DNA from: Patescibacteria group bacterium
Lineage (GTDB): Bacteria > Patescibacteriota > Minisyncoccia > Phycocordibacterales > UBA5272
NCBI GenBank assembly: GCA_030916895.1
Contig: JAUPVR010000001.1
Location: 1,887 to 65,886, forward strand
DNA: 64,000 nucleotides
Direction: 5' to 3'
Shown: positions 1-64,000 of the stretch, piece by piece
Position numbering within the stretch: the stretch's first letter is position 1
Layout of the letters: every line of letters begins with the position of its first letter
Program-made: the position numbers and the translations under genes
The notes under the pieces: generated by a model
The model's database searches: none
The model's input: only the letters and a program-made list of their open reading frames with translations
What the model was told of the DNA's origin: nothing

Positions 1-40
1 AAAAGTTGCAAAAGTTAGTCGGTGTGTAAAATAAAAATAT

Positions 41-116
41 GCAGTGGTAGCTCAGCTGGTTAGAGCACCGCCCTGTCACGGCGGGGGTCGTGGGTTCAAG
101 TCCCATTCACTGCGCA
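41..116 (+). tRNA. tRNA-Asp (anticodon GTC)
   Basis: Cloverleaf read by eye: acceptor gcagtgg/tcactgc, anticodon stem ccgcc/ggcgg around loop ctGTCac, T-loop ttcaagt, discriminator G. Confidence 0.85.
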
Positions 117-123
117 TAAAGTA

Positions 124-152
124 AAAACAATGGCTTCTCGCCATTGTTTTTG
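124..152 (+). terminator. intrinsic terminator after tRNA-Asp
   Basis: Stem aaacaatggc/gccattgttt with loop ttctc, followed by a T-run. Confidence 0.7.
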
Positions 153-182
153 GTTGTGTATGGGTATAGTATATAGGTACCT

Positions 183-707
183 ATGCACAACGAAATCGAG
201 CGAAAGTTTCTCGTGCAAAAAATGCCTAAATTAAGGGGTATTACCCCAGTGCTTCAGGAGAGATATTTTATACAGAGCGGAGACTTGGTTGAGGAGGGTT
301 TTAAGAGAAAAGGAAGGGTTTTTGAACATGAATTGAAGATTGCGATTACACCCGATGAGAGAACAAGGGAAGTTGTTGTTATAACCAAAGACGAATTTGA
401 AAAATTTAAGCCAAAAAATGGACATATTATTTATCGTGATAGCTATCCAATTTCAAAAAAACCACTTCTCTCCATAAAAAAATATAAAGGAGATTATGAA
501 GGGTTAGTATTAGCAGAGGTTGAATTTGATTCTCATGAAGAAGCAGAAAAATGGAGGCCACTTAAATGGATGGGGGCTGAGGTAACCGACACACCGCTTG
601 GTAAGGACTCCTCACTTATTTTGCTTTCAAGGAAAAAATTTAAGGGTATTTTAGGGGACATTGAGGAAAGGTTTAATTTTAAGAATATTGAAGGAGAGGC
701 TTCATAA
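183..707 (+). CDS. CYTH-domain protein (triphosphate tunnel metalloenzyme / CyaB-like)
   Basis: N-terminal EIERKFLV, which is the ExExK CYTH signature; 174 aa. Confidence 0.6.
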   Translation: MHNEIERKFLVQKMPKLRGITPVLQERYFIQSGDLVEEGFKRKGRVFEHELKIAITPDERTREVVVITKDEFEKFKPKNGHIIYRDSYPISKKPLLSIKKYKGDYEGLVLAEVEFDSHEEAEKWRPLKWMGAEVTDTPLGKDSSLILLSRKKFKGILGDIEERFNFKNIEGEAS

Positions 708-761
708 GAAAAAGAACTATCAACAGGCATGCTCGCATTAGTCGGGGTATACTAAAGGCCT

Positions 762-1835
762 ATGCAACCACTAAAAATAGCAATTAATGGATTTGGAAGA
801 ATTGGGCGAGCCTTTTTAAAGGTATCATTATCACGTGATGATATGGAGGTTGTCGCAGTAAATGACCTGGGAGATGTGAAAAATCTTGCATATCTTCTTC
901 AGTACGATACGGTATACAAAACATCACCATTTGACGTTCATGCTGAAATTCATGAAGGAGGAAAGCAAGAACTTGTTATCAAAATGGGAGACAAAGAGCG
1001 ACGTGTGGCGGTTGTACAAGTCAAAGACCCAAGTACGCTTCCATGGAAAGACCTCGGTATCGATGTTGTTGTTGAATCAACAGGACTTTTTGTTACCTAC
1101 GACAAAGCAAACGCACACATTATGGCAGGGGCGAAGCATGTGGTAATTTCAGCGCCAGCAAAGAAAGGAGAGGATGAGAGTATTAAAGGAGAAACCGTCC
1201 TTCTTTCAGTGAACGAAGATAAGTTTGGTACATGCCAAGTAACTTCAAACGCATCATGCACAACCAATGCGTCATCTCCTGTGATTGGAATTCTGGACGA
1301 GGCAATTGGTATTGAAAAAGCAATTTTAAATACGGTTCACTCGTACACCGCATCGCAAGGAATTGTGGATGGTCCAAACAAGAAAGATTTTCGTGAAGGG
1401 CGTGCTGGTGGACAAAACATTGTTCCATCATCAACCGGTGCTGCAATTGCTGTTACAAAAGCATATACACAACTCGATGGAAAGTTTGATGGTATTGCTA
1501 TCCGTGTACCAACACCAGCTGGTTCTATCGCTGACATTACCTTCATTTCAAAACGCCCAACCAGTGTTGAAGAAATAAACGATGTCTTAAAGAAGGCATC
1601 AGTAAGCGACAAGTGGAAGCATGTGTTTACAGCAACCGAAGAAGAACTTGTTTCAAGCGACATTATTGGGCTCCCATATGCTTCCATTGCTGACCTTAAA
1701 ATGACACGTGTTGTCGATGGCAACTTAGTGAAAGTGATGGCCTGGTATGACAATGAAATGGGGTATACCAATACGCTTGTTGAACATGTCGCAAGAGCTG
1801 GTCGCGCTTCGCGATCTGTTACTAATCAAGAGTAA
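762..1835 (+). CDS. gap: glyceraldehyde-3-phosphate dehydrogenase
   Basis: INGFGRIGR NAD-binding motif and SNASCTTN catalytic-cysteine motif. Confidence 0.95.
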   Translation: MQPLKIAINGFGRIGRAFLKVSLSRDDMEVVAVNDLGDVKNLAYLLQYDTVYKTSPFDVHAEIHEGGKQELVIKMGDKERRVAVVQVKDPSTLPWKDLGIDVVVESTGLFVTYDKANAHIMAGAKHVVISAPAKKGEDESIKGETVLLSVNEDKFGTCQVTSNASCTTNASSPVIGILDEAIGIEKAILNTVHSYTASQGIVDGPNKKDFREGRAGGQNIVPSSTGAAIAVTKAYTQLDGKFDGIAIRVPTPAGSIADITFISKRPTSVEEINDVLKKASVSDKWKHVFTATEEELVSSDIIGLPYASIADLKMTRVVDGNLVKVMAWYDNEMGYTNTLVEHVARAGRASRSVTNQE

Positions 1836-1844
1836 TCATCAACC

Positions 1845-2321
1845 ATGTCTAAAATCTATCTCGCTACCGATCATGCAGGATTTGAGTTGAAAGAAAAAGT
1901 AAAGAAGTATTTAGAAGAACACAAGGGAGATTTAGGAATTACGGACATTGAAGACTGTGGCGCGCACGAATACAGAGATGGTGATAACTATCCAGAGTAC
2001 ATAGCAGAAGCAGCAAAAAAGATAGAGCATGACGCACTTCATGCGCCGTCAATTGGTATTGTCTTTGGTGGGTCAGGACAAGGAGAAGCTATCGTTGCTA
2101 ATCGCTTCAGACATGTGCGCGCAATTGTGTACGCTGGAGGAAATTTGGAACTCGTGAAACTTGGGCGTGAACATAACGATGCAAACGTGCTTTCAATCGG
2201 CGCACGTTTTGTTTCATATGAGCAGGCACACGAAGCTCTTGAATTATTTTTAAAAACCTCATTTTCGCACGAAGAGCGACACGCGGAGCGTGTTATCTCT
2301 ATAGACACTTTACAACATTAA
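1845..2321 (+). CDS. rpiB: ribose-5-phosphate isomerase B
   Basis: MSKIYLATDHAGFELKE N-terminus typical of RpiB/LacAB; 158 aa. Confidence 0.8.
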   Translation: MSKIYLATDHAGFELKEKVKKYLEEHKGDLGITDIEDCGAHEYRDGDNYPEYIAEAAKKIEHDALHAPSIGIVFGGSGQGEAIVANRFRHVRAIVYAGGNLELVKLGREHNDANVLSIGARFVSYEQAHEALELFLKTSFSHEERHAERVISIDTLQH

Positions 2322-2322
2322 T

Positions 2323-2988
2323 ATGAGTATTATTCCTGCTGTTTTACCACACAGTTTTGAAGAGATGAATGAGAAGCTTTCGCGTATTGAGGGGATTACT
2401 TCTCTTGTGCAAATTGATTTATGTGATGGCGTATTTGGTCTTGAAAAGACATGGCTTCCAAGTGGAACAGAGATTATGTCAATAGGATTTGAGTATGAAT
2501 TTGACCTTATGGTGAACGACTGGAGGTTATATGTAAACAGCGCAATCGCACTTAATGCAAAACGTGTCGTTTTGCATGTTGACCACATGACAGATGTTGA
2601 TATACAAGAAGCGGTAACCCTACTTAAAGAAAAGGGTGTCATTGCCGGTATCGCTGTTTCAAATGATATTGCCATAGAAACTCATGTATCAGCACTTCGC
2701 CTTGCAAAAGAGATTGACTATCAAAGTTATGCGCAGGTGATGGGGATCGCACGCATTGGTGAACAAGGGCAGGAATTCGATGAAACTGCTCCGGAGAGAA
2801 TACGAGCACTTAAAATGCAAATTGGAGATGCTATCGTGCAAGTTGATGGTGCAATGAATCCAGAAAATGGGCCAAAGGTTATTGAAGCAGGGGCAACATC
2901 GCTCGTTGTTGGTTCATACCTTTTTAGTATGGGAGAAGTTGCAACTGCATATGGAAATATGCAAGCTCTACTACAGAGCGAGGACTAA
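2323..2988 (+). CDS. ribulose-phosphate 3-epimerase-like TIM-barrel protein
   Basis: VQIDLCDGVFG resembles the Rpe metal/substrate motif; sits inside the pentose-phosphate cluster. Confidence 0.5.
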   Translation: MSIIPAVLPHSFEEMNEKLSRIEGITSLVQIDLCDGVFGLEKTWLPSGTEIMSIGFEYEFDLMVNDWRLYVNSAIALNAKRVVLHVDHMTDVDIQEAVTLLKEKGVIAGIAVSNDIAIETHVSALRLAKEIDYQSYAQVMGIARIGEQGQEFDETAPERIRALKMQIGDAIVQVDGAMNPENGPKVIEAGATSLVVGSYLFSMGEVATAYGNMQALLQSED

Positions 2989-3033
2989 ACTTATTCACTA
3001 CGTACGCAGTACAATAGGTTATATACTGTCTCT

Positions 3034-3900
3034 ATGCATTCATTGACTGATATTGAAGTACGCGCGCTTGAATTGCGTGCGGAAGACATTCGCGAAAGTA
3101 TCATTAAGATGCTTTTAGAAGCAGGAAGTGGTCATACTGCAGGGCCGCTTGGCATGACGGATGTTTTTACGTGTATCTATTTTCGTCTCCTTAATCACAA
3201 TCCTCGCCACCCAAACTGGATACAGCGTGATAGGGTTATTCTTTCTAATGGTCATATTGCTCCAGTTTTGTATGCGACCATGGCACACGCAGGTTATTTT
3301 CCAGTTTCTGAATTAAAGACGCTACGAAAATTCGGCACACGCCTTCAAGGGCATCCGCACCGCACAGCACTTCCTGGTATTGAAACATCTTCAGGTCCTC
3401 TTGGTTGTGGTTTGTCGCAAGCCGTTGGTATGGCACTTATGGATAGATTGGAAGAACATAAACCAGACAGGTATTTCTATTGTATGATGGGAGACGGAGA
3501 AATAAATGAGGGGCAAGTATGGGAGTCACTGCTACTTCTTGGAAAATTTAAATTAAACAAAGTGATTTCTTTCATTGACAGAAACACAATTCAAATTGAT
3601 GGATACACTGAAGATGTTTTACCACTTGAACCACTTAAAGATAAACTCGAAGCATTTAATCTTCATGTAATTGAAATCGATGGTCATGATATGCAAGATA
3701 TCGCACGAGCGGTTTCTACTGCTAAAGCAATTCTTGATAAACCAACAGTTATCATTGCACATACAATTCCAGGTAAGGGAGTGGAAGAATTTGAGGGTGA
3801 CTATAGATGGCACGGTAAAGCACCTAACGAAGAAGAAGCAAAGCAAGCTCTTAAAGAATTAAGGACATTGCGAGGAAAAGTTCTTCACGGTGAAGCATAA
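3034..3900 (+). CDS. transketolase, N-terminal (TPP-binding) subunit
   Basis: GHTAGPLGMTDV and GDGEINEGQVWE motifs; split tkt as seen in small-genome bacteria and archaea. Confidence 0.85.
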   Translation: MHSLTDIEVRALELRAEDIRESIIKMLLEAGSGHTAGPLGMTDVFTCIYFRLLNHNPRHPNWIQRDRVILSNGHIAPVLYATMAHAGYFPVSELKTLRKFGTRLQGHPHRTALPGIETSSGPLGCGLSQAVGMALMDRLEEHKPDRYFYCMMGDGEINEGQVWESLLLLGKFKLNKVISFIDRNTIQIDGYTEDVLPLEPLKDKLEAFNLHVIEIDGHDMQDIARAVSTAKAILDKPTVIIAHTIPGKGVEEFEGDYRWHGKAPNEEEAKQALKELRTLRGKVLHGEA

Positions 3901-4891
3901 AACTATGTTACGAAAAACACTCTTTACTCCAAATGAAGAAGAAAAAGCTACCCGCGAAGGGTTCGGTGAAGGCTTGGTTGTTGCTGGCAAGAAAAATGCA
4001 ACCATTGTTGCACTGTGTGCAGATTTGACCGACAGCACAAAAATGGATCTGTTTAAAAAAGAGTTTCCACTTCGTTTTTTTGAAGTAGGCATTACGGAAC
4101 AAGCAATGTCTGGTCTTGCTTCTGGTATGGCTGCGATGGGGTACAACCCATTTATTGCGAGTTACGCCATGTTTTCTCCTGGAAGAAATTGGGAGCAAAT
4201 TCGCACGCTTATTGCGTATAATGATCAGCCTGTAAAAGTTGTTGGTGCGCACGCAGGGATTTCTGTTGGACCTGACGGCGCAACGCATCAAGCGCTTGAA
4301 GATATTGCCATTATGCGCGCAATGCCAAACATGAATATTCTTGTTCCGTGTGATGCAGTTGAAGCTAAGGCGATGACAGAATTTTTGGGTTCTTTTGAAA
4401 AGCCCGCGTACTTACGGCTCACCCGCGAGAAGACACCCGTTCTCTTAGAAGAGGGAACTCCATTTTCTTTTGGTAAAGCATCTATTCTCTACATTCCACA
4501 AAATAAGTTTGGTAAGTCATATATTCACAAAACAGCAATTATTGGTTGTGGGCCGATTCTTTACGAAGCTCTCCTTGCTGCGCGCGAACTTGAAAAGGAG
4601 GGGATTGGTGCGACGGTTATCAATATGTCTACCATTAAACCGCTTGATACAGATTTTTTACTTCGCCTCTCACGCGATGTTCATAGTTTTGTTACTGTTG
4701 AAGAAGCTCAAGTACATGGTGGTCTTGGGGGTGCGGTTGCGGAATATATGTCCGCACATAAGCCAATTAAAATTGTTTCCGTTGGCGTACAAGACACATT
4801 TGGTCAAAGTGGAAAACCAAAAGAGCTCTATGAAGAGTACGGACTTACCGCAAATCATATTATGGAAGCAGTAAAATCATCTTTAGCATAA
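3890..4891 (+). CDS. transketolase, C-terminal subunit
   Basis: Pyrimidine-binding and C-terminal transketolase domains follow immediately after the N subunit; the start may instead be the ATG at 3905. Confidence 0.85.
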   Translation: MKHKTMLRKTLFTPNEEEKATREGFGEGLVVAGKKNATIVALCADLTDSTKMDLFKKEFPLRFFEVGITEQAMSGLASGMAAMGYNPFIASYAMFSPGRNWEQIRTLIAYNDQPVKVVGAHAGISVGPDGATHQALEDIAIMRAMPNMNILVPCDAVEAKAMTEFLGSFEKPAYLRLTREKTPVLLEEGTPFSFGKASILYIPQNKFGKSYIHKTAIIGCGPILYEALLAARELEKEGIGATVINMSTIKPLDTDFLLRLSRDVHSFVTVEEAQVHGGLGGAVAEYMSAHKPIKIVSVGVQDTFGQSGKPKELYEEYGLTANHIMEAVKSSLA

Positions 4892-4929
4892 AATGAAAAT
4901 CGCGCATGGGCGCGATTTCATGTAAGCGT

Positions 4930-5922
4930 TTAATCTAATGTTTTGAGAATATAATCTGCTGGTGCTTTGCTTAGGTATTCTTCTAGTTTTTCTTCAGTAA
5001 GTAAGCCCTCCTGTGCTCCGACATGCTGCACAACGTTCATGCTATTGATTGGAGCACGTACGATTGCGTACGGTGCATCAAACCCCCTCGCGAGGAATGA
5101 AACAAATGTTGAAAAGAAAGCATCTCCTGCCCCCGTTCTTTCGTATGGAGGTTTTTCGTCTGGGTAAATAGGCATATTGAAGTAGGTACCTTCATGTTTC
5201 ATGTAAGAACCATTGTGTCCATCAGTAATAATGATAATCTTCGGCCCCCAATCAGAGAGCATGTCCATGAGTTTTTTTAGGTCATGTTCCTCTGTATTAA
5301 GTAACCCCTGTGCTTCTTCTTTGTTCATGCACACAACTTCAGTTTTCTTGTAGAGGTCAGCAATTTCCTGCTTGAACCCAAGTTGGAATGTTCCTGGTTG
5401 GAACGCAAGTTTTACTTCAGGGTGTGATTCCAAATATTTGATGAGTTCATGGTGCATTGGAAGGGTGTGCTTACCTAATGATGAGAGATACACCCACTTC
5501 GGGGTTCCTAAATCAGGAAGTACAGGAGTAAATTCTTCGTGTTTGATGAGAATGGTCCTGTCATCGCCGTACCACAAAACGTAGTGGTAGTTTGTGCGCT
5601 TGCCGTCTTCAAGTTGAATGAATTTTGTCGCAACTTTTTCCACCTCTAGTTTTTCAAGGCATTCTTTTCCATGTTTGTCATTGCCGAGATAGGTGAGAAG
5701 TGCGGCGTTTAAGCCAAGGCGAGATGCAGAAACTGCTGCGTTTGCACTATTTCCAACCGCTGGTAGTACCACCACGCTGTCATAAGGAACTTTTGCGCCA
5801 TAGGGGATGCAAAGCTCCGCACCATGAGCTGTTTCTTGTACATGGCCAACAGAAACTCTAATAAAAGCATCAATGACAGTATCGCCGATTGCGACAAGGT
5901 CGAAATTTTGTTGTGTATCCAT
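4930..5922 (-). CDS. PfkB-family carbohydrate kinase
   Basis: N-terminal VAIGDTVID and C-terminal TGAGDAF motifs of the ribokinase/PfkB family. Confidence 0.75.
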   Translation of the reverse strand: MDTQQNFDLVAIGDTVIDAFIRVSVGHVQETAHGAELCIPYGAKVPYDSVVVLPAVGNSANAAVSASRLGLNAALLTYLGNDKHGKECLEKLEVEKVATKFIQLEDGKRTNYHYVLWYGDDRTILIKHEEFTPVLPDLGTPKWVYLSSLGKHTLPMHHELIKYLESHPEVKLAFQPGTFQLGFKQEIADLYKKTEVVCMNKEEAQGLLNTEEHDLKKLMDMLSDWGPKIIIITDGHNGSYMKHEGTYFNMPIYPDEKPPYERTGAGDAFFSTFVSFLARGFDAPYAIVRAPINSMNVVQHVGAQEGLLTEEKLEEYLSKAPADYILKTLD

Positions 5923-5966
5923 ATGTTCTTTAGTCTAACACCACAAGTACGATATACTGTGTTGAT

Positions 5967-6857
5967 ATGAAGACATTAACCCCCCAATCAAACCATTACT
6001 TAGACACCATTCTTGCATATAAAGCAGAAGGTAAAGCAATTGCGCATTTTAATATTTCCAACCTCGACCAATTGCGTGCAATTTGCGATGTGGCACAAGA
6101 ATTAAAACAACCAGTGATTATTGGGGCTTCTGAAGGTGAGCGAAGTTACATGGGGGTAGCGATGGTTAGGAAAATGGTTGATGAAATGAATCAGGAATAT
6201 GACGTGTCAATATTTTTAAACGCCGATCACACCTACACCTTTGAAAAAGTAAAAGAAGTGGTTGAGTTGGGGTACGATAGTGTCATTATTGATGGTGCGA
6301 AGCTTCCGTATGAAGAAAATGTCGCGCTTGTGAAGCAATGCGTTGACTATGTGCGTGAGTATGAAGCAAAAACTGGCAAGCGGGTACTTACAGAAGCTGA
6401 ACTCGGGTATATCGGACAATCATCGTCATTAAATAGTGCGCTTCCTGAAGGAGTGACGGAAGCGAACCTAACAACCGTAGAGCAAGCGAAAGATTTTGTG
6501 CTTCGTACGGGTATAGATATGTTTGCGCCAGCAATTGGAAATGTACACGGGATGCTTATTGACGCAGAAGAACCAAAACTTCACATCGATAGATTGAAAG
6601 AAATAAGCGCGGTTGTCGATGTTCCGCTTGTTCTTCATGGAGCAAGTGGAAATACTGATGAAGATTTGATGGCATCCATTGATGCGGGGGTATCTATTGT
6701 GCATATCAACACGGAAATCAGAAAAGCGTTTCGTGACGGCGAAATGAATTACTTGGTGGAACACCCAAATGAAGTTGCGCCATATAAGTTTGGTAAAGAA
6801 GGTCAAGAAGAGATGAAAAAAATAGTAAAAGCAAAAATGGAATTGTACATGAAATAA
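5967..6857 (+). CDS. fba: class II fructose-bisphosphate aldolase
   Basis: Class II aldolase architecture with Zn ligands (H-x-H in NADHT, LHGASG). Confidence 0.8.
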   Translation: MKTLTPQSNHYLDTILAYKAEGKAIAHFNISNLDQLRAICDVAQELKQPVIIGASEGERSYMGVAMVRKMVDEMNQEYDVSIFLNADHTYTFEKVKEVVELGYDSVIIDGAKLPYEENVALVKQCVDYVREYEAKTGKRVLTEAELGYIGQSSSLNSALPEGVTEANLTTVEQAKDFVLRTGIDMFAPAIGNVHGMLIDAEEPKLHIDRLKEISAVVDVPLVLHGASGNTDEDLMASIDAGVSIVHINTEIRKAFRDGEMNYLVEHPNEVAPYKFGKEGQEEMKKIVKAKMELYMK

Positions 6858-6864
6858 TTTAGTT

Positions 6865-7248
6865 ATGGCAACGCTTTTTACAAAAATCATACAAGGTGAG
6901 ATTCCTTCATACAAAGTGTATGAAGATGATGTGGTGTATGCATTCTTAGATATCAATCCAATGCAGAAGGGGCATACGCTTGTCGTACCAAAGGTAGAAG
7001 TTGACCAGTTGATTGATTTGGACGAGAAATTGTTTGATAGATACATGCATCGTGTGCGCTACGTTGCGCAAATTTTGCGTGCAAAGACTAACTGCAAGCG
7101 TGTTTGTATGGTGGTTGTCGGTTATGAAATGCCACATGCACATGTTCACCTTATCCCAACAAACTCAATGGAGGATTTTGATATGAAAAAAATCCACCCC
7201 GCAACAAAAGAAGAGCTTGAAGAAATGCACAAACTTCTTACGACATAA
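6865..7248 (+). CDS. HIT-family (histidine triad) protein
   Basis: HAHVHLIP histidine-triad motif. Confidence 0.8.
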   Translation: MATLFTKIIQGEIPSYKVYEDDVVYAFLDINPMQKGHTLVVPKVEVDQLIDLDEKLFDRYMHRVRYVAQILRAKTNCKRVCMVVVGYEMPHAHVHLIPTNSMEDFDMKKIHPATKEELEEMHKLLTT

Positions 7249-7502
7249 TGAAAACATTTTCTGATAAAGTATACGCTGTTGTAAAAAATATTAAACGCGG
7301 AAAGACGCTTACGTATAAGCAAGTGGCTAATTTGGTGGGGAGTCCGAAAGCATATCGTGCTGTCGGTAACATTTTGAATAAGAATTATAACCAAAATATT
7401 CCATGTCACAGAGTTACTCGAAGCGATGGAGCACCTGGTGGGTACAATCGGGGAAGAAAATTAAAGGTACAGCGTCTCAAAGAAGAAGGTGCTAGACTAT
7501 AA
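7248..7502 (+). CDS. MGMT-family DNA-binding domain protein (PCHRV motif), 84 aa
   Basis: IPCHRV active-site motif of O6-alkylguanine alkyltransferase C-domain; no N-terminal domain. Confidence 0.65.
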   Translation: MKTFSDKVYAVVKNIKRGKTLTYKQVANLVGSPKAYRAVGNILNKNYNQNIPCHRVTRSDGAPGGYNRGRKLKVQRLKEEGARL

Positions 7503-7507
7503 AGCGT

Positions 7508-7852
7508 ATGTGGCACATCATTTTGCGTATTATTGCAGTTCTCGTCACAAGCTACGTTACTCATGTTGGCGTTCCTCTTACGCTGACGGTAAATACCCTA
7601 TGGATAGCATTTCTCGTAACTATTGTTCTTGCTATTATCAATCATACTATTAAGCCACTCTTAACGATTGTTCTCATTCCGATTCATTTCGCGACACTTG
7701 GCCTCTCATCACTGTTTGTTAACGGAGCAATGATCCTCCTTGCGAGTTATCTTATTCCAGGATTTATTATTCCAAGTATTCTTATGGGGTTCTGGTTTTC
7801 TATCGTGCTTTCTATCGTGAATTGGGTGCTTCATATCTTTGAAAAAGATTAA
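7508..7852 (+). CDS. small integral membrane protein (DUF360/holin-IV-like)
   Basis: 114 aa with 3-4 predicted TM helices. Confidence 0.45.
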   Translation: MWHIILRIIAVLVTSYVTHVGVPLTLTVNTLWIAFLVTIVLAIINHTIKPLLTIVLIPIHFATLGLSSLFVNGAMILLASYLIPGFIIPSILMGFWFSIVLSIVNWVLHIFEKD

Positions 7853-7910
7853 TTGTTAAAGGTTTTTTTACTGTTTTGCACTTATCGTGAGCATGGTAGA
7901 ATAGAGGTGT

Positions 7911-9035
7911 ATGTCACTAGTCTTAGGAATTTTAGGGAGTCTTGTAGGAATTATAATTATTGTGGGTATTATCACTTTGGCCTATGGAGTAATTTCTGGC
8001 GGTCAAACTAATCATCTTATGGAAAATAAAATAAAGGCACTTGATGTGTTTGTGTACTTGGGAATTTTCATAACCCTTGTTGTTTCTGTGACGAATCTTT
8101 TACAAATTGTGTTTGAGGCAATTAATCGTAAATTTATTGACCTACTTGACTACCAGGGGTATGTCGATATGTACAGCAGTGAGATGCGCTTTGCCATTGC
8201 TTCACTTTTTGTTGTCTATCCAATCTATGTTGGTCTTTCATGGTTTGTCGCGAAAGATATTGTAAAGAATCCGTATAAGAATGATTTGAAGATTCGTAAA
8301 ATAATGATTTACGTTGCGCTCTTCGTTACGCTCTGTACGCTTGTCGGAACGCTCGTTTCTATCATTTACACTTATTTGGGTGGTGAACTTTCGGTTCGTT
8401 TTGGTTTGAAGGCTGTCGCTGTATTTGCTGTTTCGCTTACGGTGTTTGGGTACTACCTATTCTCACTTAAGCGTGATTATTCAAAGAAAACGTATGTACC
8501 ACACGTATTTACAATAGGCGTTACGCTCGCAGTTCTCGCTTCACTTATTTGGAGCATCTCAATTATTGGTACACCTGGACAGATGCGTGCAAAGCGCATT
8601 GATAACACCCGCCTCTCTGATGTTTCCCGTATTCAGCAGGAGGTTTATGGTCATTACCAGCAGACCGATAAAATTCCAGACACACTTTCTGAACTTAACA
8701 ATGCTTTTCAGGGGTACGTTGTTCCTGTAGACCCTGTTACGAAAGAGGAGTACGAATATAGGGTTATCCAGCAGCCAATTACACGCATGAATTACTCAAC
8801 AAATGAGAAGGAGATGGTAACGAATGCTATATTTGAAATTTGTGCGACGTTTGATACCAAGCGGGAAGTTGATTCTCGTGGTATGTCAGTTTCAGGTAAG
8901 GGAGGCGCTACGGATGCGATGTACTTCGTAACGAATCAGTTCTATGAGGGAGATCAGTCACCATTTTGGAATCACGATATAGGAAAGGTATGTTTCAAGC
9001 GTATTATTACGCCACAGATGTACTACGGGAGATAG
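7911..9035 (+). CDS. hypothetical multi-pass membrane protein
   Basis: N-terminal TM helices followed by a soluble C-terminal domain; no recognisable motif. Confidence 0.5.
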   Translation: MSLVLGILGSLVGIIIIVGIITLAYGVISGGQTNHLMENKIKALDVFVYLGIFITLVVSVTNLLQIVFEAINRKFIDLLDYQGYVDMYSSEMRFAIASLFVVYPIYVGLSWFVAKDIVKNPYKNDLKIRKIMIYVALFVTLCTLVGTLVSIIYTYLGGELSVRFGLKAVAVFAVSLTVFGYYLFSLKRDYSKKTYVPHVFTIGVTLAVLASLIWSISIIGTPGQMRAKRIDNTRLSDVSRIQQEVYGHYQQTDKIPDTLSELNNAFQGYVVPVDPVTKEEYEYRVIQQPITRMNYSTNEKEMVTNAIFEICATFDTKREVDSRGMSVSGKGGATDAMYFVTNQFYEGDQSPFWNHDIGKVCFKRIITPQMYYGR

Positions 9036-9045
9036 GAAATGATTA

Positions 9046-9082
9046 GAGAGTAAAATCCGCCTTGAGGCGGATTTTACTCTCG
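9046..9082 (+). terminator. perfect 16-bp stem-loop between the membrane protein and leuS
   Basis: gagagtaaaatccgcc ttga ggcggattttactctc; no clear U-tract follows. Confidence 0.5.
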
Positions 9083-9115
9083 ACAATACAATATTTTTCG
9101 CGTACAGTTATATCT

Positions 9116-11539
9116 ATGAAACCATACGATTTTAAGAAAATCGAACAGCATTGGCAAAAACAGTGGGAAGAACAGCAAACCTACAAAACTGGTGAAGACA
9201 CATCTAAAGAAAAAGTATTTGTACTTGGCATGTTTCCGTATCCATCGGGGGAAGGGCTTCACACAGGGCATGTAAAAATTTTTACTGCAAGTGATATCTA
9301 TGCACGCAAGAAGCGTATGGAAGGTTACAATGTTTTGTTTCCAACAGGATGGGATGCCTTTGGACTTCCCGCAGAACAGTTTGCTATCAAAAATAAAATT
9401 CACCCACGAATTTCAACGGATAATAATGTAAATAATTTTAGGCGTCAAATGAAGATACTTTCTCTTTCGTATGATTTCAATCGCGAGGTGGACACCACCG
9501 ATCCAGCATACTACAAATGGACGCAATGGATATTTTTAAAAATGTATGAAAAAGGACTTGCATTTGAATCCTATGATCCAATTAATTGGTGTCCGTCATG
9601 TGAGACGGGTCTTGCTAATGAAGATCTAGAGGCTGGGAAGTGTGAGCGATGTGGTTCTATTGTTGAGAAAAAAAAGATGCGTCAATGGACACTTCGCATC
9701 ACTGATTATGCAGAACGTCTTTTACATGATTTGGATACGCTTCCGAAATGGCCTGAGTGGTTGAAGGAACTTGAGCGTAATTGGATTGGGAAATCTGAAG
9801 GCGCGGAGTTTGATTTCGAACTCGAAGGTGCGCCAGTAAAAAGTGTAAAGATTTTTACGACGCGTCCAGATACACTTTTCGGTGCAACGTTTGTTGCAAT
9901 TTCTGCCGAACTTGCGGATGAGTGGTTGAAGAATGGATGGGAGGCAGAAGAGGATATTCATGAGTACGTCGCAAAAACACTTAATGAACAGAAAGAGATT
10001 TTGGAGCACGGTAAAGAGCGTGAGAAGACTGGGATTTTTGCTGACATGTATGCAATCAATCCAACAACAAAAGAAAAAATTCCTGTCTGGATTGCAAATT
10101 ATGTACTAAGTGGTGTGGGGACGGGAGCAATTATGGCGGTGCCAGCACACGATGAGCGCGATTTTGAATTTGCTTTCAAATATAACATTCCAATCAAGGA
10201 AGTTATTGTGAGTGAGAAAAGTACTTTACCAGAGAAAGCATTTGTTGGTGAAGGAACACTTATTAATTCCGAAACGTTTGACGGAATGAAAAGCGAAGAG
10301 GCGAAACATAGAATCACTGAACACTTTAAAGGAAAGCCAGTGACACGCTACAAGTTGCAAGATTGGGTATTTTCTCGACAGCGATACTGGGGTGAACCGA
10401 TTCCAATCGTGCACGACGAAGAAGGCAAAGCATATCCATTGGACGTTAGCGAACTTCCGCTTACTCTTCCGGAGGTTGAGCACTATGCGCCGTCAGGAAC
10501 AGGGGAGAGCCCACTTGCAACGATTACTGACTGGGTAAATGTAAGAGGTATTATTACGGAGAAGGGAACGTTCAAGCAAGATAACAATGGAACAAACTTT
10601 CGCAGAGAAACAAACACCATGCCTCAATGGGCTGGTTCGTCATGGTACTACTTACGCTTTGCCGACCCGAACAACACCAAAGAACTTATTTCAAAAGAGG
10701 CAGAAAAATATTGGCAACCAGTTGATCGCTACGTTGGTGGTGCAGAGCACGCTACGCGCCATCTTATTTATGCGCGATTCTGGCATAAGTTTTTATATGA
10801 TATTGGCATTGTTTCTCAGATGGAACCGTTTTTGACGATGGAATCAGTAGGACTTGTCTTGGGCCCTGATGGTCAAAAGATGAGTAAGCGTAGAGGAAAC
10901 ATTGTGAATCCAGACGATGTGGTTAAGGAATGGGGTTCAGATGCTGTTCGTTTGTATTCTGCCTTCATGGGCTCATTTTATGATGCAACACCATGGAATA
11001 AAGATGCAATTGTTGGCTGTGCACGTTTTTTGGAAAAGGTGTGGAAGGTGTCTGGCTATGTGAAAGAGGAAAGCATTCCCTCGCTTGAAACAATTTTTCA
11101 TAAAACAGTCAAAAAAGTAACTGAAGACATCGAGGTATTCAAATTCAATACCGCCATTTCTTCGATGATGATTTTTTTAAACAGTGTTGATGAAGAGAAA
11201 GCAATTGGGAAAGCGGAGTGGAAAGCCTTTCTTCAAATCCTTGCACCCTTTACGCCATCTATTGCAGAGGAACTATGGAAGGATGCTGGTTTTTCTGAAA
11301 ATCTTCATACTGAGGGGTGGCCTGTGTACGACTCGGCGAAGACATTTGAGAGTGAAATTACCATGCCGATACAGATTAATGGAAAACTTCGTGGAACGTT
11401 CATTGTACCATTTGATTCAAGTGACGAAGAGGTAAAAACTAGCCTTTTTAAAACCTTAGAATATGAAAAATATGTCGGAAAGAATGAGCCAAAAAAGGTC
11501 ATTATAGTTAAAAATCGCCTTGTAAATATAGTGATTTGA
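9116..11539 (+). CDS. leuS: leucine--tRNA ligase
   Basis: HVKIF(HxGH-like) and KMSKR motifs plus CP1 editing domain; start taken at MKPYDF, so the upstream ORF extension is spurious. Confidence 0.95.
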   Translation: MKPYDFKKIEQHWQKQWEEQQTYKTGEDTSKEKVFVLGMFPYPSGEGLHTGHVKIFTASDIYARKKRMEGYNVLFPTGWDAFGLPAEQFAIKNKIHPRISTDNNVNNFRRQMKILSLSYDFNREVDTTDPAYYKWTQWIFLKMYEKGLAFESYDPINWCPSCETGLANEDLEAGKCERCGSIVEKKKMRQWTLRITDYAERLLHDLDTLPKWPEWLKELERNWIGKSEGAEFDFELEGAPVKSVKIFTTRPDTLFGATFVAISAELADEWLKNGWEAEEDIHEYVAKTLNEQKEILEHGKEREKTGIFADMYAINPTTKEKIPVWIANYVLSGVGTGAIMAVPAHDERDFEFAFKYNIPIKEVIVSEKSTLPEKAFVGEGTLINSETFDGMKSEEAKHRITEHFKGKPVTRYKLQDWVFSRQRYWGEPIPIVHDEEGKAYPLDVSELPLTLPEVEHYAPSGTGESPLATITDWVNVRGIITEKGTFKQDNNGTNFRRETNTMPQWAGSSWYYLRFADPNNTKELISKEAEKYWQPVDRYVGGAEHATRHLIYARFWHKFLYDIGIVSQMEPFLTMESVGLVLGPDGQKMSKRRGNIVNPDDVVKEWGSDAVRLYSAFMGSFYDATPWNKDAIVGCARFLEKVWKVSGYVKEESIPSLETIFHKTVKKVTEDIEVFKFNTAISSMMIFLNSVDEEKAIGKAEWKAFLQILAPFTPSIAEELWKDAGFSENLHTEGWPVYDSAKTFESEITMPIQINGKLRGTFIVPFDSSDEEVKTSLFKTLEYEKYVGKNEPKKVIIVKNRLVNIVI

Positions 11540-11584
11540 CGAATTTTAGTATTTGTAGTAGTATATAGAGTACTTATTTTAAAC

Positions 11585-12613
11585 ATGGCACAAATTACCT
11601 TTAAACCAAAAGCGATTTCCAAGAAACTTTTGACCACACTTAACCCTCGAACAAAGGAAATCGTGGTTAATCGTTATGGCTTGGAAAAGGGAGAGCGTAT
11701 GACCCTCGAAGCAATCGGCAAGACATACGACATTACTCGCGAACGTGTTCGTCAGATTGAGAATTTTGCGCTTGCGACAATCAAAAAATCAAAGGAGTAC
11801 AAGGAACACGCTTTTATATTTGAAGAATTGAGATCTGTTATTGAAGAACTCGGTTCTGTTGTTTCTGAGGAACACCTCATGGAATCAATTTCGAAGGACC
11901 CAGTTATTCAAAATCATATCAATCTCTACTTAGCGCTTGGTGAAGAATTTAAAAAGCACAAAGAAGACGATCATTTTAAGTCACACTTTAGTATTGATGA
12001 CAAAATTTCTGGCCATGTTCGTGATGCACTTCACAAATTGTATCAATCAATTAATGAAGAAGATCTCATTAAGGAAGAAGAAATTTATGAACGTTTCGTT
12101 GGACACCTTTCAGAGGTTGTTGGTGAATACAAGACAAACAAGGCAATTATCAATCGCTACCTATCACTCTCAAAGGTTATTGGTAAGAACCAATTGAATG
12201 AATGGGGACGAATGTCATCACCTCACGTAAAGGCTCGCGGGATCAAAGACTACGCATACCTTATTATGCGAAGAAAGGGAGAACCTATGCACTTTAAAGA
12301 AGTTGCACTTGAGATTAATAAAACGTTTGGCAAAAAAGCACATGTTGCAACATGCCACAATGAGCTTATTAAGGACGGACGATTTGTCCTTGTTGGACGT
12401 GGTATGTACGGACTTAAAGATTGGGGGCACACAGGAGGTGTTGTCCGTGACGTCATTAAACAAGTCTTGAAGGAAGCGGGTAAATCACTTCCGAAAGATG
12501 AGATTATTAAGCGGGTTTTGGCTAAGCGTATTGTTAAGCCAAACACTGTCCTCGTTAATCTACAAAATTCTAAGTTTTTTAAGAAGGTTGCCGGGGAATA
12601 CGCACTCGCATAG
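11585..12613 (+). CDS. sigma-70 region-4-like HTH fused to a C-terminal HARE-HTH-like domain
   Basis: N-terminal LEAIGKTYDITRERVRQIENFAL matches sigma region 4.2; C-terminal FVLVGRGMYGLKDW resembles HARE-HTH. Confidence 0.5.
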   Translation: MAQITFKPKAISKKLLTTLNPRTKEIVVNRYGLEKGERMTLEAIGKTYDITRERVRQIENFALATIKKSKEYKEHAFIFEELRSVIEELGSVVSEEHLMESISKDPVIQNHINLYLALGEEFKKHKEDDHFKSHFSIDDKISGHVRDALHKLYQSINEEDLIKEEEIYERFVGHLSEVVGEYKTNKAIINRYLSLSKVIGKNQLNEWGRMSSPHVKARGIKDYAYLIMRRKGEPMHFKEVALEINKTFGKKAHVATCHNELIKDGRFVLVGRGMYGLKDWGHTGGVVRDVIKQVLKEAGKSLPKDEIIKRVLAKRIVKPNTVLVNLQNSKFFKKVAGEYALA

Positions 12614-12617
12614 CAAA

Positions 12618-12640
12618 AAGAGGGGTTGACCCTCTTTTTT
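12618..12640 (+). terminator. intrinsic terminator
   Basis: aagaggg gttga ccctctt followed by T6. Confidence 0.75.
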
Positions 12641-12709
12641 GTTTAGTAAATCTACCCACAACAATGAAGAGCGCTCTTTTGTTTTGGCTGGTATACTAGG
12701 TACTATAGT

Positions 12710-14227
12710 TTGCCTATGCAATTTCTTATTGATGTCATTCTCATACTCTCTTACGGCGTTGCGCTACTTTTCCTTATTGCGTGGGCGTGGCGTTTTTGGG
12801 TATTTTACTTACACCGTAAGTTCATTGATGATTTTAGTAAGAGTTGTATTTTACTTGAAATTCGTTTACCTCGTGAAATTTTTAAATCACCGATTGCTAC
12901 AGAAACTGCTCTTGATGCACTCTTGCAGGGTGGCGGTGTTGGTACGTGGCATCACAGATTTTGGAAAGGTAATCTCCCGTCGTGGTTTTCTCTTGAAATA
13001 GCTTCTCTTGAAGGTGTTATTCATTTTTATGTGTATACACATAAAAAGTTTAGACAAATTATTGAGGCTAATTTTTATGCACAGTATCCTGGAATAGAAA
13101 TTGTTGAAGCAGACGATTACACTAAGCGCATCCGTTATAATCATCTTGATAAGAATTCAATAGCCAAAGCTTGGGGTGCATCGTATAGTACAACGCAAAA
13201 ATGGCCCGTTAAAGACTTAGAAACAGGAGAGGTTTTACAAAAAGGGGGGAAAGATTATGAAATGCCCGCTCAATTTTATCCAATCAAGACATACGTTGAT
13301 TACGGCCTTGATAAAGACCCTAAGGAAGAATTTAAAATTGATCCAATTACGCCACTCCTTGAGTTTATGGGCGGTATTGGAAAGGACGAGTATGTTTGGT
13401 ACCAGATTCTGCTTCAAGATGAAGGGGCTTTCAATGGTAAGAAATTTCCAAAAATGTTCTTAAATGAAGTAAAGAAAAAAGCAATGGATATTAAAGAGAT
13501 GGCAAAATGGTATAAGAGTCAAATGATGATTACTGGTACCAAAGAAAAAGGTTCGAAAGCTTACGATGAATACGGAAATGTTAAGACGATAAAACAAGGG
13601 GATCAGGTAGTTGAAGTTACCTATCAAGAAACAAAAGCTATAAAAAGAGGCCTTCTTGAATTAACCAAAGAGGAACAGCAGGAGATAGAGGCAATTAATG
13701 AAAAATTATCAAAACCGCTTGCGCGAACAATAATTCGTTTATTCTATATAACAAAAAAGGAAAAATTTAATCCAAACTATATTCAAAATATAGTTAATAT
13801 AATGAAACCATATAAGGGTGTAAATTCTTTTGCCCCATCACCAACAGATCCTTACGATTTTCCTTGGCAAACAATGGGGGGTAAGCGTGTTGATTGGAGG
13901 ACGGAAGAGTTATTTAATGCCATGGTTGAACGGTCTGGTTTCCACCCCTTTATCCCTCCGAAAGATAATGATAAGGCAATGGATAGCCTTGATTGGTGGG
14001 AAGATGGTTTTTTCTATGTTTATCCAACAAGATATCGCATTATGTTCCGTACCGTGTATGAGGTATTGGTACACCCATTTGCTATTGTTAAACCAAAAGA
14101 GGTAACCATCCTTAATCTCGAAGAAATTGCAACGCTTTGGCATTTGCCTGGCGCAGTTGCAACAACACCAACACTTCCACGTATTGATAGCACAAAAGGT
14201 GTTGCGCCAGTTAACCTTCCCGTATAG
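12710..14227 (+). CDS. hypothetical protein, N-terminal TM anchor, 505 aa
   Basis: Long ORF with normal composition; no motif recognised. Confidence 0.5.
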   Translation: MPMQFLIDVILILSYGVALLFLIAWAWRFWVFYLHRKFIDDFSKSCILLEIRLPREIFKSPIATETALDALLQGGGVGTWHHRFWKGNLPSWFSLEIASLEGVIHFYVYTHKKFRQIIEANFYAQYPGIEIVEADDYTKRIRYNHLDKNSIAKAWGASYSTTQKWPVKDLETGEVLQKGGKDYEMPAQFYPIKTYVDYGLDKDPKEEFKIDPITPLLEFMGGIGKDEYVWYQILLQDEGAFNGKKFPKMFLNEVKKKAMDIKEMAKWYKSQMMITGTKEKGSKAYDEYGNVKTIKQGDQVVEVTYQETKAIKRGLLELTKEEQQEIEAINEKLSKPLARTIIRLFYITKKEKFNPNYIQNIVNIMKPYKGVNSFAPSPTDPYDFPWQTMGGKRVDWRTEELFNAMVERSGFHPFIPPKDNDKAMDSLDWWEDGFFYVYPTRYRIMFRTVYEVLVHPFAIVKPKEVTILNLEEIATLWHLPGAVATTPTLPRIDSTKGVAPVNLPV

Positions 14228-14232
14228 TTTTT

Positions 14233-15144
14233 ATGGAGAGATTTCGTGACAATAAAATAAAATTTTATGTAGGATTTAGTCTTGCTGGGCTTTTTTTTAT
14301 CATTGCTTCTCTGTACACATCCTTTTCATGTCCTCCAAATTTTCCTATAGGCTCAACATTTGTCGTTAATGAGAATGAATCTCTTAAAACAATAAGTAAT
14401 CGACTTGAGGAAAGAAATATCGTGAGTTCCGCACTCATGTTCCGCGCGCTTGTTTCTTTTACAGGGAGAGATCGTCATGTTCAACTCGGTGTTTATGAAT
14501 TACCTGAAAAACTTTCTTTACGAGAAGTTGTTAAACGCTTTACTACCATGGGACCAAATCATCCTCTTGTGAAAGTGACCATTCCAGAGGGAAGTACTGT
14601 CAAAGAAACTATTGATGTATTCCTAGAGGCCATACCAGCACTTTCAGAAGAAAAACTTACCACAATTATTGAACAAGAAAACGCAGATGGTAAACTTTTT
14701 CCCTCTACGTATTTTTTACTCCCCTCAGCAACCGAAGAAAAAGTAGTCAAACTTTTACTTGATACATTTCAGAGTATGTATCAGAATTCTTTTGCTTTTT
14801 TGATTAAACCAAAGAATGTCACAACCGACAATGACATCATCTCTCTTGCGGCAATTCTTGAAGGGGAAGCAAAGACGGTTGAAGACATGCAGATTATTTC
14901 TGGTATTTTACAGAAACGTCTTGCCATTAAGATGCCTCTTCAGGTTGATGTCGCAAAAGAAACATATAAGTCACGTGGTCTGCCAGGTGTTCCTATCAAT
15001 AATCCAGGTAAAAACGCAATACACGCAGTTTTTAATCCAATAGAGACACCATATTTGTATTACATAACAGGGAAGGATGGTACAATGTACTACGCCAAAA
15101 CATACGACGAGCATAAGCGAAACATTAACAAGTATTTACGATAA
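14233..15144 (+). CDS. mltG: endolytic murein transglycosylase
   Basis: N-terminal TM anchor, YceG-like fold, GLPGVPINNPG motif. Confidence 0.7.
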   Translation: MERFRDNKIKFYVGFSLAGLFFIIASLYTSFSCPPNFPIGSTFVVNENESLKTISNRLEERNIVSSALMFRALVSFTGRDRHVQLGVYELPEKLSLREVVKRFTTMGPNHPLVKVTIPEGSTVKETIDVFLEAIPALSEEKLTTIIEQENADGKLFPSTYFLLPSATEEKVVKLLLDTFQSMYQNSFAFLIKPKNVTTDNDIISLAAILEGEAKTVEDMQIISGILQKRLAIKMPLQVDVAKETYKSRGLPGVPINNPGKNAIHAVFNPIETPYLYYITGKDGTMYYAKTYDEHKRNINKYLR

Positions 15145-15168
15145 TTATTTTTTTGATAGCACAACTGC

Positions 15169-15723
15169 ATGAAAGTACACAACCTAGCTTTTATTGATAC
15201 TGAAACTACCGGAACAGACCCCAATAAGCATGAAATTATTGAGCTTGCTGTGATTATTGCTCGTCAGGTTCCTCGTGAAGGTAAAGGACCAAAGATAGAA
15301 ATTATTGAAGAAGTAGAGTGGAAAATAAAACCAGAGCATATTGAAACAGCCGAAGATGAAGCACTTCGTATTAATGGATACAATGAGGTGGATTGGATGT
15401 TTGCTGTTGATCGTAAAAAAGCCATGGAAGAGTTTGTTAAAAAAACTGAGAGTTGTACATTTGTGTCACACAACCTCACATTTGACTACGCCTTCATCCA
15501 AAAGGCTTTTGAAGAAACAGGTGTTGAAAGTAGGATGCATTATGCGAAACTCGACACCATTTCAATGGCATTTGCTCGTCTTTATGATGCACCTCAGGCG
15601 GATAAATTTTCACTGCGAGCCCTTTGTGCGCTATTAAAAGTAGAGAACCCAAAAGCACACACTGCACTTGCCGATACCCGCGCACTTGTTGATGTGTATA
15701 GGAAAATGATGGGAGCGTATTAG
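15169..15723 (+). CDS. DEDDh 3'-5' exonuclease (DnaQ/epsilon-like)
   Basis: FIDTETTG Exo I motif, H-x4-D Exo III motif (HTALADT). Confidence 0.8.
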   Translation: MKVHNLAFIDTETTGTDPNKHEIIELAVIIARQVPREGKGPKIEIIEEVEWKIKPEHIETAEDEALRINGYNEVDWMFAVDRKKAMEEFVKKTESCTFVSHNLTFDYAFIQKAFEETGVESRMHYAKLDTISMAFARLYDAPQADKFSLRALCALLKVENPKAHTALADTRALVDVYRKMMGAY

Positions 15724-15804
15724 GAAAAAATAAAAAACCGCGACCAACATAAGAAGCAATGCTTGAAAGATGTTCGCGGTTTTCAATATGTTCCGCAAAC
15801 GTTA

Positions 15805-16173
15805 TCACCAAACGATGCGTTGTTCACAGGGTGGTTGGTACCACCGTGTTTCGTAAGGTGTTTGCCATAGGATTTGCGGTGGCGGGCATACGACGATAAC
15901 CTGTGGTTGGGGTTGGAAGTTATATGCTCCGTAGTACGGAGGAACCAACCCGTAGCCGTAGTTACCATATATTCCGAACCCAACTGGTGGGCCAATGGTG
16001 ATTCCCCAAGAAAACGAAGGCGGGGCGTGGTGTTGTTGGGGGCGATATTCGTGGTGCCGTTGAGGGTTTTCAAAACGGTGGTGGCGGTTTCCTGAAATGA
16101 CGTTTTGTTGCCCAAAGGCAGATGGAACGAATATCCAGGATGCAACAAGGAGCAAAAGAGCAAGGCTTTTCAT
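15805..16173 (-). CDS. secreted Gly/Tyr/Pro/His-rich low-complexity protein (GC-rich island)
   Basis: Signal peptide MKSLALLLLVASWIFVPSAFG, strong SD aaggag, -35/-10-like promoter; coding sequence is visibly GC-rich. Confidence 0.6.
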   Translation of the reverse strand: MKSLALLLLVASWIFVPSAFGQQNVISGNRHHRFENPQRHHEYRPQQHHAPPSFSWGITIGPPVGFGIYGNYGYGLVPPYYGAYNFQPQPQVIVVCPPPQILWQTPYETRWYQPPCEQRIVW

Positions 16174-16257
16174 GAGGTTCTCCTTCAGTGAAAAGATATA
16201 TCTTCATACTATTCTTTTTTTGTGTTTATGCAAACAGCGTGCTAGATTTGAACTATT

Positions 16258-17310
16258 ATGAATAAAGGGAAGAAAGTGTTTGTCGGCATGTCAGGCGGGG
16301 TTGACTCGTCTCTTTCGGCCGCCCTTCTTAAAGAGCAGGGATACGATGTAACTGGGGTGTTTATCAAGGTCTGGCAACCTGATTTTATTGAATGTACTTG
16401 GAAAAATGACAGATTAGATGCGATGCGTGTTGCTTCCGAACTTGAAATTCCATTTGTAACCCTTGATTTAGAAAAAGAGTATAAACAGGGGGTCATCGAT
16501 TATATGCTTTCGGAATATAAGGAAGGGCGGACACCAAACCCTGATGTAATGTGCAACCGCGAAGTGAAGTTCGGTGCATTTTGGAAGTGGGCAAAAGAAC
16601 AGGGTGCAGATTTTATTGCGACGGGGCACTATGCAAAGACAGATCATGAGGAACTTTTGGTAAGTGACGATAAAAATAAGGATCAGACATATTTTCTTTG
16701 GATGCTCACCAAAAATGATTTAGAGCACATTCTTTTTCCAATTGGTCACTTAAAGAAAGATGATGTGCGCAATGAGGCAAAAAATCGTGGCCTCTACACA
16801 AGCGGAAAGAAAGACAGTCAAGGATTGTGCTTTGTTGGTACTATCGACATAAAAACACTCCTTAAGGAGTACATTGAAGAAAAGATTGGTGACGTAAAGA
16901 ATGAGGATGGTGAAGTTATTGGAGTACATGATGGAGTTACTTTCTACACCATTGGCGAACGCCACGGGTTTACGATACGCAAGAAGACCACCGATGATGC
17001 GCCCTACTATGTTATACGTAAAAATATCAAGAATAACGAGCTCATTGTGTCGCATCAGAAACCAGAGAAAAAACTTCACGAAGAAATTTTACTTGATAGG
17101 GTAAATTGGGTAAACGGCGGTCCGCGTGATGGTTTTACCTATGAGGCTCGTGCTCGTTACCGCGCGTTGCTTGCAAATGTAACGATTGCCAAAAAAAATG
17201 ACACATGGCACGCAAGTGTTATCTCCGGGGATCTTGTAGCTACTCCAGGACAGTCCCTCGTATTCTACGATAAGGAGAAGTGCTTGGGGGGCGGAATTAT
17301 TGTATACTAG
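16258..17310 (+). CDS. mnmA: tRNA 2-thiouridine(34) synthase
   Basis: VFVGMSGGVDSS PP-loop motif and MnmA architecture. Confidence 0.9.
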   Translation: MNKGKKVFVGMSGGVDSSLSAALLKEQGYDVTGVFIKVWQPDFIECTWKNDRLDAMRVASELEIPFVTLDLEKEYKQGVIDYMLSEYKEGRTPNPDVMCNREVKFGAFWKWAKEQGADFIATGHYAKTDHEELLVSDDKNKDQTYFLWMLTKNDLEHILFPIGHLKKDDVRNEAKNRGLYTSGKKDSQGLCFVGTIDIKTLLKEYIEEKIGDVKNEDGEVIGVHDGVTFYTIGERHGFTIRKKTTDDAPYYVIRKNIKNNELIVSHQKPEKKLHEEILLDRVNWVNGGPRDGFTYEARARYRALLANVTIAKKNDTWHASVISGDLVATPGQSLVFYDKEKCLGGGIIVY

Positions 17311-17330
17311 GAAAACTTTTTGATTTGCAT

Positions 17331-18227
17331 ATGGAAACAACAAACACCTTTGAAATACTTCTGTTTTATAAATATGTTGGTATACAAGACCCTCAAGTAC
17401 TTATGGAGCGTGAGCGTGCTGTGTGCTCTGTTTTAGGGCTTAAGGGGCGTATTATTATCGCCAAAGAGGGTATTAACGGTACCCTTGAAGGAACTCCAGA
17501 TATGACTGCAAAGTATAGAGAACACATTCTCTCTGATAAGCGTTTTAAGAATATGGATATAAAGACAAGTGAGGGTAATGGACAAGCATTCCCTCGTCTT
17601 TCGGTAAAAGTAAAACCAGAAATTGTTTCAACCAAACTTCCCGAACATATTGATCCAACTAAAGAAACAGCCGTACATTTGCCAGCTCACGAACTTAAGA
17701 AGTGGTATGACGAAGGGAAAGATTTCGTTGTGATTGACATGCGTAACGATTACGAAATAAAGAGTGGGTATTTTGATAAGACAGTAAATCCAGGGCTCTA
17801 CGCATCGCGTGATTTACCTAAGGCGCTCGATAAACTTCGTGTTCATAAAGACACAACAGTAGTTACTGTTTGTACGGGGGGTGTTAGATGTGAAAAAATG
17901 TCCGCATACTTACTTGACCAAGGATTTAAAGATGTGTACCAACTTCACAACGGTATGCACACGTTTATGGAAAAATATCCAGGACAGCATTTTAATGGCA
18001 CACTATTTACCTTCGATAACCGCATCACGATGCACTGGGGAGGGGACGAGAGAAAGATTGTTGGGAAATGTGCGGTGTGTGATGCAACAACCGAAAACTA
18101 CAGAAATTGTCAGAATCCAGTATGTAATGGAAAAATGCTCGTATGTGACAAATGTGCAGAGAGTCGTAAAGAAGAAATGTTTTGTAAAGACAAAACAACC
18201 TGCGGGAAATCGGTTCAGGTTGTGTAA
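17331..18227 (+). CDS. trhO: rhodanese-domain tRNA U34 hydroxylase-like (UPF0176)
   Basis: N-terminal UPF0176 motif IAKEGINGT, rhodanese core, Cys-rich C-terminus. Confidence 0.7.
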   Translation: METTNTFEILLFYKYVGIQDPQVLMERERAVCSVLGLKGRIIIAKEGINGTLEGTPDMTAKYREHILSDKRFKNMDIKTSEGNGQAFPRLSVKVKPEIVSTKLPEHIDPTKETAVHLPAHELKKWYDEGKDFVVIDMRNDYEIKSGYFDKTVNPGLYASRDLPKALDKLRVHKDTTVVTVCTGGVRCEKMSAYLLDQGFKDVYQLHNGMHTFMEKYPGQHFNGTLFTFDNRITMHWGGDERKIVGKCAVCDATTENYRNCQNPVCNGKMLVCDKCAESRKEEMFCKDKTTCGKSVQVV

Positions 18228-18240
18228 TTAGTGTGTCACG

Positions 18241-18909
18241 CTAGTGATCATGGTTGTGTCTGTGTTGTAGGTGGTGGCGAATTTCAAGGGTAATAATCCA
18301 AAGTACAATTACAGCAAGCGAAGAAATACTTGCAATTTCAAGTGCATGGAACTCTTCGTGGGTTATTTGTTTTCCCAAGAGATAGACAAGTATTGCCGCA
18401 ACAGGGGATCCGCCTTGTGCAAGGATGCCATAGAAAATAGTTTTCTTTATTGAAAGACCAAGGCCTCGAAATATTGCTAGTGTGCCTAGAATTTTTGGAA
18501 GTTCATGAATAATAATACCGATGGTTGCCGCGTACCCTAAAAGAGGACTCAATAAGTATGTTGCTCCAATCACAGCACCATCAATGAGTGAATGAAACGC
18601 CTCACTTATAACAATACCTTTAGCACCAGCCTCTTCTTGTCCGTGGGTGTGGTTATGTCTAAATTTTGCCAAAATAAAAAGAGTGATAATTGCAGTGATT
18701 ACACCAAGGATAATTTCTGAGAAGCCAAGCTCATTTCCTGCCTCATGGATTGTGTCGGTAACGGTATACCCAAGAAGAATAAGACCAAGCCCAAGAAAAA
18801 TAATCTTATAAACCCCAGTAAATAGATTTCGTCTAAGCAGGAGAGCTAGAACAGCAAGTGCTGGAAGTGCTATCGAACTTGCAACCATAAGAAAAAAAGA
18901 TGTCGTCAT
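18241..18909 (-). CDS. zupT: ZIP-family zinc transporter
   Basis: ZIP signature HELP(K)ILGTLA plus His-rich loop HNHTHGQEE. Confidence 0.8.
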   Translation of the reverse strand: MTTSFFLMVASSIALPALAVLALLLRRNLFTGVYKIIFLGLGLILLGYTVTDTIHEAGNELGFSEIILGVITAIITLFILAKFRHNHTHGQEEAGAKGIVISEAFHSLIDGAVIGATYLLSPLLGYAATIGIIIHELPKILGTLAIFRGLGLSIKKTIFYGILAQGGSPVAAILVYLLGKQITHEEFHALEIASISSLAVIVLWIITLEIRHHLQHRHNHDH

Positions 18910-18940
18910 AATGGTATTGATTGTACATTATCTTATTTAA

Positions 18941-18961
18941 ATATGCAAATTATTTGCATAT
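18941..18961. promoter_or_regulatory. Fur-family (Zur-type) operator: perfect 10-1-10 palindrome
   Basis: atatgcaaat t atttgcatat in the divergent zupT/fur-family intergenic region. Confidence 0.65.
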
Positions 18962-18991
18962 ACGTTTGTAGGTGGTATACTCTACATTACT

Positions 18992-19420
18992 ATGGCACTT
19001 CACACGAAAGAGCAATTAACAGCCGTTATTAAAAGTGCGGGGCTTCGGTTGACTGATCATCGACTCGCTATCCTTGCAACACTTGCTCGTGTGAAGCAAC
19101 CAGTCACCGTGTATGAACTTGTTGACACGCTTCGTAAGAAAGAAAATATTGATCAAGCAACCGTGTATCGTAATTTGACGTCACTTCATGAAGCAGGACT
19201 ACTCCGCAGGCTCGATTTTAATCACGGTCATGCACACTATGAATTAGAAACTGGGGAAGCATCTCATCAGCTTGTTTGTAATTCATGCGAAACGGTTGAG
19301 AAAATAGAAGGGATTTCAATTGATAGCGCTGTTCAAAAAATGTTAAAGAGAAGTAAAAAGTTTAAGAATGCAACAACACATTCAATTGAAATCTACGGAG
19401 TATGCAAACATTGCGCATAG
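18992..19420 (+). CDS. zur: Fur-family transcriptional regulator (probable Zur)
   Basis: Fur winged-helix N-terminus, HGHAHYEL and C-x2-C ... C-x2-C metal sites. Confidence 0.8.
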   Translation: MALHTKEQLTAVIKSAGLRLTDHRLAILATLARVKQPVTVYELVDTLRKKENIDQATVYRNLTSLHEAGLLRRLDFNHGHAHYELETGEASHQLVCNSCETVEKIEGISIDSAVQKMLKRSKKFKNATTHSIEIYGVCKHCA

Positions 19421-20523
19421 TTATTTTTAGTATCCTGTTTTTTATTCCTGCATTTTCTGGTAATGCTCTAGAAGCATCAATTATTCAAGAGGTTGATACA
19501 ACGCATCGCGTTGAGGTTACAAAGATTTACAGCGAAGAAGAAAGGGATGTTCCAAACACAAACACTAAGGCAAAGTATCAATCGTTTCAGGTGACCTTTC
19601 TTGATGGCACAATGAAAGGGAAAACTGTTACTCTTGATGAGGGTGGTTTTAATGTTGCTGTTGGTGATATTTTTTATTTACGCTACCTAAAAACAAATGA
19701 TGGGCAGGAATACTTTTCTCTCCAAGAGCCGTACAGGTTTCCAGCGTTAATCACCCTTATTGTTTTTTTCATTATCTTAGTTCTTCTTCTTGGAGGAAAG
19801 CATGGATTTCTATCTCTTGTTTCACTCTTTATTTCTTTTGGGGTAATTTTTAAATTCCTTTTCCCTGAACTTCTTTCAGGTGCGAATGTTATTTTTGTCG
19901 CAACAAGCATCGCTCTTTTATCATTGTTTGTTGTTATGTACGTAACGCATGGCTTTACTCGATTAACAACATCTGCTTTTTTGGGTTCGTCTGGTGCGGT
20001 TCTTGTTACGGTCGTTCTTGCAAAGTATGCGGTTGCGATGACTTCCCTTACTGGATACGCAGAAGAGGAGAGTGTTTACCTTAATTTAGCAACTGGCGGA
20101 AGCCTGGATTTTGTCGCGCTTTTAATTGGTGGAATCATTATCGGTGTCATTGGTGTTGTCGATGATGTAGCAATTACCCAAGCCTCTATTGTTAATGAAC
20201 TTCGCCAAGCAAACAAAAACCTTTCTCGTTTTGAGGTGTACACAAAAGCACTTAAGGTTGGTAAGGATCACATCGGCGCTGTAGTAAATACACTCATCTT
20301 GGCGTACACCGGCGCATCGCTTCCGCTCGTCCTTTTACTGTATACATCAACAAGTCCATTTATTGAACTTTTTAATCGTGAAGCAATTGCTGTTGAAGTC
20401 GTGCGAAGTGTTGTCGGGTCAATTGGATTACTTTTGGTTATGCCACTTACCACAGCGATTGCTGTATGGCTTATGTATCGAAATGGAAGTAATGATGCAC
20501 ATACGCATCACCACCATCATTAA
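19402..20523 (+). CDS. YibE/F-family membrane protein with C-terminal poly-His tail
   Basis: Multi-TM YibE/F-like topology; ends HTHHHHH; overlaps the fur-family gene 3' end, so likely the same operon. Confidence 0.55.
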   Translation: MQTLRIVIFSILFFIPAFSGNALEASIIQEVDTTHRVEVTKIYSEEERDVPNTNTKAKYQSFQVTFLDGTMKGKTVTLDEGGFNVAVGDIFYLRYLKTNDGQEYFSLQEPYRFPALITLIVFFIILVLLLGGKHGFLSLVSLFISFGVIFKFLFPELLSGANVIFVATSIALLSLFVVMYVTHGFTRLTTSAFLGSSGAVLVTVVLAKYAVAMTSLTGYAEEESVYLNLATGGSLDFVALLIGGIIIGVIGVVDDVAITQASIVNELRQANKNLSRFEVYTKALKVGKDHIGAVVNTLILAYTGASLPLVLLLYTSTSPFIELFNREAIAVEVVRSVVGSIGLLLVMPLTTAIAVWLMYRNGSNDAHTHHHHH

Positions 20524-20542
20524 GTGATACACTGTTTGTACT

Positions 20543-20998
20543 ATGATTTCTGTTAAACAAAAAGCGCCAGCATTTTCACTTTTTGACCAAGATGGAAAGT
20601 TGCACAAGCTTTCAGATTATAAAGGTAAAAAAGTTTTACTATATTTTTATCCAAAAGATGACACCCCAGGATGCACTGAAGAGGCATGTAATTTTCGTGA
20701 TGGGTATAAAGAGTTTCAAAAACTCGGACTGGTTATTTTAGGAGTAAGTGCGGATTCTGTAAAGAGTCACAAAAAATTTGCTGAGAAATTTAAACTCCCA
20801 TTTCCAATTCTTTCCGATGAAAGTAAAGAAGTCTGTGAGGCCTACGGTGTGTGGGGAAAGAAAAAGTTTATGGGTCGTGAGTACATGGGGATTACGCGCT
20901 CAAGCTTTTTAATTGACGAACAAGGGAAGATCGCAAAAGTGTACGAACAAGTAAAAACAAAAGTGCACGCAGGGGAGGTGAGGTCAGATATGAAATAG
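20543..20998 (+). CDS. bcp: thioredoxin-dependent peroxiredoxin
   Basis: PGCT peroxidatic-Cys motif, 151 aa. Confidence 0.85.
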   Translation: MISVKQKAPAFSLFDQDGKLHKLSDYKGKKVLLYFYPKDDTPGCTEEACNFRDGYKEFQKLGLVILGVSADSVKSHKKFAEKFKLPFPILSDESKEVCEAYGVWGKKKFMGREYMGITRSSFLIDEQGKIAKVYEQVKTKVHAGEVRSDMK

Positions 20999-21000
20999 AG

Positions 21001-21030
21001 AAAGGGCGAACGCGGTTGCGTTCGCCCTTT
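21001..21030. terminator. bidirectional terminator hairpin
   Basis: aaagggcgaacgc ggtt gcgttcgcccttt. Confidence 0.7.
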
Positions 21031-21050
21031 GAAGCTTTGCGGTCCGCGCG

Positions 21051-21611
21051 TTACGCGGTCGCAGGCGGGGTGGTCTTTCGGCCGAAGTTCAGCCAGAGAC
21101 CGATCACACCTGTCGTCAGCCACTGCCAGACCATGATGGTCGCGAAGTTGTTGAAGGCAGACATCGTGGAGACCATGCCCTTCTTGACCTCCGTGCAGAG
21201 GTAGATCTCCGAGACGACACTGCACATCACGAGGATGAGGGACATCGTCCCGAAGAGCATCGCCATCTTGCCAAGCGTGATCGTCCGCTTGTTGGCCTCT
21301 TCGCCACCGGAGGTGAAGGCCGTGTGGGCCACGATGCCGATGAAGGCGGTGATCGAGAGCATGATGACGCCGAAGGTGTACACCATCATGACGATGGACC
21401 AGAAAATCCAGTTGCTTGCGTCAATGGGTGACGCGCTCTGGTTGAGGAACCAGAGGATGCACGTGGTCGTGATGACCATGAGTGCCAGGTTCTTCGCTAC
21501 CGAGCGCCCCTCGGCATGTGTCTTTTGGTCCTTGCGGAACGAGCGGACGATGTTGATGGAGAGGGCCACGAAAACGAGGCCTGCGAGAAGCATCAAGAGA
21601 CGGGTCAGCAC
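21051..21611 (-). CDS. hypothetical 4-5 TM membrane protein in a GC-rich island
   Basis: GTG start with SD aaaggaa; consensus sigma70 promoter (ttgaca-17-tataat) upstream on the minus strand near 21665-21695; the CDS is about 60% GC. Confidence 0.55.
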   Translation of the reverse strand: MLTRLLMLLAGLVFVALSINIVRSFRKDQKTHAEGRSVAKNLALMVITTTCILWFLNQSASPIDASNWIFWSIVMMVYTFGVIMLSITAFIGIVAHTAFTSGGEEANKRTITLGKMAMLFGTMSLILVMCSVVSEIYLCTEVKKGMVSTMSAFNNFATIMVWQWLTTGVIGLWLNFGRKTTPPATA

Positions 21612-21750
21612 GGGAGTTCCTTTCGTAAAGAAGTGAGAAATTTTGCAATGAGCGGTACAATGTCAATTATATCATATTTAAACACTTTTGTCAAGTTAAA
21701 AAGCCAATAAAAACAAGCCTTTTCAGGCCTATTTTTTGTTTTCTGGTGGG

Positions 21751-22479
21751 TTACCGGTTGAGCGCTTCCTCAATTGCGGCCATGAATATCGGCTGTGGTT
21801 GAGCACCATCAATTGCTGCAACAATCTCATAACCTTTTCTTGTTTTGGAGAGAATAAACGTTGCTGGTGTTCCTTGTACTCCTGCAACTGCTCCATCTTG
21901 TTGGTGCATGTTTACAATCGGTGCAGTTTCCTGTGATGTCATACAGTCAGAAAATGCTTTTGCGTCAAGTCCAGTTTTTGTGGCCACGGCGTTTACATTG
22001 TTGTTTGCTGGGAGTTGTGTTGTCTTGTTATTAAATTTGTAATCAAAGAGGTTGTTTGCAAAACTATAATAACCAACATCGCCCCCGACTTTTCCAGCGC
22101 AAGAAATCGCCCGCGCTTCATCAAATGCATTAGGGTGAATTTGGGTAAGTGGGAAATGGCGATAAACGTACGCAATTTTATCTTTGTAAGTTTCTTGAAC
22201 CTGCTTAATGGTTGGGTGAAGTGAAATACAGTATGGGCATTCTGTATCAGAGTACTCAATAACGATAACATCGCTATTTTTCTTACCAAAGACGTAGTCG
22301 TTCTCAGTGATCATGCTCCCTGCAAACATTTGAAGAGGAGCCTTTGTACCACCTCCGGTAATTGCGCCGTATCCCATGAGTCCTAACGATATGATGATGG
22401 ACGCAAGGACAATTGCTTGTGGAGTTGTAAGCGACATTTGCTTACATGAATGGATAATTTTTGTTATTTTTTGTTTCAT
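21751..22479 (-). CDS. DsbA-family thiol:disulfide oxidoreductase
   Basis: CPYC thioredoxin-fold active site with N-terminal TM anchor; start taken at MKQKI. Confidence 0.8.
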   Translation of the reverse strand: MKQKITKIIHSCKQMSLTTPQAIVLASIIISLGLMGYGAITGGGTKAPLQMFAGSMITENDYVFGKKNSDVIVIEYSDTECPYCISLHPTIKQVQETYKDKIAYVYRHFPLTQIHPNAFDEARAISCAGKVGGDVGYYSFANNLFDYKFNNKTTQLPANNNVNAVATKTGLDAKAFSDCMTSQETAPIVNMHQQDGAVAGVQGTPATFILSKTRKGYEIVAAIDGAQPQPIFMAAIEEALNR

Positions 22480-22523
22480 AGTGTACGTAGTGTTGTATAC
22501 TGAAAGTATTAAGAAAGTATAGC

Positions 22524-23099
22524 ATGCCATCTTTTAAGCAAATACCGAGGCACATTATCCGTAATCTCATTGTGAGCGGATTTTTAGAGTTTGGCCCGGT
22601 TATTGTTTTTCTTGCGGCGTATGACCTCTTTCACATCTACAAAGCAACGCTTCTTTTGGTTATTGCAACGATTATAGCAACAGTTATTAGCCACCATCTC
22701 CAACACCGTTTGCCGTACGTTGGTCTTTACATTGCTTTTCTTACAACCGTGTTTGGTTACCTAACACTTTGGCATCACAGCCCGCACTTTATTCAATTAC
22801 GCGACACTGTTTATGATGCAATTAATGCATCCATACTCCTTCTTGGTCTTTTCTTTAACTCACTTCTTTTTAAGCATGCTTTTCATGACGTCATTCCAAT
22901 GACCGATCGCGCATGGCGACGCCTCACGTATGCATGGATTTTTTTCTTTTTTGTGGCAGCGAGCTTAAATGAGTATGTTCGTCACACGTACTCGCTTGAT
23001 GTATGGGTAGTTTTTAAAACATCAATGGCACTTGTTACAACAGTAGTAGGTATTATCTTCTTTTTTGCACTTTATGAAAAACAGGAAGAAAAAATATAA
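22524..23099 (+). CDS. YciB/IspZ-like inner-membrane protein
   Basis: 191 aa, 5 TM helices; weak family resemblance only. Confidence 0.4.
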   Translation: MPSFKQIPRHIIRNLIVSGFLEFGPVIVFLAAYDLFHIYKATLLLVIATIIATVISHHLQHRLPYVGLYIAFLTTVFGYLTLWHHSPHFIQLRDTVYDAINASILLLGLFFNSLLFKHAFHDVIPMTDRAWRRLTYAWIFFFFVAASLNEYVRHTYSLDVWVVFKTSMALVTTVVGIIFFFALYEKQEEKI

Positions 23100-23102
23100 G
23101 GT

Positions 23103-23675
23103 ATGACAAAAAAGAAAATTCCCGACAATGCAAGGTTGGTTTTCAAAGGTGCTCTCCATGATATTTATCAATGGGATCAAGAAATGTTTGATGGTTCGAC
23201 TGCTGTTTTTGAGGCAATCAGAAAAAGGGATGGAATTACCGTGGTCGCCGTCGTTGGAGAGAATATTATCGTAAATCGCGAAGAACAGCCGTATCGAGGC
23301 GAGTTCCTCTCATTACCTGGAGGGTTAAGCGAGGGAGAGGAAGATCCTCTTTCGAACGCGAAGCGCGAACTACTCGAAGAAACAGGATATATTTCTTCAG
23401 ACTGGGAACTTTGGTTTGTGTCTGATATTTTGAATTATGTAAAGATGGACTGGAACAATCATTTTTTCATTGCGCGTGATTGCAAAAAAGTTGGAGAACA
23501 GAAACTAGATGCTGGCGAGAAGATAGATGTAACATTCGTAACATTTGATGACTTCTTGGAATTGAGAAACAACCCGATGGTGAGAAATCACGACCTCTTT
23601 CCAATACTAGAAAAAATAAGTAAGAGTGAAGAAGAAACAGAAAAGGTGAAGAAACTATTTGGTCTCACGAATTAG
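23103..23675 (+). CDS. NUDIX hydrolase
   Basis: Nudix box GGLSEGEEDPLSNAKRELLEETG. Confidence 0.8.
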   Translation: MTKKKIPDNARLVFKGALHDIYQWDQEMFDGSTAVFEAIRKRDGITVVAVVGENIIVNREEQPYRGEFLSLPGGLSEGEEDPLSNAKRELLEETGYISSDWELWFVSDILNYVKMDWNNHFFIARDCKKVGEQKLDAGEKIDVTFVTFDDFLELRNNPMVRNHDLFPILEKISKSEEETEKVKKLFGLTN

Positions 23676-23676
23676 T

Positions 23677-24456
23677 TTAGCTTACAACATTACTTAGGAT
23701 GATAAAAGCAATAATAGAAAGCACAATACGATAGTATCCAAACACCGAAAATGAGCGCGTGCGAATGTAGTTGATGAACACTTTAATCACGATAAGCGCA
23801 ACCATAAATGACGTTGCAAGACCAATTAAAAGTGCCGAGAGGTTTCCTCCTGCAGTTAAAACTTCAGGATGCTTGTAGATGCTATAGAGTGTTGCGGCAC
23901 ACATGGTTGGAACCGCAAGAAGGAATGTAAATTCGGTGAGAGCTTTTCTCTCAAGGCGCATGAACATGCCACCAACAATTATCGCACCAGAACGCGAGAC
24001 ACCAGGAACAATGGCAAGTGTTTGAAGGAGACCAAGGAGAAAAGCTTCTTTGTAGCCAATGTGTGAACTCACACCGACCTCACTTAATTTTTTCTTATAC
24101 CATTTTTCTGCAAGGATAATGATGATTCCACCAACAAAAAGTGTGAAAACAACAATAAACGGATTATTCAAGAGGAGTTTAATGTATTTGAAAACAGTAA
24201 AACCAATAATACCCGTTGGAATAAAACCAAGAATAAGTTTTTTGATAAGGTTAAAATTCCAAAGTTCGTGCCAATAGAAAACAATAACAGCGAGAATTGC
24301 ACCAACTTGAATTGCAATATCGAACGTTACTAAGAATTGAGATTGCTCTATGCGCATCAACGTTTGCACTAAAACGAGGTGCCCGGTTGATGAAATGGGG
24401 AGGAATTCAGTAAGCCCTTCGACGACACCCAAAATGAAGGATTGCAGTAATGTCAT
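23677..24456 (-). CDS. uppP: undecaprenyl-diphosphate phosphatase
   Basis: EFLPISSTGHL BacA motif. Confidence 0.9.
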   Translation of the reverse strand: MTLLQSFILGVVEGLTEFLPISSTGHLVLVQTLMRIEQSQFLVTFDIAIQVGAILAVIVFYWHELWNFNLIKKLILGFIPTGIIGFTVFKYIKLLLNNPFIVVFTLFVGGIIIILAEKWYKKKLSEVGVSSHIGYKEAFLLGLLQTLAIVPGVSRSGAIIVGGMFMRLERKALTEFTFLLAVPTMCAATLYSIYKHPEVLTAGGNLSALLIGLATSFMVALIVIKVFINYIRTRSFSVFGYYRIVLSIIAFIILSNVVS

Positions 24457-24549
24457 TTCAGTATTCTACCACGGCACACGCAAAACGTGTTGATATCTAT
24501 CCCTTTTTTAGAAAAAATAAAGAACTGCCATGATACACTTGATACACGT

Positions 24550-26775
24550 ATGCGCTTGTCTCATATCACTATTTCAGGCTTTAAATCATTTGCTAAGAAG
24601 ACCACAATTGATGTTACTCACCAAGTAACGGGGGTTGTTGGTCCAAATGGTTCTGGCAAATCAAACGTTGCCGAGGCGATTCGTTTCGTGCTTGGTGAAC
24701 AATCAATGAAATCAATGCGCGGAAAGTTAGGATCTGATCTCATCTTTAAAGGCTCTGAGCACTTAAGCCCACTTTCACGCGCCTCGGTGACGATGGTTAT
24801 TGATAATCGCGATAAGGTTGATACAACACATGCAAGTCAGGAACTTGCACCATATCTTGTGTACGATCAACTTACACTTGCACGTGTTATCTACGCTGAT
24901 GGTACGAGTGACTACACGTTAAACGACGCAAAGGTACGCTTAAAAGATGTGCAAGAACTTTTGGCGTTTGCGGGTATCGGTGGAAGTAACCACACAATCA
25001 TTAATCAAGGTGAAGCGGATAAAATATTACTTGCGTCTCCACGTGAACGAAAGGAGGCAATTGAAGATGCGCTTGGTTTGCGCGTTTTTCATATTCGTCT
25101 CCATGAGAGCGAGCGAAAACTTGAAAAAGTAAAAGTACACGTGCACGAAGTTGAACTCTTGCGTAAAGAAGTTGCCCCACACTTGATTCACTTAAAGAGG
25201 CAGGTTGATAAATTGGAATCAAAAGAAAAAGAAAGACAATTATTACATAGATTGCTTACAGCGTACTTTGTTCGTGAAGAAAGAGAGCTTGCAATTTTGA
25301 ATGAAAAGATTCACGAAGCGGGTACATCGCATTCTCTTTCGCTTATTACAAACTCGATACACAAAGAACTCGAGGTTCTTAGAGAAAAGAAATCGGAAGT
25401 GCAAACAAATTCGCATCACGAAAAGCATACACTTCAAGCGGAAATTAGAACACTCCTTGAACGACGTGACCAGGTAACCAAAACACTCGGGCGTCTTGAA
25501 GCAGAAAAAAATTATCTTCAAAAAGAACTTGTCAAAGAGGAAGTTGCTACGGATGTTGTTGTGGGTTATGAGATTTTCAGAAAAACAGGAGAAGATGTAA
25601 AACACATCGCACACACAATTAAGGATGCAATTTCAGAGCAACGAGTAGACACGCTTGTTCCTCTTATGCAAACTGTCGACGGATCGGTTCATTTTTTTGA
25701 GTCACATGCAAAAAGTAGAGAAAGTGATAAAGAGTCAATTAAAAATAAATTAATTGAACTTGATGGTGAAATAAAAGCATATGAAGAAAAAGAGGTGGAT
25801 ATGGCAAAGACTGTTAAATCTCTTGAAGAGAAACTTGAATCTGTTAATACTCAAGCAGAAACCGCAATTCATTCTCGTTTTGAAGAAGAAAAAAAGAAAG
25901 TACTTCTTGAAAGCAAGCTTCGTGAACTTGAGAGTATGATTGCGCTACGCAAGCAAGAAGAAGGGGAAGTTGCTTCTCGTAAGGAACGCTTCGATGCACT
26001 GTTGGCAGAGGGTTCGGTGATCGTTGGTCGTGAGGTACTTTCGTATCGTGAGACGACCCCTGAAGAAACGTATATGACAATGGAAAAACCCGCGCTCATG
26101 AAAGCAATTGAACGCTCCAAACTTCGCATTGAAGAAGCAGGGATTCCAAATGCCTCCGAAGTTATTGCTGAGTACAAGACAACCAAAGAACGAGAAGAAT
26201 ATTTAAGTAAGGAACTTGCTGATATTCGTCAAACTGAGGCAAAACTGCTCGAACTTATCAAAGAACTCCAAACTTCTCTTGAGGAGAGATTTAATACTGG
26301 TATCAAACGAATCTCGGAGATCTTTACTGATTTTTTTGCAGAAGTATTTCCTAATGGTAAAGGTAAACTTGTACTCATTAATATGACACGTACCGACGAA
26401 GATGGTAACACCATCACTGAACAGGGGGTTGATATCGATGTCTCGCTTCCACATAAAAAAGTAAAAGAGATACAAATGTTTTCTGGTGGCGAACGTGCGC
26501 TTACCTCTATTGCACTTTTGTTTGCAATGTCGTCACTCACTCCTCCACCGTTTATGGTGCTTGATGAAACAGATGCACCGCTGGATGAATCAAATGCACG
26601 AAAGTATGGTTCGATGCTTTCTCGTCTTGCTGAGAAGAGCAAACTTTTGGTAATTACACACAACCGCGAAACGATGAATCACTGCGACATGCTCTATGGG
26701 GTGACCATTGGTGTTGATGGTTCAAGTCGTTTGCTTTCAATTAATTTTAAAGAAGCCGAAGGGTTTGCGAGGTAG
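24550..26775 (+). CDS. smc: SMC-family ATPase (short chromosome-segregation-like protein)
   Basis: Walker A GPNGSGKSN, long coiled coils, C-terminal FSGGERALTSIALLFA signature and D-loop; start taken at MRLSHITISGF. Confidence 0.75.
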   Translation: MRLSHITISGFKSFAKKTTIDVTHQVTGVVGPNGSGKSNVAEAIRFVLGEQSMKSMRGKLGSDLIFKGSEHLSPLSRASVTMVIDNRDKVDTTHASQELAPYLVYDQLTLARVIYADGTSDYTLNDAKVRLKDVQELLAFAGIGGSNHTIINQGEADKILLASPRERKEAIEDALGLRVFHIRLHESERKLEKVKVHVHEVELLRKEVAPHLIHLKRQVDKLESKEKERQLLHRLLTAYFVREERELAILNEKIHEAGTSHSLSLITNSIHKELEVLREKKSEVQTNSHHEKHTLQAEIRTLLERRDQVTKTLGRLEAEKNYLQKELVKEEVATDVVVGYEIFRKTGEDVKHIAHTIKDAISEQRVDTLVPLMQTVDGSVHFFESHAKSRESDKESIKNKLIELDGEIKAYEEKEVDMAKTVKSLEEKLESVNTQAETAIHSRFEEEKKKVLLESKLRELESMIALRKQEEGEVASRKERFDALLAEGSVIVGREVLSYRETTPEETYMTMEKPALMKAIERSKLRIEEAGIPNASEVIAEYKTTKEREEYLSKELADIRQTEAKLLELIKELQTSLEERFNTGIKRISEIFTDFFAEVFPNGKGKLVLINMTRTDEDGNTITEQGVDIDVSLPHKKVKEIQMFSGGERALTSIALLFAMSSLTPPPFMVLDETDAPLDESNARKYGSMLSRLAEKSKLLVITHNRETMNHCDMLYGVTIGVDGSSRLLSINFKEAEGFAR

Positions 26776-26837
26776 TTGATTTTTGAATACAAGAGGTATA
26801 GGATTGCAGGAAACAGTGTCCCCAAAGAGAGGTATTC

Positions 26838-27056
26838 ATGGGAAAAGAATTCTCGCTCATTTCCGAGGAATCACTCGGTAAATGCCCGCGGTGCGATTCG
26901 GGCGAAGTGGTACTGAAAACATTTGCGCGAAAAACTCTCAAGAAAAATGGCCGGCCTCACCATAAGAGAGAGTGCAAGTGTACCCTTTGTTCTTGGAACT
27001 ACGACCCCAGATACTTTGGAAAAACCAAGTTCTATACATGGGGTTCGCGCGCTTAG
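26838..27056 (+). CDS. small zinc-ribbon protein (C-x2-C ... C-x-C-x2-C)
   Basis: 72 aa, SD agagagg, own terminator; convergent with the RT gene. Confidence 0.55.
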   Translation: MGKEFSLISEESLGKCPRCDSGEVVLKTFARKTLKKNGRPHHKRECKCTLCSWNYDPRYFGKTKFYTWGSRA

Positions 27057-27066
27057 GCGCGTTTTC
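27040..27066. terminator. shared bidirectional terminator between the Zn-ribbon gene and the RT
   Basis: gcgcgc tta ggcgcg followed by T-run on the plus strand; sits about 45 nt after the RT stop on the minus strand. Confidence 0.7.
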
Positions 27067-27111
27067 TTTTTATACAAAAACGGCGCCAAGATTTTTCCAA
27101 AAAGGATAGTC

Positions 27112-28242
27112 TTAGCGCCGAAGGGGCTTGTGCCGATTTTTGTAACGCTTCCTATATTCGTGCGAGGCGTGCTTGAATTCTTTGCAGAAATTGAGCGTCC
27201 TCTTATCGGTTTCGGTTGGCGTTACGAGCCGTAGGTAGTGAAGGAACTCTGCAATCATCCCGCGTATCACTTCTGGTGAATCGTTCCACGCAGGTGTTGC
27301 AAGGTAGCTTTTCATCACACCTTCGATACGGTCCCGCTTCCACCTAGGGAAACGAAGAACAGCTTTATCACCCGTATTTTCAATTCCCACCTTGGTGACA
27401 AATACCGTACCATGCTTCACATCAAGAACTCGTGACTTCCGGTGATTAACCGAGAAACCAGCGTCATTGATGAGGCTCCGTATTTCTCGCCGAAGATCGC
27501 TCCCGATAATGATGTCGCGGGAAAAAACCAAATCATCAACATAGCGAGTGTAGGTTATTGTTCGTTCGGTGTTTTCCTTAGACCCTTTTCTTTCACACAG
27601 AGCGCGAAGTTTGCTATCAAGAAAGACTTCGCAGTAAAGGTTAAGGAGACGTGGAGACATCGGTCCACCAATGGCGAGTCCGATGTTATTTGGTCCTGAA
27701 AAAGCAATTCGTACAAACTCTCGCAAGGGTAAGTACAGCTTGTCGGTTGTCATCATTTCCTGTGCAAGAGGATTTGAGGCGAACCAGCGAAGGGAATACC
27801 CAGAATCAAGCTGATACTTTCCGTAGTGAAAGATGAGGACGAGAAGCTTTGTCAGGCGGTCAAGGTCGACACTTGGATATGCGTGCACGAAGTCGGTGAT
27901 GTAGAAAAACCGATGACCTTTGTGCTTTTCAGCATTTACGAAGTGGTTAGATGATGGAACCGACCCCGTGGAAGACGGGAGTTTGCGCAGGGTGTAGGTT
28001 TCCCCGGTCCCATACACTTCACCGATTAGGTTGATTGCTTCATGTAGGTGTCGTTCGAAAACCGCATGAACTCTACGCATCGCCTTGTTCGGGGTGCTAA
28101 TGAGTCTTCGCTTGTCACCCACTTTTTTCCACTCTGTGTGGAATAGGGGCAATGTTTGCAAGTTGCTACCCATGAGTACATGCGGGTCGAAATGAAAAAG
28201 CTCCTCTTTTTGCGAAGGAGCCTTTTTTTGCTTTTTTGCCAT
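27112..28242 (-). CDS. reverse transcriptase, retron-type (stand-alone RT domain, about 376 aa)
   Basis: RT motifs read directly: KKVGDKRRLISTPNKAMRRV (motifs 1/2), ITDFVHAYPSVD (3), LAIGGPMSPRLLNLY (4, QG-x-P-x-SP type), YTRYVDDLVFS (5, compare retron YTRYADDLTFS), VFVTKVGI (VTG-like). SD aaggag sits 6 nt before the MAKKQ start; the 61-codon upstream extension in the ORF track is GC-rich leader, not coding. Confidence 0.85.
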   Translation of the reverse strand: MAKKQKKAPSQKEELFHFDPHVLMGSNLQTLPLFHTEWKKVGDKRRLISTPNKAMRRVHAVFERHLHEAINLIGEVYGTGETYTLRKLPSSTGSVPSSNHFVNAEKHKGHRFFYITDFVHAYPSVDLDRLTKLLVLIFHYGKYQLDSGYSLRWFASNPLAQEMMTTDKLYLPLREFVRIAFSGPNNIGLAIGGPMSPRLLNLYCEVFLDSKLRALCERKGSKENTERTITYTRYVDDLVFSRDIIIGSDLRREIRSLINDAGFSVNHRKSRVLDVKHGTVFVTKVGIENTGDKAVLRFPRWKRDRIEGVMKSYLATPAWNDSPEVIRGMIAEFLHYLRLVTPTETDKRTLNFCKEFKHASHEYRKRYKNRHKPLRR

Positions 28243-28306
28243 CGGAAGCTCCTTTGGTTTATGGGGTGATATTACAAATGAACATTTAAGTATTTCCACT
28301 GCTGGC

Positions 28307-28641
28307 GCTGGGGAGCCATGTAGATGCAGGGCAACACCCGAAGGTGCGTAACCAAAGCAGTGAACCGCGGGCCTGCGGCCGATCTCTCCTCCCGACCGAC
28401 TTCCGGCTGTTCGCGTGAATCGCACATGGCATGAACTTGCGATGACGCAGTCTGCTCGGACAGTGCCGAGGCTTCGCGGGCATAGCTTGCGCTATGAGGG
28501 AGGGCAACCCTCCCTTCCTGTCGCCAGACCTTACATCAAGAGAAAATTCCTCAAGAGAAGGCTTACTACGGCAGGATTTTGCTTAGGCACAACTACTTCT
28601 GTAATGCAGGATCTTGCACCCACAAGGTTTCGCTCCCCAGC
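28307..28641 (-). ncRNA. candidate structured ncRNA upstream of the RT (msr/msd-like or DRT-template-like)
   Basis: About 58-60% GC against a ~38% background; bracketed by 10-nt inverted repeats gctggggagc (28307-28316) and gctccccagc (28632-28641); internal hairpins include gggaggg-caa-ccctccc and a UUCG tetraloop stem; ends about 65 nt upstream of the RT start on the same strand. Confidence 0.45.
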
Positions 28642-28739
28642 TTACCCTTGATCCGAGTACCATCCTAGCACGCTTGTACGCAAAGTAAATACGAAGATTT
28701 ATCGAAAACTGTGTCATGTTTATGCTATAGTAGAGCGAT

Positions 28740-30680
28740 ATGCAACGGCTTTATACGGGAACAATTAGTTTAAACTCTAAAAAAGATGGCTATGTGCGTG
28801 TGCACGACCTTGAAAAAGAAGGCTCTATTTTTGTTGACCATAGCCACTTAAACACCGCACTTCACCACGACTCAGTTGAAGTTGAATTACTCGGTAAAAA
28901 GAAAAATGTTAAAGGAGAAGATGAGCTCTACGGAAAAATTGCACGCGTGATTGAGCGAAGTAAAAAGGGATACGCTGGTATCTTGGAAGAAGATCACGGT
29001 ATGTACTTTTTGGTGCCGGATGATAGGCGGATGTATACCGATATCGTTATTGATAAGGAAAAGTTAGATGGTGGAAAAGTGGGCGACAAGATCATTGCTT
29101 CAATTGATGAATGGAACGATCACAAGAAATCACCACGTGGGGCTGTTGTTAAGGTTCTTGGTCACCCAGGAGACAATGATGCTGAAATGCTTGCGTATGC
29201 GTATGAGCGTGGTTTTAGCGATGAGCACAATGAAGCGGTCCTTGAAGAGGCACATGGAATCAAAGCGCGCGGGATACGTGAAGAAGACAAAAAAGATAGA
29301 CGCGATTTTCGTGGTGTGGGAACATTTACTATCGACCCATTTGATGCAAAAGATTTTGATGATGCTTTATCGTTTAAGAAATTAGATAACGGCCACTATG
29401 AAGTTGGTATTCATATTGCTGATGTGTCGCACTATGTTTTACCAGGAATGCATTTGGATGAGGAGGGCATCGCGCGAGAGACATCCGTGTACCTGGTGGA
29501 TAGGTGTATTCCAATGCTTCCTGAGGTGCTTTCAAATGATTTGTGTTCTTTGGTACAAGGAGAAGATCGTCTTGTTATGAGCGCAGTATTTGAATTAGAC
29601 GACGAAGGGACCATTCATGCGGAGTGGTTTGGTAAGTCTGTTATTCATTCAAACAGGCGATATACCTATGAAGATGCACAAAAGGCGATTGACACCGGAA
29701 GTGGAGATTTTGCACAAGAGCTCATTATTTTGAATAATATTGCTAAAAAGCTTACTAAAAAACGATTTGAAAATGGCGCACTTTCGCTTGAAACTGAAGA
29801 GGTTAAATTTAAATTAGATGAAAAAGGTGTTCCGGTTGATGTATATGTAAAAGAACGTATTGATACAAACAAGTTGATTGAGGAGTACATGCTCATGGCA
29901 AACAAGCAGGTGAGTAAGTTTATTACCCTCGAACAAGAAAAAGTAAAAGGCGAAGGGAAGAGTGTCTGTATTTACCGTGTACACGATAAGCCAGATACTG
30001 ATCGTATGCATGAACTCGATTTATATATTCGAGCACTTGGGTACAAGGTGCGATTTATGGACGGACTCATCCCTTCGCAAGATTTGAATGATTTGCTTAA
30101 GAAAATGGGGGATAGACCAGAGAAAGCACTTCTTCAGGTGCACATTACCCGCTCTATGGCAAAAGCAATATATAGTACAAGAAATATTGGTCACTATGGG
30201 TTGGCATTTGATTACTACTCGCACTTTACGTCGCCAATTCGCCGTTACCCAGATGTTTTAACACACCGTTTACTTGAACGAGTACTTAAAAAAGATTTTC
30301 CGAAAGATGAAGAACGAGGGTGGTATGAAAGTCTATGTGCGCAGGCGTCGCGTCGTGAGAAAGAAGCCGCGGACGCAGAACGTGGAAGTATCAAGTACAA
30401 ACAAGTTGAATACATGTCGTACCGCGTTGGACAGGAATTTGACGGTGTTGTTTCCGGTGTTTCTGAATGGGGAATCTATGTTGAAGAAAAGAAAAGTAAA
30501 TGTGAAGGCATGGTGAAGCTTCGCGATTTAGGGGAAGATTTCTTTAACTACGACCCTCGTGGTTCACGCATTATTGGTGAACGAACAGGTGTTGAATATA
30601 AAATTGGTACACCAGTAAAAATTAAGGTCAAGCAAGCTAACCTAGACCTACGAATCATCGACTATACACTCATGGCGTAG
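28740..30680 (+). CDS. rnr: ribonuclease R (RNB family)
   Basis: Cold-shock/OB N-terminal domain, RNB catalytic domain, S1 C-terminal domain. Confidence 0.85.
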   Translation: MQRLYTGTISLNSKKDGYVRVHDLEKEGSIFVDHSHLNTALHHDSVEVELLGKKKNVKGEDELYGKIARVIERSKKGYAGILEEDHGMYFLVPDDRRMYTDIVIDKEKLDGGKVGDKIIASIDEWNDHKKSPRGAVVKVLGHPGDNDAEMLAYAYERGFSDEHNEAVLEEAHGIKARGIREEDKKDRRDFRGVGTFTIDPFDAKDFDDALSFKKLDNGHYEVGIHIADVSHYVLPGMHLDEEGIARETSVYLVDRCIPMLPEVLSNDLCSLVQGEDRLVMSAVFELDDEGTIHAEWFGKSVIHSNRRYTYEDAQKAIDTGSGDFAQELIILNNIAKKLTKKRFENGALSLETEEVKFKLDEKGVPVDVYVKERIDTNKLIEEYMLMANKQVSKFITLEQEKVKGEGKSVCIYRVHDKPDTDRMHELDLYIRALGYKVRFMDGLIPSQDLNDLLKKMGDRPEKALLQVHITRSMAKAIYSTRNIGHYGLAFDYYSHFTSPIRRYPDVLTHRLLERVLKKDFPKDEERGWYESLCAQASRREKEAADAERGSIKYKQVEYMSYRVGQEFDGVVSGVSEWGIYVEEKKSKCEGMVKLRDLGEDFFNYDPRGSRIIGERTGVEYKIGTPVKIKVKQANLDLRIIDYTLMA

Positions 30681-30872
30681 CTCCTTTATTGTGTCTTTTG
30701 ATAGACATGCTACAATAACTCTCGCTTAGGTATCCGTTATATAATTCAAGTCAAGAATAGAGGGTGCCTTGGCACTGGGCCGGAGTCGCAAGACGCCGGC
30801 TCTTTTGTTTGTCTTTCCGCAAGGACGGACCCCCTTCCTTTTTTTGGAAAAGTATGTTAGAATTGGGGACAT

Positions 30873-31170
30873 GTTAAAAATCAGATTACAGCGCGTAGGA
30901 CGCAAAAATGACCCACATTTCAGACTTATTTGTACTGAAAGTACCCTTAAGCCGAAGACTTCACAATTTGCGGAGATTCTTGGTACATACAATGTGAAGG
31001 CTGGTGTTTTTAGTGCAAAAGCAGATCGTGTTAAGCACTGGATTTCTGTTGGTGCTCAAGTTACTCCAACAGTTCACAATCTCCTCGTTTCAAAAGGGGT
31101 TCTCTCTGGTAAGAAAATAAACGTTCTTCCTCGTAAGTCTCCACAGAAAAAAGTAGAAGCGAAGGCATAA
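30873..31170 (+). CDS. rpsP: 30S ribosomal protein S16
   Basis: MLKIRLQRVGRKNDPHFRLI; the ORF-track start at 30769 is a GC-rich leader extension. Confidence 0.85.
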
Positions 31171-31258
31171 TTTTTTACAAAAAGTCTGTTCCTGTGCATA
31201 AGTAGTAGGGTGCTATTCTTGATTTGCTGTTACGATAGAGTTATACAAAAATAAATAT

Positions 31259-31579
31259 ATGAAAGACCAAGAATTTGTTGAGTATGTTGTTAAGGCATTA
31301 GTAGACAATCCGGAACAGGTGAAAGTCGATCGAAGGGTAGATGAGATGGGGGTACTTATTACGCTTGACGTTGCGGGTGAAGACATGGGTAAAATTATTG
31401 GTCGCGATGGCGCAACCGCAAAAGCGCTACGCACACTTCTTCGTGTTGTTGGTATGAAAAACAATGCACGTGTTAATTTGAAAATCAATGAACCAGCAGG
31501 ACGAGAATTTCGTCCAAATCATCAAACGTATGATATGACTGACGTTGATGCGGTGATGAACGATTTGAAAGGGATTTAA
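31259..31579 (+). CDS. KH-domain RNA-binding protein (YlqC/UPF0109-like)
   Basis: GKIIGRDG KH motif; conserved position between rpsP and trmD. Confidence 0.75.
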   Translation: MKDQEFVEYVVKALVDNPEQVKVDRRVDEMGVLITLDVAGEDMGKIIGRDGATAKALRTLLRVVGMKNNARVNLKINEPAGREFRPNHQTYDMTDVDAVMNDLKGI

Positions 31580-31595
31580 ATAATTTTAGACAACA

Positions 31596-31628
31596 GAAAA
31601 GCGCGACCGCTATTACTACGGCCGCGCT
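31596..31628. terminator. bidirectional terminator
   Basis: agcgcgaccg ctattacta cggccgcgct followed by T-run. Confidence 0.6.
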
Positions 31629-31641
31629 TTTTCTTGCACGG

Positions 31642-32130
31642 CTATTTTTTCTTTTCTTCTTCTTTGGTACGTTCGTACATTTCTTTAAGTGTTTCGTGCT
31701 CGAACTCAAGCGTGTGTATTTCTAGGAATGGTCTAGCGGTGTAATAGAACCGCAATCCTTCCTTGAATAGAAATATGCAGACAAGGAGGGTTATAAATGA
31801 CGCAATCCTGAAGTCTTCCCAGAGTGCCCCCACAGCTACAAGGCCTACTACCGGGGAGGAGAGGCAAAACACTCCACCCTCTGCGATTTTTTCAGGAGCA
31901 AGAAGAAGTTGTTCAATAGTTCCCATCCTTCGTGTCAGCATTACCCAGACACGAAGTGTTGCGATGAGAATGATAATTGGTCCTGCGATGAAAACAATCG
32001 CGTATTGGAGTTCGAGCTCTTGTTTTGTTTCGGGGAAAAACGCCATGAACAAGAACAAGGGAAGAAAGACATACACCATGAGCCAAACTACAGCATCTAG
32101 GTTTGTAAGTCGAATCTGCATTTTTTTCAC
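31642..32130 (-). CDS. ICMT/PEMT-like membrane methyltransferase family protein
   Basis: 162 aa, 4 TM; C-terminal E..LE..F..E..Y..R pattern resembles the isoprenylcysteine carboxyl methyltransferase family. Confidence 0.4.
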   Translation of the reverse strand: MKKMQIRLTNLDAVVWLMVYVFLPLFLFMAFFPETKQELELQYAIVFIAGPIIILIATLRVWVMLTRRMGTIEQLLLAPEKIAEGGVFCLSSPVVGLVAVGALWEDFRIASFITLLVCIFLFKEGLRFYYTARPFLEIHTLEFEHETLKEMYERTKEEEKKK

Positions 32131-32197
32131 AAAAATTCTCCATGTCTTTTGGGAGTCCGTTTTACACTCTACGTTTCATTTGCTAGTATGTCAAATA

Positions 32198-32869
32198 ATG
32201 CGCTTTCATGTGGTAACCATCTTTCCAAATATGTTCGATTCGTATTTTGCCGAGTCGATTATTTCGCGCGCCATCAAGAATAAGTTGATTGAAATCAAAA
32301 CATACTCACTCCGCGAGTATACGAAAGACAAACACCGACGCGTTGATGGTAAGCCCTACGGTGGAGGACCAGGGATGGTGATGTGGGTAGAACCGCTTAT
32401 CAGCGTCGTTGATTCAATTGAAAAAAAACTTGCCCGTAAAAAAGGGTCAAAACCAAAAGTAGTTATTTTTTCTCCAGGAGGAAAACAATTTACGAATACA
32501 ATTGCAGAACAAACAGAAGAAAAATATACGGACATTGTTTTCATATGCGGTCGCTATGAAGGAATTGATGCACGCGTGAAAAAAATTTTGAAAGCCGAAG
32601 AGTGGAGCATTGGTCCATATGTATTAACGGGAGGGGAGTTGCCTGCGATGATTGCAATTGATGCGATTGCGCGTCGTGTGAAGGGCGTACTTCACGATGA
32701 AGATTCGCTTGAGGAAAAGCGTGTAGCAAGTCACGAAATGTATGCGCGTCCAGAGGTGTATGAATACAAAGGGAAAAAGTATCGCGTACCGAAAGTGCTA
32801 CTGTCTGGCAATCACAAACTCATTGAAGAATATCGAAAGAAAAAAGAAAATATTGTCGGTAAGAAGTAG
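32198..32869 (+). CDS. trmD: tRNA (guanine37-N1)-methyltransferase
   Basis: MRFHVVTIFPNMF... SPOUT family; the ORF-track start at 31763 is spurious. Confidence 0.9.
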   Translation: MRFHVVTIFPNMFDSYFAESIISRAIKNKLIEIKTYSLREYTKDKHRRVDGKPYGGGPGMVMWVEPLISVVDSIEKKLARKKGSKPKVVIFSPGGKQFTNTIAEQTEEKYTDIVFICGRYEGIDARVKKILKAEEWSIGPYVLTGGELPAMIAIDAIARRVKGVLHDEDSLEEKRVASHEMYARPEVYEYKGKKYRVPKVLLSGNHKLIEEYRKKKENIVGKK

Positions 32870-32871
32870 GT

Positions 32872-33084
32872 ATGTACATCAAAATTAAAGTTATACCTGA
32901 TGCGCGGGAGGAAAAAATAGAACAACTAAAAGACGATGAATTTCGTATTTGGGTAAAACTCCCCGCAGAAAATAATGTTGCGAACAATAGAGTTTTAGAA
33001 ATTGTTCGTAAGATATATCCAAACAAAGGAGTGCGCATTATAAGTGGGCATCATAGTCCTTCGAAAATAATTTCTATTGGCTAG
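32872..33084 (+). CDS. DUF167/YggU-like small protein
   Basis: 70 aa with IKVIP...RIW..L.E.G.AN..L motif pattern. Confidence 0.5.
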   Translation: MYIKIKVIPDAREEKIEQLKDDEFRIWVKLPAENNVANNRVLEIVRKIYPNKGVRIISGHHSPSKIISIG

Positions 33085-33132
33085 CAAGAGGCTTCATTTT
33101 TTGCTATAATTTGCATTATCTTTTTTAGATAA

Positions 33133-33207
33133 GCCAATGTAGCTCAGTTGGTAGAGCGCGTCCATGGTAAGGACGAGGTCATCGGTTCAATCCCGATCAT
33201 TGGCTCA
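33133..33207 (+). tRNA. tRNA-Thr (anticodon GGT)
   Basis: Acceptor gccaatg/cattggc, anticodon loop atGGTaa, T-loop ttcaatc. Confidence 0.85.
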
Positions 33208-33258
33208 GAAAAATAAAACAACCCGCCAAGCGGGGTTTTATTTTTCTGAGCCAATGAT
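33196..33258. repeat. about 23-bp inverted repeat including the tRNA-Thr 3' end, enclosing the terminator hairpin
   Basis: atcattggctcagaaaaataaaa ... ttttatttttctgagccaatgat around aacccgc-caa-gcggggtt. Confidence 0.7.
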
Positions 33259-33358
33259 TTCGAAGAGGGTCGGAGAAATGATAGTTTCTCCGCGGAGGAG
33301 AGCAGGGCTTTGCCCGTTGAGAACCGTGGGTTCTCAAAACCGGAGCGAAGCGGAGGTT

Positions 33359-33371
33359 ATCATTGGCTCAG
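33359..33371 (+). repeat. direct copy of the tRNA-Thr 3' end (atcattggctcag)
   Basis: Exact 13-nt repeat of 33196-33208; about 100 nt of hairpin-rich sequence lies between the copies. Confidence 0.65.
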
Positions 33372-33397
33372 TTGACATCCAAAGAAAAAAGTCCCCA

Positions 33398-34087
33398 CTA
33401 CGCAAGCGAGGACTGTTCATTTTTTTCTGATTCGTACAGGGGTCGTGTTTTGAAAATCGTTGAGTCCCAGAAAGAGATTAGATTCCTCAAGTACTCTGGA
33501 AGTTCTTCTTGGCGTACATCGTCGCCGTTGTAGAGACAAAAGTCCGAACGGGCACGTTTCTCATCTACCGACAATTGTGCATCTAGAAGGCCCTGGATTT
33601 CATATCGCGAAAGCGGGTCGTTTCCGTTACGGGAATTATTGAGGAGTCGTTCGACTGTTGTTTCCCGCTTGCACCAGATGCATACCACATGTTTAAACCT
33701 ACCATCGTTCCAACCTGCTTCGTGGAGGATGGCGCTCTCGACGTAAATAAAGCCGTCGTAGTTATTGGTACGCTTCATTATTTCCGACCAAACGATATCA
33801 GCCGTGAATTTCCAGAAGCGCTTCCTCACACTTTCGTCATGGATGATGATGTGGCGAATCATCTTGGTGTTATAGTTGACTTTTCCGCTTGCGGGGTCAT
33901 GTGTGAAGATGTCCGTACCAAGCAGTTCTGCTAGTTTATCGTCATATTTCCCACCGCTCTGATAGAGAAGTTCCTTGGCGATGTCGTCTGCGCGGAACAC
34001 TTTCCTGCCCCATGATTCGACGATTTGGATAAATGTGCTTTTACCGCAACCTAAGGGTCCAGTGAATCCGATAAAGGTTGTGCTCAT
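33398..34087 (-). CDS. coaE: dephospho-CoA kinase
   Basis: IGFTGPLGCGKST P-loop at the N-terminus. Confidence 0.8.
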   Translation of the reverse strand: MSTTFIGFTGPLGCGKSTFIQIVESWGRKVFRADDIAKELLYQSGGKYDDKLAELLGTDIFTHDPASGKVNYNTKMIRHIIIHDESVRKRFWKFTADIVWSEIMKRTNNYDGFIYVESAILHEAGWNDGRFKHVVCIWCKRETTVERLLNNSRNGNDPLSRYEIQGLLDAQLSVDEKRARSDFCLYNGDDVRQEELPEYLRNLISFWDSTIFKTRPLYESEKNEQSSLA

Positions 34088-34189
34088 TGCCGTGACCTTT
34101 CTGTAGTTAAATGTTCAATTAATCCCATACTATAGAAAAATAAATCATTGTCAAACAAGCATTTTTTTTGTAAAATAAGGCTTCAATAA

Positions 34190-34265
34190 GCCACCTTAGC
34201 TCAGTTGGTAGAGCATTTCACTCGTAACGAAAAGGTCTGCAGTTCGATTCTGCAAGGTGGCTCCA
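34190..34265 (+). tRNA. tRNA-Thr (anticodon CGT), CCA encoded
   Basis: Acceptor gccacct/aggtggc, anticodon loop ctCGTaa, T-loop ttcgatt, 3' tcca. Confidence 0.8.
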
Positions 34266-34285
34266 AGAATGGTATAATCGTGTTC

Positions 34286-34933
34286 ATGATAAAAGCAGTC
34301 ATTTTTGACATGGATGGCCTTATGTTTGATACCGAAAGTGTATTTACTGATGTTCAAACAAAAATGTTTGCCGATAGAGGTTTTGTGTTTTCTTTAGACA
34401 TAAAATCAAAGTTGATGGGCAAGAAGTCGACAGAAATAGTTCCGACTATAAATGAAATTTTGGGTACATCTTTTGACCCGGAGGGGTGGATGAAGGAACA
34501 AGATGAACAAATCATTAAGGCTTGCAAGACACAGGTTGTTCCTTTTCCGGGGTTATTTGAATTACTTGATGTACTTGATGAAAAGGGTGTTAAAAAAGCA
34601 ATTGGCACTTCTGCGCGAGAAGGAAGGGTAAATCTTTTGCTTGAAAAGTTTAATGTTAGACATAGGTTTGATGTTATAGTAACAGGCGACATGATAGCAA
34701 AAGGTAAACCAGACCCAGAGATTTATCTAAAAGTGTTAGAAAACCTCGGTGTAAATGGAAATGAAACGATTGTTCTTGAAGATGCCCAAAATGGTATAAC
34801 ATCAGCATATCGTGCTGGATGTCTTCCAATAGCTATTCCGAATGAATATACAAGACATAATCCGTTTTTAGAAGCTGTCTTAGTGGCGGACTCATTTATG
34901 GATGAGCGGTTATTAAAAATGATTACTGCTTAA
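34286..34933 (+). CDS. HAD-family hydrolase (beta-phosphoglucomutase-like)
   Basis: VIFDMDG motif I; start taken at MIKAVIFDMDG, since the ORF-track start overlaps the tRNA. Confidence 0.75.
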   Translation: MIKAVIFDMDGLMFDTESVFTDVQTKMFADRGFVFSLDIKSKLMGKKSTEIVPTINEILGTSFDPEGWMKEQDEQIIKACKTQVVPFPGLFELLDVLDEKGVKKAIGTSAREGRVNLLLEKFNVRHRFDVIVTGDMIAKGKPDPEIYLKVLENLGVNGNETIVLEDAQNGITSAYRAGCLPIAIPNEYTRHNPFLEAVLVADSFMDERLLKMITA

Positions 34934-34936
34934 AAT

Positions 34937-35821
34937 ATGGACGAATCATTTACATCAATCGATGAAGAAATTGCACACCTTGAAAACGAGATGACTGCGG
35001 TTGAATTTTGGAATGATAAAGTACGCGCACAAAACATTATTAAGAGAATTCAGGAATTAAAGGATAAGAAGGAGGGAGTAAATGCGCTCGATAAGGGGGG
35101 GTGTGTTTTAAGTATCTTAGCAGGGGCAGGGGGAGATGATTCTGAAGATTGGGCAAAGATGCTTTTTGAAATGTACGATGCATACTGCAAAAGAAAAGGA
35201 TACATGTACAGCGTGCTTCATGAAAATAAAAATGACCATGGTGGGTACAGAAACCTCACGCTTGAATTACAGGGAAAAAATATTTATGGAAACTTAAAAC
35301 ATGAATCAGGTGTTCATCGCCTTGTACGTATTTCACCATTTAATGCGCAAGCAAAACGCCACACTTCGTTTGCGCTCGTTGAAGTGCTTCCTGTTTTGCC
35401 TGTTGTTGAAAGAAAGCCACTTCCTCAAGATGAACTTCGTATTGAAACATCTCGTGCTGGAGGACCGGGTGGACAAAATGTAAACAAGCGCGAAACGGCG
35501 GTGCGTATCATACACATTCCAACAAATATTTCTGTCCATGTTGTAACTGAGCGAAGCCAAGAACAGAATAGACAAAAAGCACTCGAGATTTTGGTAGCGA
35601 AACTATACAAGAAAGAAGAAGCAGAACGAAAAGCGGAAGCTGAAGGAATGAAAATTTCAAAGACAACAGATATTGAGTGGGGGAATCAAATCCGTTCATA
35701 CGTACTTCATCCATATAAAATGGTGAAGGATCATAGAACTGATATGGAAACGAGCAACGTTGAGGCAGTGCTTGAACGGGGAGAAATTGATAGTTTTCTT
35801 GATGCAGAAAAAAACCTTTAA
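34937..35821 (+). CDS. prfB: peptide chain release factor 2 (short form, no frameshift site)
   Basis: SPF and GGQ motifs; 294 aa contiguous ORF. Confidence 0.8.
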   Translation: MDESFTSIDEEIAHLENEMTAVEFWNDKVRAQNIIKRIQELKDKKEGVNALDKGGCVLSILAGAGGDDSEDWAKMLFEMYDAYCKRKGYMYSVLHENKNDHGGYRNLTLELQGKNIYGNLKHESGVHRLVRISPFNAQAKRHTSFALVEVLPVLPVVERKPLPQDELRIETSRAGGPGGQNVNKRETAVRIIHIPTNISVHVVTERSQEQNRQKALEILVAKLYKKEEAERKAEAEGMKISKTTDIEWGNQIRSYVLHPYKMVKDHRTDMETSNVEAVLERGEIDSFLDAEKNL

Positions 35822-35921
35822 AGTTGCCAATTTTCTTTTCTAGGAGTAGGATTGGAATTGGATATAGGTGAATTGTCCTCCCCCCTTTACGAAGTAGCCA
35901 TGCTATATAGAAAGAAGCCAG

Positions 35922-36338
35922 ATGACAAAGACCGTAATAGAAATGCTGGAAGGAAGACGCCTCGTCCCAGTTGGAAGCATTAACTTTGACTGTGCGGACA
36001 GTGCCTTCAGCAGGTTCTTTGCACGACGGGTGGATGCGGATTTCGGGGGTGATATCGACCTCCGCGTGGGTCGCATCATCAAGCACGTCGATTACCCGCT
36101 CGGGCTCTCTTATCGGAATGCCGTCTACGAGGTGCGCGCGGATCGTATTAAGGACGGTGTTCCGACGGTAGCGCTCGTGATCATCCACAAGTGCCCGCAG
36201 TACTGCTACGAAGGATGGAAGGTTTGTCGCTATACCGGATTTAAGCCGTACAAGCTGTCAGACGTTGAATCCGGCCTCGCGCCAACGCACATCTTTGCCG
36301 ACAACGAATACGAAATCGAGTGCGTGTGTAAGAGATAG
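35922..36338 (+). CDS. hypothetical Cys-rich protein in a GC-rich island
   Basis: 138 aa, GC3-biased codons, followed by terminator gccccg...cggggc + T6. Confidence 0.5.
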   Translation: MTKTVIEMLEGRRLVPVGSINFDCADSAFSRFFARRVDADFGGDIDLRVGRIIKHVDYPLGLSYRNAVYEVRADRIKDGVPTVALVIIHKCPQYCYEGWKVCRYTGFKPYKLSDVESGLAPTHIFADNEYEIECVCKR

Positions 36339-36365
36339 CCACTTCGATTTCCAGGAACAATTGAG

Positions 36366-36400
36366 CCCCGTACGCTACAAGCGCGCGGGGCGAGTTTTTT
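36366..36400 (+). terminator. intrinsic terminator
   Basis: gccccg tacgctacaagcgcg cggggc gagtttttt. Confidence 0.7.
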
Positions 36401-36439
36401 ATTCACAAATTCATTTTTATGCTGTGCTATACTACTTTT

Positions 36440-37120
36440 ATGCTTTACTTTGATAGAGTTTCCAAAGAATACGGTCAAGGCAATCGAGTACTCGATAACA
36501 TTTCCCTTACAATTCACCCAGGTGAATTGGTGTCTATTGTTGGTCACTCCGGTGCCGGTAAAACCACCCTCATCAAGCTTCTCCTTGCTGAGGAAAGACC
36601 AACAGAAGGAATTGTTTCTTTCCATTCAGATAACATTCATCGCTTGAAAGGAAAAGATATGGTGAACTACCGCAGAAAAGTTGGTGTTGTCTTTCAAGAT
36701 TTTCGTTTAATTCCAAACAAGACCGCATATGAGAATGTTGCCTTTGCAATGGAAGCTGCTGGCAAACCCGATCACGATATTCATGAAGATGTGCCTCATG
36801 TACTTGATTTAGTTGATTTGAAGGATAAGATGCACCATTTCCCACACCAGCTTTCTGGTGGAGAACAACAACGCGTTGCAATTGCACGTGCAATTGTAAA
36901 CCGCCCAGAAATTATTATTGCTGATGAGCCAACCGGGAATTTGGATCCACTTAACACTTACGACATTGTGCAAATTTTAAAAAAAATAAATGATTTAGGG
37001 ACGACGGTCATTTTGACAACGCACAACAAAGGGATTGTTGATAACTTAGGTCGTCGTGTTATTAGTATGGAAGATGGGCGCGTTATTCGCGATCAGAAAT
37101 CTGGTAAATTTACGATGTAA
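36440..37120 (+). CDS. ftsE: cell-division ABC ATPase
   Basis: Walker [10 protein letters not shown], signature LSGGEQQR; start taken at [11 protein letters not shown]. Confidence 0.85.
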
Positions 37121-37124
37121 TTGT

Positions 37125-38057
37125 ATGGCAAAAAAAACAACACTTGTACGACGTATCGTTTCTGCTGGGTTTACTGGTTTTTACCGTAACCGTACCGTTT
37201 CCCTTTCTTCTATTTTTATATTAACGGTAACGCTCTCCATTATTGCCTCGTTTTATTTTTTCCAAGCAATTTTTAACTATACCCTTGATCAGGTACGTGA
37301 GAAAGTTGATGTACGTGTTTACTTTACTGTTGATGCAACAGAAGAACAAATTTCAACAGTACGAGCAAAACTTCTCGCACTTCCACAAGTAAAGGCGGTT
37401 GCCTATATGTCACGCGACCAAGCACTTGTTGAGTTTAAGCAAAAGCATGAAGGCGATCAACTGACACTTCAAGCACTAGATGAGCTTGGAACGAATCCTT
37501 TTGGTGCATCTCTTTCAGTTCTTGCACAAGACACTTCCCAATATGAAGTTATTGCTGATGCTCTTAAACAAGGCACCGGACTTTTGGGAGATAACGCAGA
37601 AGCTATTGATAAAATTAATTACTATCAACTGAAGGACAGTATTGATAAGTTAAACAATATTATAGGTTGGACAAATACGGTAGGTTTTTGGCTCTCCATC
37701 ATTTTCGTAACGATGAGTTGTATGATTGTGTATAACACGATTCGCCTTGCAATTTTTGTGTATCGTGATGAAATTGCCGTGATGAAATTAGTTGGCGCAT
37801 CAAACATGTTTATCCGGGGTCCGTTCATTGTTGAGGCGATGCTCTATGGTATTGTCGCAACACTCCTTACCATGGCGATGTTCTGGCCAGCAACAGTGTG
37901 GGTAACAAAGAAAACAGTTTTCTTTTTTGAAGGAATGAATTTGCATGCATATTATCTTGCTCACTTTTTTGAGCTCGCAGGATTTCTCCTTGTTGCGGGT
38001 TCAGGACTTGCAATTATTTCATCGCTTTTGGCGGTAAGAAAATATTTGAAGGTATAA
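37125..38057 (+). CDS. ftsX: cell-division permease
   Basis: FtsX topology (TM1, large periplasmic loop, 3 C-terminal TMs) immediately after ftsE. Confidence 0.8.
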   Translation: MAKKTTLVRRIVSAGFTGFYRNRTVSLSSIFILTVTLSIIASFYFFQAIFNYTLDQVREKVDVRVYFTVDATEEQISTVRAKLLALPQVKAVAYMSRDQALVEFKQKHEGDQLTLQALDELGTNPFGASLSVLAQDTSQYEVIADALKQGTGLLGDNAEAIDKINYYQLKDSIDKLNNIIGWTNTVGFWLSIIFVTMSCMIVYNTIRLAIFVYRDEIAVMKLVGASNMFIRGPFIVEAMLYGIVATLLTMAMFWPATVWVTKKTVFFFEGMNLHAYYLAHFFELAGFLLVAGSGLAIISSLLAVRKYLKV

Positions 38058-38109
38058 CAAAAAAACACACGCCTACAGCGTGCGTTTTTTTGTTATACTA
38101 CCCTTCACC

Positions 38110-39753
38110 ATGACGCAACAAGATGCGCTCTCCATTTTAAAATTAGGTCACACAACATTTCTCACCGGTGCCGCTGGTTCTGGTAAAAGTTATGTACTTC
38201 GCGAGTACATACAGTATTTGAAGGAGCACGGTATCGCTCACGCAGTAACTGCGTCAACAGGAATTGCCGCAACACATATTCACGGCATGACGATTCACTC
38301 ATGGAGTGGAATTGGTGTAAAAGAAACGCTTTCAGAACAAGACATCGAATCAATTGAGGAGAAACAAAATCTCTACAAACGATACACAAACACACACGTG
38401 CTTATCATTGATGAAGTGTCGATGCTTCATGCAAATTTTTTAAATATGCTCAATCGAAGTTTGAAAACTGTTCGCCGAGATGACCGACCATTTGGAGGAC
38501 TTCAGGTGGTTTTTTGTGGAGATTTTTTTCAACTTCCACCGGTAGTGAAAAACACAGAATTCGATGAACAAATATTTGCATACACCGCCGAAGCCTGGAA
38601 GGAGGCCAAGCCGGTCATTTGTTACTTAACCGAACAACACAGACAAGATGATGATGTTTTGACACGTATCCTAAAAGCAATCCGAGAAGGCGATATTGAT
38701 GACGGCATTTGGGAAGAGCTCCAGCTCACATCATCAAAGAAGCACGCAAAAGATCACACTAAACTTTACACGCACAATGTTGATGTTGATGAAATTAATA
38801 GAAAAGAGTTTGAAAAAGTGAAAGGAGAGGAGCGTATGTACGCAATGACATCAACTGGACGCGCACCGCTTGTGGAGTCGCTTAAGAAAAACTGTCTTGC
38901 AGAAGAATCGCTTCGCTTGAAAGTTGGTGCGAAAGTCATGTGTATCAAGAATGATCCCGAAAGAAAATTTTCGAATGGTTCACTCGGTGTTGTGGTTGGG
39001 TTTGATGACGAAAATGCTCCGATGGTAGAACTTGTATCTGGGAAAACCATACGTATTTTGGCAGATTCGTGGCGTATTGAAGAAGACGGAAAGGTGCGCG
39101 CTGAAATAAGTCAGATTCCACTTAAGCTCGCATGGGCAATTACGATACACAAATCTCAAGGGATGACACTTGATCAAGCATCTATTGATTTATCAAAAGC
39201 GTTTGCGTACGGCATGGGGTATGTTGCGCTCTCGCGATTAAAATCAATCGAAGGGCTGAACCTTGTTGGGATGAACCCACAAGCACTCTTGGTTGATGAA
39301 ACTGTGCGTGAATATGACAAGACATGTATGTATGCCTCTGATAAAGCAAGTGAGGCATTGAAAAAATATAATGCTGATAAGTTACGATCACTTCACGAGG
39401 AATTTATCAATAGGTGTGGTGGACACACTGAAGCGTACGTTGATGAAGAGGAGGAAAAGTCCGATACGTTAACAAAAACACAAGAGCTCTTGAAAGAAAA
39501 AAAGACAATCAGAGAAATTGCATCAATTCGCGCTCTCACTGAGGACACAATTCTTGGTCATATTGAAAAATTGCTTGAACGAGGGGACAAGGTTGAGATA
39601 AAACATTGCCTACCATCAAAAAAAGTCACGAAAGAAATCGAAGACGCATTTGTAAAAGCAAAAACAACAAAACTCATGCCGGTACACGGGTTGCTTAAAG
39701 GGAAATATAATTTTCACACAATTCGTCTGGTGCGTGCGGGGATGAAAAAGTAA
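38110..39753 (+). CDS. Pif1/RecD-family ATP-dependent DNA helicase with C-terminal HTH
   Basis: Walker A GAAGSGKS, LIIDEVSM, Pif1-like motifs. Confidence 0.7.
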   Translation: MTQQDALSILKLGHTTFLTGAAGSGKSYVLREYIQYLKEHGIAHAVTASTGIAATHIHGMTIHSWSGIGVKETLSEQDIESIEEKQNLYKRYTNTHVLIIDEVSMLHANFLNMLNRSLKTVRRDDRPFGGLQVVFCGDFFQLPPVVKNTEFDEQIFAYTAEAWKEAKPVICYLTEQHRQDDDVLTRILKAIREGDIDDGIWEELQLTSSKKHAKDHTKLYTHNVDVDEINRKEFEKVKGEERMYAMTSTGRAPLVESLKKNCLAEESLRLKVGAKVMCIKNDPERKFSNGSLGVVVGFDDENAPMVELVSGKTIRILADSWRIEEDGKVRAEISQIPLKLAWAITIHKSQGMTLDQASIDLSKAFAYGMGYVALSRLKSIEGLNLVGMNPQALLVDETVREYDKTCMYASDKASEALKKYNADKLRSLHEEFINRCGGHTEAYVDEEEEKSDTLTKTQELLKEKKTIREIASIRALTEDTILGHIEKLLERGDKVEIKHCLPSKKVTKEIEDAFVKAKTTKLMPVHGLLKGKYNFHTIRLVRAGMKK

Positions 39754-39925
39754 CAAGTTTTCTAACTCTTGACATTTTTCATATTTTCAGTTATTATAAT
39801 GACAGGAGCTCTTGGGAGCGTGTTATTAGTTACATTTTTTGGTAACATGACTCGGCCTCACTTCTATAAGTTTTTAAGATCCACTTTCCCACAAACCGCA
39901 ATGTCTTCATAGGAGATTTGCAGGT

Positions 39926-40111
39926 ATGCCAACCACCAACACCCCCTCCCTGTGGCACGACCGCGTCGCGGACGATCACAACGGTCACCAGGGCTGTGGC
40001 ATTACGCCCGAACACACGCAGGAGGCGCTCGAGCAGACACGGCACGGCGATGTGTCGTCCGCCGAATGCGAGTTCGTGACCTGCATCATCAACAACAACG
40101 GCCCGATCTAG
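39926..40111 (+). CDS. small (61 aa) hypothetical protein in a GC-rich island
   Basis: SD aggaga 9 nt upstream, terminator downstream; I counted about 63% GC across the ORF; strongly GC3-biased codons. Confidence 0.45.
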   Translation: MPTTNTPSLWHDRVADDHNGHQGCGITPEHTQEALEQTRHGDVSSAECEFVTCIINNNGPI

Positions 40112-40136
40112 GTGTCGTTCGACCACCAGGTCTCAA

Positions 40137-40170
40137 AAAAACCGCCCGTCCTAGGATTGGCGGTTTTCTA
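40137..40170 (+). terminator. intrinsic terminator
   Basis: aaaaccgcc cgtcctaggatt ggcggtttt. Confidence 0.7.
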
Positions 40171-40722
40171 ATTTGTTTTAATGATAAGTTTTGGCCACTT
40201 CTTTTCCCATTCTTTACTTTTTATTCTTTCCCAAAATAATTCCAAGTTATTTGTTTGAGAGAGGGTTGGTCTTACAACAAGATTAACGAGGTCGTCAATT
40301 CCATGCGGAGCAAAAAGTTTTAATGTGCCATTTTCTTCTAAACGCACCGCGACACATGTTGGTATTTCTACCCATTCCGCTAATGCCTCCTCTGTATTTT
40401 TATAGGGCTTTGTTTTGTTGTGTTTGAGATGCATTCGCGCTTGGTTTTTTACCGACCAGTTGATATTTAATTTTTCTTGAAGCAAGCGATTGAGTAGTTC
40501 TTCTTTTTCTTCTGAAACATCGGTAGGGTCGTAAAAAATTAAGTCAATATCAGCGGTCGGAACTTCCTTGTTGTTGTATCCGTGTAAAAAATCCCACACT
40601 TTATTTCTAACAAAACCAGCACCAATCATCCAATCGGGGAGGGCTACGCTTTTTGCAACAGAAAGGACATTCATCATCCACGGGTCATTTTCAATAAGCT
40701 TCAAAATATCTTTTTCATTCAT
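40168..40722 (-). CDS. nucleotidyltransferase-family protein (NTP_transf_6-like)
   Basis: GAGFVRNKVWD ... DIDLIFYD pattern. Confidence 0.5.
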   Translation of the reverse strand: MNEKDILKLIENDPWMMNVLSVAKSVALPDWMIGAGFVRNKVWDFLHGYNNKEVPTADIDLIFYDPTDVSEEKEELLNRLLQEKLNINWSVKNQARMHLKHNKTKPYKNTEEALAEWVEIPTCVAVRLEENGTLKLFAPHGIDDLVNLVVRPTLSQTNNLELFWERIKSKEWEKKWPKLIIKTN

Positions 40723-41414
40723 ATCATCAAATCTTCAGGCGCGGTAACTTGTTTCCAATATGTTGCACGCACCGCTTTCCATGTCACACCGTTTTGTATG
40801 AGCAGAGAAATGGTTGGAGGAATTTGTATTTCCCCATCAGCACCAACAAGTGGTTGTACGCTAAAATATTTTTTCGGAGAAATAACATACGCTCCGGCGT
40901 TGATGATACCGGTACACAATTCTTCCCTTGGAACTTTTTCATAAAACTCTGCAAGGTTTCCGTTCTCGATGCGCACTTGCCAAAAAGCGCCAAATTTCTT
41001 TTCACCTTCATGTGAGAGGAGGATTGCATTTTCGTACGTGCATAACTCTTCCAAATCTTCTTTCGCATAGATGTCATCACCCATGAGTACAAGAAAAGAT
41101 GTCTCTTTGTCGATGTACTCTTGTGCAAGCGTAAGTGCTGCACCTGTTCCGTATGCTTTTTCAATGTCTTGCACAACGTACGTGATTTCTTTTCCTTCAT
41201 ACATGTTTCCAATGTGTTCGCGAATCATGTCGCCCAAGTATCCTACAATGAGTATCACTTTTGTGATACTTTTTGGGAGCGCATGCAACTTGATTTCAAG
41301 AAGAGTCTGTCCGTTTGAAAGGGGAAGAAGGGGTTTTGGGCAGTTTTCGGTGAGCGCTCCCATTCTTGTGCCACGTCCAGCACACAAGATGACCGCAGTT
41401 TTGGGTTGGTTCAT
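40719..41414 (-). CDS. sugar-phosphate nucleotidyltransferase
   Basis: AVILCAGRGTRMG ... KPLLP N-terminal signature. Confidence 0.75.
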   Translation of the reverse strand: MNQPKTAVILCAGRGTRMGALTENCPKPLLPLSNGQTLLEIKLHALPKSITKVILIVGYLGDMIREHIGNMYEGKEITYVVQDIEKAYGTGAALTLAQEYIDKETSFLVLMGDDIYAKEDLEELCTYENAILLSHEGEKKFGAFWQVRIENGNLAEFYEKVPREELCTGIINAGAYVISPKKYFSVQPLVGADGEIQIPPTISLLIQNGVTWKAVRATYWKQVTAPEDLMI

Positions 41415-41566
41415 ATAAAGTCCATTTTATCATGGTATTTTACCAGAGTCTGTTTTTTTGTGACACACATTATCAAATCCTGCTTTATATTGACTTTATG
41501 CTTAATTTATGGTATAATAGAGGATGCATTAGTACCCCAAAAAGGTACAGTTTGTGCAACAAACGT

Positions 41567-42406
41567 ATGTCAAACGAAAAAAAATCTATACTCTTTCTCG
41601 CCATAATTTGTGGCACCATCTTTTTTCTTTCGTACAAGAATGCGTCTTCTATTGTTGTTGCAAAAATACTCCCACAAACAGAAACCGTTTTGAATGTGTC
41701 TTCAAATCAAAATATTTCTTCACAAAAACAAGAAACGTATGAATATCTAGAAATCACAGAAAGCTGTGGCCCAGATTTTGAAGGACACTGCATCCCTGTA
41801 TATGCGGGCCCAGGAGCAGAATATAAAAAAGTAGCTGAACTTCGTGCGGGCCAAGTTTTTAAAATTAAAAGTACCGAAAACAGAAATGGTCAGGTGTGGC
41901 ACCAAGTGTATTTTGATGAATGGCTCAGATATCCAGATCGCGTAGAAGGGGATTGGTACATACCCGCAGTTGCTGGACGTGTTGTTGTTTCTTCTGATGA
42001 AGAGATGCTTTCATCCTCAACACCCCAAACGAACAAAAGAATCATTGTTGATCTTTCTGATCACATGATTTACGCATACGATGGGGACAAACAATTTTTA
42101 GCAACAAAAGTAGCAACAGGAATTGGTAGCACACCTACGCCTACGGGTACATTTACGGTATACAAAAAAATGCCAAGTAGATACATGCAAGGTCCACTTC
42201 CTGGGGTGTCGGATGTTCCATTTGATTTACCCGGTGTTCCATGGAATTTATATTTTACAGAAGACGGTGCAGTTATTCACGGAGCATACTGGCATGACCG
42301 TTACGGCACCAACCAATCAAATGGATGTATCAACCTTCCGCCAGAACTTGCAAAGATTGTGTATGATTGGGCTTCGGTTGGAACGAAAGTAATTATACAG
42401 AGGTAA
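41567..42406 (+). CDS. L,D-transpeptidase (YkuD domain) with N-terminal anchor
   Basis: C-terminal HG...SNGCINL catalytic motif; start taken at MSNEKK. Confidence 0.75.
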   Translation: MSNEKKSILFLAIICGTIFFLSYKNASSIVVAKILPQTETVLNVSSNQNISSQKQETYEYLEITESCGPDFEGHCIPVYAGPGAEYKKVAELRAGQVFKIKSTENRNGQVWHQVYFDEWLRYPDRVEGDWYIPAVAGRVVVSSDEEMLSSSTPQTNKRIIVDLSDHMIYAYDGDKQFLATKVATGIGSTPTPTGTFTVYKKMPSRYMQGPLPGVSDVPFDLPGVPWNLYFTEDGAVIHGAYWHDRYGTNQSNGCINLPPELAKIVYDWASVGTKVIIQR

Positions 42407-42509
42407 ATTTGGCACGGGTGCTTAGGGGTTATAAATTTAATAACTTTTCAAAAACTAGTTAGCATGATAGGATGGTAAACGAAGTGTTTTAAGTAGAAAG
42501 GAGCTTGAA

Positions 42510-42734
42510 ATGGGACTCTTTGATCTTTTGTTCGGTACATGTACGTGTGAGTCGTCTTCCGAAAGTGACGGGGAATGGATAACATGTCCTAACTGTTCCG
42601 GTAGTGGCGACAGTGTTGCGACTTTGGGTGGCGAAGAAGGGAATGTTCCTGATTCATGGACTGTCTGTACTATGTGTGATGGTCATGGTCAAGTTAGTCG
42701 AGGTCGTCTGCGAAATTGGCGTAGAAAGCGTTAA
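42510..42734 (+). CDS. mini-protein with two DnaJ-type CxxCxGxG zinc-finger motifs
   Basis: CPNCSGSG and CTMCDGHG motifs, strong SD aaaggag, terminator follows. Confidence 0.55.
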   Translation: MGLFDLLFGTCTCESSSESDGEWITCPNCSGSGDSVATLGGEEGNVPDSWTVCTMCDGHGQVSRGRLRNWRRKR

Positions 42735-42767
42735 CTCTGTAATCTTTTCACAAATGAACCTCTATCC

Positions 42768-42802
42768 TCTGCATCCGTATGCGGGGGGTATTTATTTTTT
42801 GG
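42768..42802 (+). terminator. intrinsic terminator
   Basis: ctgcat ccgt atgcgg plus T-run. Confidence 0.6.
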
Positions 42803-42820
42803 CTGGGGTACAAGGGCTCG
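42803..42820. repeat. 18-nt copy of the tRNA-Gln 3' end (ctggggtacaagggctcg)
   Basis: Identical to 43010-43027 within the tRNA-Gln gene. Confidence 0.7.
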
Positions 42821-42844
42821 CCTCTCCCGTTGGTCGAGACTTGT

Positions 42845-42877
42845 ATTTTCTACAACCTGAGTACAAGCTAAGAAAAT
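42845..42877. repeat. hairpin repeat copy A (7-bp stem attttct/agaaaat, 19-nt loop containing tgagtaca)
   Basis: Paired by eye; homologous to copy B at 43179-43211. Confidence 0.55.
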
Positions 42878-43009
42878 ATGTCGCCTACGGTTCTCGCCCA
42901 TGCCTTGAAGCAATACAAAAAGGATGACACGAGGCCATCCTTTTTGTTGCAAATATATATGTACTTAATCTTGCTAGATTAAGTATCTTCGTCGCCTGCG
43001 CTCCTCGAG

Positions 43010-43080
43010 CTGGGGTACAAGGGCTCGAACCTCGATTAACAGTTCCAGAAACTGCTGTCCTACCATTAGACGATACCCCA
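43010..43080 (-). tRNA. tRNA-Gln (anticodon CTG)
   Basis: Minus strand: acceptor tggggta/tacccca, anticodon loop ttCTGga, T-loop ttcgagc, discriminator G. Confidence 0.8.
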
Positions 43081-43178
43081 ATATTATGTTTTTTATTTTC
43101 CCTTTATTTAACGTCTTGGGTTTGAGACGAATATCACCGGATGTCCTACTACATGCAACGAGTACGTTGCAGTACTGC

Positions 43179-43211
43179 GATTTCTACAGATTGAGTACAA
43201 TCTAAGAAATC
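43179..43211. repeat. hairpin repeat copy B (stem gatttct/agaaatc plus inner stem agatt/aatct, apex gagtac)
   Basis: Terminal base pair a-t in copy A becomes g-c in copy B, so the pairing is preserved. Confidence 0.55.
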
Positions 43212-43331
43212 GGGAGCATTAGACGAGCCAGCAGGCGAGTGGCTTGGCCCGATACCCCAGTATGGGTCATATTTTACAACAAAATTGACACTTTTTCAAT
43301 CCCTACCCCACAACGTGATACACTTTCTTTT

Positions 43332-43826
43332 ATGAAAAAATTCGATGGCACTATTCGCAAACTACAAGAACACGATGTAAGACAGGTTGAGGAAATATTC
43401 TCTCTCTATTGGGCAGACGGAGCACTTCGAAAAAAGTTTTCCGATAAGTTAGCCAGCTTCGTAAATAATGAACTAAAAGCAATTGAACAGAATCTTTTGT
43501 ACTTTGTCGCTGAACAAAATGGAGAAATTCTTGGTTCTCTTGGGTTTAGAAAAGCACCGGAACCGATGCTTTTATTTTCGACGATAAACAATGTCGCTGA
43601 ACTTTATATTCTTGCAGTAAAAAATCGTGGCATGGGAGTGGGTAGAGCATTAATCGAAAAAATGTTAGATGAATCTAGAAAACTTGGGTATACGGAAATT
43701 GTTTTGTTTAATAGTGATTTACATAACGAGGCGCGTGGGTTCTATGAGCGTCTTCATTTTAAAAGACTTGGCCCTATAATTGCATCAAACGGTGATCCTG
43801 GTGAAATTTGGGGTATCATCCTTTAA
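43332..43826 (+). CDS. GNAT-family N-acetyltransferase
   Basis: RGMGVGRALIE acetyl-CoA-binding motif; start taken at MKKFDG. Confidence 0.75.
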   Translation: MKKFDGTIRKLQEHDVRQVEEIFSLYWADGALRKKFSDKLASFVNNELKAIEQNLLYFVAEQNGEILGSLGFRKAPEPMLLFSTINNVAELYILAVKNRGMGVGRALIEKMLDESRKLGYTEIVLFNSDLHNEARGFYERLHFKRLGPIIASNGDPGEIWGIIL

Positions 43827-43918
43827 AAACAATTTAAGAATTCTTCATGGTACACTAATTTTATAAACACCACCAAACAAAGAGCAGTCTGCTTATTTGT
43901 GAAAAAAGACAAAAAAGT

Positions 43919-44866
43919 ATGAATCATTTTTCTTTGCAAACATCAGAACCTAAGCCATCTCAGTCATACAAGAAAGAATCTCAACCCTCGCTTGAAAAAC
44001 TAAAGAAAGTGATGTCGCGTATTTCCCAGGAAGTAAACGCAGAGGTTGCGAAAAAATACGGCGTGGAACAATTGGTTGATGACTCACTTCATATTGACCT
44101 TACACACTTTTCACGCAAGAAAGGGGGCATTTACAAAAAAGAAGATATTGATGCGGACAAGAAAAAAGTGGACGAACTAGATTTAAAGTACAGCGACGCG
44201 GAAGATGAAAAGGTGCAGAAGTTTTATAAAGAGAAGTACAAGTTAAACGTAAACGTTGGCTCTCCAGAAATCAAAAAAGAAATTCTTCCAATATTTCGCG
44301 AAAATAAGGAAGCAAATACGGCAAGTCAGGCGGAAATGGTTATCACCGCGCTTCTGCATAAAATTCTCAAAGAAAGATTTTTGGTTGTGCGCTCATCCGT
44401 GTTTGATGATTATACGAATGGGATAGATAATTTCATTCTCGACAAAGAAACAGGTGCGGTTATTTGTGCATTTGATGAAGTGATTGAAAATGATGGCGAC
44501 AAAGCTCGTGGCGAAAGTGGTAAAGCAGAAAAGGTGAAAAAAATTGCCATGAAAGGTGGAACAGAAGCAAAGTACGGTGTTTCGCTTGCGGATGGAAAAC
44601 TTGTACGAAACGCAGTGCAAAATATTCCTGTTTTTTATTTAACACTTGAAAGCAAAGATTTGAGCGAACTCACCAACGATCTTTTTTATAGCAAAGGTGA
44701 CACAAGAACAGAGGGAGAACAGAAACTCTTTTCTCATTTGGTGCACTCAATTAAAGAACAGAAGGGGGAACTCGAAGCACTCAACCTCCCACCTGTCATG
44801 AAAGAAAAACTTCAGAGTTTTGAAACTTCACTTACTGCTCTTGTTGGGTTTGCGGAAAGGAGGTAA
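43919..44866 (+). CDS. hypothetical Lys/Glu-rich protein, 315 aa
   Basis: No motif recognised. Confidence 0.45.
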   Translation: MNHFSLQTSEPKPSQSYKKESQPSLEKLKKVMSRISQEVNAEVAKKYGVEQLVDDSLHIDLTHFSRKKGGIYKKEDIDADKKKVDELDLKYSDAEDEKVQKFYKEKYKLNVNVGSPEIKKEILPIFRENKEANTASQAEMVITALLHKILKERFLVVRSSVFDDYTNGIDNFILDKETGAVICAFDEVIENDGDKARGESGKAEKVKKIAMKGGTEAKYGVSLADGKLVRNAVQNIPVFYLTLESKDLSELTNDLFYSKGDTRTEGEQKLFSHLVHSIKEQKGELEALNLPPVMKEKLQSFETSLTALVGFAERR

Positions 44867-44940
44867 GAGTTCCTTGTGCGCTAAGCTAACTAGTTGAAAT
44901 AAGACTAAACTACTCCCAGATATTTTGCTATAGTTAGTAC

Positions 44941-45237
44941 ATGATTAAAGCATACGTTGAATATATAAAAAATAATCCCAAAAAGCTCTGGTTTAAAAGA
45001 AAAATCTACGGATGGGGTTGGACACCTGCAACATGGCAGGGTTGGCTAACTATTTTCGTCTATGTGGTTCTCGTTTTAGTGTTCAGTCTAACTATTGATG
45101 AACAATCTCCACCAAGAGAGGTGGTCTTTACTTTTATTTTACCAATCACACTCCTAACCGCCACACTACTACGTATTTGTTATAAAAAAGGTGAGAAACC
45201 AAAGTGGCAATGGGGTTTTCCTAAAGAAGATAATTAA
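44941..45237 (+). CDS. small membrane protein, 98 aa
   Basis: One or two TM helices, W-rich. Confidence 0.4.
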   Translation: MIKAYVEYIKNNPKKLWFKRKIYGWGWTPATWQGWLTIFVYVVLVLVFSLTIDEQSPPREVVFTFILPITLLTATLLRICYKKGEKPKWQWGFPKEDN

Positions 45238-45307
45238 AGTCCTAATTTTACCCACCACATTAGTTTGTTTTTTCTTTTGTCCTCTAGAGGTGTACACTAA
45301 ACGTAGT

Positions 45308-45886
45308 ATGAAAATAAATCCACTTTTTAACGCCCTCGGCGCAGTAGTTTATATTTTGGCAGTTGTCGGCATTATTTCTGCGTTACAATCACCCAACACA
45401 CCGGATGCTGAAATACTTGCGCCAGTTTTTCTGCTCTCTCTTTTTACGCTTTCTGTTGCGGTTATGGCGTTCTTGTTTTTCTATCAACCATTCAAGTTGT
45501 ATTTCGACAACCACAAAAAAGAAGCAGTTGTGTACTTCATGAAGACGCTTGGTTATTTCGCCACCGTAGTACTCCTTTCTTTTTTTGCACTTCTTTATTT
45601 TCGTGCTGAAGACTCAATAACCTTTCCAAAAGGCGGAGAGAAGTTAGTACAAGGGCAGAGTTACGAACTTACCTGGACTGGAGGTCGCGAGGAGATAACA
45701 CAAATATTTTTAGTCGATGTGTCGCTTAAGGAAAAGAATACATCGGCAAGTATTGTAGATAGAATTTATGGAATCGAAAATTTTCACACATACACGTACA
45801 TTGTTCCTACGAACATAAAGCCCGGGACGTATCAATTCCAAATAGGAAGCCAATCAAGCCCAACGTTTGATATTGTTTCGAAATAA
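45308..45886 (+). CDS. membrane protein with extracellular beta-rich (Kre9/KNH-like) C-terminal domain
   Basis: 3 TM N-terminal module plus GQSYELTWTGG...YTYIVPTNIKPGTYQFQIGS; paralog of 47733..48032. Confidence 0.55.
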   Translation: MKINPLFNALGAVVYILAVVGIISALQSPNTPDAEILAPVFLLSLFTLSVAVMAFLFFYQPFKLYFDNHKKEAVVYFMKTLGYFATVVLLSFFALLYFRAEDSITFPKGGEKLVQGQSYELTWTGGREEITQIFLVDVSLKEKNTSASIVDRIYGIENFHTYTYIVPTNIKPGTYQFQIGSQSSPTFDIVSK

Positions 45887-45890
45887 TTTT

Positions 45891-46070
45891 ATGAATAAAA
45901 CTAAGATCTTTTTCTCACTTCTTGCGATAGGTTTTGGAGTGTTTATGGTTGTGTTTGGAGAAAGGGATGATAGTCCTGGAGCGCAATTTCTTGGACTTAT
46001 TGCAGTGGTTTCAGGTATTGTCGGTATTGTAAGGAGCAGAAAGAAAAGGTGGACACAACAGTCTGCGTGA
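45891..46070 (+). CDS. small membrane protein
   Basis: 2 TM helices, about 59 aa from MNKTKIFF. Confidence 0.35.
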   Translation: MNKTKIFFSLLAIGFGVFMVVFGERDDSPGAQFLGLIAVVSGIVGIVRSRKKRWTQQSA

Positions 46071-46112
46071 TAAACTAAAGGTGTTCCTCTTATATTATTT
46101 TATTTTCAAACC

Positions 46113-46523
46113 ATGAACATCGTAGCAATACTTGTGTCTGCAGGAGTTGCGTTTATTGTTGGGTTTTTATTACACGGTCCATTAGGTGGAAAAACATGGA
46201 TGCGTCTAGCAAACATTCGCCCAACAGGAAATGAAAAGTTTTCTGATATGGTTCCACAAATGATTTGGAATTATATTGCAAATGTGATTACCGCATTTGT
46301 TATGTCGGGAGTTTTGTGGATGGCATTCTCAACGGAAGCGATGGGTGAACTTGTTTGGTATAAAGGTCCGATTGTTGCATTTTGGATGTGGCTTGGTTTT
46401 CATATCACCGCAACTTCCATGGATGTGATTTGGATGAAGCGTTCGTGGAAACTTTGGGCGTATGATGGATTCTCAGCACTACTATCCCTTATGGCGATGG
46501 GCGCCGTACTTACTGCGTGGTAG
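46113..46523 (+). CDS. DUF1761-like membrane protein
   Basis: MNIVAILVSAGVAFIVGFLLHGPLGGKTWM pattern, 4 TM. Confidence 0.45.
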   Translation: MNIVAILVSAGVAFIVGFLLHGPLGGKTWMRLANIRPTGNEKFSDMVPQMIWNYIANVITAFVMSGVLWMAFSTEAMGELVWYKGPIVAFWMWLGFHITATSMDVIWMKRSWKLWAYDGFSALLSLMAMGAVLTAW

Positions 46524-46544
46524 CCTCAACAGAGGTCACTTCAC

Positions 46545-46988
46545 ATGAAAAAAATTATTAAACTTTTTCGTCCGGTTTTGATTTTTTGCATGAGGTCGTG
46601 GTGGTACATGACTAGACCAAAAACATCTGGCGCGAAGGTTGTCATTGTTTGTGGGGATGAGATCCTTTTAATTAAAACAACATACGGGTACGCTTACACA
46701 TTACCAGGTGGTGGCATTAAGAAAAATGAGACACCAGAAATGGCGGCAAAAAGAGAAACACAAGAGGAGGTTGGTATACAACTAGATTCAGTTTTTCCGC
46801 TTCCTCCTTTTGTAACACATGAAGAGTACAAAGAAGATACTGTTTATGGTTTTTATTCAGAAGTTGGAAATAAAGATTATAAACTAGACGCACTAGAAAT
46901 TGATTCTGCGGAGTGGTTCCCGGCGGACAATCTTCCCAAAACAGGATCCGTTACAGCTAAGATTTTAGAGTTATACAAAAATAAATAA
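46545..46988 (+). CDS. NUDIX hydrolase
   Basis: Nudix box GGGIKKNETPEMAAKRETQEEVG. Confidence 0.8.
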   Translation: MKKIIKLFRPVLIFCMRSWWYMTRPKTSGAKVVIVCGDEILLIKTTYGYAYTLPGGGIKKNETPEMAAKRETQEEVGIQLDSVFPLPPFVTHEEYKEDTVYGFYSEVGNKDYKLDALEIDSAEWFPADNLPKTGSVTAKILELYKNK

Positions 46989-46998
46989 ATTTTATAAA

Positions 46999-47658
46999 TT
47001 AATTTGTTAAAAATTCTATATATTGAGGTGTTGAAGATGTAGCAACTTCAAATAAAATTCTCACAGTACAAGGAACATTCGGGTTAAGATTTCCAGTTAT
47101 AGCATCATTACTCGTTGGGTAGTCTACATCTTGAACACCACAAGTTCCTTCTTGTTTGATTGGAAGAAAGCTCCGACCAAATTGGTCAACAAAGTGTATC
47201 GTGTTTATATTTAAGAATAATGGGGTTTTGGTCCTATTTTCTAGTGTGAAAACAGTATCAGCATATATACCATTACTTACAGGAGAGGTAAAATAATCAG
47301 TATAACCATAGTGAGCCTTTACAACATTACCCAAGTTATGAAATGTGGTAGCAACAGTAAATCCTTCTTCTGTGGTAATCTGCGCGCCACCTACGCGATA
47401 AGTTTTGTTGGTTTTTGCGGTTTCATCTGCTCTTAATTGTCTTTGTTTATAAACATCTTGGTCTTCACTCACCCGTATTGGAATTTTTGTAGAAGTATCT
47501 GATGGTGCCAGAATTAAATTAGCTTCAGGTTGTTGGGAATATCTGGTTTGATTTTTTTTATTATAATTATCGATTGATAAAAAGATTATGAAACTAACAA
47601 TTATCAAAACAATCAAAAGTCCAAAGACGTTAAGTATTTTTTGGCCAGCTTTTCTCAT
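46999..47658 (-). CDS. membrane-anchored extracellular protein (DUF4352-like)
   Basis: N-terminal TM followed by a beta-rich domain. Confidence 0.4.
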   Translation of the reverse strand: MRKAGQKILNVFGLLIVLIIVSFIIFLSIDNYNKKNQTRYSQQPEANLILAPSDTSTKIPIRVSEDQDVYKQRQLRADETAKTNKTYRVGGAQITTEEGFTVATTFHNLGNVVKAHYGYTDYFTSPVSNGIYADTVFTLENRTKTPLFLNINTIHFVDQFGRSFLPIKQEGTCGVQDVDYPTSNDAITGNLNPNVPCTVRILFEVATSSTPQYIEFLTN

Positions 47659-47732
47659 GAGGTTCAGTATAGTTTAATTATTTAGTTCTTCAAATATGAT
47701 CATTTACCCTATAGGTGTACACTAGGCTTAGT

Positions 47733-48032
47733 ATGAAAATAAATCCATTTTTTAACGCACTCGGCGCACTGGCTTACATTTTGCTAGTTGTTGGCATCAT
47801 TTCGGCATTGCAATCACCAAACACCCCAGATAAGGGGATACTCGCCCCAGTGTTTTTACTTAGCCTCTTTGTACTTTCCGCTGCGGTTATGGCATTCTTA
47901 TTTTTCTATCAACCGTTTAAATTGTATTTCGATAACAATAAAAAAGAAGCTTTTGTGTACTTCATGAAAACTGTCGGCTACTTTGCGTGCTACGTGGCAA
48001 TTTTTTTCGCAGTGCTTCTCTACTTGGCTTAG
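47733..48032 (+). CDS. truncated paralog of 45308..45886 (membrane module only)
   Basis: About 85% aa identity to the N-terminal 100 aa of 45308..45886; the upstream 30 nt is also conserved. Confidence 0.5.
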   Translation: MKINPFFNALGALAYILLVVGIISALQSPNTPDKGILAPVFLLSLFVLSAAVMAFLFFYQPFKLYFDNNKKEAFVYFMKTVGYFACYVAIFFAVLLYLA

Positions 48033-48066
48033 CTTTTTGATATACTAAATAAGATATACAACATAT

Positions 48067-48240
48067 ATGTCTAAATTAAATTTCTTTGTTCTCGTTGTTG
48101 CAATTAGTGCTGTGCTCTATTTAATTATTACAAAAGCAAATACTGCAATCTCAAAAGCAGAGAACACCTTTCGAAAAGAAGTCGTTACACCTGAACAACA
48201 GGCGGAAGACATTGTGGGAGAAATAAACATTTCAAGGTAA
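48067..48240 (+). CDS. possible 57-aa membrane-anchored mini-protein (below the ORF-track cutoff)
   Basis: ATG...TAA in frame encoding MSKLNFFVLVVAISAVLYLIITK...; no clear SD. Confidence 0.25.
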   Translation: MSKLNFFVLVVAISAVLYLIITKANTAISKAENTFRKEVVTPEQQAEDIVGEINISR

Positions 48241-48292
48241 CATTTCCAAGACGTAAACCTGTGGAGTTTTTCCACGGGGTTTTCTTGCCCTC

Positions 48293-48321
48293 TTGACTAT
48301 ACCCCCAGGGGGGTATATACT
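48293..48321 (+). promoter_or_regulatory. csoR promoter (ttgact-17-tatact) overlapped by a CsoR-type GC-tract palindrome
   Basis: tataccccc ag gggggtata at 48298-48317, a 9-bp inverted repeat lying between the -35 and -10 elements. Confidence 0.6.
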
Positions 48322-48330
48322 GAATGGCAT

Positions 48331-48606
48331 ATGAAATATTTAGATGATAGAGATAAATCAAAAATTATTCGCCGATTAAAGTTACTTGAGGGTCAGGTTC
48401 GCGGTCTTCAGAAGATGGTTGATGCAGATACGTACTGTATTGATATCATCACACAAACTTCTGCGGTTAAGCAGGGACTTTCAAATGTTGAAGACCTTCT
48501 TCTTGCAAATCACCTTGGCCACTGTGTGGTTCACCAGATTTCTTCTGGTCAAATTGAGAAAGCAAAAAAGGAGGTACTCACCGTTTACAAACTTAAAAGA
48601 AAATAA
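48331..48606 (+). CDS. csoR: CsoR/RcnR-family metal-sensing repressor
   Basis: 91 aa with C (YCID), H and C (HLGHC) ligand pattern of copper-sensing CsoR. Confidence 0.75.
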   Translation: MKYLDDRDKSKIIRRLKLLEGQVRGLQKMVDADTYCIDIITQTSAVKQGLSNVEDLLLANHLGHCVVHQISSGQIEKAKKEVLTVYKLKRK

Positions 48607-48636
48607 ATTAACAAAAATTATAGTCACTATACAACC

Positions 48637-49200
48637 ATGAACAACAAATCACTTTACCTTTCATCCGGTCTTTTCATTATTGGTCTCATTTTCGGTATCG
48701 GTGTTGGCTACTATCTTACTCCACAATACCAGACGTCAATGTACGAAAAAAATGCAATGACACTTGGGCGAGCCGATAGGACGTTTGACCTTCGCTATGT
48801 GAATACGATGATTTCTCATCACAGAGGAGCAATACTTCTTGCAGAACAGTTGCAAAAAAATACAGTACGCCCTGAACTTAAAGTACTTGCAGAGGAGATT
48901 TTGAAAAATGAACCTGTTGCTATTGCTGAACTCTATGCGTGGAAAAAAGAGTGGTATGGCGATACGCGTACTGTGCGTGACCCATTTGTTGCAAACTTGG
49001 GTGGAGCAGACGAGAAATTTGATCTTCGTTTTCTAAACGCAATCATTGCCCACCATGAAGCGGGTATTGAGATGACAAAAGAAACACGATTGAAGGCATC
49101 GAGGGTGGAAGTCCTTAATAATGCTGACGCGGTCGAAGCTTTTCTCAATAATGGCCTCAATATCCTTAAGGTTGCACGACAGTCTTGGTATAACATCTAA
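48637..49200 (+). CDS. DUF305-family protein (copper-associated)
   Basis: Duplicated FDLR(Y/F)...HH motifs with N-terminal TM. Confidence 0.6.
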   Translation: MNNKSLYLSSGLFIIGLIFGIGVGYYLTPQYQTSMYEKNAMTLGRADRTFDLRYVNTMISHHRGAILLAEQLQKNTVRPELKVLAEEILKNEPVAIAELYAWKKEWYGDTRTVRDPFVANLGGADEKFDLRFLNAIIAHHEAGIEMTKETRLKASRVEVLNNADAVEAFLNNGLNILKVARQSWYNI

Positions 49201-49227
49201 AATCTCCATTCCCACCAATACAAAACC

Positions 49228-51492
49228 ATGGCAAATAATATTTTTAAGGTACAGGGTATGCATTGTGCAAGTTGCGCTTCTGTCATTACAAAAAAAATTT
49301 CTAAAATTCCAGGAGTGTTTAACGTTTCCGTTAATTACGGTAACGAGAAAGCTCGTATTGATTTTGATCCAAAACAAGCAACCCCTGCACTATTTAATGA
49401 TGTAGTAAAAGAGCTCGGGTACACACTCACCTCTGAGAACATGTCATCAGAAAAAATGGAGGACGCTCACGACCATATGGGAAAAGAGAATTATTTAGAA
49501 GAGCTTGAATCAAAAGTTGCTTTTATCTTTCCTGTTTCGATTGTTATTTTTATTGCGATGATGTGGGATATTGCAGCGCGTACATTTGCATGGATACCAA
49601 ACTTGCCGATTCCGATGGAACTGTTTAATCTCATTTCGATGATTGTGGCAACGCTCGCTGTATTTTGGGTTGGTCAGCCGTACCTTGCGGGGGTTTTGCG
49701 GTTCGTTAAGTACGGAACTGCGAACATGGACACGCTTATCGGCATCGGCACACTTACGGCATATCTTTACAGTACGGTCATTACGCTTTTGCCTCAGGTT
49801 CGTATTCTCATTCAGGCGCCAGAGTACACGTATTTTGATGTCGCGATAGTCGTGATTGGTTTTGTAACGCTCGGTAAATATTTAGAGGTTCGTTCCAAGA
49901 AAAAGACAGGAGACGCAATAGAAAAACTTCTTCATCTTCAAGCGAAGAATGCGCTTGTTGTTCGTGATGGAAAAGAGGTGGAAATTGCAATTACTGAGGT
50001 CGTACACGATGATGTGATTATTGTTAAACCAGGAGCGAGGATTCCGGTTGATGGAATTATTGTAGAAGGAAGTTCGTTTCTTGATGAATCAATGATAACG
50101 GGTGAGCCGATGCCAATTGAGAAGCATGCGGGAGATGCAGTTGTTGCCGGCACATTAAACACAAGCGGAGCTTTTACGTTTAAGGCCACCAAAGTTGGAA
50201 AGGAAACTCTTCTTTCGCAGATTATTGCTATGGTTGATGAGGCACAAGGAAGTAAGGCTCCAATTGAAGCCCTCGCAGATAAAATCTCTTCGGTGTTTGT
50301 TCCGGTGGTGCTTGTGATTGCGGTTCTCTCCCTCGTTGTTTGGCTTACGATAGGCGCATCGTATCTTGGATTTTCACAAGCACTATCTCTCGGTATTCTG
50401 TCGTTTGTTAGTATTCTTGTGATTGCATGTCCTTGTGCGCTTGGACTTGCCACACCAACCGCAATTATTGTTGGTGTGGGTAAGGGGGCACAAGCAGGCA
50501 TTCTTATCAAAGATGCTTCTACTCTTGAGAAACTTCATAAGGTCAATACTGTTATTGTTGATAAAACAGGAACCATCACCAAAGGTAAACCGACACTTGT
50601 CGATATAAAGAACGATTCAGGTCGTTCCGATGATGAATTTATTTCTCTTCTTGCTTCACTTGAAAAATCGTCTGAGCATCCAATTGCACACGCGGTTGTG
50701 CAATATGCTGAAAGAAAAAATATTAGTATGCAAGAAGTGGCTGAATTCTCAATTGTCGAAGGTAAGGGGTTGAGAGGAAAAATCGGAGGTACGGAATATT
50801 TTGTTGGAAATGTAAAGTTTATAAATGAACTCTCTGTATCATTTGATGAATCAAGTATTGAAAAATATACATCGCAAGGAAAGACACCGCTTATTATTGC
50901 AACAAAAGAAAAAGTGCTCGGTTTCGCGACAGTCTCTGATGAGTTGAAGGAAGCATCTAAAGAGGCAATTGCAAATCTCCACAAGCTTGGCATAAAAGTA
51001 ATTATGCTTACAGGGGATGATGAGCGTACGGCGAAATATATTGCATCACTTGTCGGAATTGATGAAGTTGTTGCACATGTTTTACCACAAGACAAACTTG
51101 CAAAGGTAAAAGAACTCCAGGAACGCGGTCACATTGTTGCGATGGCAGGAGATGGTGTCAACGATGCTCCCGCACTCGCTCAGGCTGATGTGGGAATTGC
51201 AATGGGAACAGGAACAGATGTCGCCATCGAGTCTGCTGGTATCACGCTTTTAGGCGGAGATATTTCTAAGATTGCAAAAGCTATTTCTCTTTCGAAAATG
51301 ACAATGCTTGGAATCAAGCAGAATCTTTTCTGGGCATTCTTTTACAACGCGATTGGTATCCCACTTGCAGCGGGTGTATTTTATCCAGTTTTTGGGTGGT
51401 TGCTTAATCCGATATTTGCTGGACTTGCAATGGCTGGTTCAAGTGTTTCGGTGGTTTCTAACTCGCTTCGCATTAAGGCTAAGAAATTATAA
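49228..51492 (+). CDS. copA: copper-translocating P1B-type ATPase
   Basis: N-terminal HMA GMHCASCA, CPC in TM6, DKTGT, GDGVNDAP. Confidence 0.95.
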   Translation: MANNIFKVQGMHCASCASVITKKISKIPGVFNVSVNYGNEKARIDFDPKQATPALFNDVVKELGYTLTSENMSSEKMEDAHDHMGKENYLEELESKVAFIFPVSIVIFIAMMWDIAARTFAWIPNLPIPMELFNLISMIVATLAVFWVGQPYLAGVLRFVKYGTANMDTLIGIGTLTAYLYSTVITLLPQVRILIQAPEYTYFDVAIVVIGFVTLGKYLEVRSKKKTGDAIEKLLHLQAKNALVVRDGKEVEIAITEVVHDDVIIVKPGARIPVDGIIVEGSSFLDESMITGEPMPIEKHAGDAVVAGTLNTSGAFTFKATKVGKETLLSQIIAMVDEAQGSKAPIEALADKISSVFVPVVLVIAVLSLVVWLTIGASYLGFSQALSLGILSFVSILVIACPCALGLATPTAIIVGVGKGAQAGILIKDASTLEKLHKVNTVIVDKTGTITKGKPTLVDIKNDSGRSDDEFISLLASLEKSSEHPIAHAVVQYAERKNISMQEVAEFSIVEGKGLRGKIGGTEYFVGNVKFINELSVSFDESSIEKYTSQGKTPLIIATKEKVLGFATVSDELKEASKEAIANLHKLGIKVIMLTGDDERTAKYIASLVGIDEVVAHVLPQDKLAKVKELQERGHIVAMAGDGVNDAPALAQADVGIAMGTGTDVAIESAGITLLGGDISKIAKAISLSKMTMLGIKQNLFWAFFYNAIGIPLAAGVFYPVFGWLLNPIFAGLAMAGSSVSVVSNSLRIKAKKL

Positions 51493-51509
51493 AATTAAAA
51501 CTATACACC

Positions 51510-52547
51510 ATGTCTTCAGAACAAACAATACATACTTTTCATGTAAGCGGAATGCACTGCAACTCGTGTGTGCTCATGATTGAGGACACGCTTGGCGAAT
51601 TACCGTACATAACAAATGCTTCGTCATCGCTTAATCATAATTCTGTTACGGTTAAGGGAGATTTTGGCACAAAAACAAAAGAAGAAATTGCCCGTGAATT
51701 TACCTCTTTGCTTAAGGAAAATGGATATACGGTTTCTGTGGAAGAAAACGAGGGAACAAAAATTGTGAAGTGGTCTGAGTTTATAATCGCCATCCCTATT
51801 GCGCTATTTTTTCTTGCACTCTTTGTATTACTTCAGAAACTTGGCATTGTGAATATAATTAATGCGGACAAGGTGACGTATGGAACAGCTTTTCTTGTTG
51901 GTATTGTTGCGTCGCTCTCTACGTGCATGGCAGTTGTTGGTGGATTGTTACTTTCCATGTCGGCGACGTTTGCAAAAGAAGGGGACGCAGTAAAACCCCA
52001 AGCAATGTTTCACCTTGGTCGTATTGTTTCTTTCTTTGTCTTGGGTGGAATAATTGGTGTAATTGGTAGTGCATTTACACTAAACATTACCGCAACATTT
52101 GTTTTGAATTTTTTGGTGGGTTTTGTAATGCTTTTCTTAGGAATTAATCTCATGGATGTATTTCCGTGGGGGAAGCGATTTCAGGTGGGTATGCCTAAAT
52201 TTATTGCAAAGCGCGCACATAAAATTTCATCACTTAACCACACACTTACTCCGCTGTTGGTTGGTATTGCAACCTTTTTCCTTCCATGTGGTTTTACTCA
52301 ATCGATGCAACTTTACACGCTTACTACGGGGGGATTTGTAGAAGGTGGGCTTACTATGCTTTTCTTTGCACTTGGAACATTCCCAGTACTCGCACTTCTT
52401 AGTTTCAGTTCACTTAGTATCAGTAAAAGTAAATACGCAGGAGTATTTTTCAAAAGCGTTGGTCTCATTGTGATACTCTTTGCGCTATTCAATATTATAA
52501 ACAGTTTAGTGGCTGTTGGTATTGTGCCACCACTCTTTTCCATTTAA
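51510..52547 (+). CDS. HMA-domain fused to DsbD/CcdA-like thiol-transfer membrane protein
   Basis: GMHCNSC HMA motif plus TM Cys pair (STCMAV, LPCGF). Confidence 0.5.
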   Translation: MSSEQTIHTFHVSGMHCNSCVLMIEDTLGELPYITNASSSLNHNSVTVKGDFGTKTKEEIAREFTSLLKENGYTVSVEENEGTKIVKWSEFIIAIPIALFFLALFVLLQKLGIVNIINADKVTYGTAFLVGIVASLSTCMAVVGGLLLSMSATFAKEGDAVKPQAMFHLGRIVSFFVLGGIIGVIGSAFTLNITATFVLNFLVGFVMLFLGINLMDVFPWGKRFQVGMPKFIAKRAHKISSLNHTLTPLLVGIATFFLPCGFTQSMQLYTLTTGGFVEGGLTMLFFALGTFPVLALLSFSSLSISKSKYAGVFFKSVGLIVILFALFNIINSLVAVGIVPPLFSI

Positions 52548-52556
52548 TCTATATAT

Positions 52557-52979
52557 ATGCAATCACGGACACTCATAGCTCTCATTATCGGTTCTGTCAC
52601 CATAGGGGTTACCTATTTTATGGTAACGTATAAGAACACGATCGAAACTGAGAGTATAAACGACACACCAAAAACAGAGATAATCGATGGAAGCAATGTC
52701 GTCATGGAAGATGGCAAACAAATTATTAATTTGTTTGCAAAAGGAGGATATCAACCAAGAGTAAGTATTGCTAAGGCTGGGGTGCCAACCATACTTCGCG
52801 TTACAACGAGCAACACATTTGATTGCTCTTCAGCGCTTCGTATTCCAAGTTTGAAGATTGCAAAAAATTTACAGTATTCAGGGAGTGTTGACATTGACCT
52901 TGGTTCTCCAGAGGCGGGGGCAATCGATGGGTTGTGTAGTATGGCAATGTATCGTTTTCAACTACAATTTAAGGACTAA
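52557..52979 (+). CDS. membrane-anchored hypothetical protein in the copper cluster
   Basis: N-terminal TM followed by a beta-rich domain with 2 Cys. Confidence 0.4.
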   Translation: MQSRTLIALIIGSVTIGVTYFMVTYKNTIETESINDTPKTEIIDGSNVVMEDGKQIINLFAKGGYQPRVSIAKAGVPTILRVTTSNTFDCSSALRIPSLKIAKNLQYSGSVDIDLGSPEAGAIDGLCSMAMYRFQLQFKD

Positions 52980-53020
52980 AGAGGATTTTAGTTGATACTT
53001 TGGGTGTATAATAACTCTGT

Positions 53021-53206
53021 ATGAAACTATTTAAGCACTATACATATTCGTGGTGGCAAATTGGTGTTCTTAAGTTAAGTTTGCTTTTGCTTGGTGTTGC
53101 AATTGGTGCACAGTGGCGGGATTATTTTGTAGACTATGTTGTAATTATAGCAACAGTGGGCATCGTGCTTGCGCTTTACATGGTGTACGCTTCATTTACG
53201 CAATAA
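53021..53206 (+). CDS. small membrane protein, 61 aa
   Basis: 2 TM helices; no SD. Confidence 0.3.
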   Translation: MKLFKHYTYSWWQIGVLKLSLLLLGVAIGAQWRDYFVDYVVIIATVGIVLALYMVYASFTQ

Positions 53207-53208
53207 GA

Positions 53209-53230
53209 AATCCCCGCGTTGGCGGGGATT
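53209..53230. terminator. bidirectional terminator hairpin
   Basis: aatccccgc gttg gcggggatt. Confidence 0.65.
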
Positions 53231-53249
53231 GGGGAGGGGGGCATGTTTC

Positions 53250-53591
53250 TTACGGCTTTTGCTGTCGCTCCTGGAGGAGTTCGATGTTTTCAAGTGTAAA
53301 GGACATGGTCTCCACAAAGAGCATCTTGTTGAAAGTACCGGTCGTTCTTAGGATGATGGTACGGTTCTTGAGATGGCTCCAGTCCTTGCGGACGCGCACA
53401 TCTTCAAGCGACGCAATCGTATCCAAATCCATCACGACCTGGCCGTTGTACTCCATGGAAAGCAGTTGACGGATACTCTCCCTGGTTTCTTCACTGGGGA
53501 TATCCGTACCATTTTCCTTGAACATCAAGCGGAGGATAGACGAACCCTTCTCGGCCATGCTTTGCAGAACGGCCACAATGTAGTCTTTCAT
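53250..53591 (-). CDS. hypothetical 113-aa protein in a GC-rich island
   Basis: SD gggag 9 nt upstream, GC3-biased codons, terminator downstream. Confidence 0.5.
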   Translation of the reverse strand: MKDYIVAVLQSMAEKGSSILRLMFKENGTDIPSEETRESIRQLLSMEYNGQVVMDLDTIASLEDVRVRKDWSHLKNRTIILRTTGTFNKMLFVETMSFTLENIELLQERQQKP

Positions 53592-53682
53592 GTGTAATCT
53601 CCCGATTTAGGCACTTGAGCCGTTCTGTTTATTATAAAGTATTTTTTGTATTTTGTCAAGTAAACGGTATACTCTGTACATA

Positions 53683-53850
53683 ATGAAAACATTTAGTAAA
53701 AGAGTAATTGCTTGTGCACTTTCTATTCCGCGCGGATGTGTGAGTACGTACGGCCGGATTGCTCATGCTTCAGGTGGTAGTGATCCAGTAGTATTATTTT
53801 TTTGTTTTGAGATCTTTCACTTTCTCATGAAAGACGGTCGCCATTTTTAG
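53683..53850 (+). pseudogene. truncated ATL/MGMT-like gene fragment
   Basis: MKTFSKRVIACALSIPRGCVSTYGRIAHASGG matches the N-terminus of 59139..59477 (about 80% nt identity over ~100 nt), then diverges and overlaps the marR 3' end. Confidence 0.55.
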
Positions 53851-54249
53851 ATTCCAGTCTGTAATCAATAGTAATTCTGCCACAGTGTATCCAGAGAGGA
53901 TGTCGGGAATTTTTTTTGAAAACATTTCACGTATTGATGTTAGGTTCTTCGGGATTCCCAGAAGTTTTATGATTGTTTTTCTTCGATCATTTTTATCTGC
54001 TTCACGCTTTATGAAACCCCCATTCTCAAGTCTGTCGATCATCGCAGTAACGGCTCCGGTCGTAAGTCCGGTTGCCTTTCCAAGTTCGCCGGCTGTTGCG
54101 GAATGTACCTCACTTAAAAATTCCAGACAGCGGATGTCGGTAGGGTGTATTCCTGTGATTTCGGATACGGCATGCACAAAAAGTGCCCCAGCTCGAGTTT
54201 CTCTGTGTATTGATGATATTAGTTTTTCTGTTGCTCCTTTGCGTTTCAT
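53794..54249 (-). CDS. MarR-family transcriptional regulator
   Basis: Winged-helix core ELGKATGLTTGAVTAMIDRLE. Confidence 0.8.
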   Translation of the reverse strand: MKRKGATEKLISSIHRETRAGALFVHAVSEITGIHPTDIRCLEFLSEVHSATAGELGKATGLTTGAVTAMIDRLENGGFIKREADKNDRRKTIIKLLGIPKNLTSIREMFSKKIPDILSGYTVAELLLITDWNLKMATVFHEKVKDLKTKK

Positions 54250-54365
54250 TTAAGTTACTTTATACTAAAGTAACTTGTTTGTAAAGATATTTTATATTAT
54301 TATGAATAATAGCGGAATTGGGTGTATTGTGTTTTGAATTCTTTTACTCTATTAATTTTTTACAT

Positions 54366-55922
54366 ATGGCAATGAACAAGAAAATTTTATTTATAGTATC
54401 GGGGCTTATCGTTGTTTTTGCCGTTGGTGGTATATTTTTTATGCAACGTTTTAGTGCTACACCATACACACTTGCGGTCACGAAGAGAGGGAAGATTGTC
54501 CAGGAAGTTTCCGCAAGCGGGAAAGTTGAGTCACCCACACAAATCGATTTGCGCTTTAAAGGGAGCGGTAAACTTATTTCTCTAAATGCACGTGTTGGTG
54601 AGAAGGTGTCAGTAGGTAAACTCCTTGCCAAACAAGATACCACTCAACTTGATGCTCAGGTGAAAGAAATGCAGTCAGGAATAGATCTTCAGAGAGCAAA
54701 GTTAAATCAGCTTTTAAGTGGAGCTTCATCTGAGGATGTGACTATTTCAGAAACGGCATTGCTTAATGCTGAACAAGCACTCTTTGGTGCAAAGAAAAAC
54801 ATGATTGATAGGTTGCAAGGAGTATATACAAAATCTGATGATGCAATTCGAGCAAGGGCCGACCAACTATTTGATAACCCAAAAACATCTAACCCACAAC
54901 TAGTGTCTAGTTTTGCATATGATATGCGACTTGAGAACGAAATGGAAGCAGAGAGATTTCGTATTGAGGCTATGCTTAATGAATGGTTTGAAAATGTCGA
55001 TACCATTTTAGTGGAAAGTGATTTTATTCTTGCAACAACGCTCGCAAAAAAGAACGCCGCACAAGTAAAGGCATTTCTTACAAGTGCGGCGTTTGTGGTA
55101 AACACTCTTACACCAAATTCCAATATAAACCAAACAACAATCGACAAGTGGAAGGCTGATATTTCTACAGCACGAACTAATGTTGACACGGCTGTCTCTA
55201 ATCTCCTTGTTGCAGAGGAAAATTTACAAACAAAAGAATCAGCTTTTACGACAGCAAAGAATCAACTTGCTCTCAAGACTGCCCCAGTGCGCTCATCAGA
55301 TGTTGCTGTGTACCAGGCACAAATTGCACAAGCAGAATCCTCTCTTGCAAGAATAGAGGCCCAGAGAAGGGATTTGATAATTTACGCACCGATATCTTCT
55401 TTGGTGACAAGAGTCAGTGGTGAGGTCGGTGAGATGGTCGGAGCAGATATGGTTGTGGTATCACTTGCTACTGGGGGTGCATTACAAATACGACTGAATG
55501 TTGTTGAAGATAAAATTGTTAATGTTCGTATCGGCCAGAAGGCAAGGATTACCTTTGATGCGATTGGAGATGAGGAATTTAGTGGAAAAGTCGTTGCCAT
55601 TGACCCTGTGGAGACCATCATTGGTGGTGCGGTGTATTACCAGACAACGATATTATTTGATACGGTAGACGAACGAATTCGATCAGGAATGACGGCCAAT
55701 GTTTGGATTAATACAGCCGTTTCAGAGGAGGTCCTTTTTGTTCCAGCAAGCGCCGTGCAAAGCAATGACGGAAAAAAAATGGTGCAAACATTTTCTGATG
55801 GACGAGTGGTTAAAAAAGAAGTACACACTGGTATTGAAAATGATGCTGGAATGATTGAAATTATTTCAGGTCTTTCCGAAGGAGAACAAGTTATTCTCGG
55901 TGCTAATAAAAAGCAAAAGTAG
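54366..55922 (+). CDS. efflux membrane-fusion (HlyD/MacA-like) protein
   Basis: N-terminal TM, long coiled-coil hairpin, beta-barrel C-terminus. Confidence 0.7.
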   Translation: MAMNKKILFIVSGLIVVFAVGGIFFMQRFSATPYTLAVTKRGKIVQEVSASGKVESPTQIDLRFKGSGKLISLNARVGEKVSVGKLLAKQDTTQLDAQVKEMQSGIDLQRAKLNQLLSGASSEDVTISETALLNAEQALFGAKKNMIDRLQGVYTKSDDAIRARADQLFDNPKTSNPQLVSSFAYDMRLENEMEAERFRIEAMLNEWFENVDTILVESDFILATTLAKKNAAQVKAFLTSAAFVVNTLTPNSNINQTTIDKWKADISTARTNVDTAVSNLLVAEENLQTKESAFTTAKNQLALKTAPVRSSDVAVYQAQIAQAESSLARIEAQRRDLIIYAPISSLVTRVSGEVGEMVGADMVVVSLATGGALQIRLNVVEDKIVNVRIGQKARITFDAIGDEEFSGKVVAIDPVETIIGGAVYYQTTILFDTVDERIRSGMTANVWINTAVSEEVLFVPASAVQSNDGKKMVQTFSDGRVVKKEVHTGIENDAGMIEIISGLSEGEQVILGANKKQK

Positions 55923-55925
55923 GTC

Positions 55926-57158
55926 ATGAACGGAATTGATTTTAAAACGGCCATCTTTGTTGCTTATAAAACTATCACAAGAGGCAATAAATCTACAGCG
56001 GTTTTCACGGTCTTTATCTTGTCTCTTTCATTTTTTAATTTGATGTTTGTTTCTGGGTTTTTGAATGGGTTTTCTGATGGAATTATGCGATCAATGATAG
56101 ATAATTCAACTGCGCATATTATTGTCATGCCACAAGAGAAGCCGACCGTTAAAGAATTTATCTTGAACCAGGAGAAGGTTCGTGCCCAAATCGAAACAAT
56201 TCCAGGGGTTGTTGGAACAGCTCGGCATTATCAATTGGGGGGTTCATTCGCATATGATAAGGAAAAGATGGGTGAATTTAAGAGAGTTTCTGCGCCAGTG
56301 ATAGGTGTGACCCAGTCAGAAGAAAAGAAGATTCTCACCGTATATCAAAATATTGTTTCTGGTGAGTTTCCTGACGATCTGAAGAATGATGAAATTATAC
56401 TTGGAGCAAATCTTGCTGGCGGATTTGGGACAAAACAAACATCAGATCTCGGCGGTGCGGTTGTGGGAGATGAAGTGCAGGTGACATACTCCAACGGCAT
56501 CATTCGAACATATACGATAAAAGGAATTTTTAAGATTAGTATGGGTGGGTCGGTTGGGGGTACTGCGTTCATTTCGGCGCAGGAGGCGGAATCTGTATTG
56601 TCTGTGTATGATAACGCTTCAGAGATTATGGTACGTGTCGATCTTATTCATGGAACATTGGATGAGTATGTTGAGCAAATTGAGACAATAGTCCCAAACC
56701 TAAAAATTGAAAAATACACGAACCGTCTCAGTACTGTTGGTATCCTTGTTGATGCTTTCAATATCATTGCTGTCATTGTAACTGTTATTAGTATTATTGT
56801 TGCTGCGATAACAATCTTTGTGATGATATATGTGAACGCAGTGAATAAGCGCAGACAAATTGGCATTCTAAAAGCCATAGGTATCAAGGAAAGTATTATT
56901 GAGTTATCATATGTTTTTCAATCTCTTTTCTATGTAATTCTTGGAACCGCACTCGGGCTTGTGATTGTTTTTTCCCTTGTGGTTCCTCTGTTGCAAATAC
57001 GACCAATTCTGATGCCATTTGGAAACGCAAGTTTGGTGTATACCTTTGTCGAGATTTTTATAAACATTATTAGTCTTACCATCTCGGGAATCTTCGCAGG
57101 GTTTATTCCTGCAAAGATGGTAGCAAGACAGAATATTTTAAGATCAATCTGGGGTTAA
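55926..57158 (+). CDS. ABC transporter permease, FtsX/MacB-like
   Basis: TM1, large periplasmic loop and 3 C-terminal TMs. Confidence 0.75.
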   Translation: MNGIDFKTAIFVAYKTITRGNKSTAVFTVFILSLSFFNLMFVSGFLNGFSDGIMRSMIDNSTAHIIVMPQEKPTVKEFILNQEKVRAQIETIPGVVGTARHYQLGGSFAYDKEKMGEFKRVSAPVIGVTQSEEKKILTVYQNIVSGEFPDDLKNDEIILGANLAGGFGTKQTSDLGGAVVGDEVQVTYSNGIIRTYTIKGIFKISMGGSVGGTAFISAQEAESVLSVYDNASEIMVRVDLIHGTLDEYVEQIETIVPNLKIEKYTNRLSTVGILVDAFNIIAVIVTVISIIVAAITIFVMIYVNAVNKRRQIGILKAIGIKESIIELSYVFQSLFYVILGTALGLVIVFSLVVPLLQIRPILMPFGNASLVYTFVEIFINIISLTISGIFAGFIPAKMVARQNILRSIWG

Positions 57159-57170
57159 TAAATTAAAATT

Positions 57171-57833
57171 ATGATCAAAGTAGATAATCTTACAAAAACA
57201 TACCCTGGAGAAGTTCCCACTCAAGCGTTAAAAGGTGTTTCGTTTGAGATAAAGAAAGGTGAATTTGTTGCACTCATGGGTAGAAGTGGATCTGGTAAAT
57301 CAACACTCTTACATCAACTAGGACTTCTTGATATTCCAACATCGGGAACCGTCCTTATTGATGGTGTCGATATTCTTGCTCTTTCTGATGCTGAAAGAAC
57401 TTCATTTCGTCTCAATCACCTGGGGTATGTATTTCAAGAGTATGCACTTATTGCTGAATTTACTGCGCTTGAAAATGTTTATTTTCCAGCGATGGTTCTT
57501 GGTGGAGAGCGCAACAAAGAGCGTGCGTCAGAACTTCTGAAACTTGTTGGATTAGAAGAAAGGTTGCATCATTACCCCGGAGAAATGTCGGGGGGGGAAC
57601 AACAACGCGTCGCGATTGCTCGAGCGCTTATTAATAATCCTAAAATACTCTTTGCAGACGAAGCAACAGCAAACCTCGATACTGTTTCGTCAGAGGTGGT
57701 ATATCGACTTTTTCAGAAATTGAATAAAGAACTTAATCAGACCATTATCATGATTACCCATGAGCCAGAAGATAGAAAGTATATGGATCGAGTGATTTGG
57801 TTGAAAGACGGTTTGATAGAAAAAGAAGACTAA
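57171..57833 (+). CDS. ABC transporter ATP-binding protein (MacB/LolD-like)
   Basis: Walker A GRSGSGKST, signature MSGGEQQR, Walker B ILFADE. Confidence 0.9.
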   Translation: MIKVDNLTKTYPGEVPTQALKGVSFEIKKGEFVALMGRSGSGKSTLLHQLGLLDIPTSGTVLIDGVDILALSDAERTSFRLNHLGYVFQEYALIAEFTALENVYFPAMVLGGERNKERASELLKLVGLEERLHHYPGEMSGGEQQRVAIARALINNPKILFADEATANLDTVSSEVVYRLFQKLNKELNQTIIMITHEPEDRKYMDRVIWLKDGLIEKED

Positions 57834-57872
57834 TCGATTATTGTTTATAACTGTCAGTTTTTTAAATCGTGC

Positions 57873-59138
57873 GTGGTACCATGTACGTGTATGCTCATAT
57901 ATCTTATTCTTGAAATGGTTTCGGTTATTATTGGAATAATCGCAATCATTTTCATTGCGTTTCAATTTTACAAATTACCAAATACGCTCTCATTTTTTAA
58001 GAGAAGAAATATTCTTTTCTTTGTCGCTGCTTTGTTTTTTGCATTTTTTCTTGGTATTTTTGCCGACAAGACATATCCGCCAAATTTCGCGATGCCAGCG
58101 TTCATGCATTCGCACGCACCAGGGGGGCTTCCAGCGTCGATTCCATTTGGAAAAATTTTTGAATTTTTTAGGTATCAAAATAGATTTGAGAAGGTTGCCG
58201 ACATTGGTGCAGATCCGACAAATGTGCCCGAGCTAGCGGCCGCAGACGCAGATGGTATTATCCGTTTTTCATTCGTAACCCAGGAAGTTATCGCTGAAAT
58301 TTCTCCGGGAATTTATTTTAATTATTGGACATTTAACAACCAAGTGCCAGGCCCGATGCTTCGTGTAAAAGAAGGTGATATGGTTGAAATGTCTGTCACG
58401 AACCATCCTTCGAGTTTGCATATGCACAATATTGATTTGCACGCAGTTACTGGTCCAGGAGGGGGTGCGGTGCTTACCAATGTAAATCCAGGTGAGACGA
58501 AAACTTTTCGCTTTAAAGCGCTTAACCCAGGACTCTTCATTTATCACTGTGCGATGCCAAATGTTTCTACACACAATTCGCATGGACAGTATGGACTTAT
58601 CTTGGTTGAACCAAAAGAAGGGCTTTCAAAAGTTGACCGCGAGTTTTATGTCGTTCAAGGGGAACTGTATACGGATGGAGAGCTTGGTAAAAAAGGTCTT
58701 GTCCCATTTGATTCCGAAGCACTATTAGACGGTATACCAAACTATGTAACGTTTAATGGACGCGTTGAAACTGCACCAAGAATGAAAGCTAAGGTCGGTG
58801 AGACAGTAAGAATGTATGTTGGTAACGGTGGAGTTAATCTTATTTCTTCATTCCATGTTATTGGTGAAATTTTTGATACAGTGTATCCGAATGGTTCTAT
58901 TGGAGGAGCTCTTGAACATAATACACAAGCTGCTCAAGTACTTCCGGGTGGTTCAAGTATCATAGAGTTCAAGCTTGATGTTCCAGGTAAGTATCTTCTT
59001 GTTGATCACGCACTTGCGCGTATGAACAAAGGTGCGTGGGCAGTACTTGAAGTAACCGGAGAAGATAACCCGGAGATATTTACACCAATAAAAAATGGTT
59101 CGTCTGTGGAAAAGGAGAAGCGCGAAATATATCACTAG
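57873..59138 (+). CDS. nirK: copper-containing nitrite reductase-like two-cupredoxin protein with N-terminal TM anchor
   Basis: HMHNIDLHAVTGPGGG and FIYHCAMP...HNSHGQYG copper-ligand motifs closely resemble NirK; start uncertain (57873, 57891 or 57915). Confidence 0.65.
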   Translation: MVPCTCMLIYLILEMVSVIIGIIAIIFIAFQFYKLPNTLSFFKRRNILFFVAALFFAFFLGIFADKTYPPNFAMPAFMHSHAPGGLPASIPFGKIFEFFRYQNRFEKVADIGADPTNVPELAAADADGIIRFSFVTQEVIAEISPGIYFNYWTFNNQVPGPMLRVKEGDMVEMSVTNHPSSLHMHNIDLHAVTGPGGGAVLTNVNPGETKTFRFKALNPGLFIYHCAMPNVSTHNSHGQYGLILVEPKEGLSKVDREFYVVQGELYTDGELGKKGLVPFDSEALLDGIPNYVTFNGRVETAPRMKAKVGETVRMYVGNGGVNLISSFHVIGEIFDTVYPNGSIGGALEHNTQAAQVLPGGSSIIEFKLDVPGKYLLVDHALARMNKGAWAVLEVTGEDNPEIFTPIKNGSSVEKEKREIYH

Positions 59139-59477
59139 TTGTGTTTTGTTGTAAATAAAATGAACACATTTAGTAAAAGGGTGGTTGCTTGTGCACTTGC
59201 AATTCCGTATGGTCGTGTGAGCACCTACGGGAGAATTGCTCGTGCTTCAGGTGGGGGCGTTATGGCATCCCAAAGTGTGACTTCAATTCTTGCGAAAGCG
59301 TATAACGAAGGAGAGAAAAACATTCCATTTCATCGCATTGTCTATGCTAATGGTACGGTATGGCTAAACGAAAAGTATAAAAAAGAGCGCATGAAGCGCT
59401 ATAAAGAAGAAGGAATTGAGGTGGATAAAAACGGAACAATAAAAAATTTTGAAAAAATTTTATTTGAGTTTAGGTAA
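59139..59477 (+). CDS. alkyltransferase-like (ATL) protein, MGMT DNA-binding domain without the catalytic Cys
   Basis: IPFHRIV in place of PCHRV. Confidence 0.6.
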   Translation: MCFVVNKMNTFSKRVVACALAIPYGRVSTYGRIARASGGGVMASQSVTSILAKAYNEGEKNIPFHRIVYANGTVWLNEKYKKERMKRYKEEGIEVDKNGTIKNFEKILFEFR

Positions 59478-59509
59478 AACAACATATTTGTATATATACT
59501 AAGACTCAT

Positions 59510-59788
59510 ATGGCCCTTATTGCACACCATCATTTTATTGATAAACTTGCCTTTCTAAATGGCTTCATCTCGGGTGTTGCTCTCTATCCGCAGGTATGGA
59601 AGTTGTTTACTTTTGGTTCAACAGAAGGGGTTTCTTTTGTTTCTTTTCTTATTATATTCATAAACAGCATTGTATGGCTCATCTATGCAGTACATCGTGA
59701 ATTAATTTCTTTAGCGGTTGCATCTATTTTAAACATAGTGGCAAGTGGAATTTTAACTGTTGCAATTATGCTTGCGACGAATAACTAA
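59510..59788 (+). CDS. SemiSWEET (PQ-loop) sugar transporter
   Basis: 92 aa, 3 TM, LYPQVWKL PQ motif. Confidence 0.6.
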   Translation: MALIAHHHFIDKLAFLNGFISGVALYPQVWKLFTFGSTEGVSFVSFLIIFINSIVWLIYAVHRELISLAVASILNIVASGILTVAIMLATNN

Positions 59789-59798
59789 CACCATCATT

Positions 59799-60383
59799 AT
59801 GCTTCTTACCAATACTTACTGGGTTTTGCGTCATGCGGAAAGTGATAATAATGTTCTCGGTGTTTCAAATACACACGACTACAACATGTACCGTTTAACA
59901 AAGAAAGGGGTTGAGCAAACAAAATCAGCATACGAATTTTTGAAAGACAAAAAAATTGAACTCATTTTTGTATCACCGTTCTTGCGAACGATTGAAACCG
60001 CATACATTTTGTCTACCCTTGTGGGTGATGGCAAGGTGTATGTAGATGAACGCTTGATTGAACTTAAGGAAAGTCATGATGACGGAACTCCAATTACAGG
60101 CATGACATCACGAAGTGAAAGCATTTTGACAGACGCATGGTGGACAACACGAACAGGCGAGGAAACATTTCGCGACCTATATGCACGCATACGAGCCTTT
60201 CTCATGTATGTAGAAACTACGTATTCGGGGAAAACGGTTCTCGTTGTTACCCACGGTTCTCCGCAGAATATGCTTGAAGCAATCGCACACACGGAAACCG
60301 AAGAAGAGGTGCGACAATTTCTCTACAAACGCTACACAAGCGATAGACCGTTTCGTGGGAATGCTGAACCAATACGAGTTTAG
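59799..60383 (+). CDS. histidine phosphatase (PGM-like) family protein
   Basis: YWVLRHAES catalytic RH motif. Confidence 0.6.
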   Translation: MLLTNTYWVLRHAESDNNVLGVSNTHDYNMYRLTKKGVEQTKSAYEFLKDKKIELIFVSPFLRTIETAYILSTLVGDGKVYVDERLIELKESHDDGTPITGMTSRSESILTDAWWTTRTGEETFRDLYARIRAFLMYVETTYSGKTVLVVTHGSPQNMLEAIAHTETEEEVRQFLYKRYTSDRPFRGNAEPIRV

Positions 60384-60395
60384 TTTGGAAATGAA

Positions 60396-60430
60396 AAAAC
60401 CGCCGTGCCGAAGCATGGGCGGTTTTTAAC
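60396..60430. terminator. bidirectional terminator
   Basis: aaaaccgcc gtgccgaagcatg ggcggtttt. Confidence 0.7.
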
Positions 60431-60449
60431 CTCGCGCGGGCGAGGGTGG

Positions 60450-60878
60450 TTATGCGGTGATTACCCGCATGTGTTTGCGGGCTTCGGCTTTCGCGAGGAC
60501 CGCGCACGCATGTGGGTCGTTCTCGGCGTTCTCGAACGTGTGAAGTGACCACATGTGCACGCCGGGCCCTTCGTGTCTTGCGCGGTAGCACCGGCCAGAT
60601 ATGGTTCGCACAATGAAGTGCTTACCATCCGGGTGCTTGGGGTCGCTTGGGGTCACGAAGCGCACATGGGCAGTCGGAAGATCTCCTTCGCGAAAGTCCT
60701 CGATGGGACGCATCAGGTGGACCCGGAACGCGTCCGCACCGCTTTCGAAGAGGTGCTTTATCATGAGCACATCAACGACAGGCGGAGTGACTGGGTCGAC
60801 TTTGACCTGGTCTTCGATTTTTTCTCCGAACAATTCCATTTTGGTTTTTCTCCCGGGGTTGTTTATGGTTATGGCCAA
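60450..60878 (-). CDS. hypothetical 142-aa protein, GC-rich island, distal gene of a 2-gene operon
   Basis: Overlaps the upstream gene by 10 nt; GC3-biased codons. Confidence 0.5.
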   Translation of the reverse strand: MAITINNPGRKTKMELFGEKIEDQVKVDPVTPPVVDVLMIKHLFESGADAFRVHLMRPIEDFREGDLPTAHVRFVTPSDPKHPDGKHFIVRTISGRCYRARHEGPGVHMWSLHTFENAENDPHACAVLAKAEARKHMRVITA

Positions 60879-61240
60879 GAGGGGATGTCATCCCCGCCAA
60901 GCTCAAGTGTCTTTTTCAGAGCTTCTCGTAGTTCTGGCGATAGTGCTTGTGCCTCTTTCGGTTCTTGCATGAGGGCACAAACCGTCATCTTGCATCGATG
61001 AAAATCTTGATGTATCGATGGCAGATTAAAGTTTTTAGCACTTAGCGCAAGAAATGGAGATGCTTCCAGTGTCTTTTCGGGCAAGGAGGATAAAGCAATC
61101 ATGACAAAAAGTGCAGGATCGCCAAACTCTCTTTCCCGTAAAAACCGAAAACCTTGTTCTTTCGAAACGAAGTGATATCCCCGAGGAGATGCGTGCACGT
61201 ATCCGTGCTTTCCGCAGGGACAAATGTACGAGTCCGACAT
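60869..61240 (-). CDS. hypothetical 123-aa protein with N-terminal C-x-C...H motif, GC-rich island
   Basis: SD gaggt 9 nt upstream; host-like -10 tataat upstream. Confidence 0.5.
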   Translation of the reverse strand: MSDSYICPCGKHGYVHASPRGYHFVSKEQGFRFLREREFGDPALFVMIALSSLPEKTLEASPFLALSAKNFNLPSIHQDFHRCKMTVCALMQEPKEAQALSPELREALKKTLELGGDDIPSWP

Positions 61241-61351
61241 GGTTTAGTACCTCAAGGGGTGGGTGGTACAGCTCTTGTTATTATAACATATTTTTAAAAT
61301 ATTGTCTAGTTTCGCATTGATTTTTTAGGTGGTCGTAGTACACTTTGTATT

Positions 61352-61570
61352 ATGGAAACAGCATTTGACCCAATCTTTTTTATGGCAGAGCAACCGCTTA
61401 TGTTTTTGGCGATTATTGTTTGGTCGCTTGTGTGGAAAGGACTTGCTTTATGGCGCTCAGCGCAGAACAATAGTCGTAACTGGTTTATTGCTCTTCTCCT
61501 TATAAATACACTCGGTATTCTTGAGATTATTTATCTCTATTTTATCGCTCCGAAAAAGAAGGGTGTATAA
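61352..61570 (+). CDS. small 2-TM membrane protein
   Basis: 72 aa. Confidence 0.35.
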   Translation: METAFDPIFFMAEQPLMFLAIIVWSLVWKGLALWRSAQNNSRNWFIALLLINTLGILEIIYLYFIAPKKKGV

Positions 61571-61579
61571 TAAGGGCAT

Positions 61580-62689
61580 ATGAAAAAAAATCTAGTAACT
61601 ATAGGTATTCTTTTTGTTTTGGTTGTTGTGGGGGGATATGCCTACATGAATCTCGGTTCAAAGAAAGTTGCTTCCGGTATGGGTACGTTTGTTTGTGAAG
61701 GTGGAGATGTAATGCAAGCGACGTTTTACAATGGGAAGAATTCAAGTGTTGATTTGATTATTAATGACGCAGAACAGATTACGCTTCTACAAGCAACCTC
61801 TGCCTCCGGTGCGCGTTATGTAAACAATGATGAATCGTTTGTATTTTGGAATAAGGGGGATAGTGCTTTTGTTTCAATTGTAGCAAATGGTACGACCACA
61901 AACGATATGTGCGTCACCAAAGAATCACTTCAAAATTATAAAACCATTTCGTATGGTATTAATGGTAGAAAAGTAATGCTTGGTACCGAAGGCACAACAT
62001 ACTTTGGTAATGAAGTGCGCGGAGATTTTGATAGTGATGGAAAAGAAGATGTTGCGTTTCTCTTCACACACCAACCAGGTGGGAGTGGAACATTTTACTA
62101 TGTGACAGTTGCGCGTAAAACAGAGAATGGGCACGTCGGGACTGAATCAGTATTGCTTGGAGATAGAATTGCTCCGCAGACAACAGAATTTCGTGATGGA
62201 AAAATTATTGTTAATTACGCTGACAGAAAACCAACTGAAAGTTTTGTGGTACAACCATCAATGGGTAAAAGTATTTGGCTTTTACTTGACGCAAAAACTC
62301 ACCAGTTAGGTGAAGTGGTTCAAAATTTTGAAGGAGAAGCTGATCCAAAGCGTATGACACTTGATATGAAGACATGGAATTGGGTGAGGACACAGTACAA
62401 TAATGATACAGAAGTAACCCCAAAGAAAGCAGATGCTTTTACGGCTACGTTTACTAAAGATGGTAAAGTTTCCATGACAACTGACTGTAATCGTATGAGT
62501 GGGGCATACACAGTAACGGGAAATAAAATTACGTTTGGTCCAATGGCGATGACAAAAATGTATTGCGAAGGGTCACAGGAAAATGATTTTGCAAAAATGA
62601 TTGGTGATGTTTCAGGATTCCTTTTCACCTCAAAAGGAGAACTTATTTTAGAAATAAAGTTTGATAGCGGAACGATGACGTTTCGGTAA
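61580..62689 (+). CDS. secreted MliC-like plus META/HslJ-like two-domain protein
   Basis: Signal/TM N-terminus, VCEGG...ATFYNG MliC-like N-domain, C-terminal META-like Cys-containing domain. Confidence 0.5.
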   Translation: MKKNLVTIGILFVLVVVGGYAYMNLGSKKVASGMGTFVCEGGDVMQATFYNGKNSSVDLIINDAEQITLLQATSASGARYVNNDESFVFWNKGDSAFVSIVANGTTTNDMCVTKESLQNYKTISYGINGRKVMLGTEGTTYFGNEVRGDFDSDGKEDVAFLFTHQPGGSGTFYYVTVARKTENGHVGTESVLLGDRIAPQTTEFRDGKIIVNYADRKPTESFVVQPSMGKSIWLLLDAKTHQLGEVVQNFEGEADPKRMTLDMKTWNWVRTQYNNDTEVTPKKADAFTATFTKDGKVSMTTDCNRMSGAYTVTGNKITFGPMAMTKMYCEGSQENDFAKMIGDVSGFLFTSKGELILEIKFDSGTMTFR

Positions 62690-62695
62690 AAGTAA

Positions 62696-62728
62696 ATAGG
62701 CGCACCCCTTAGCGGGGCGCGCCTTTTT
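62696..62728. terminator. bidirectional terminator
   Basis: gcgcacccc ttagc ggggcgcgc plus T6. Confidence 0.7.
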
Positions 62729-62737
62729 TGCAAACAG

Positions 62738-63325
62738 CTATTTTTTTAGAGAGAGTTTCTTTTGCAGGAGTTTGCATCCTTCATCGCTTAACCCGGCAAC
62801 ACACATCGTGAAAATAGCCGATTCAAGCAAGAACATGTCCCGTGCATCTTTTTCGCTCACGCTATCCTTGATTTGAACGGTTCCCGATTGGTGCCCCATC
62901 GCAACAGCCGCGATTGCACTTGCAACCGTTGGAAGGTTGAGCGTTACGATACTTGGTCTATGCGAATTTCCTTTCTCAGGAACAACCTTTAGGAAGCAAA
63001 TGTCCTTGTCTTTCGGATGCATTTCTTTCAGGGTCTCGACGATACGACGCGAAAAGAGAAGTACCGCATCGTCAAGACCACGGAACTTGTATGCGTAGAC
63101 GTAGTGTGGTTGTCCCACACGGTGTCCACGCACGAGGTAGAGATTGCCCGGCTCGACGCCGTCTTGTTGCATGATGCGCTTCACTTGTTCGACCATTTCG
63201 TCGAATGGAACTTCACCAGTTTTTTCTTTATTTGACGCTTTCCAGGGGATTGCGTAGGTTGATTTGTGGCCGTGGAAAATGTGGGCGTGTCCGGTGATGG
63301 AAACAACCTTTGATTTCTGGGGCAT
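62738..63325 (-). CDS. hypothetical protein (GHAHIFHGH His-cluster)
   Basis: Start taken at MPQKSKVV with SD ggag; no family assigned. Confidence 0.45.
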   Translation of the reverse strand: MPQKSKVVSITGHAHIFHGHKSTYAIPWKASNKEKTGEVPFDEMVEQVKRIMQQDGVEPGNLYLVRGHRVGQPHYVYAYKFRGLDDAVLLFSRRIVETLKEMHPKDKDICFLKVVPEKGNSHRPSIVTLNLPTVASAIAAVAMGHQSGTVQIKDSVSEKDARDMFLLESAIFTMCVAGLSDEGCKLLQKKLSLKK

Positions 63326-63430
63326 GTGTTTTCTCCGTAGGTATGCGGTTTTTTTGGAACTGGTTACCATGTACCCTAGCATGCAAGAGAAACATGTCAA
63401 ACGAAACACTTTTTCGCTATACTCTCACGT

Positions 63431-63982
63431 ATGAAACCAAAAGCCATTATTTTTGATTTTTTCGGTGTTATCTGCACAAATGTTGCTGGAAATTGGTTTA
63501 AGAAACACCTTCCACGTGGGGATGCTTTATTTATTCACGACACGATGCGTCACGCTGATTTAGGAAAAGAAAGCGAGCAAGAAATATTTTCTAAGCTTGC
63601 TACTGTTGCTTCCGTTAATCACGATGTACGTGAGCATTGGCTTTCGGATGCGACAATTAATCAAGAACTCATCGCCGTTATTCGAGAGTTAAAGAAGTCG
63701 TATAAGCTTGCTGTATGTACGAATGCGCCAGCAGATTTTTTTCGCACGGTACTTAAGGGGAATGATATTGAAAAACTTTTTGATGTTATTGTTGTTTCAA
63801 GTGAGGTTGGATTGGTAAAACCAGAAAAGGAAATTTTTGAGCTCGTGTGTAAGAAACTTGAAGTTTCGTTTGATGAGGCTGTGTTTGTGGATGATTCTGA
63901 AATGAATGTAAAAAAGGCAAAAGATCTCGGTATGCAAGGAATCTTTTTTAGTTCGCACGAACAATTATTCCCATATCTGTAA
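63431..63982 (+). CDS. HAD-IA family hydrolase
   Basis: IIFDFFGV motif I, DDS motif IV. Confidence 0.7.
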   Translation: MKPKAIIFDFFGVICTNVAGNWFKKHLPRGDALFIHDTMRHADLGKESEQEIFSKLATVASVNHDVREHWLSDATINQELIAVIRELKKSYKLAVCTNAPADFFRTVLKGNDIEKLFDVIVVSSEVGLVKPEKEIFELVCKKLEVSFDEAVFVDDSEMNVKKAKDLGMQGIFFSSHEQLFPYL

Positions 63983-64000
63983 TCCAAAAAACACTTTTCC

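Follow-up and report, generated by a model that had tools for sequence, protein, structure and literature searches.

Scattered GC-rich islands of a Patescibacteria contig as independent accessory genes

The GC-rich patches scattered through the window, a 64-kb stretch of a Patescibacteria (Paceibacteria-like) MAG contig, are real, but they are unrelated accessory genes in independent units and not parts of one system. The reading favoured here, with a probability of roughly 0.55, is that independent accessory units were gained in the manner of phage morons, and that their high GC3 is mainly a third-position effect and has been maintained. In comparison with two other genomes, maintenance of GC3 appears in islands 1-3 only, and strongly in island 2 only.

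Organization of the islands

The initial annotation had placed seven GC-rich islands in the window. All seven were confirmed at the positions given, and a blind sliding scan retrieves 7 of 7. The minus strand carries two more genes of this type, unlisted in that annotation, which raise the count to nine. The units are as follows, with the evidence for each in brackets.

Island 1, 15732..16234, minus strand (sequence, hairpin): CDS 16173-15805 for a 122-aa predicted secreted protein with many Pro, Gln, His, Gly and Tyr residues; weak promoter TTTGCA-17-TAGTAT (16234-16206); bidirectional terminator at ~15784-15732, in common with the convergent RNase T gene; GC 51.2%, GC1/2/3 0.60/0.44/0.49 (GC3 bias moderate)
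Island 2, 21001..21694, minus strand (sequence, promoter scan, hairpin): CDS 21611-21051 for a 186-aa predicted multi-pass membrane protein (C-terminal motif WLNxGRK); perfect promoter TTGACA-17-TATAAT (21694-21666); terminator 21030-21001 with a 13-bp stem, in common with the convergent PrxQ gene; GC 58.5%, GC1/2/3 0.46/0.43/0.88 (GC3 z 13.5)
Island 3a, 26838..27062, plus strand (sequence, terminator): 72-aa Zn-ribbon ORF (CPRC...CKCTLC), convergent with the RT gene and with a terminator of its own at 27046-27062; GC3 0.53 (moderate); GC of island 3 as a whole 48.8%
Island 3 RT, 27112..28245, minus strand (Pfam, PADLOC, NCBIfam and PDB matches): retron-like reverse transcriptase, 377 aa from the ATG at 28245; GC3 0.51 (moderate)
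Island 3 ncRNA, 28307..28641, minus strand (sequence, fold, L103 alignment): GC-rich, structured RNA of ~335 nt upstream of the RT, a candidate retron msr-msd
Extra island, 33390..34154, minus strand (sequence, promoter/terminator scan, L009 comparison): dephospho-CoA-kinase-like gene 34087-33398, GC3 0.54; promoter TTGACA-16-TAGTAT, 10-bp terminator; inserted between the genes for tRNA-Thr(GGU) and tRNA-Thr(CGU), which are 2 nt apart in L009
Island 4, 35824..36401, plus strand (sequence, promoter/terminator scan): CDS 35922-36338 for a 138-aa Cys-rich ORFan; promoter-like TTGCCA-17-TAGGAT (35824-35852); terminator ~36364-36401; GC 54.0%, GC1/2/3 0.57/0.40/0.65 (GC3 z 7.8)
Island 5, 39769..40170, plus strand (sequence, promoter scan, hairpin): CDS 39926-40111, 61 aa; promoter TTGACA-17-TATTAT (39769-39797), 5'UTR about 120 nt; bidirectional terminator ~40134-40170, in common with the convergent gene 40168-40722; GC 62.9%, GC1/2/3 0.59/0.46/0.85 (GC3 z 12.9)
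Island 6, 53209..53659, minus strand (sequence, promoter/terminator scan): CDS 53591-53250 for a 113-aa ORFan; perfect promoter TTGACA-17-TATAAT (53659-53631); terminator 53230-53209; GC 49.4%, GC1/2/3 0.50/0.32/0.67 (GC3 z 8.4)
Island 7, 60395..61308, minus strand (sequence, promoter scan, hairpin): ORF 7b at 61240-60869, 123 aa, GC3 0.41 (bias absent), and ORF 7a at 60839-60450, 129 aa, GC3 0.68 (z 8.6); extended-TG promoter TAGACA-17-TATAAT (61308-61280); bidirectional terminator 60427-60395; GC 52.1%
Extra island, 62698..63409, minus strand (ORF list, profile searches, terminator scan): gene 62738-63409, an ORFan of about 194-223 aa, GC3 0.52; strong terminator 62724-62698

Each island is a self-contained unit with a promoter, an SD sequence, one or two ORFs without homologues and its own terminator, placed in a short spacer separating conserved, mostly plus-strand core genes of a tiny genome. 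The predicted products are small, and are secreted, membrane or Cys-rich proteins or of no assigned type. The promoters and SD sequences had been described as AT-rich and host-like, and sigma-70-type promoters and SD sequences were indeed found, with a near-consensus promoter in four units. Among the five best promoter matches in 49 kb, four belong to islands 2, 6, 5 and 7, and islands 2 and 6 are driven by the only promoters in the 64 kb, two in number, that fit TTGACA-N17-TATAAT perfectly (with spacers of 16-18, two were observed vs 0.07 expected by chance). A native-looking 11/12 promoter site lies inside the 5' end of ORF 41432-42406 (GC3 0.32).

Every unit ends in a GC-rich hairpin with a T-run, in agreement with the hairpin first seen beside each island. 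The bidirectionality ascribed to all of these terminators holds for several, because they have both an A-tract and a T-tract and the convergent neighbour uses the same hairpin. The proposed insertion next to host terminators is reversed: the terminators arrive with the islands. They belong to the islands and not to the host spacer, and in relatives without an island just 22-135 bp separate the flanking genes. The minus-strand excess is also real, with five of seven islands on this strand vs 8 of 52 native genes (Fisher p = 0.004).

Base composition and third codon positions

The GC content is 41.2% over the whole window and 40.3% without the islands, rather than the background of about 38% given initially. 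Similarly, the islands range from 49 to 63% GC and do not all lie at about 60%, which is attained by island 5 only (its count of 63% for 39926-40111 agrees with the measured 62.9%). Their peak GC in 150-nt windows is 53-66%. Native genes have a GC3 of 0.341 ± 0.040 (n=52), and high GC3 is seen neither in the gene for ribosomal protein S16 nor in other native genes that are presumably well expressed. The strong GC3 bias claimed for every island is found in five ORFs (islands 2, 4, 5, 6 and 7a, with GC3 of 0.65-0.88) and not in the rest. In these five, nearly all of the GC excess lies at third codon positions, while GC1, GC2 and FYMINK/GARP are close to native values. Island 1 differs in that its GC1 and GC2 are raised because Pro, Gly, Gln and His are abundant in its protein; its GC thus stems in part from amino-acid content. 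Its NNY boxes are 74% C-ending and its K/E/Q codons 6% G-ending. In island 7, only 7a has the GC excess, though 7a and 7b have one promoter, and therefore transcription level alone cannot set GC3.

These compositions bear on the possibility that each island is a recent, unameliorated acquisition from a high-GC donor that landed near a terminator, a reading that is doubtful for the set as a whole. Import would explain why the GC3 outliers of the clade are confined to non-conserved genes: among 76 related loci, none of 642 conserved genes vs 31 of 335 orphans exceeds the background GC3 by more than 0.2. It also agrees with domain-bearing, GC3-rich genes in the slots of relatives, namely a phosphoribosyltransferase (L007) and a TSCPD domain protein (L031), and donors of about 57% GC could account for the GC1/GC2/GC3 of islands 4 and 7a. 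However, the pooled GC1 excess of the islands is +0.04, where a high-GC donor would predict about +0.13, and islands 2 and 6 have native amino-acid composition (FYMINK 0.31 and 0.29; GARP 0.20 and 0.15, respectively). In addition, GC enrichment begins at the start codon, with the promoter and UTR remaining AT-rich, and terminators that are island parts argue against landing beside host ones. Homology searches, intended to identify a donor lineage, found none: island 4 matches only itself in 5.8e9 clusters, and island 2 only its positional orthologues among 1.84 billion representatives. Islands 5, 6, 7a and 7b were searched with profile libraries, exact-cluster look-ups and viral scans; island 7 has no family, viral or cluster relatives in these, and island 6 is a singleton cluster. 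The AF2 models of islands 6 (pLDDT 53, unusable) and 7 (pLDDT 39) are of low pLDDT.

Slots in relatives and age of the islands

Comparison with relatives, as suggested in the initial annotation, revealed that the flanking core genes are adjacent where an island is absent, as in the SMC/RNase R pair of L009 and L095 and the RNase T/MnmA pair of L096. The islands are thus lineage-restricted additions and not core genome, a distribution that recent import would also produce. The slot between RF2 and FtsE that holds island 4 is empty in L009, L014 and L101, and in L102 it holds an unrelated, GC3-rich (0.69) ORFan of 159 aa. At the position of island 5, L009 has a tRNA-Gln gene and other relatives have other ORFs or nothing. 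Island 6 adjoins a MarR-MacAB module whose similarity to Lloydbacteria ends exactly at 53794. Many of the GC3-rich orphans of related loci are on the minus strand, directly upstream of RNase R.

In the congener L103, islands 1-3, with the ncRNA included, occupy the corresponding slots. Core proteins of the window and L103 are 60-93% identical, and 18-38% of their core 4-fold sites are identical, compared with a random expectation of 22-26%. By these values, L103 has about 90% of its synonymous sites randomised with respect to the window; islands 1-3 would be older than the divergence of the two genomes, and "recent" acquisition fails for them. Homologues in relatives with the same GC pattern, named at the outset as evidence against acquisition, are nearly what islands 1-3 present. 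Their proteins are 26-69% identical between the two genomes, and their coding sequences have evolved much faster than neighbouring genes. The island 1 orthologue in L103 has 43% aa identity, the same orientation and a conserved promoter; in L096, this slot is empty (40 bp). Island 2 has positional orthologues in L103 (P0013) and L096 (P0014), with star-like three-way identities of 26-32% (26% for L103). Its promoter is alignable across the three genomes; its terminator is near-identical in L103 and L096, and the window has a hairpin at this position whose stem differs in sequence.

The GC3 of island 2 is 0.88 in the window, 0.87 in L103 and 0.62 in L096 vs backgrounds of 0.34, 0.54 and 0.38, and its third-position base profile is nearly alike in the window and L103. 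Its GC1 (0.46, 0.54 and 0.49, respectively) does not exceed background. In island 1 and the RT, GC3 shows an excess of +0.10 to +0.17 in both the window and L103. In islands 1-3, GC1 and GC2 are at or near the resident background in island 2 and only mildly raised in the others, and amino-acid composition looks native, the reverse of what an ameliorating import would show. Because GC3 is still elevated in islands 1-3 and GC1/GC2 are not donor-like, GC3 appears to be actively maintained, and the fading signature of a high-GC donor would not fit these islands, which keep slots, promoters and GC3 excess in a near-saturated congener. For islands 4-7, with no orthologues found, maintenance or more recent import is possible.

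The concern that the islands are assembly chimeras is excluded for the tested junctions by independent assemblies: those of islands 2 and 3 are 100% identical in six separate Logan assemblies, and islands 4, 5 and 7 are reproduced by further contigs. RNA genes stand out by GC in AT-rich genomes. The GC-richest stretch of island 3 (about 28.3-28.64 kb) lies outside coding sequence and corresponds to its structured ncRNA, as would be expected if the islands were GC-rich structured RNA genes. That the islands are such genes, or chimeras, is nonetheless highly improbable and is refuted outside this segment; the strong 3-nt periodicity (GC3 z = 8-13.5) is possible only from coding sequence, the islands have no Rfam matches, and the orthologues of islands 1 and 2 are conserved in frame and length, in signal peptide or TM pattern and in motifs.

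The reverse transcriptase locus and the search for a common system

The RT of island 3 matches Pfam RVT_1 (3e-10), PADLOC RT_outgroup (retron; 1.4e-16) and NCBIfam retron_St85_RT (9e-19; 67.8 bits, below the cut-off of 235), and the retron Ec78/St85 RTs are its top hits in the PDB. It shares 69% identity with the L103 RT and was not found in L009 and L095. The adjacent ncRNA is closed by a 10-bp helix, GCUGGGGAGC / GCUCCCCAGC, and has a fold z of -2.3. It aligns with its L103 counterpart, and 16 of 77 consensus pairs stay paired via two-sided changes in this comparison of two sequences; no Rfam family was matched. The Zn-ribbon ORF has a 68-aa orthologue in the same place in L103 (38% identity) and no family match in profile searches.

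The presence of an RT locus is one reason to view the islands as the scattered cargo or parts of a single mobile or defence system, such as one linked to the RT. Another is the GC3 of island 2, which is 0.87-0.88 in the two genomes with the RT and 0.62 in the one without, a correlation over three genomes. Such a system, also proposed initially, is very improbable and is largely refuted by the evidence against it. Apart from generic promoter hexamers, no sequence, motif or repeat is common to the islands; they have no DNA or translated similarity among themselves or to 80 related loci, no repeats were found in their flanks, and no mobility genes or viral relatives are present. Searches of PADLOC, PHROG and viral sequences matched only the RT. 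Furthermore, L096 carries island 2 without islands 1 and 3, and the islands are spread across 45 kb amid housekeeping genes.

Origin of the islands and of their high GC3

The slots could also be recombination hot spots, in which DNA is taken up naturally, divergent alleles are repeatedly exchanged by homologous recombination with the conserved promoter and terminator as arms, and GC-biased conversion or GC-rich donor alleles hold GC3 high. An increase of GC3 tied to recombination has reportedly been documented in bacteria in one paper, and conserved flanks around hyper-divergent coding sequences, the star-like identities of island 2 and unrelated occupants of single slots (RF2|FtsE in L102; upstream of RNase R in many loci) are consistent with such exchange. 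This explanation is nevertheless rather improbable. Conversion should lift GC1 and GC2 where 70% replacement is tolerated, and the GC1 of island 2 is not raised in any of the three genomes. AT-rich promoters and UTRs directly adjoin GC-rich coding sequence, and no within-population variation was observed at islands 4 and 5, the only 3 SNPs in 6.4 kb all being in a native gene. Moreover, a donor pool with a GC3 of ~0.87 needs genomes of ~65% GC, and the 80 related loci are at or below 55%.

Gain of independent accessory units into spacers, with islands of differing ages, is thus preferred. In islands 1-3, the GC3 excess would have been actively maintained while promoters (islands 1 and 2) and the terminator (island 2) were kept. 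The most likely cause would be selection on synonymous codons in a few fast-evolving genes that, judging from their predicted promoters, are strongly transcribed; GC-biased repair at a recombination-prone locus would be a less likely cause. The anatomy of the islands, in which a self-contained unit lies between genes that are adjacent in relatives, is the same as that of the phage "moron".

Composition and strand of the islands

The window has a GC content of 41.2% (40.3% outside the islands), its GC skew is positive along the whole length, and 44 of the 52 long native genes, those lying outside the islands, are on the plus strand. The large ORFs encode housekeeping proteins, including LeuRS, a short SMC, RNase R, RF2, FtsEX, CopA, a MacAB-type exporter and a copper nitrite reductase. 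The SMC homologue (24487-26775) has 762 amino acids, with 742-763 in all relatives; the NCBIfam SMC model spans about 1180, of which the N- and C-terminal head parts are matched and much of the coiled coil is absent. The nearest species-level genomes, whose RNase R is 64-78% identical, are MAGs labelled Paceibacterota, Nomurabacteria or "Saccharibacteria".

The atypical base composition and codon usage that the initial annotation described for seven islands were confirmed, though to different degrees from one island to the next. All seven lie above the 40.3% background, at 48.8-62.9% GC, but only island 5 reaches the claimed level of about 60%. In the native background (52 genes), GC at the first, second and third codon positions (GC1, GC2 and GC3) is 0.518, 0.352 and 0.341, with SDs of 0.041, 0.033 and 0.040. 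Against this, the GC3 bias attributed to every island is strong (z 7.8-13.5) in islands 2, 4, 5, 6 and 7a, but moderate or absent elsewhere.

Islands, their products and their base composition
Island 1, 15805-16173, beside RNase T: secreted low-complexity protein; GC 51.2%; GC3 0.49-0.53, z 3.8-4.7 (range shared with the two island 3 ORFs)
Island 2, 21051-21611, beside PrxQ: multi-pass membrane protein; GC 58.5%; GC3 0.88, z 13.5
Island 3, 26838-28700, between SMC and RNase R: reverse transcriptase (RT), ncRNA and Zn-ribbon ORF; GC 48.8%; GC3 of both ORFs 0.49-0.53, z 3.8-4.7
Island 4, 35922-36338, between RF2 and FtsE: small soluble ORFan; GC 54.0%; GC3 0.65, z 7.8
Island 5, 39926-40111: small soluble ORFan; GC 62.9%; GC3 0.85, z 12.9
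Island 6, 53250-53591: small soluble ORFan; GC 49.4%; GC3 0.67, z 8.4
Island 7, 60450-61240: two ORFs; GC 52.1% (whole)
Island 7a ORF, 60839-60450: small soluble ORFan; GC3 0.68, z 8.6
Island 7b ORF, 61240-60869: small soluble ORFan; GC3 0.41, z 1.9

In island 1, the abundance of Pro, Gly, Gln and His in the protein contributes to the GC content (GC1 0.60, GC2 0.44), and the GC peak of island 3 (~28.3-28.64 kb) is non-coding. Strong 3-nt periodicity in islands 2, 4, 5, 6 and 7a rules out GC-rich structured ncRNA genes as an explanation of the islands, and only 28307-28641 fits that description. The reported minus-strand bias was borne out, with five of the seven islands on that strand in comparison to 8 of the 52 native genes (Fisher p = 0.004). 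Assembly chimerism, which had been raised as a possible artefact, does not explain the islands: contigs from six separate sequencing runs agree with the window at 100% identity over the junctions of islands 2 and 3, and other contigs span islands 4, 5 and 7 with 0-3 mismatches. Relative to the window, strain variants from the same samples have 0-3 SNPs, none inside an island, and so carry no polymorphism signal for the islands. In one such contig (L098, 6.4 kb), the sole differences are three clustered substitutions at 40554-40558, within the native NTP_transf_6 gene (40168-40722).

Promoters and terminators

Every island is, by its predicted signals, a complete transcription unit. The motif TTGACA-N16-18-TATAAT occurs twice in 64 kb, against an expectation of 0.07, and both occurrences are directly upstream of islands, 2 and 6. 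In three promoter consensus scans (49 kb in total), the best sites of their regions belong to islands 2, 6 and 7, and the second-best to island 5 and, in its own region, to a coaE-like gene. GC enrichment sets in at the start codon, the upstream 120 nt having 31-41% GC in islands 1, 2, 4, 5, 6 and 7b. At the end of each unit there is a GC-rich hairpin with a T-run, which in minus-strand units carries both an A-tract and a T-tract and is also used by the convergent plus-strand neighbour. The islands had been thought to insert beside pre-existing host terminators, but these terminators belong to the islands themselves, as relatives without an island have only 22-135 bp between the flanking genes. 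AlphaFold2 predictions made without alignments gave pLDDT values of 39 for island 7a and 53 for island 6, and these models are unusable.

Two further units were not listed in the initial annotation:

33398-34087, minus strand: coaE-like (dephospho-CoA-kinase-like) gene; GC3 0.54; own promoter and terminator
62738-63409, minus strand: ORFan of ~194-223 aa; GC3 0.52; no family-library matches found; strong terminator of 11 pairs, 9 of them G-C (unit 62698-63409)

The coaE-like gene sits between tRNA-Thr(GGU) and tRNA-Thr(CGU) (33133-34265). In the related locus L009 the two tRNA-Thr genes are merely 2 nt apart, indicating that the coaE-like gene is an insertion between them.

Turnover of slots across relatives

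The spaces that the islands occupy between core genes are variable among relatives. The island 1 slot is empty in L096 (a 40-bp gap), the island 3 slot in L009 and L095, where SMC and RNase R are adjacent (22-31 bp), and the island 4 slot in L009, L014 and L101 (63-135 bp). Island 4 is absent from all relatives seen, and its slot holds an unrelated GC3-rich 159-aa ORFan in L102 and a 173-aa ORF in a JGI contig. FtsE proved too conserved for choosing the closest relatives, yet its three look-ups were still useful for this comparison; a metagenome scan anchored on YibE_F returned five distant loci only, with the slots outside their span. Many relatives carry minus-strand GC3-rich genes of their own (0.69-0.89) upstream of RNase R, mostly encoding secreted proteins, lipoproteins or ORFans, with a phosphoribosyltransferase (L007) and a TSCPD-domain protein (L031) as exceptions.

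GC3-rich genes upstream of RNase R in related loci, among others
L007, 9169-9996, minus strand
L031, 7927-8583, minus strand
L035, 9298-9789, minus strand
L054, 9411-9818, minus strand
L074, 3539-4432, minus strand

Because so many relatives are GC-rich at this position, a conserved RNA such as tmRNA was considered and rejected, the segments being unrelated GC3-rich ORFs. Across 76 loci, GC3 exceeds the background by more than 0.2 in none of 642 conserved genes versus 31 of 335 orphans (9%), the median orphan being unshifted. GC3-rich genes thus recur in this clade as a minority of the genes that fill the slots. Turnover also includes genes of ordinary composition, since the PrxQ-type peroxiredoxin gene (20543-20998, GC3 0.33, as in native genes) between island 2 and YibE_F is missing from the same slot in L103, a congener, and in L096.

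A MarR-MacA-MacB-ABC ATPase module (53794-57832 in the window; 7878-11906 in L104) has 79% DNA identity to Candidatus Lloydbacteria contigs, with protein identities of 92-95% for the MacB permease and ABC ATPase and ~77% for MarR and MacA. The similarity breaks off precisely where the outermost genes end, with unrelated sequence on either side, which suggests that the module moves between Paceibacteria.

Islands 1-3 in related genomes

On the available alignments, the clearest outlier, island 2, has been inherited vertically and has kept its locus. Its two weak database matches are positional orthologues: P0013, in Logan contigs of the congener (L087/L103, ~49% GC), and P0014, in GCA_964517625.1 (L095/L096, 42% GC). 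Each lies between DsbA-like and YibE_F genes, as island 2 does; the neighbour's terminator and a perfect TTGACA-17-TATAAT promoter can be aligned in all three genomes, and the structure of the downstream terminator is kept. The proteins (186, 187 and 194 aa) share hydrophobic segments and an invariant C-terminal WLNxGRK, but are only 26-32% identical in each pair, in comparison to 70-94% for nine neighbouring core proteins. Additionally, L103 shares the slot, orientation and alignable promoter of island 1 (43% amino acid identity), and it has the parts of island 3: an RT at 69% identity, a Zn-ribbon ORF at 38%, and the ncRNA. Islands 1 and 3 are absent from L096.

Conserved 4-fold codons of core genes agree at a rate of 18-38% in the window and L103, against 22-26% expected by chance, and core-gene GC4 has shifted from ~0.3 to ~0.6. 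In combination, these observations indicate that synonymous sites have been almost fully rewritten since the two lineages split. Nevertheless, island 2 exceeds the background GC3 in all three genomes, with 0.88 over 0.34 in the window, 0.87 over 0.54 in L103 and 0.62 over 0.38 in L096. The window and L103 copies have almost the same base usage at third positions (A 0.05, C ~0.5, G 0.35-0.39, T 0.07), and the GC1 of island 2 (0.46, 0.54 and 0.49 in the same order of genomes) is at or below background. Island 1 and the RT also stay above background GC3 in both the window and L103 lineages, by +0.10 to +0.17.

A GC outlier is routinely taken as a sign of recent horizontal transfer, and the islands were at first seen as recent acquisitions. 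By now, a passive donor signature would be ~90% decayed, with third positions fading first. The observed pattern is the opposite, refuting recent acquisition for islands 1-3 and arguing that their GC3 excess is upheld: they occupy the same slots in L103 (island 2 also in L096), and GC3 is undecayed despite near-saturated 4-fold sites. An amelioration test likewise failed, GC1, GC2 and the amino-acid fractions FYMINK and GARP being near native. The GC3 excess of islands 1-3 thus appears to be actively maintained.

Search for donors and for a shared system

Islands 1, 2, 4, 5, 6, 7a and 7b have no match in Pfam, NCBIfam, PHROGs or PADLOC, and the RT is the sole island product matching defence or phage libraries. 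The high-GC donors originally proposed did not come to light. Among 5.8 billion clusters the island 4 protein matches only itself, and among 1.84 billion representatives the island 2 protein matches itself, its two orthologues at full length (E = 1e-4 and 3e-4) and, in part, a 3126-aa protein. Islands 5, 6 and 7 were covered by profile libraries, cluster look-ups and viral scans, with no identifiable donor-lineage homologues. Islands 6, 7a and 7b and the island 2 family alignment have no relatives in IMG/VR, and the window has no PHROG structural matches.

The islands had also been considered as dispersed cargo of one mobile or defence system. Sensitive blastn and tblastx searches detected similarity neither between islands nor with any of 80 related loci, the only defence-domain match is the RT, and island 2 is present in L096 without islands 1 and 3, all of which speak against a single system. 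No convincing direct or inverted repeats flank the islands, and searches for the marks of integron cassettes, MITEs or IS cargo (shared recombination sites, terminal inverted repeats, target-site duplications) found none. Spacers clearly do acquire genes, and an origin by horizontal transfer is reasonable, especially for islands 4-7. What survives of the original interpretation is that the islands are accessory insertions, but not all of them are recent, they belong to no single system, and terminators were not their targets.

The retron-like element of island 3

Island 3 is, as far as sequence comparison can classify it, a retron-like element that belongs to no typed class and resides in the genome of a CPR bacterium. 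The element accounts for island 3, and no tie between it and the remaining islands could be demonstrated. Its parts are:

27112-28245, minus strand: RT, best matches retron RTs only
28307-28641, same strand as the RT and upstream of it: ncRNA of ~335 nt with a 10-bp closing helix
26838-27056, convergent with the RT: 72-aa Zn-ribbon ORF, conserved in L103 alongside the RT and ncRNA

The RT matches PADLOC RT_outgroup (1.4e-16) and NCBIfam retron_St85_RT (9e-19, 67.8 bits against a cut-off of 235), and its best PDB matches are the retron Ec78 and St85 RTs. The closing helix of the ncRNA is invariant between the window and L103, and in the two-sequence consensus fold 16 of 77 pairs stay paired via double changes. 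The only Rfam matches in the window were tRNAs; seven related loci and, at a relaxed threshold, the RT region had none. In L102, a more distant RT locus also adjoins RNase R.

Probable points in common with retrons are that the best matches of the RT are all retron RTs, that a structured ncRNA, closed by a long-range inverted repeat resembling a1/a2, lies just upstream on the same strand, and that a small accessory ORF is found beside them. Unlike typed retrons, the RT scores far under the family cut-offs and fits none of the typed classes. In addition, the ncRNA is longer (~335 nt) than a classical msr-msd, and the neighbour of the RT is an opposite-strand 72-aa Zn-ribbon protein rather than a known effector.

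What could hold GC3 high

Three candidate causes of the upheld GC3 are codon-level selection, recombination-linked bias and allele import, of which the first is favoured. Amino-acid make-up is native in islands 2 and 6 (FYMINK 0.31 and 0.29, GARP 0.20 and 0.15; native genes 0.30 and 0.21). Muto and Osawa-type regressions relate GC1 to genome GC, and this usual cross-genome relation predicts a GC1 excess of ~+0.13 for the five GC3-rich ORFs pooled, against an observed +0.04. A force acting on all sites, such as mutation bias or gene conversion, should lift GC1 and GC2 in proteins that tolerate 70% replacement, and selection on codon choice is therefore favoured. In islands 1 and 7a, NNY boxes are C-ending at 0.74 and 0.80, while Lys, Glu and Gln codons are G-ending at only 0.06 and 0.39, that is, with no preference for G; a preference for C without one for G has the look of classical translational selection. 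Both codon classes are shifted in islands 2 and 5.

A plain effect of expression level is opposed by three observations: high GC3 is seen neither in the gene for ribosomal protein S16 nor in other native genes, an ORF with an 11/12 promoter site at its start (41432-42406) has normal GC3, and 7b and 7a differ in GC3 (0.41 vs 0.68) under one promoter. A lagging-strand effect was rejected because native minus-strand genes have normal GC3 (0.21-0.41), as was DGR-like adenine-specific mutagenesis, because third positions are depleted in A and T alike.

A more far-reaching reading, to which a probability of roughly one in four is given, is that in Paceibacteria a small class of fast-evolving, very strongly promoted accessory genes would keep G/C-ending codons by synonymous selection while genome GC3 drifts between 34% and 54%. 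Under this codon selection, the gene class probably comprises surface or host-interaction proteins of an episymbiont. One gene class would then have a separate codon dialect, which might give privileged or conditional translation, or mRNA protection, in an AT-rich cell, and such genes would travel on moron-like cassettes turning over in fixed chromosomal slots. If what is seen in island 2 were general, selection could set codon composition gene by gene in these reduced genomes, and composition-based transfer calls in CPR genomes would mislead. The units point to those small secreted or membrane proteins of an uncultured episymbiont that evolve fastest and have the strongest promoters, and these are natural candidate host-interaction factors. 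Furthermore, the chromosomal moron-like architecture suggests a route of gene gain in tiny genomes without mobile-element machinery.

Comparison with known systems

Small compositional islands of ORFan genes are of a known kind. What seems unusual, mainly from one family in three genomes, is that hyper-divergent, strongly promoted genes at fixed loci keep a GC3 excess through saturated divergence. Phage morons are defined by their own promoter and terminator, a GC content unlike that of surrounding genes, and their status as DNA additional to that of related genomes (Cumby et al. 2012, PMC3594210). The islands share the single-gene or small-set anatomy of these autonomous promoter-gene-terminator units of prophages and, like them, are inserted between genes adjacent in relatives (shown for islands 1, 3 and 4 and the coaE-like gene). 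Unlike morons, they lie among chromosomal housekeeping genes (LeuRS, SMC, RNase R, RF2, FtsEX, CopA and the like) and outside any prophage, with no phage genes or viral relatives found, and at least three are old residents with GC3 upheld and no recent-transfer signature.

With horizontally acquired genomic islands and ORFan genes, the islands share atypical composition, restriction to a lineage, a lack of homologues and variable slots between syntenic core genes. They differ in being very small (one or two genes), in having no integrase, direct repeats or tRNA target (except for the coaE-like gene between two tRNA-Thr genes), and in a GC excess confined to synonymous positions that outlasts saturated divergence. 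Treated as such acquired islands, islands 1-3 fail the tests of recency, amelioration and donor. Moreover, ORFans are reportedly AT-richer than their genome as a rule, and the islands are GC-richer instead.

Lastly, GC is reportedly favoured at synonymous sites in bacteria, and selection or biased gene conversion is said to be the force favouring it. As in these reported effects, the GC3 of particular genes in the islands lies above the mutational equilibrium of the genome. However, the reported effects amount to a few percent GC3 over many genes, whereas single island genes stand 0.3-0.54 above background with GC1 and GC2 unchanged.

Follow-up and report, generated by a model that had tools for sequence, protein, structure and literature searches.

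A retron-like reverse transcriptase with a large structured upstream RNA and no linked effector gene in Patescibacteria

The 64-kb stretch of DNA analysed here, called the window below, carries on its minus strand a gene for a retron-like reverse transcriptase (RT), which is preceded by a structured non-coding RNA (ncRNA) of about 350 nt. On balance the two are probably a two-component retron-like retroelement, in which a variable hairpin domain of the RNA is copied into single-stranded DNA. The pair looks like a long-resident, two-part variant of the retrons that was previously undescribed.

The RT gene is located at 27112..28242 on the minus strand and encodes 376 amino acids from an ATG at 28242. 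A Shine-Dalgarno sequence (AAGGAG) is found at 28249..28254 (-), and in each of the 20 related loci the GGAG is aligned ahead of the ATG; the reading frame is open further up to a GTG at 28425, and the extra N-terminal stretch is not kept among the relatives. The protein matches Pfam RVT_1 (E=3e-10) and contains the motifs RLISTPN, NAEKH (region X), FFYITD (motif A), GLAIGGPMSP..NLYCE, YTRYVDDLVFS with the YVDD box, and FVTKVG, and all motifs cited in an earlier sequence-only reading of this DNA are present in the ORF. The catalytic residues D117, D236 and D237 are invariant across the family alignment; the catalytic core is, as judged from the sequence, intact, and the RT is under purifying selection. 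Its C-terminal part is a three-helix region with no additional domain, and no maturase, endonuclease or fused effector domain was recognised in domain searches. The same reading had described an RT lacking an extra domain and a co-oriented partner gene, and no such partner is found in the window.

By sequence and by fold, the closest relatives of the protein appear to be the retron RTs, yet it scores far below all the curated retron types I-XIII, the best curated score being 67.8 bits against a cutoff of 235. The NCBIfam model retron_St85_RT matches with E=9e-19, compared to 9e-7 for the group II RT and 4e-4 for Drt2, the best 25 PADLOC matches are retron RT models throughout (top score 58.8 bits), and in a profile search of the PDB the best matches are the RTs of retrons Ec78, Ec83, Ec86 and Ec67, with DGR and group II RT folds ranked lower. 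All of these rankings favour a retron RT, as had been proposed from the letters alone. In retron RTs, region X, which separates RT2 from RT3, carries the motif NAXXH (PMC7736814); here its counterpart is the sequence NAEKH, at residues 103–107 between RLISTPN and FFYITD, with N103 and H107 unchanged throughout 36 family sequences. The retron VTG triplet, of which the G has been described as the most conserved residue (PMC7736814), is absent from the family both in the alignment to Ec78 and in the family consensus. HVTGITINN of Ec78 is aligned with FVTKVGIEN of the window RT, and the consensus of motif 7 is VTK.VG(L), where V and T are retained, the aligned G is replaced by K or Q, and a conserved G is found two residues further on.

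A gene-free stretch of 450–550 nt is located upstream of the RT in 20 of 20 loci. In the window it contains a promoter at 28662..28689 (-), with a -35-like TTTACT at 28689–28684 and an extended -10 region, TGCTAGGAT, at 28670–28662. In 19 of the 20 related loci the motif TGnTAnnnT ends 6–7 nt ahead of the G with which helix P1 begins, and the transcript is predicted to start at about 28656–28655. A generic promoter scan overlooked this promoter, which matches the consensus at only 8 of 12 positions. From the predicted 5' end through the end of helix arm a2 the ncRNA covers 28307..28655 (-), and it probably forms the leader, or 5' part, of the RT mRNA; neither a terminator nor a consensus structure, such as a regulatory hairpin, was found between a2 and the ATG in the 20 loci.

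That a structured RNA precedes the RT on the same strand had been suggested by the sequence-only reading, and comparison of the 20 loci bears this out. In their alignment 93.7% of the cells are paired, compared to 82% in shuffles, and compensatory changes are found in 21 of the 31 pairs, which is equalled by none of 500 shuffles and exceeds all slid controls. The same helices were recovered independently by RNAalifold, the closing helix is present in every single-sequence fold, and the same architecture is seen in L006, a relative with 30% identity. With the boundaries given by the family alignment the minimum free energy is -146.2 kcal/mol (z=-3.18 against dinucleotide shuffles, of which 1 in 100 was as good), so that the region folds much better than shuffled controls, whereas with loose boundaries the fold of the upstream region is unremarkable (z=-1.57). 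No Rfam family matches the ncRNA, either in a permissive scan of 26000–29500 (E up to 1) or in a scan of the whole window at gathering thresholds; the latter returned four tRNAs only. The GC content is 57% in the ncRNA and 64% in its variable part, compared to 41.1% in the whole window, for which a background of about 38% had been assumed earlier.

The ends of the ncRNA are joined by a closing helix, in which the 5' arm a1 (GCUGGGGAGC, 28632..28641 (-)) pairs with the 3' arm a2 (GCUCCCCAGC, 28307..28316 (-)), located 315 nt further 3' and identified by alignment and RNAalifold. This 10-bp helix is 99% paired over the 20 loci with compensatory changes in 9 of the 10 pairs, and the locus has, like a retron, a contiguous ncRNA on the RT strand with complementary a1/a2 ends. 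At the extreme 5' end a short helix, P1, is formed by GGAUC (28650..28654 (-)) and GAUCC (28609..28613 (-)). It is 96.8% paired in the 20-locus alignment and shows compensatory changes at two positions, as GGAUU/AAUCC in loci L095 and L108 and GGAC/GUCC in L096; in L081 it was read by eye as GGGA/UCCC. P1 crosses a1/a2, so that the two either form a pseudoknot or represent alternative folds.

On its inner side the closing helix is tentatively extended by b1 (GUGGGUGCA, 28615..28623 (-)), with an 8-nt bulge between b1 and a1 on the 5' side, and by its tentative partner b2 (UGCAUCUAC, 28320..28328 (-)), 3 nt upstream of a2. With RNAduplex, a helix of 7–12 bp at most 1 nt from a2, with a bulge of 4–12 nt on the 5' side, was found in 17 of the 20 loci, and the pairs vary between loci, for example UCAUUUGC/GCAAAUGA, CGACGUAU/GAUACGUUG and CAUGUCAGA/UCUGACAUG. 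The best RNAduplex pairing of the window differs from the b1/b2 given here, and the register, which was read by eye from the sequence on the model of the other loci, is the least certain part of the ncRNA. The 4–12-nt bulge after a1 usually contains a G, with no position invariant and some loci having no G.

Within the closing helix a conserved core of three short stem-loops is located at 28482..28581 (-), recognised by the covariance model R1 with 78.9 bits (E=3e-18). Compensatory changes are found in P3a (28575–28569 with 28523–28517, 92.7% paired), P3b (28562–28559 with 28531–28528, 80% paired) and P4 (28514–28508 with 28504–28498, 92% paired), and P5 (28496–28491 with 28486–28481) is a stem capped by a GCAA loop in the window fold, all on the minus strand. 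Short stem-loops of the retron type are thus present as P3, P4 and P5, with 5–11 bp, and covariation supports P3 and P4. The core also has the conserved unpaired motifs (C/G)AUAGUAAGCC, UAUGG(U/C)G and CAUAGCG. The R1 model, which comprises 84 positions of the core, has a single match in the window and matches 18 family loci, whereas 74 loci of other retron-type RTs gave no match; it misses L006 and the divergent subclade of L004, L088 and L104. The core is specific to this RT family.

The remaining part of the RNA, 28329..28480 (-), is a variable GC-rich domain and would be an msd-like template. The stretch from P5 to a2 is 130–260 nt long in the different loci, and according to minimum free energy folds of this unalignable region it forms a single, long but imperfect hairpin in the shorter loci and a branched structure in the longer ones. 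No nucleotide or translated similarity was found between loci beyond P5, except in the close pair L088 and L104. Variable sequence has also been described for the msd regions of retrons (PMC7736814), and the layout of the ncRNA, with paired ends that enclose three stem-loops followed by a predicted, variable GC-rich hairpin, is that of a retron msr-msd transcript.

At 50% identity the RT family falls into about 35 clusters, with proteins of 340–430 amino acids. In a profile scan of genome contigs, matches to the generic YxDD motif predominated and only five family loci were obtained, and the scan of metagenomes was made with an RT alignment lacking this motif. All members with an organism label are Patescibacteria, except L004, which is from a metagenome-assembled genome labelled Bdellovibrionales, and no members were found in IMG/VR, the INPHARED phages or the PLSDB plasmids. 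In 10 genomes, including that of the window, the gene for RNase R adjoins the RT on the ncRNA side, and SMC is located on the other side in 9 of the 9 where that flank was seen; the host genes at these loci have a GC content of 33–53%. The GC contrast had earlier been taken to suggest acquisition of the locus, but the fixed position between RNase R and SMC, held across large evolutionary distances, argues against a recent acquisition and shows that the RT/ncRNA pair is a long-term resident and not a shuttling defence cassette.

In an all-against-all comparison of ORFs of at least 50 amino acids, which covered 3 kb on the upstream side of the RT gene and about 2.5 kb on its downstream side in 20 loci, no neighbour is conserved in all loci; only the RT recurs, together with RNase R and SMC in the syntenic subset. 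The zinc-ribbon gene of 72 amino acids (CxxC..CxxC) noted earlier beside the RT does exist at 26838..27056 (+), followed by a terminator-like site on the same strand at 27047–27062. It gave no family match in profile searches and has no counterpart at any related locus, and therefore falls outside the conserved unit; as a partner of the RT it was rejected.

The family resembles retrons in RT sequence and fold, in the NAXXH motif of region X, in the same-strand ncRNA directly upstream, and in the a1/a2 ends around three short stem-loops followed by a variable domain that is predicted to form a long hairpin. About 75% of retrons have been reported with an effector (PMC8632793), whereas here no associated effector gene or fused domain, the third part of a retron, is conserved over the 20 loci. 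Orphan retrons with no linked effector are also described, for example the Retron-Eco5/Ec107 branch (PMC7736814), and in this respect the family is similar to them. It differs from retrons in having VTK in place of VTG and low scores to the curated types, in the size of the ncRNA with the extra helix P1 crossing a1/a2, in the tentative second closing helix b1/b2 and the often branched putative template domain, in the restriction of its labelled members to Patescibacteria save for the single Bdellovibrionales-labelled genome, and in its fixed position among housekeeping genes rather than in a prophage or defence island. Another group with some resemblance is UG38 (PMC9226505), which belongs to class 2 of the UG/Abi RTs and has been reported in Parcubacteria and Nealsonbacteria; its members are likewise small stand-alone RTs with no known extra domain from CPR metagenome bins. 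As described, UG38 is part of the UG/Abi lineage; the RT studied here matches retron models best and is probably distinct from it.

If the pair is a retron-like element, the RT and the ncRNA would be made from a single promoter, the RT mRNA carrying the ncRNA as its 5' leader, and the conserved P3–P5 core might be bound by the RT. Priming in retrons is from the 2'-OH of a G. The closing helix would here bring the 3' end of the variable domain beside a priming nucleotide in the 4–12-nt bulge after a1, and the variable hairpin domain could then be copied to a single-stranded DNA (msDNA/RT-DNA) of about 100–200 nt that is retained on the RT-RNA complex. The weakest step concerns the role, which would most likely be that the RT-DNA/RT complex senses or counters phage as in retrons. 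Since there is no linked toxin gene, an effector might be encoded elsewhere, the RT-DNA complex could itself be the effector, or the module may have been turned to a host function. A possibility that we hold only tentatively is that Patescibacteria have domesticated the pair and inherit it vertically, as an RT-ncRNA machine with the cDNA as functional output and not as a classical toxin-guarding retron; the cDNA might then be a structured single-stranded DNA with a part in chromosome or nucleic-acid housekeeping, or an effector-free antiviral product.

A system of the DRT2, DRT9 or DRT10 type, where a repetitive, concatemeric or homopolymeric cDNA is the effector and, in the case of DRT2, a de novo gene is built from the central stretch of the ncRNA, where conservation is lowest, is unlikely. 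Such systems also consist of an RT and an ncRNA with no effector gene, and the ncRNA of DRT2 is of similar size (280 nt), is pseudoknotted and has its template in the least conserved part (PMC12039810), comparable to the crossing of P1 with a1/a2 and to the proposed template domain here, where the closing helix would place the two template ends side by side. The kinship with DRT2 (UG2) raised in the sequence-only reading does not extend to the RT, which is not a UG2 protein: it scores 19.8 bits with Drt2 (NF041746), where the cutoff is 390, and 17.6 with Drt3a, and no DRT/UG model is among its best 25 PADLOC matches though the library includes such models. In most loci the stop-free frames on both strands do not exceed the length seen in dinucleotide shuffles, no translated similarity links the variable regions from one locus to another, and no conserved or statistically unusual ORF spanning a repeat junction, as the template of DRT2 has, was detected in what was an approximate test of the junction frames. 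A Neo-like hidden gene was also rejected, as antisense frames of up to 354 nt are not significant compared to dinucleotide shuffles and share no translation.

It is rather improbable that the upstream RNA acts purely in cis, as a leader or scaffold such as an autoregulatory site for RT translation and not as a template, with the RT domesticated as a housekeeping enzyme for other RNAs, cellular or foreign. The RNA runs straight into the RT mRNA, a2 and the start codon being separated by neither a terminator nor a conserved structure. The RNase R neighbour in 10 genomes, with SMC on the other side in 9 of them, and the absence of family members from the viral, phage and plasmid collections would suit a domesticated gene. 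The Shine-Dalgarno region of the window is moreover complementary to 28350–28360 within the ncRNA, but this is not conserved, with no consensus pairing among the loci. A leader would not need a GC-rich domain of 130–260 nt that keeps its structure while the sequence diverges freely, and the match to the msr/msd architecture of retrons would be coincidental. Least probable by far is a mobile retroelement or a remnant of one, either a group II intron or a DGR, even though DGRs are the dominant RT class in CPR genomes and the RT has a weak similarity to group II RTs. Features of either kind, including a TR/VR pair, had been named beforehand as evidence against a retron-type RT. Group II introns were rejected, since no Rfam intron RNA domains flank the ORF in the scan to E=1, the TIGR04416 score of 28.3 bits is far under the cutoff of 300, and the RT has no maturase or endonuclease domain; a DGR was rejected as a low-stringency search found no second copy of any part of 28243–28740, and hence no TR/VR pair, in the window. 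Both folds rank below those of retron RTs, and the gene is single-copy and fixed beside RNase R in the 10 genomes.

CPR bacteria are known mainly for RTs of the DGR type, and work on retrons and DRTs has, to our knowledge, been confined almost entirely to Proteobacteria and Firmicutes. Such systems had been stated to be undescribed in CPR-like bacteria, and in agreement with this no link between retrons and CPR was found in the literature searched. The family adds a coherent clade in which a compact retron-like RT is combined with an unusually large, covariation-backed RNA and no effector, and its retention next to RNase R in 10 genomes with housekeeping genes of widely different GC content is unlike a shuttling defence cassette. 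It makes testable what purpose a retron-type RT/ncRNA pair serves when there is no toxin, and whether the RT-DNA itself is functional. A small two-part system with a long natural template region is also of interest for tools for RT-DNA production. If the pair is a domesticated machine with the cDNA as its output, bacteria with minimal genomes would have retained reverse transcription among their core cellular functions.

The RT ORF (27112-28242, minus strand) encodes a protein of 376 aa that matches Pfam RVT_1 (E=3e-10) and contains all the RT motifs quoted in the sequence-only reading. The true start is the ATG at 28242, and a GGAG Shine-Dalgarno is aligned 5' of the start codon in 20/20 related loci. 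A 437-aa reading from GTG at 28425 was rejected as a by-product of the GC-rich sequence upstream; GC content is 41.1% in the whole window, 47.8% in the RT ORF, 57% in the upstream RNA and 64% in its variable part. The RT frame is free of stops for 83 codons 5' of the ATG (28243-28491, minus strand), opening directly after the UAG of the conserved CAUAG in helix P5, and comparable in-frame open stretches of 58-97 codons, about twice expectation at this GC and not universal, occur in 8 of the 19 other loci.

The top NCBIfam model is retron_St85_RT (E=9e-19, 67.8 bits against a cutoff of 235), followed by group II RT (9e-7), Drt2 (4e-4) and Drt3a (2e-3), and the best 25 PADLOC models are all retron RTs (about 1e-16). 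Among PDB sequences the family profile finds the RTs of retrons Ec78, Ec83, Ec86 and Ec67 first (about 1e-12), over palm and thumb only. With a confident AlphaFold2 model from 36 homologues (pLDDT 86.4, pTM 0.82), the first 18 Foldseek matches of the predicted fold are retron RTs; the fold-match scores are 20.7 for Ec86 RT, 20.5 for Eco7 RT, 20.2 for Ec67 RT and 19.7 for Eco8 RT, then 18.6 for the DRT2 RT, 17.4 for a DGR RT, 15.3 for a group II intron RT and about 11 for DRT9, AbiK and Abi-P2. A DGR and a group II intron are both excluded: the 64-kb window contains no TR/VR pair, Rfam detects no intron domains at E up to 1, and the group II RT model is far below its cutoff. Across the family no change is seen in the catalytic aspartates D117, D236 and D237, nor in many residues of the palm and fingers. 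Mestre et al. give NAXXH and VTG as signatures of retron RTs (PMC7736814); the first is NAEKH here, with N and H invariant in the family, and the second reads VTK, HVTGITINN of Ec78 being aligned with FVTKVGIEN. Judged by sequence, modelled fold and motifs, the RT appears to be retron-like, yet outside every curated retron type.

A word-indexed search gave at least 150 related proteins, and the 120 matches listed have 39-70% identity to the query and lengths of 300-430 aa, the few named ones being labelled Patescibacteria, Kaiserbacteria, Moranbacteria or Minisyncoccota. When 1.84 billion cluster representatives were searched exhaustively with a profile, about 35 full-length clusters reached 240 bits or more; below these the scores fall to about 190 bits with matches to the palm only, and the proteins ranking next are, by model scan, unclassified retron-type RTs. 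No members are found in IMG/VR viral contigs, INPHARED phages or PLSDB plasmids. The MAG that contains one related locus, L004, is labelled Bdellovibrionales, perhaps through a binning error or as a result of transfer. No paper joining retrons with CPR taxa was found in the literature searched, in agreement with the earlier statement that atypical retron defence systems are undescribed in such bacteria. The only CPR-specific RT group found there is UG38, of UG/Abi class 2 (PMC9226505), compared with our family by description only.

The gene order SMC, RT, RNase R is present in the gene tables of the window and of seven related loci (P0008, L081, L086, L089, L106, L107 and L108), with 42-51% RT identity where compared; L094 is the same contig as L086 and was not counted as a separate genome. 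S16, a KH protein and TrmD follow RNase R in five of these eight, S16 and TrmD being uncalled in L106, and PAP2 is located beyond SMC in all except L106, with atpD/atpC in four plus the relatives of the window shown. In L101 RNase R is likewise upstream of the RT and the contig stops before the SMC side, and other housekeeping surroundings are found in L082, L085, L087 and L088. Identity to the window copy in the syntenic genomes is 75-78% for RNase R and 48-68% for SMC, indicating that the RT evolves faster than its neighbours while holding its position. Its third-codon-position GC follows the host, from 0.28 to 0.67. In the window it is 51%, against 32% in SMC (24487-26775, plus strand) and 36% in RNase R (28740-30680), and an excess of 15-17 points over the neighbours is seen in the window, L081 and L086 but is absent in L089, L106 and L107; the RT is syntenic but compositionally distinct in some hosts. 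The adjoining SMC homologue is short, 762 aa in the window and 738-784 aa in relatives, and is followed by scpA in L106 (L106:7547-8263), which suggests a compact but genuine condensin in the lineage.

No further gene is common to the 20 distinct loci in an all-against-all comparison of ORFs of at least 50 aa, from 3 kb upstream to about 2.5 kb past the RT end; apart from the RT and the syntenic flanks no neighbour is shared, and the absence of a recognisable effector thus holds. Orphan retrons without effectors are already known. RT and SMC stops are 27-38 nt apart in four syntenic loci, with a terminator in between, about 280 nt in L107 and about 540 nt in L108. In the window this gap is 336 nt and is filled by a zinc-ribbon-like 72-aa ORF (26838-27056, plus strand; CPRC...CTLC) with its own terminator-like hairpin (27047-27062, plus strand). 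The zinc-ribbon gene proposed beside the RT is therefore present as an ORF, but has no family match and no counterpart in related loci, the L108 gap holding an 84-aa ORF unrelated to it. The 72-aa ORF is either spurious or a small gene particular to this lineage.

Upstream of the RT, every locus has a stretch of 450-550 nt in which no gene is called. In 19/20 loci an extended -10 (TGnTAnnnT) stops 6-7 nt short of a conserved GGAUC, placing the predicted 5' end of the RNA at about 28655. In the 20-locus alignment the order of elements is the P1 5' strand (GGAUC), a1, a bulge of 4-12 nt, b1, the P1 3' strand (GAUCC), a C-poor linker, the two-part stem P3 with the conserved internal-loop motifs AUAGUAAGCC and UAUGGUG, P4 (GGGAG/CUCCC), P5 opening with CAUAGCG, the GC-rich variable domain (28329-28480, minus strand; 130-260 nt together with P5), b2, a2, and a spacer of 55-75 nt followed by the Shine-Dalgarno and ATG. 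The linker between P1 and P3 (28608-28576, minus strand) carries repeated GUA(G/A) motifs, with 47 GUA in 733 nt or about 2.7 times the expectation from base composition, and up to 8 copies in L085 (L085:4646-4718); the repeats, also listed for L003, L002, L090 and L095, are present where the linker is long and missing where it is short, and the same UAG element lies inside the conserved core motifs CAUAGUAAGCC and CAUAGCG. The Shine-Dalgarno region AACCAAAGGAG (28249-28259) is 91% complementary over 11 nt to 28350-28360 in the variable domain, which might link translation of the RT to the folding of the RNA; a conserved counterpart was not detected elsewhere among the loci.

The structured RNA anticipated upstream of the RT is borne out both by the window RNA (z=-3.18 against shuffled controls) and by covariation across the 20 loci. 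In the named structure the paired cells amount to 93.7%, compared with 82.1% in column shuffles, both sides change in 21/31 pairs, and covariation scores 0.466 versus 0.247, each value reached by 0/500 shuffles; with partners slid 1-3 columns only 40-53% are paired. The closing helix a1/a2 is 99% paired, compensatory in 9/10 pairs and recovered in each single-sequence fold, and RNAalifold by itself predicts a1/a2, P3 and P4. The tentative b1/b2 is at most 1 nt from a2 in 17/20 loci and its sequence varies between subclades, while P1 (96.8% paired, two compensatory positions) crosses a1/a2, which makes it a pseudoknot or else an alternative state. The covariance model built on the P3-P5 core (84 positions, 17 sequences) gave 19 matches at E of 1 or below, of which 18 are family loci at 68-86 bits, namely the 17 model-building sequences, including the single site in the window, and L001, which duplicates L082; the one remaining match is L104 (marginal, E=0.28), and none of 74 loci with other retron-type RTs is matched. 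The subclade of L004, L088 and L104 and the Saccharimonadia relative L006 (30% RT identity) keep the closing helix, long and with z=-3.15 in L006, but have a divergent core missed by the model. The variable domain is dissimilar between loci at both the nucleotide and the translated level, one close pair excepted, and folds after P5 as one long imperfect hairpin in shorter loci and as a branched structure in longer ones.

Gene synthesis of the DRT2 type, to which the sequence-only reading had likened the locus, has some appeal, since there are two components and the RNA has crossing helices, but the RT is not UG2, its Drt2 score being 19.8 bits against a cutoff of 390, the open frames are in most loci no longer than chance and a coding signal common to the loci is absent. 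If the upstream RNA were a pure leader or scaffold, the large variable domain, with its structure kept and its sequence diverging, would be left unexplained. Every element of the retron msr-msd layout has at least a candidate in the RNA, and on this ground a retron-like mechanism is proposed, where the RT would bind the conserved core, start from a primer nucleotide in the bulge that follows a1 and make a single-stranded DNA copy of the variable domain. Neither VTG nor an effector is there to support the retron label, and the msDNA is only putative, so that our claim is limited to a module that would work like a retron, not one that is a classified retron. The system is filed as an RT/ncRNA module of Patescibacteria that is retron-like, lacks an effector, is fixed in the chromosome and has an enlarged ncRNA.

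Follow-up and report, generated by a model that had tools for sequence, protein, structure and literature searches.

Genes and transcript at the locus

The locus comprises a reverse transcriptase (RT) gene on the minus strand and, directly upstream of it, a GC-rich region bracketed by inverted repeats, both lying between the plus-strand genes for SMC and RNase R. It is part of a 64,000-nt stretch of DNA that was analysed as a whole (hereafter, the window). The genes, the repeats located by a repeat search, and the elements adjoining the upstream region are as follows:

24487-26775, plus strand: SMC, a neighbour of the RT gene
27112-28242, minus strand: retron-type reverse transcriptase of 376 aa, with the ATG at 28242 after AAAGGAG and the stop at 27112
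28243-28306, minus strand: spacer between the RNA and the RT gene, with the RBS AAAGGAGC at 28248-28255 and the sequence GUUCnUUUUCA, which is conserved across loci
28307-28316: inverted-repeat arm GCTGGGGAGC, 100% complementary to GCTCCCCAGC, with 315 nt between the arms
28497-28515: hairpin AGGGAGGG/CCCTCCCT
28536-44 and 28551-59: direct repeat TCAAGAGAA
28632-28641: inverted-repeat arm GCTCCCCAGC
28662-28689, minus strand: promoter-like element, with a -35 box TTTACT at 28684-28689 and an extended -10 box TGCTAGGAT at 28662-28670
28740-30680, plus strand: RNase R, a neighbour of the RT gene

An initial annotation had proposed an RNA candidate from the 10-nt inverted repeats at 28307-28316 and 28632-28641, and its description of the region holds in most details. 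The arms are fully complementary, and the nearer one, placed about 65 nt before the RT start, was measured at 65 nt upstream of the ATG. The strong hairpin reported there (28497-28515) corresponds to helix P3 described below, the UUCG-tetraloop stem (CACC-UUCG-GGUG, 28334-28347) is present on the minus strand only, and the short direct repeat occurs in two copies. The reported GC enrichment amounts to 0.55-0.63 inside the RNA region versus ~0.42 in the flanks. A 10-nt inverted repeat is by itself not significant, as ~24 exact repeats of this kind are expected by chance per window (64,000 positions x ~400 spacings x 4^-10); its significance derives from covariation in homologous loci and from folding.

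The promoter-like element is situated 6-8 nt upstream of the conserved 5' leader of the RNA. In an alignment of 16 upstream regions, its TT..C and TGnTAnnnT columns are conserved; a generic promoter scan gave 8 of 12 matches at the element, below the reporting threshold, and it is conservation that marks it as promoter-like. No terminator-like site was detected between the RNA and the RT gene in the window, and the two are therefore probably carried by one transcript. The distance between the 3' arm and the ATG is ~43-64 nt in most loci. An 8-nt complement connects bases just upstream of the RBS (28252-28259) with the variable domain of the RNA (28350-28357). Sequestration of the RBS by this domain was discarded, and the complement is probably due to chance, since no equivalent covariation is observed in the other loci.

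The ORF track contains a 437-aa ORF (27112-28425) with a GTG start inside the RNA, which adds 61 codons to the 376-aa RT and is bounded by the stop codon UAG in hairpin P4. The depletion of stops in the RT frame vanishes when the RNA body alone is counted, where the RT frame is as open as the other frames; the initial annotation was correct in treating the extension as spurious. An N-terminally extended RT and a decayed gene, the latter named in that annotation as the finding that would overturn the RNA, were both rejected: translations of the upstream regions are unrelated between loci, while the helices covary.

Between the stop codons of SMC and the RT gene lies a small plus-strand ORF (26838-27070, 72 aa, ATG start) with the pattern CxxC...CxC...C and a weak match to Rubredoxin (E 0.024). 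The ORF is followed by a GC hairpin with a T-run (GCGCGCTTAGGCGCG-TTTTCTTTTT), which could terminate both convergent transcripts. The gap between SMC and the RT gene is only ~36 nt in the syntenic contigs L161, L165, and L168.

Structure of the RNA

The upstream region was compared with 15 further distinct loci that retain upstream sequence and encode RTs 40-51% identical to that of the window. An RT-profile scan of genome and metagenome contigs returned mostly ordinary retron RTs and contributed six useful loci, the remainder being taken from contigs that encode homologues. Permutation and shuffle controls ignore phylogeny, and several of the 15 independent loci are closely related. The elements of the RNA, listed from 5' to 3' (all on the minus strand), are:

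28642-28656: conserved 5' leader ucGGAUCAAGGGUAA, including GGAUC (28650-28654) and AGGGUAA (28642-28648), the latter being the 5' strand of a candidate pseudoknot
28632-28641: P1a 5' strand (a1-like repeat) GCUGGGGAGC, assigned by covariation
28625-28631: 5'-strand bulge GAAACCU, preceding the P1b 5' strand
28615-28624: P1b 5' strand UGUGGGUGCA, assigned by RNAduplex
28609-28613: GAUCC, 1-5 nt after P1b across loci, conserved in 13 of 15 loci and a possible partner of the leader GGAUC
28577-28608: GUAG-rich, C-poor single-stranded linker, 16-72 nt long across loci
28516-28576: P2 domain, with the stem UCCUGCCG / UGGCGACAGGA and the conserved internal loops (C)GUAGUAAGCC and GGUCUGG
28529-28561: P2b, a variable apical hairpin that holds the window-specific UUCUCUUGA x2 repeat
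28498-28514: P3 hairpin GGGAGGG-UUG-CCCUCCC, with five pairs predicted on alignment A3, three of them compensatory (GC/AU/UA)
28481-28496: P4 hairpin CAUAGC-GCAA-GCUAUG, with a strongly conserved 5' strand AUAGCGC
28335-28480: variable GC-rich domain, the candidate template, 88-184 nt long across loci; the UUCG hairpin at 28334-28347 is assigned to it
28328-28334: UUGCCCU, 3' strand of the candidate pseudoknot, located before the P1b 3' strand
28319-28328: P1b 3' strand UGCAUCUACA, which shares U28328 with UUGCCCU
28307-28316: P1a 3' strand (a2-like repeat) GCUCCCCAGC, assigned by covariation

Folding, which the initial annotation had suggested as a check, yields an MFE of -147.6 kcal/mol for the minus strand (z -3.86), and none of 100 shuffled sequences is as stable; the plus strand folds less strongly (z -2.2). 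G-U pairs in the helices would read as C-A mismatches on the opposite strand. A U-G pair in P2 is found in 15/15 loci, and P1b of the window contains two G-U pairs. As such pairs fix the strand, the RNA has the same sense as the RT and lies upstream of it. The window positions 28300-28656 (minus strand) encode a structured non-coding RNA of ~350 nt. The conserved element is somewhat larger than the stretch flagged initially: it extends to ~28656 with the 5' leader and is joined by the promoter-like element at 28662-28689.

Two covarying segments, P1a and P1b, make up the bipartite helix of ~20 bp that closes the RNA. In an ungapped alignment of 14 loci (A2), 97.9% of P1a cells are paired and eight of the ten pairs are changed on both sides; 0/500 shuffles score as high, and pairing drops to 35-59% in slid registers. 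The 5' strand varies widely, each variant having a matching partner (e.g., GCUGGGGAGC, GCCGGGAAGC, GCCAAGGGGG, and GCCAGGAAGA). P1b, a helix of 9-12 bp, lies just inside P1a, beyond a bulge of 5-7 nt on the 5' strand. It was found by RNAduplex in 15/15 loci, with sequences unrelated among loci. The cognate duplex energies sum to -188.3, compared to -98.9 +/- 12.3 for permuted strands (0/20000 permutations), the registers of P1b and the pseudoknot being set by energy minimisation rather than by a fixed alignment. The repeats thus close the RNA, covary, and lie just upstream of the RT on its strand, in the position of the retron a1/a2 repeats, as the initial annotation had pointed out. It had also proposed to check for a conserved branching G after the 5' repeat. 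The base that follows P1a unpaired is G in 12/15 loci, C in L161, U in L164, and A in L163, which does not establish conservation of such a G. A near-invariant G, within GAUCC, also follows P1b.

The leader GGAUCAAGG is kept in 12/15 loci and can pair with the bases directly 5' of the P1b 3' strand. The pairing covaries (AGGCA/UGCCU in L162, GGGUAUU/AAUACCC in L003, and AGGGUAA/UUGCCCU in the window), and the match between AGGUA-type leaders and UACCU-type partners is equalled in 19/20000 permutations. A straight 20-bp P1 is incompatible with this pairing, which would therefore represent an alternative conformation, an intermolecular contact, or P1 folding back at the bulge. UUGCCCU occurs twice on the minus strand of the window RNA, at 28328-28334 (before the P1b 3' strand) and at 28501-28507 (P3 loop and 3' strand), so that the leader AGGGUAA has two possible partners there; the second copy, in P3, is absent from the other loci. 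Another possible but weakly supported pairing is GGAUC/GAUCC, which the variation barely tests; the two loci with a variant GAUCC retain a possible 4-bp pairing as assessed by eye (GGGU/ACCU in L168 and GGGA/UCCC in L161).

These pairings bear on the possibility that the RNA acts as a cis-regulatory 5' leader only (riboswitch- or thermosensor-like), controlling RT expression and serving neither as a template nor as a subunit. The probable common transcript of RNA and RT would be in line with such a role; the mutually exclusive pairings (leader/UACCU versus straight P1) could constitute a switch, and a1 is purine-rich and SD-like, with a2 pyrimidine-rich. However, the 350-nt fold contains multiple helices, and its 20-bp closing helix ends 43-64 nt before the ATG, clear of the RBS. 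No covariation was found between the RBS region and the RNA body, and the characterised relatives of the RT all use an adjacent ncRNA as a template. A purely regulatory leader is considered unlikely.

Within the closing helix, the RNA has a conserved covarying core (P2, P3, and P4), a GUAG-rich linker, and a GC-rich domain of variable sequence. RNAalifold predicts eight pairs in P2 on alignment A3, seven of them compensatory; for P2 and P3 together, the figures are 13 and 10, respectively. P4 is represented in other loci by a local hairpin that differs in length and sequence (e.g., CAUAGUGCAA-UCUU-UUGCGCUAUG in L002, identified by eye). The pooled linkers contain GUAG 25 times in 636 nt, whereas ~4 occurrences are expected from their composition. 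In the window RNA, GUAG or GUAGUA is present in three single-stranded sites of the minus strand, namely the linker (28577-28608), the end of the P1 bulge (28625-28631), and the P2 internal loop (28560-28568), and it recurs in the same elements of L002-L170. The motifs form near-hexameric runs in L162 and L003 (CGUAGUCGUAGUCGCAGU...).

The variable domain shows no sequence conservation in the alignment of homologous loci. Its GC content is 0.60-0.73 in loci with an overall GC content of 0.39-0.56, while its MFE is close to that of shuffled sequences (z ~0) in 13/15 loci and the predicted folds are multi-branched. Among the features on which the initial annotation was built, the inverted-repeat arms and the strong hairpin (P3) covary across loci, whereas the UUCG stem and the TCAAGAGAA repeat fall where the RNA is variable and are not conserved.

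Association of the RNA with a retron-type reverse transcriptase

A gene-free stretch of 400-540 nt with a GC bump precedes the RT gene in 15/15 homologous loci retaining upstream sequence. The conserved blocks occur in a fixed order. The promoter-like TTtaC...TGnTAnnnT is followed by GGAUCAAGG, a1, a variable strand, GAUCC, and the C-poor, GUAG-rich linker. The order continues with cUGUCAUAGUAAGCC...GGUAUGGUGgCAG, a GGGnn/nnCCC hairpin, AUAGCGC, and the GC-rich domain of 88-184 nt without sequence conservation, and ends with uACCUa, a variable strand, a2, GUUCnUUUUCA, GGAG, and the ATG. A covariance model built on the P2-P4 core (R1) matches 14/15 homologous loci at 32-88 bits, as well as L001, a near-identical copy of L164. 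It has a single match in the window (28466-28579, minus strand, 74.5 bits) and none in 25 ordinary retron loci. The structure, with the same covarying helix at 15 loci (RT 40-70% identical), is thus conserved beside related RTs, a comparison that the initial annotation had proposed. Flanking genes vary among the loci, and the RT alone is shared. Together, RNA and RT make up a module of two parts that has its own promoter-like element and moves whole between genomic contexts that are unrelated.

The locus without a match to the model is L171:2550-3000, from a Moranbacteria MAG, in which the RT is preceded by just the 3' half of the RNA (a2 GGCCCCCTTGGCC). Neither a1 (within 900 nt) nor the core (no match to the model) was found there; either the module has degenerated or the assembly is at fault.

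An all-against-all comparison of the flanking ORFs (+/-3 kb, 16 loci) revealed no conserved effector, the RT being the only shared protein, and there is no conserved small ORF downstream of the RT across loci. The flanks consist of ordinary housekeeping genes, including those for ribosomal proteins, Mur ligase, CTP synthase, and BipA. The gene order SMC-RT-RNase R-S16-KH-TrmD is kept in the window (24487-32869) and in four other contigs. In the syntenic contigs L161, L165, and L168, identity to the window proteins is 47-68% for SMC, 75-78% for RNase R, and 42-51% for the RT, which evolves faster than these neighbours. As synteny persists although all three proteins are deeply diverged, the module has long been kept at this site. 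The persistent gene order and the housekeeping surroundings suggest a cell-intrinsic or self-contained function and not a classic toxin-based defence cassette. A viral origin was rejected: IMG/VR contains no close relative of the RT, and its one match to the RNA pattern (11.8 bits) lies inside a coding region and is due to chance.

The context also raises the question of whether the RNA is a partner of the RT at all, or instead a decayed coding gene, a template repeat of a diversity-generating element (DGR), or a housekeeping RNA (tmRNA, RNase P, or 6S) that is unrelated and adjacent by coincidence. RNase R is its neighbour, and tmRNA-related genes often adjoin RNase R; in addition, the region is traversed by a long ORF. 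DGRs are abundant in CPR genomes (PMC8632793). Against this, ARAGORN and Rfam gave no hit to tmRNA, RNase P, or any other known housekeeping RNA, even at E<=10, and the RNA accompanies the RT into loci without RNase R. A search of the 64-kb window with blastn retrieved no second copy of the region (best match 19 nt) and no variable repeat, which excludes a DGR template repeat; a coding origin is contradicted by the unrelated upstream translations and the covarying helices noted above. These explanations are effectively refuted. Comparison with known ncRNA models, proposed in the initial annotation, was likewise unproductive: in the window, neither the gathering score nor E<=10 brings a match in Rfam 15, and in 14 homologous loci tRNAs alone reach the gathering score.

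The RT itself retains intact motifs, including the catalytic YVDD and NAEKH (= NAXXH, residues 103-107); N103/H107 and D236/D237 are invariant in 31 homologues. The counterpart of the VTG motif reads F-V-T-K-V-G, with K-V inserted, where T283 is invariant and G286 is present in at least 90% of the 31 homologues; NAXXH and VTG are retron RT motif definitions (PMC7736814). RVT_1 is the sole Pfam match. The best 25 PADLOC matches are all retron RT models, albeit weak (E ~1e-16), and the best NCBIfam models remain far below their cut-offs (retron_St85_RT, 67.8 versus 235 bits; Ec67, 49 versus 450). With a profile of the 31 homologues, a PDB search retrieved the RTs of retrons Ec78, Eco7, Ec86, Ec67, and Ec83 at E 1e-13 to 1e-10. 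The AF2 model (pLDDT 85) leads to a similar assignment: its 15 best Foldseek matches in the PDB are retron RTs (TM 0.5-0.66, ~18% identity), and beyond RT7 it comprises a helical thumb only, with no fused effector domain. About 34 proteins score 236-554 bits among 1.84 billion representatives; the next ones score at most 196 bits, with split matches typical of ordinary retron RTs. The RT belongs to a retron-type clade that is small and distinct, and it scores below the cut-offs of all named families.

A 100%-identical protein is annotated from Patescibacteria group bacterium, and the source names of the clade (Patescibacteria, Saccharibacteria, Parcubacteria, Kaiserbacteria, Moranbacteria, and Minisyncoccota) belong to the CPR in all but one locus. 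The sole label from outside the CPR, an uncultured Bdellovibrionales MAG (L004, CAYNMD010000003.1), may stem from erroneous binning or from a transfer. The small group UG38 of class 2 UG/Abi RTs, restricted to the CPR, occurs in Parcubacteria and other CPR and is likewise uncharacterised and without associated domains (PMC9226505). As the nearest relatives of the present RT are retron RTs and not UG/Abi RTs, it probably belongs to a different group, UG38 having been compared by description only.

The other model raised by the initial annotation was DRT2 (UG2), in which rolling-circle reverse transcription of a template loop produces a concatemeric cDNA encoding a stop-free 'Neo' gene. The resemblance lies in a stand-alone RT, a structured upstream ncRNA of ~300 nt whose ends are paired together, and the lack of a separate effector gene. 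Nevertheless, the RT is only remotely similar to Drt2, scoring 19.8 bits against an NCBIfam cut-off of 390, with E 7e-4 in the PDB search (compared to 1e-13 for retron RTs) and the 25th rank by fold. No direct-repeat 'jump' sites were identified, and nothing in Rfam is related to the closing helix or the core. The stop-free frame that the annotation proposed to look for did not appear either: taken as a whole, the interior of the RNA has stops in every sense frame in 14/15 loci, and the variable domain has neither a conserved sequence nor a conserved frame. A mechanism of the DRT2 kind is very unlikely for this module.

Relation to retrons and possible function

Retrons consist of an RT, an msr-msd ncRNA, and an effector, and have been classified into types I-XIII (Mestre et al. 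2020, PMC7736814). Like them, the present module has an RT that sequence, fold, and the NAXXH motif place in the retron lineage. Its ncRNA lies directly upstream on the same strand, is probably co-transcribed, and has its ends closed by covarying a1/a2-like inverted repeats; a conserved 5' part is followed by a variable 3' part, as msr is by msd. Several features set it apart. The RT scores lower than the cut-off of any curated retron family and stands as a small clade of its own, and its VTG motif reads VTKVG. At ~350 nt, the RNA is about twice the typical size of a retron ncRNA. Its ~20-bp closing helix is bipartite, interrupted by a bulge of 5-7 nt, and the RNA further contains a leader that is conserved, a linker rich in GUAG, and candidate pseudoknots. 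The G after a1 is not invariant. Typical msd regions are long, stable hairpins, which the variable domain is not. To our knowledge, every classified retron type has an effector, and retrons are defined as three-part defence systems; here, neither an effector gene nor a fused effector domain is present, and the context is housekeeping and syntenic rather than a defence island, in CPR/Patescibacteria hosts. The module is a variant of the retron kind that departs from it in family score, stable msd hairpin, effector, and known ncRNA model.

On the basis of this analogy, the RNA probably serves as a retron-like template, or as a scaffold or partner ncRNA, for a retron-type RT that has no effector. 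Binding of this RT to the conserved core would be msr-like, as in retrons. The closing helix P1 would set the priming nucleotide beside the 3' end of the variable domain, part of which would be copied (msd-like) into a small DNA retained in the RNA-protein complex. That DNA is made, where its synthesis is primed, and what the complex does are all inferred from the comparison with retrons. Three points weaken the analogy, namely a G after a1 in only 12/15 loci, a variable domain that is GC-rich yet folds like shuffled sequences, and the lack of an effector. The RT in L171 without the 5' half of the RNA also speaks against the retron-like reading.

Alternatively, the RNA would act as a scaffold or guide subunit and not as a retron-style template, the RT copying either a very short internal template (e.g., the GUAG(U/C)A repeats, in a telomerase-like fashion) or other RNAs, for which the large conserved fold would provide assembly and specificity. 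A retron msr is much simpler than this conserved core with its candidate pseudoknots, GUAG is enriched ~6-fold where the RNA is single-stranded, no selected hairpin is seen in the variable domain, and the locus lacks an effector and is inherited vertically. However, the RT is of the retron type by sequence and fold, the number and spacing of GUAG units differ between loci, and nothing positive was found for a repeat DNA product. Such a subunit is regarded as rather unlikely.

A more specific version of the retron-like reading can be put forward tentatively, as a possibility less likely than not. The module may represent a domesticated, effector-less retron lineage that is inherited vertically in CPR/Patescibacteria, with one clade fixed between SMC and RNase R, and in which the RT and its large, pseudoknotted RNA form a self-contained RNP with a cellular, non-toxin role. 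If so, it might provide a DNA or RNA-DNA product for genome maintenance or regulation, or act in defence with the cDNA itself as the output.

The RNA constitutes an undescribed structured RNA family, without a match in Rfam 15 and with no paper found in the literature searched; searches for retrons or RT ncRNAs in CPR, Patescibacteria, and Saccharibacteria returned no description of this RNA-RT family. Its structure is as elaborate as that of a large riboswitch or a small ribozyme. Compact RT-ncRNA pairs that make defined DNA are of practical interest for genome-editing tools. If the retron-like reading is true, the module departs from the three-part retrons in having two parts and in being vertically inherited in genome-reduced, host-dependent bacteria. 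It would then widen the known roles of retron-type RTs and offer a tractable case for housekeeping roles of bacterial reverse transcriptases.
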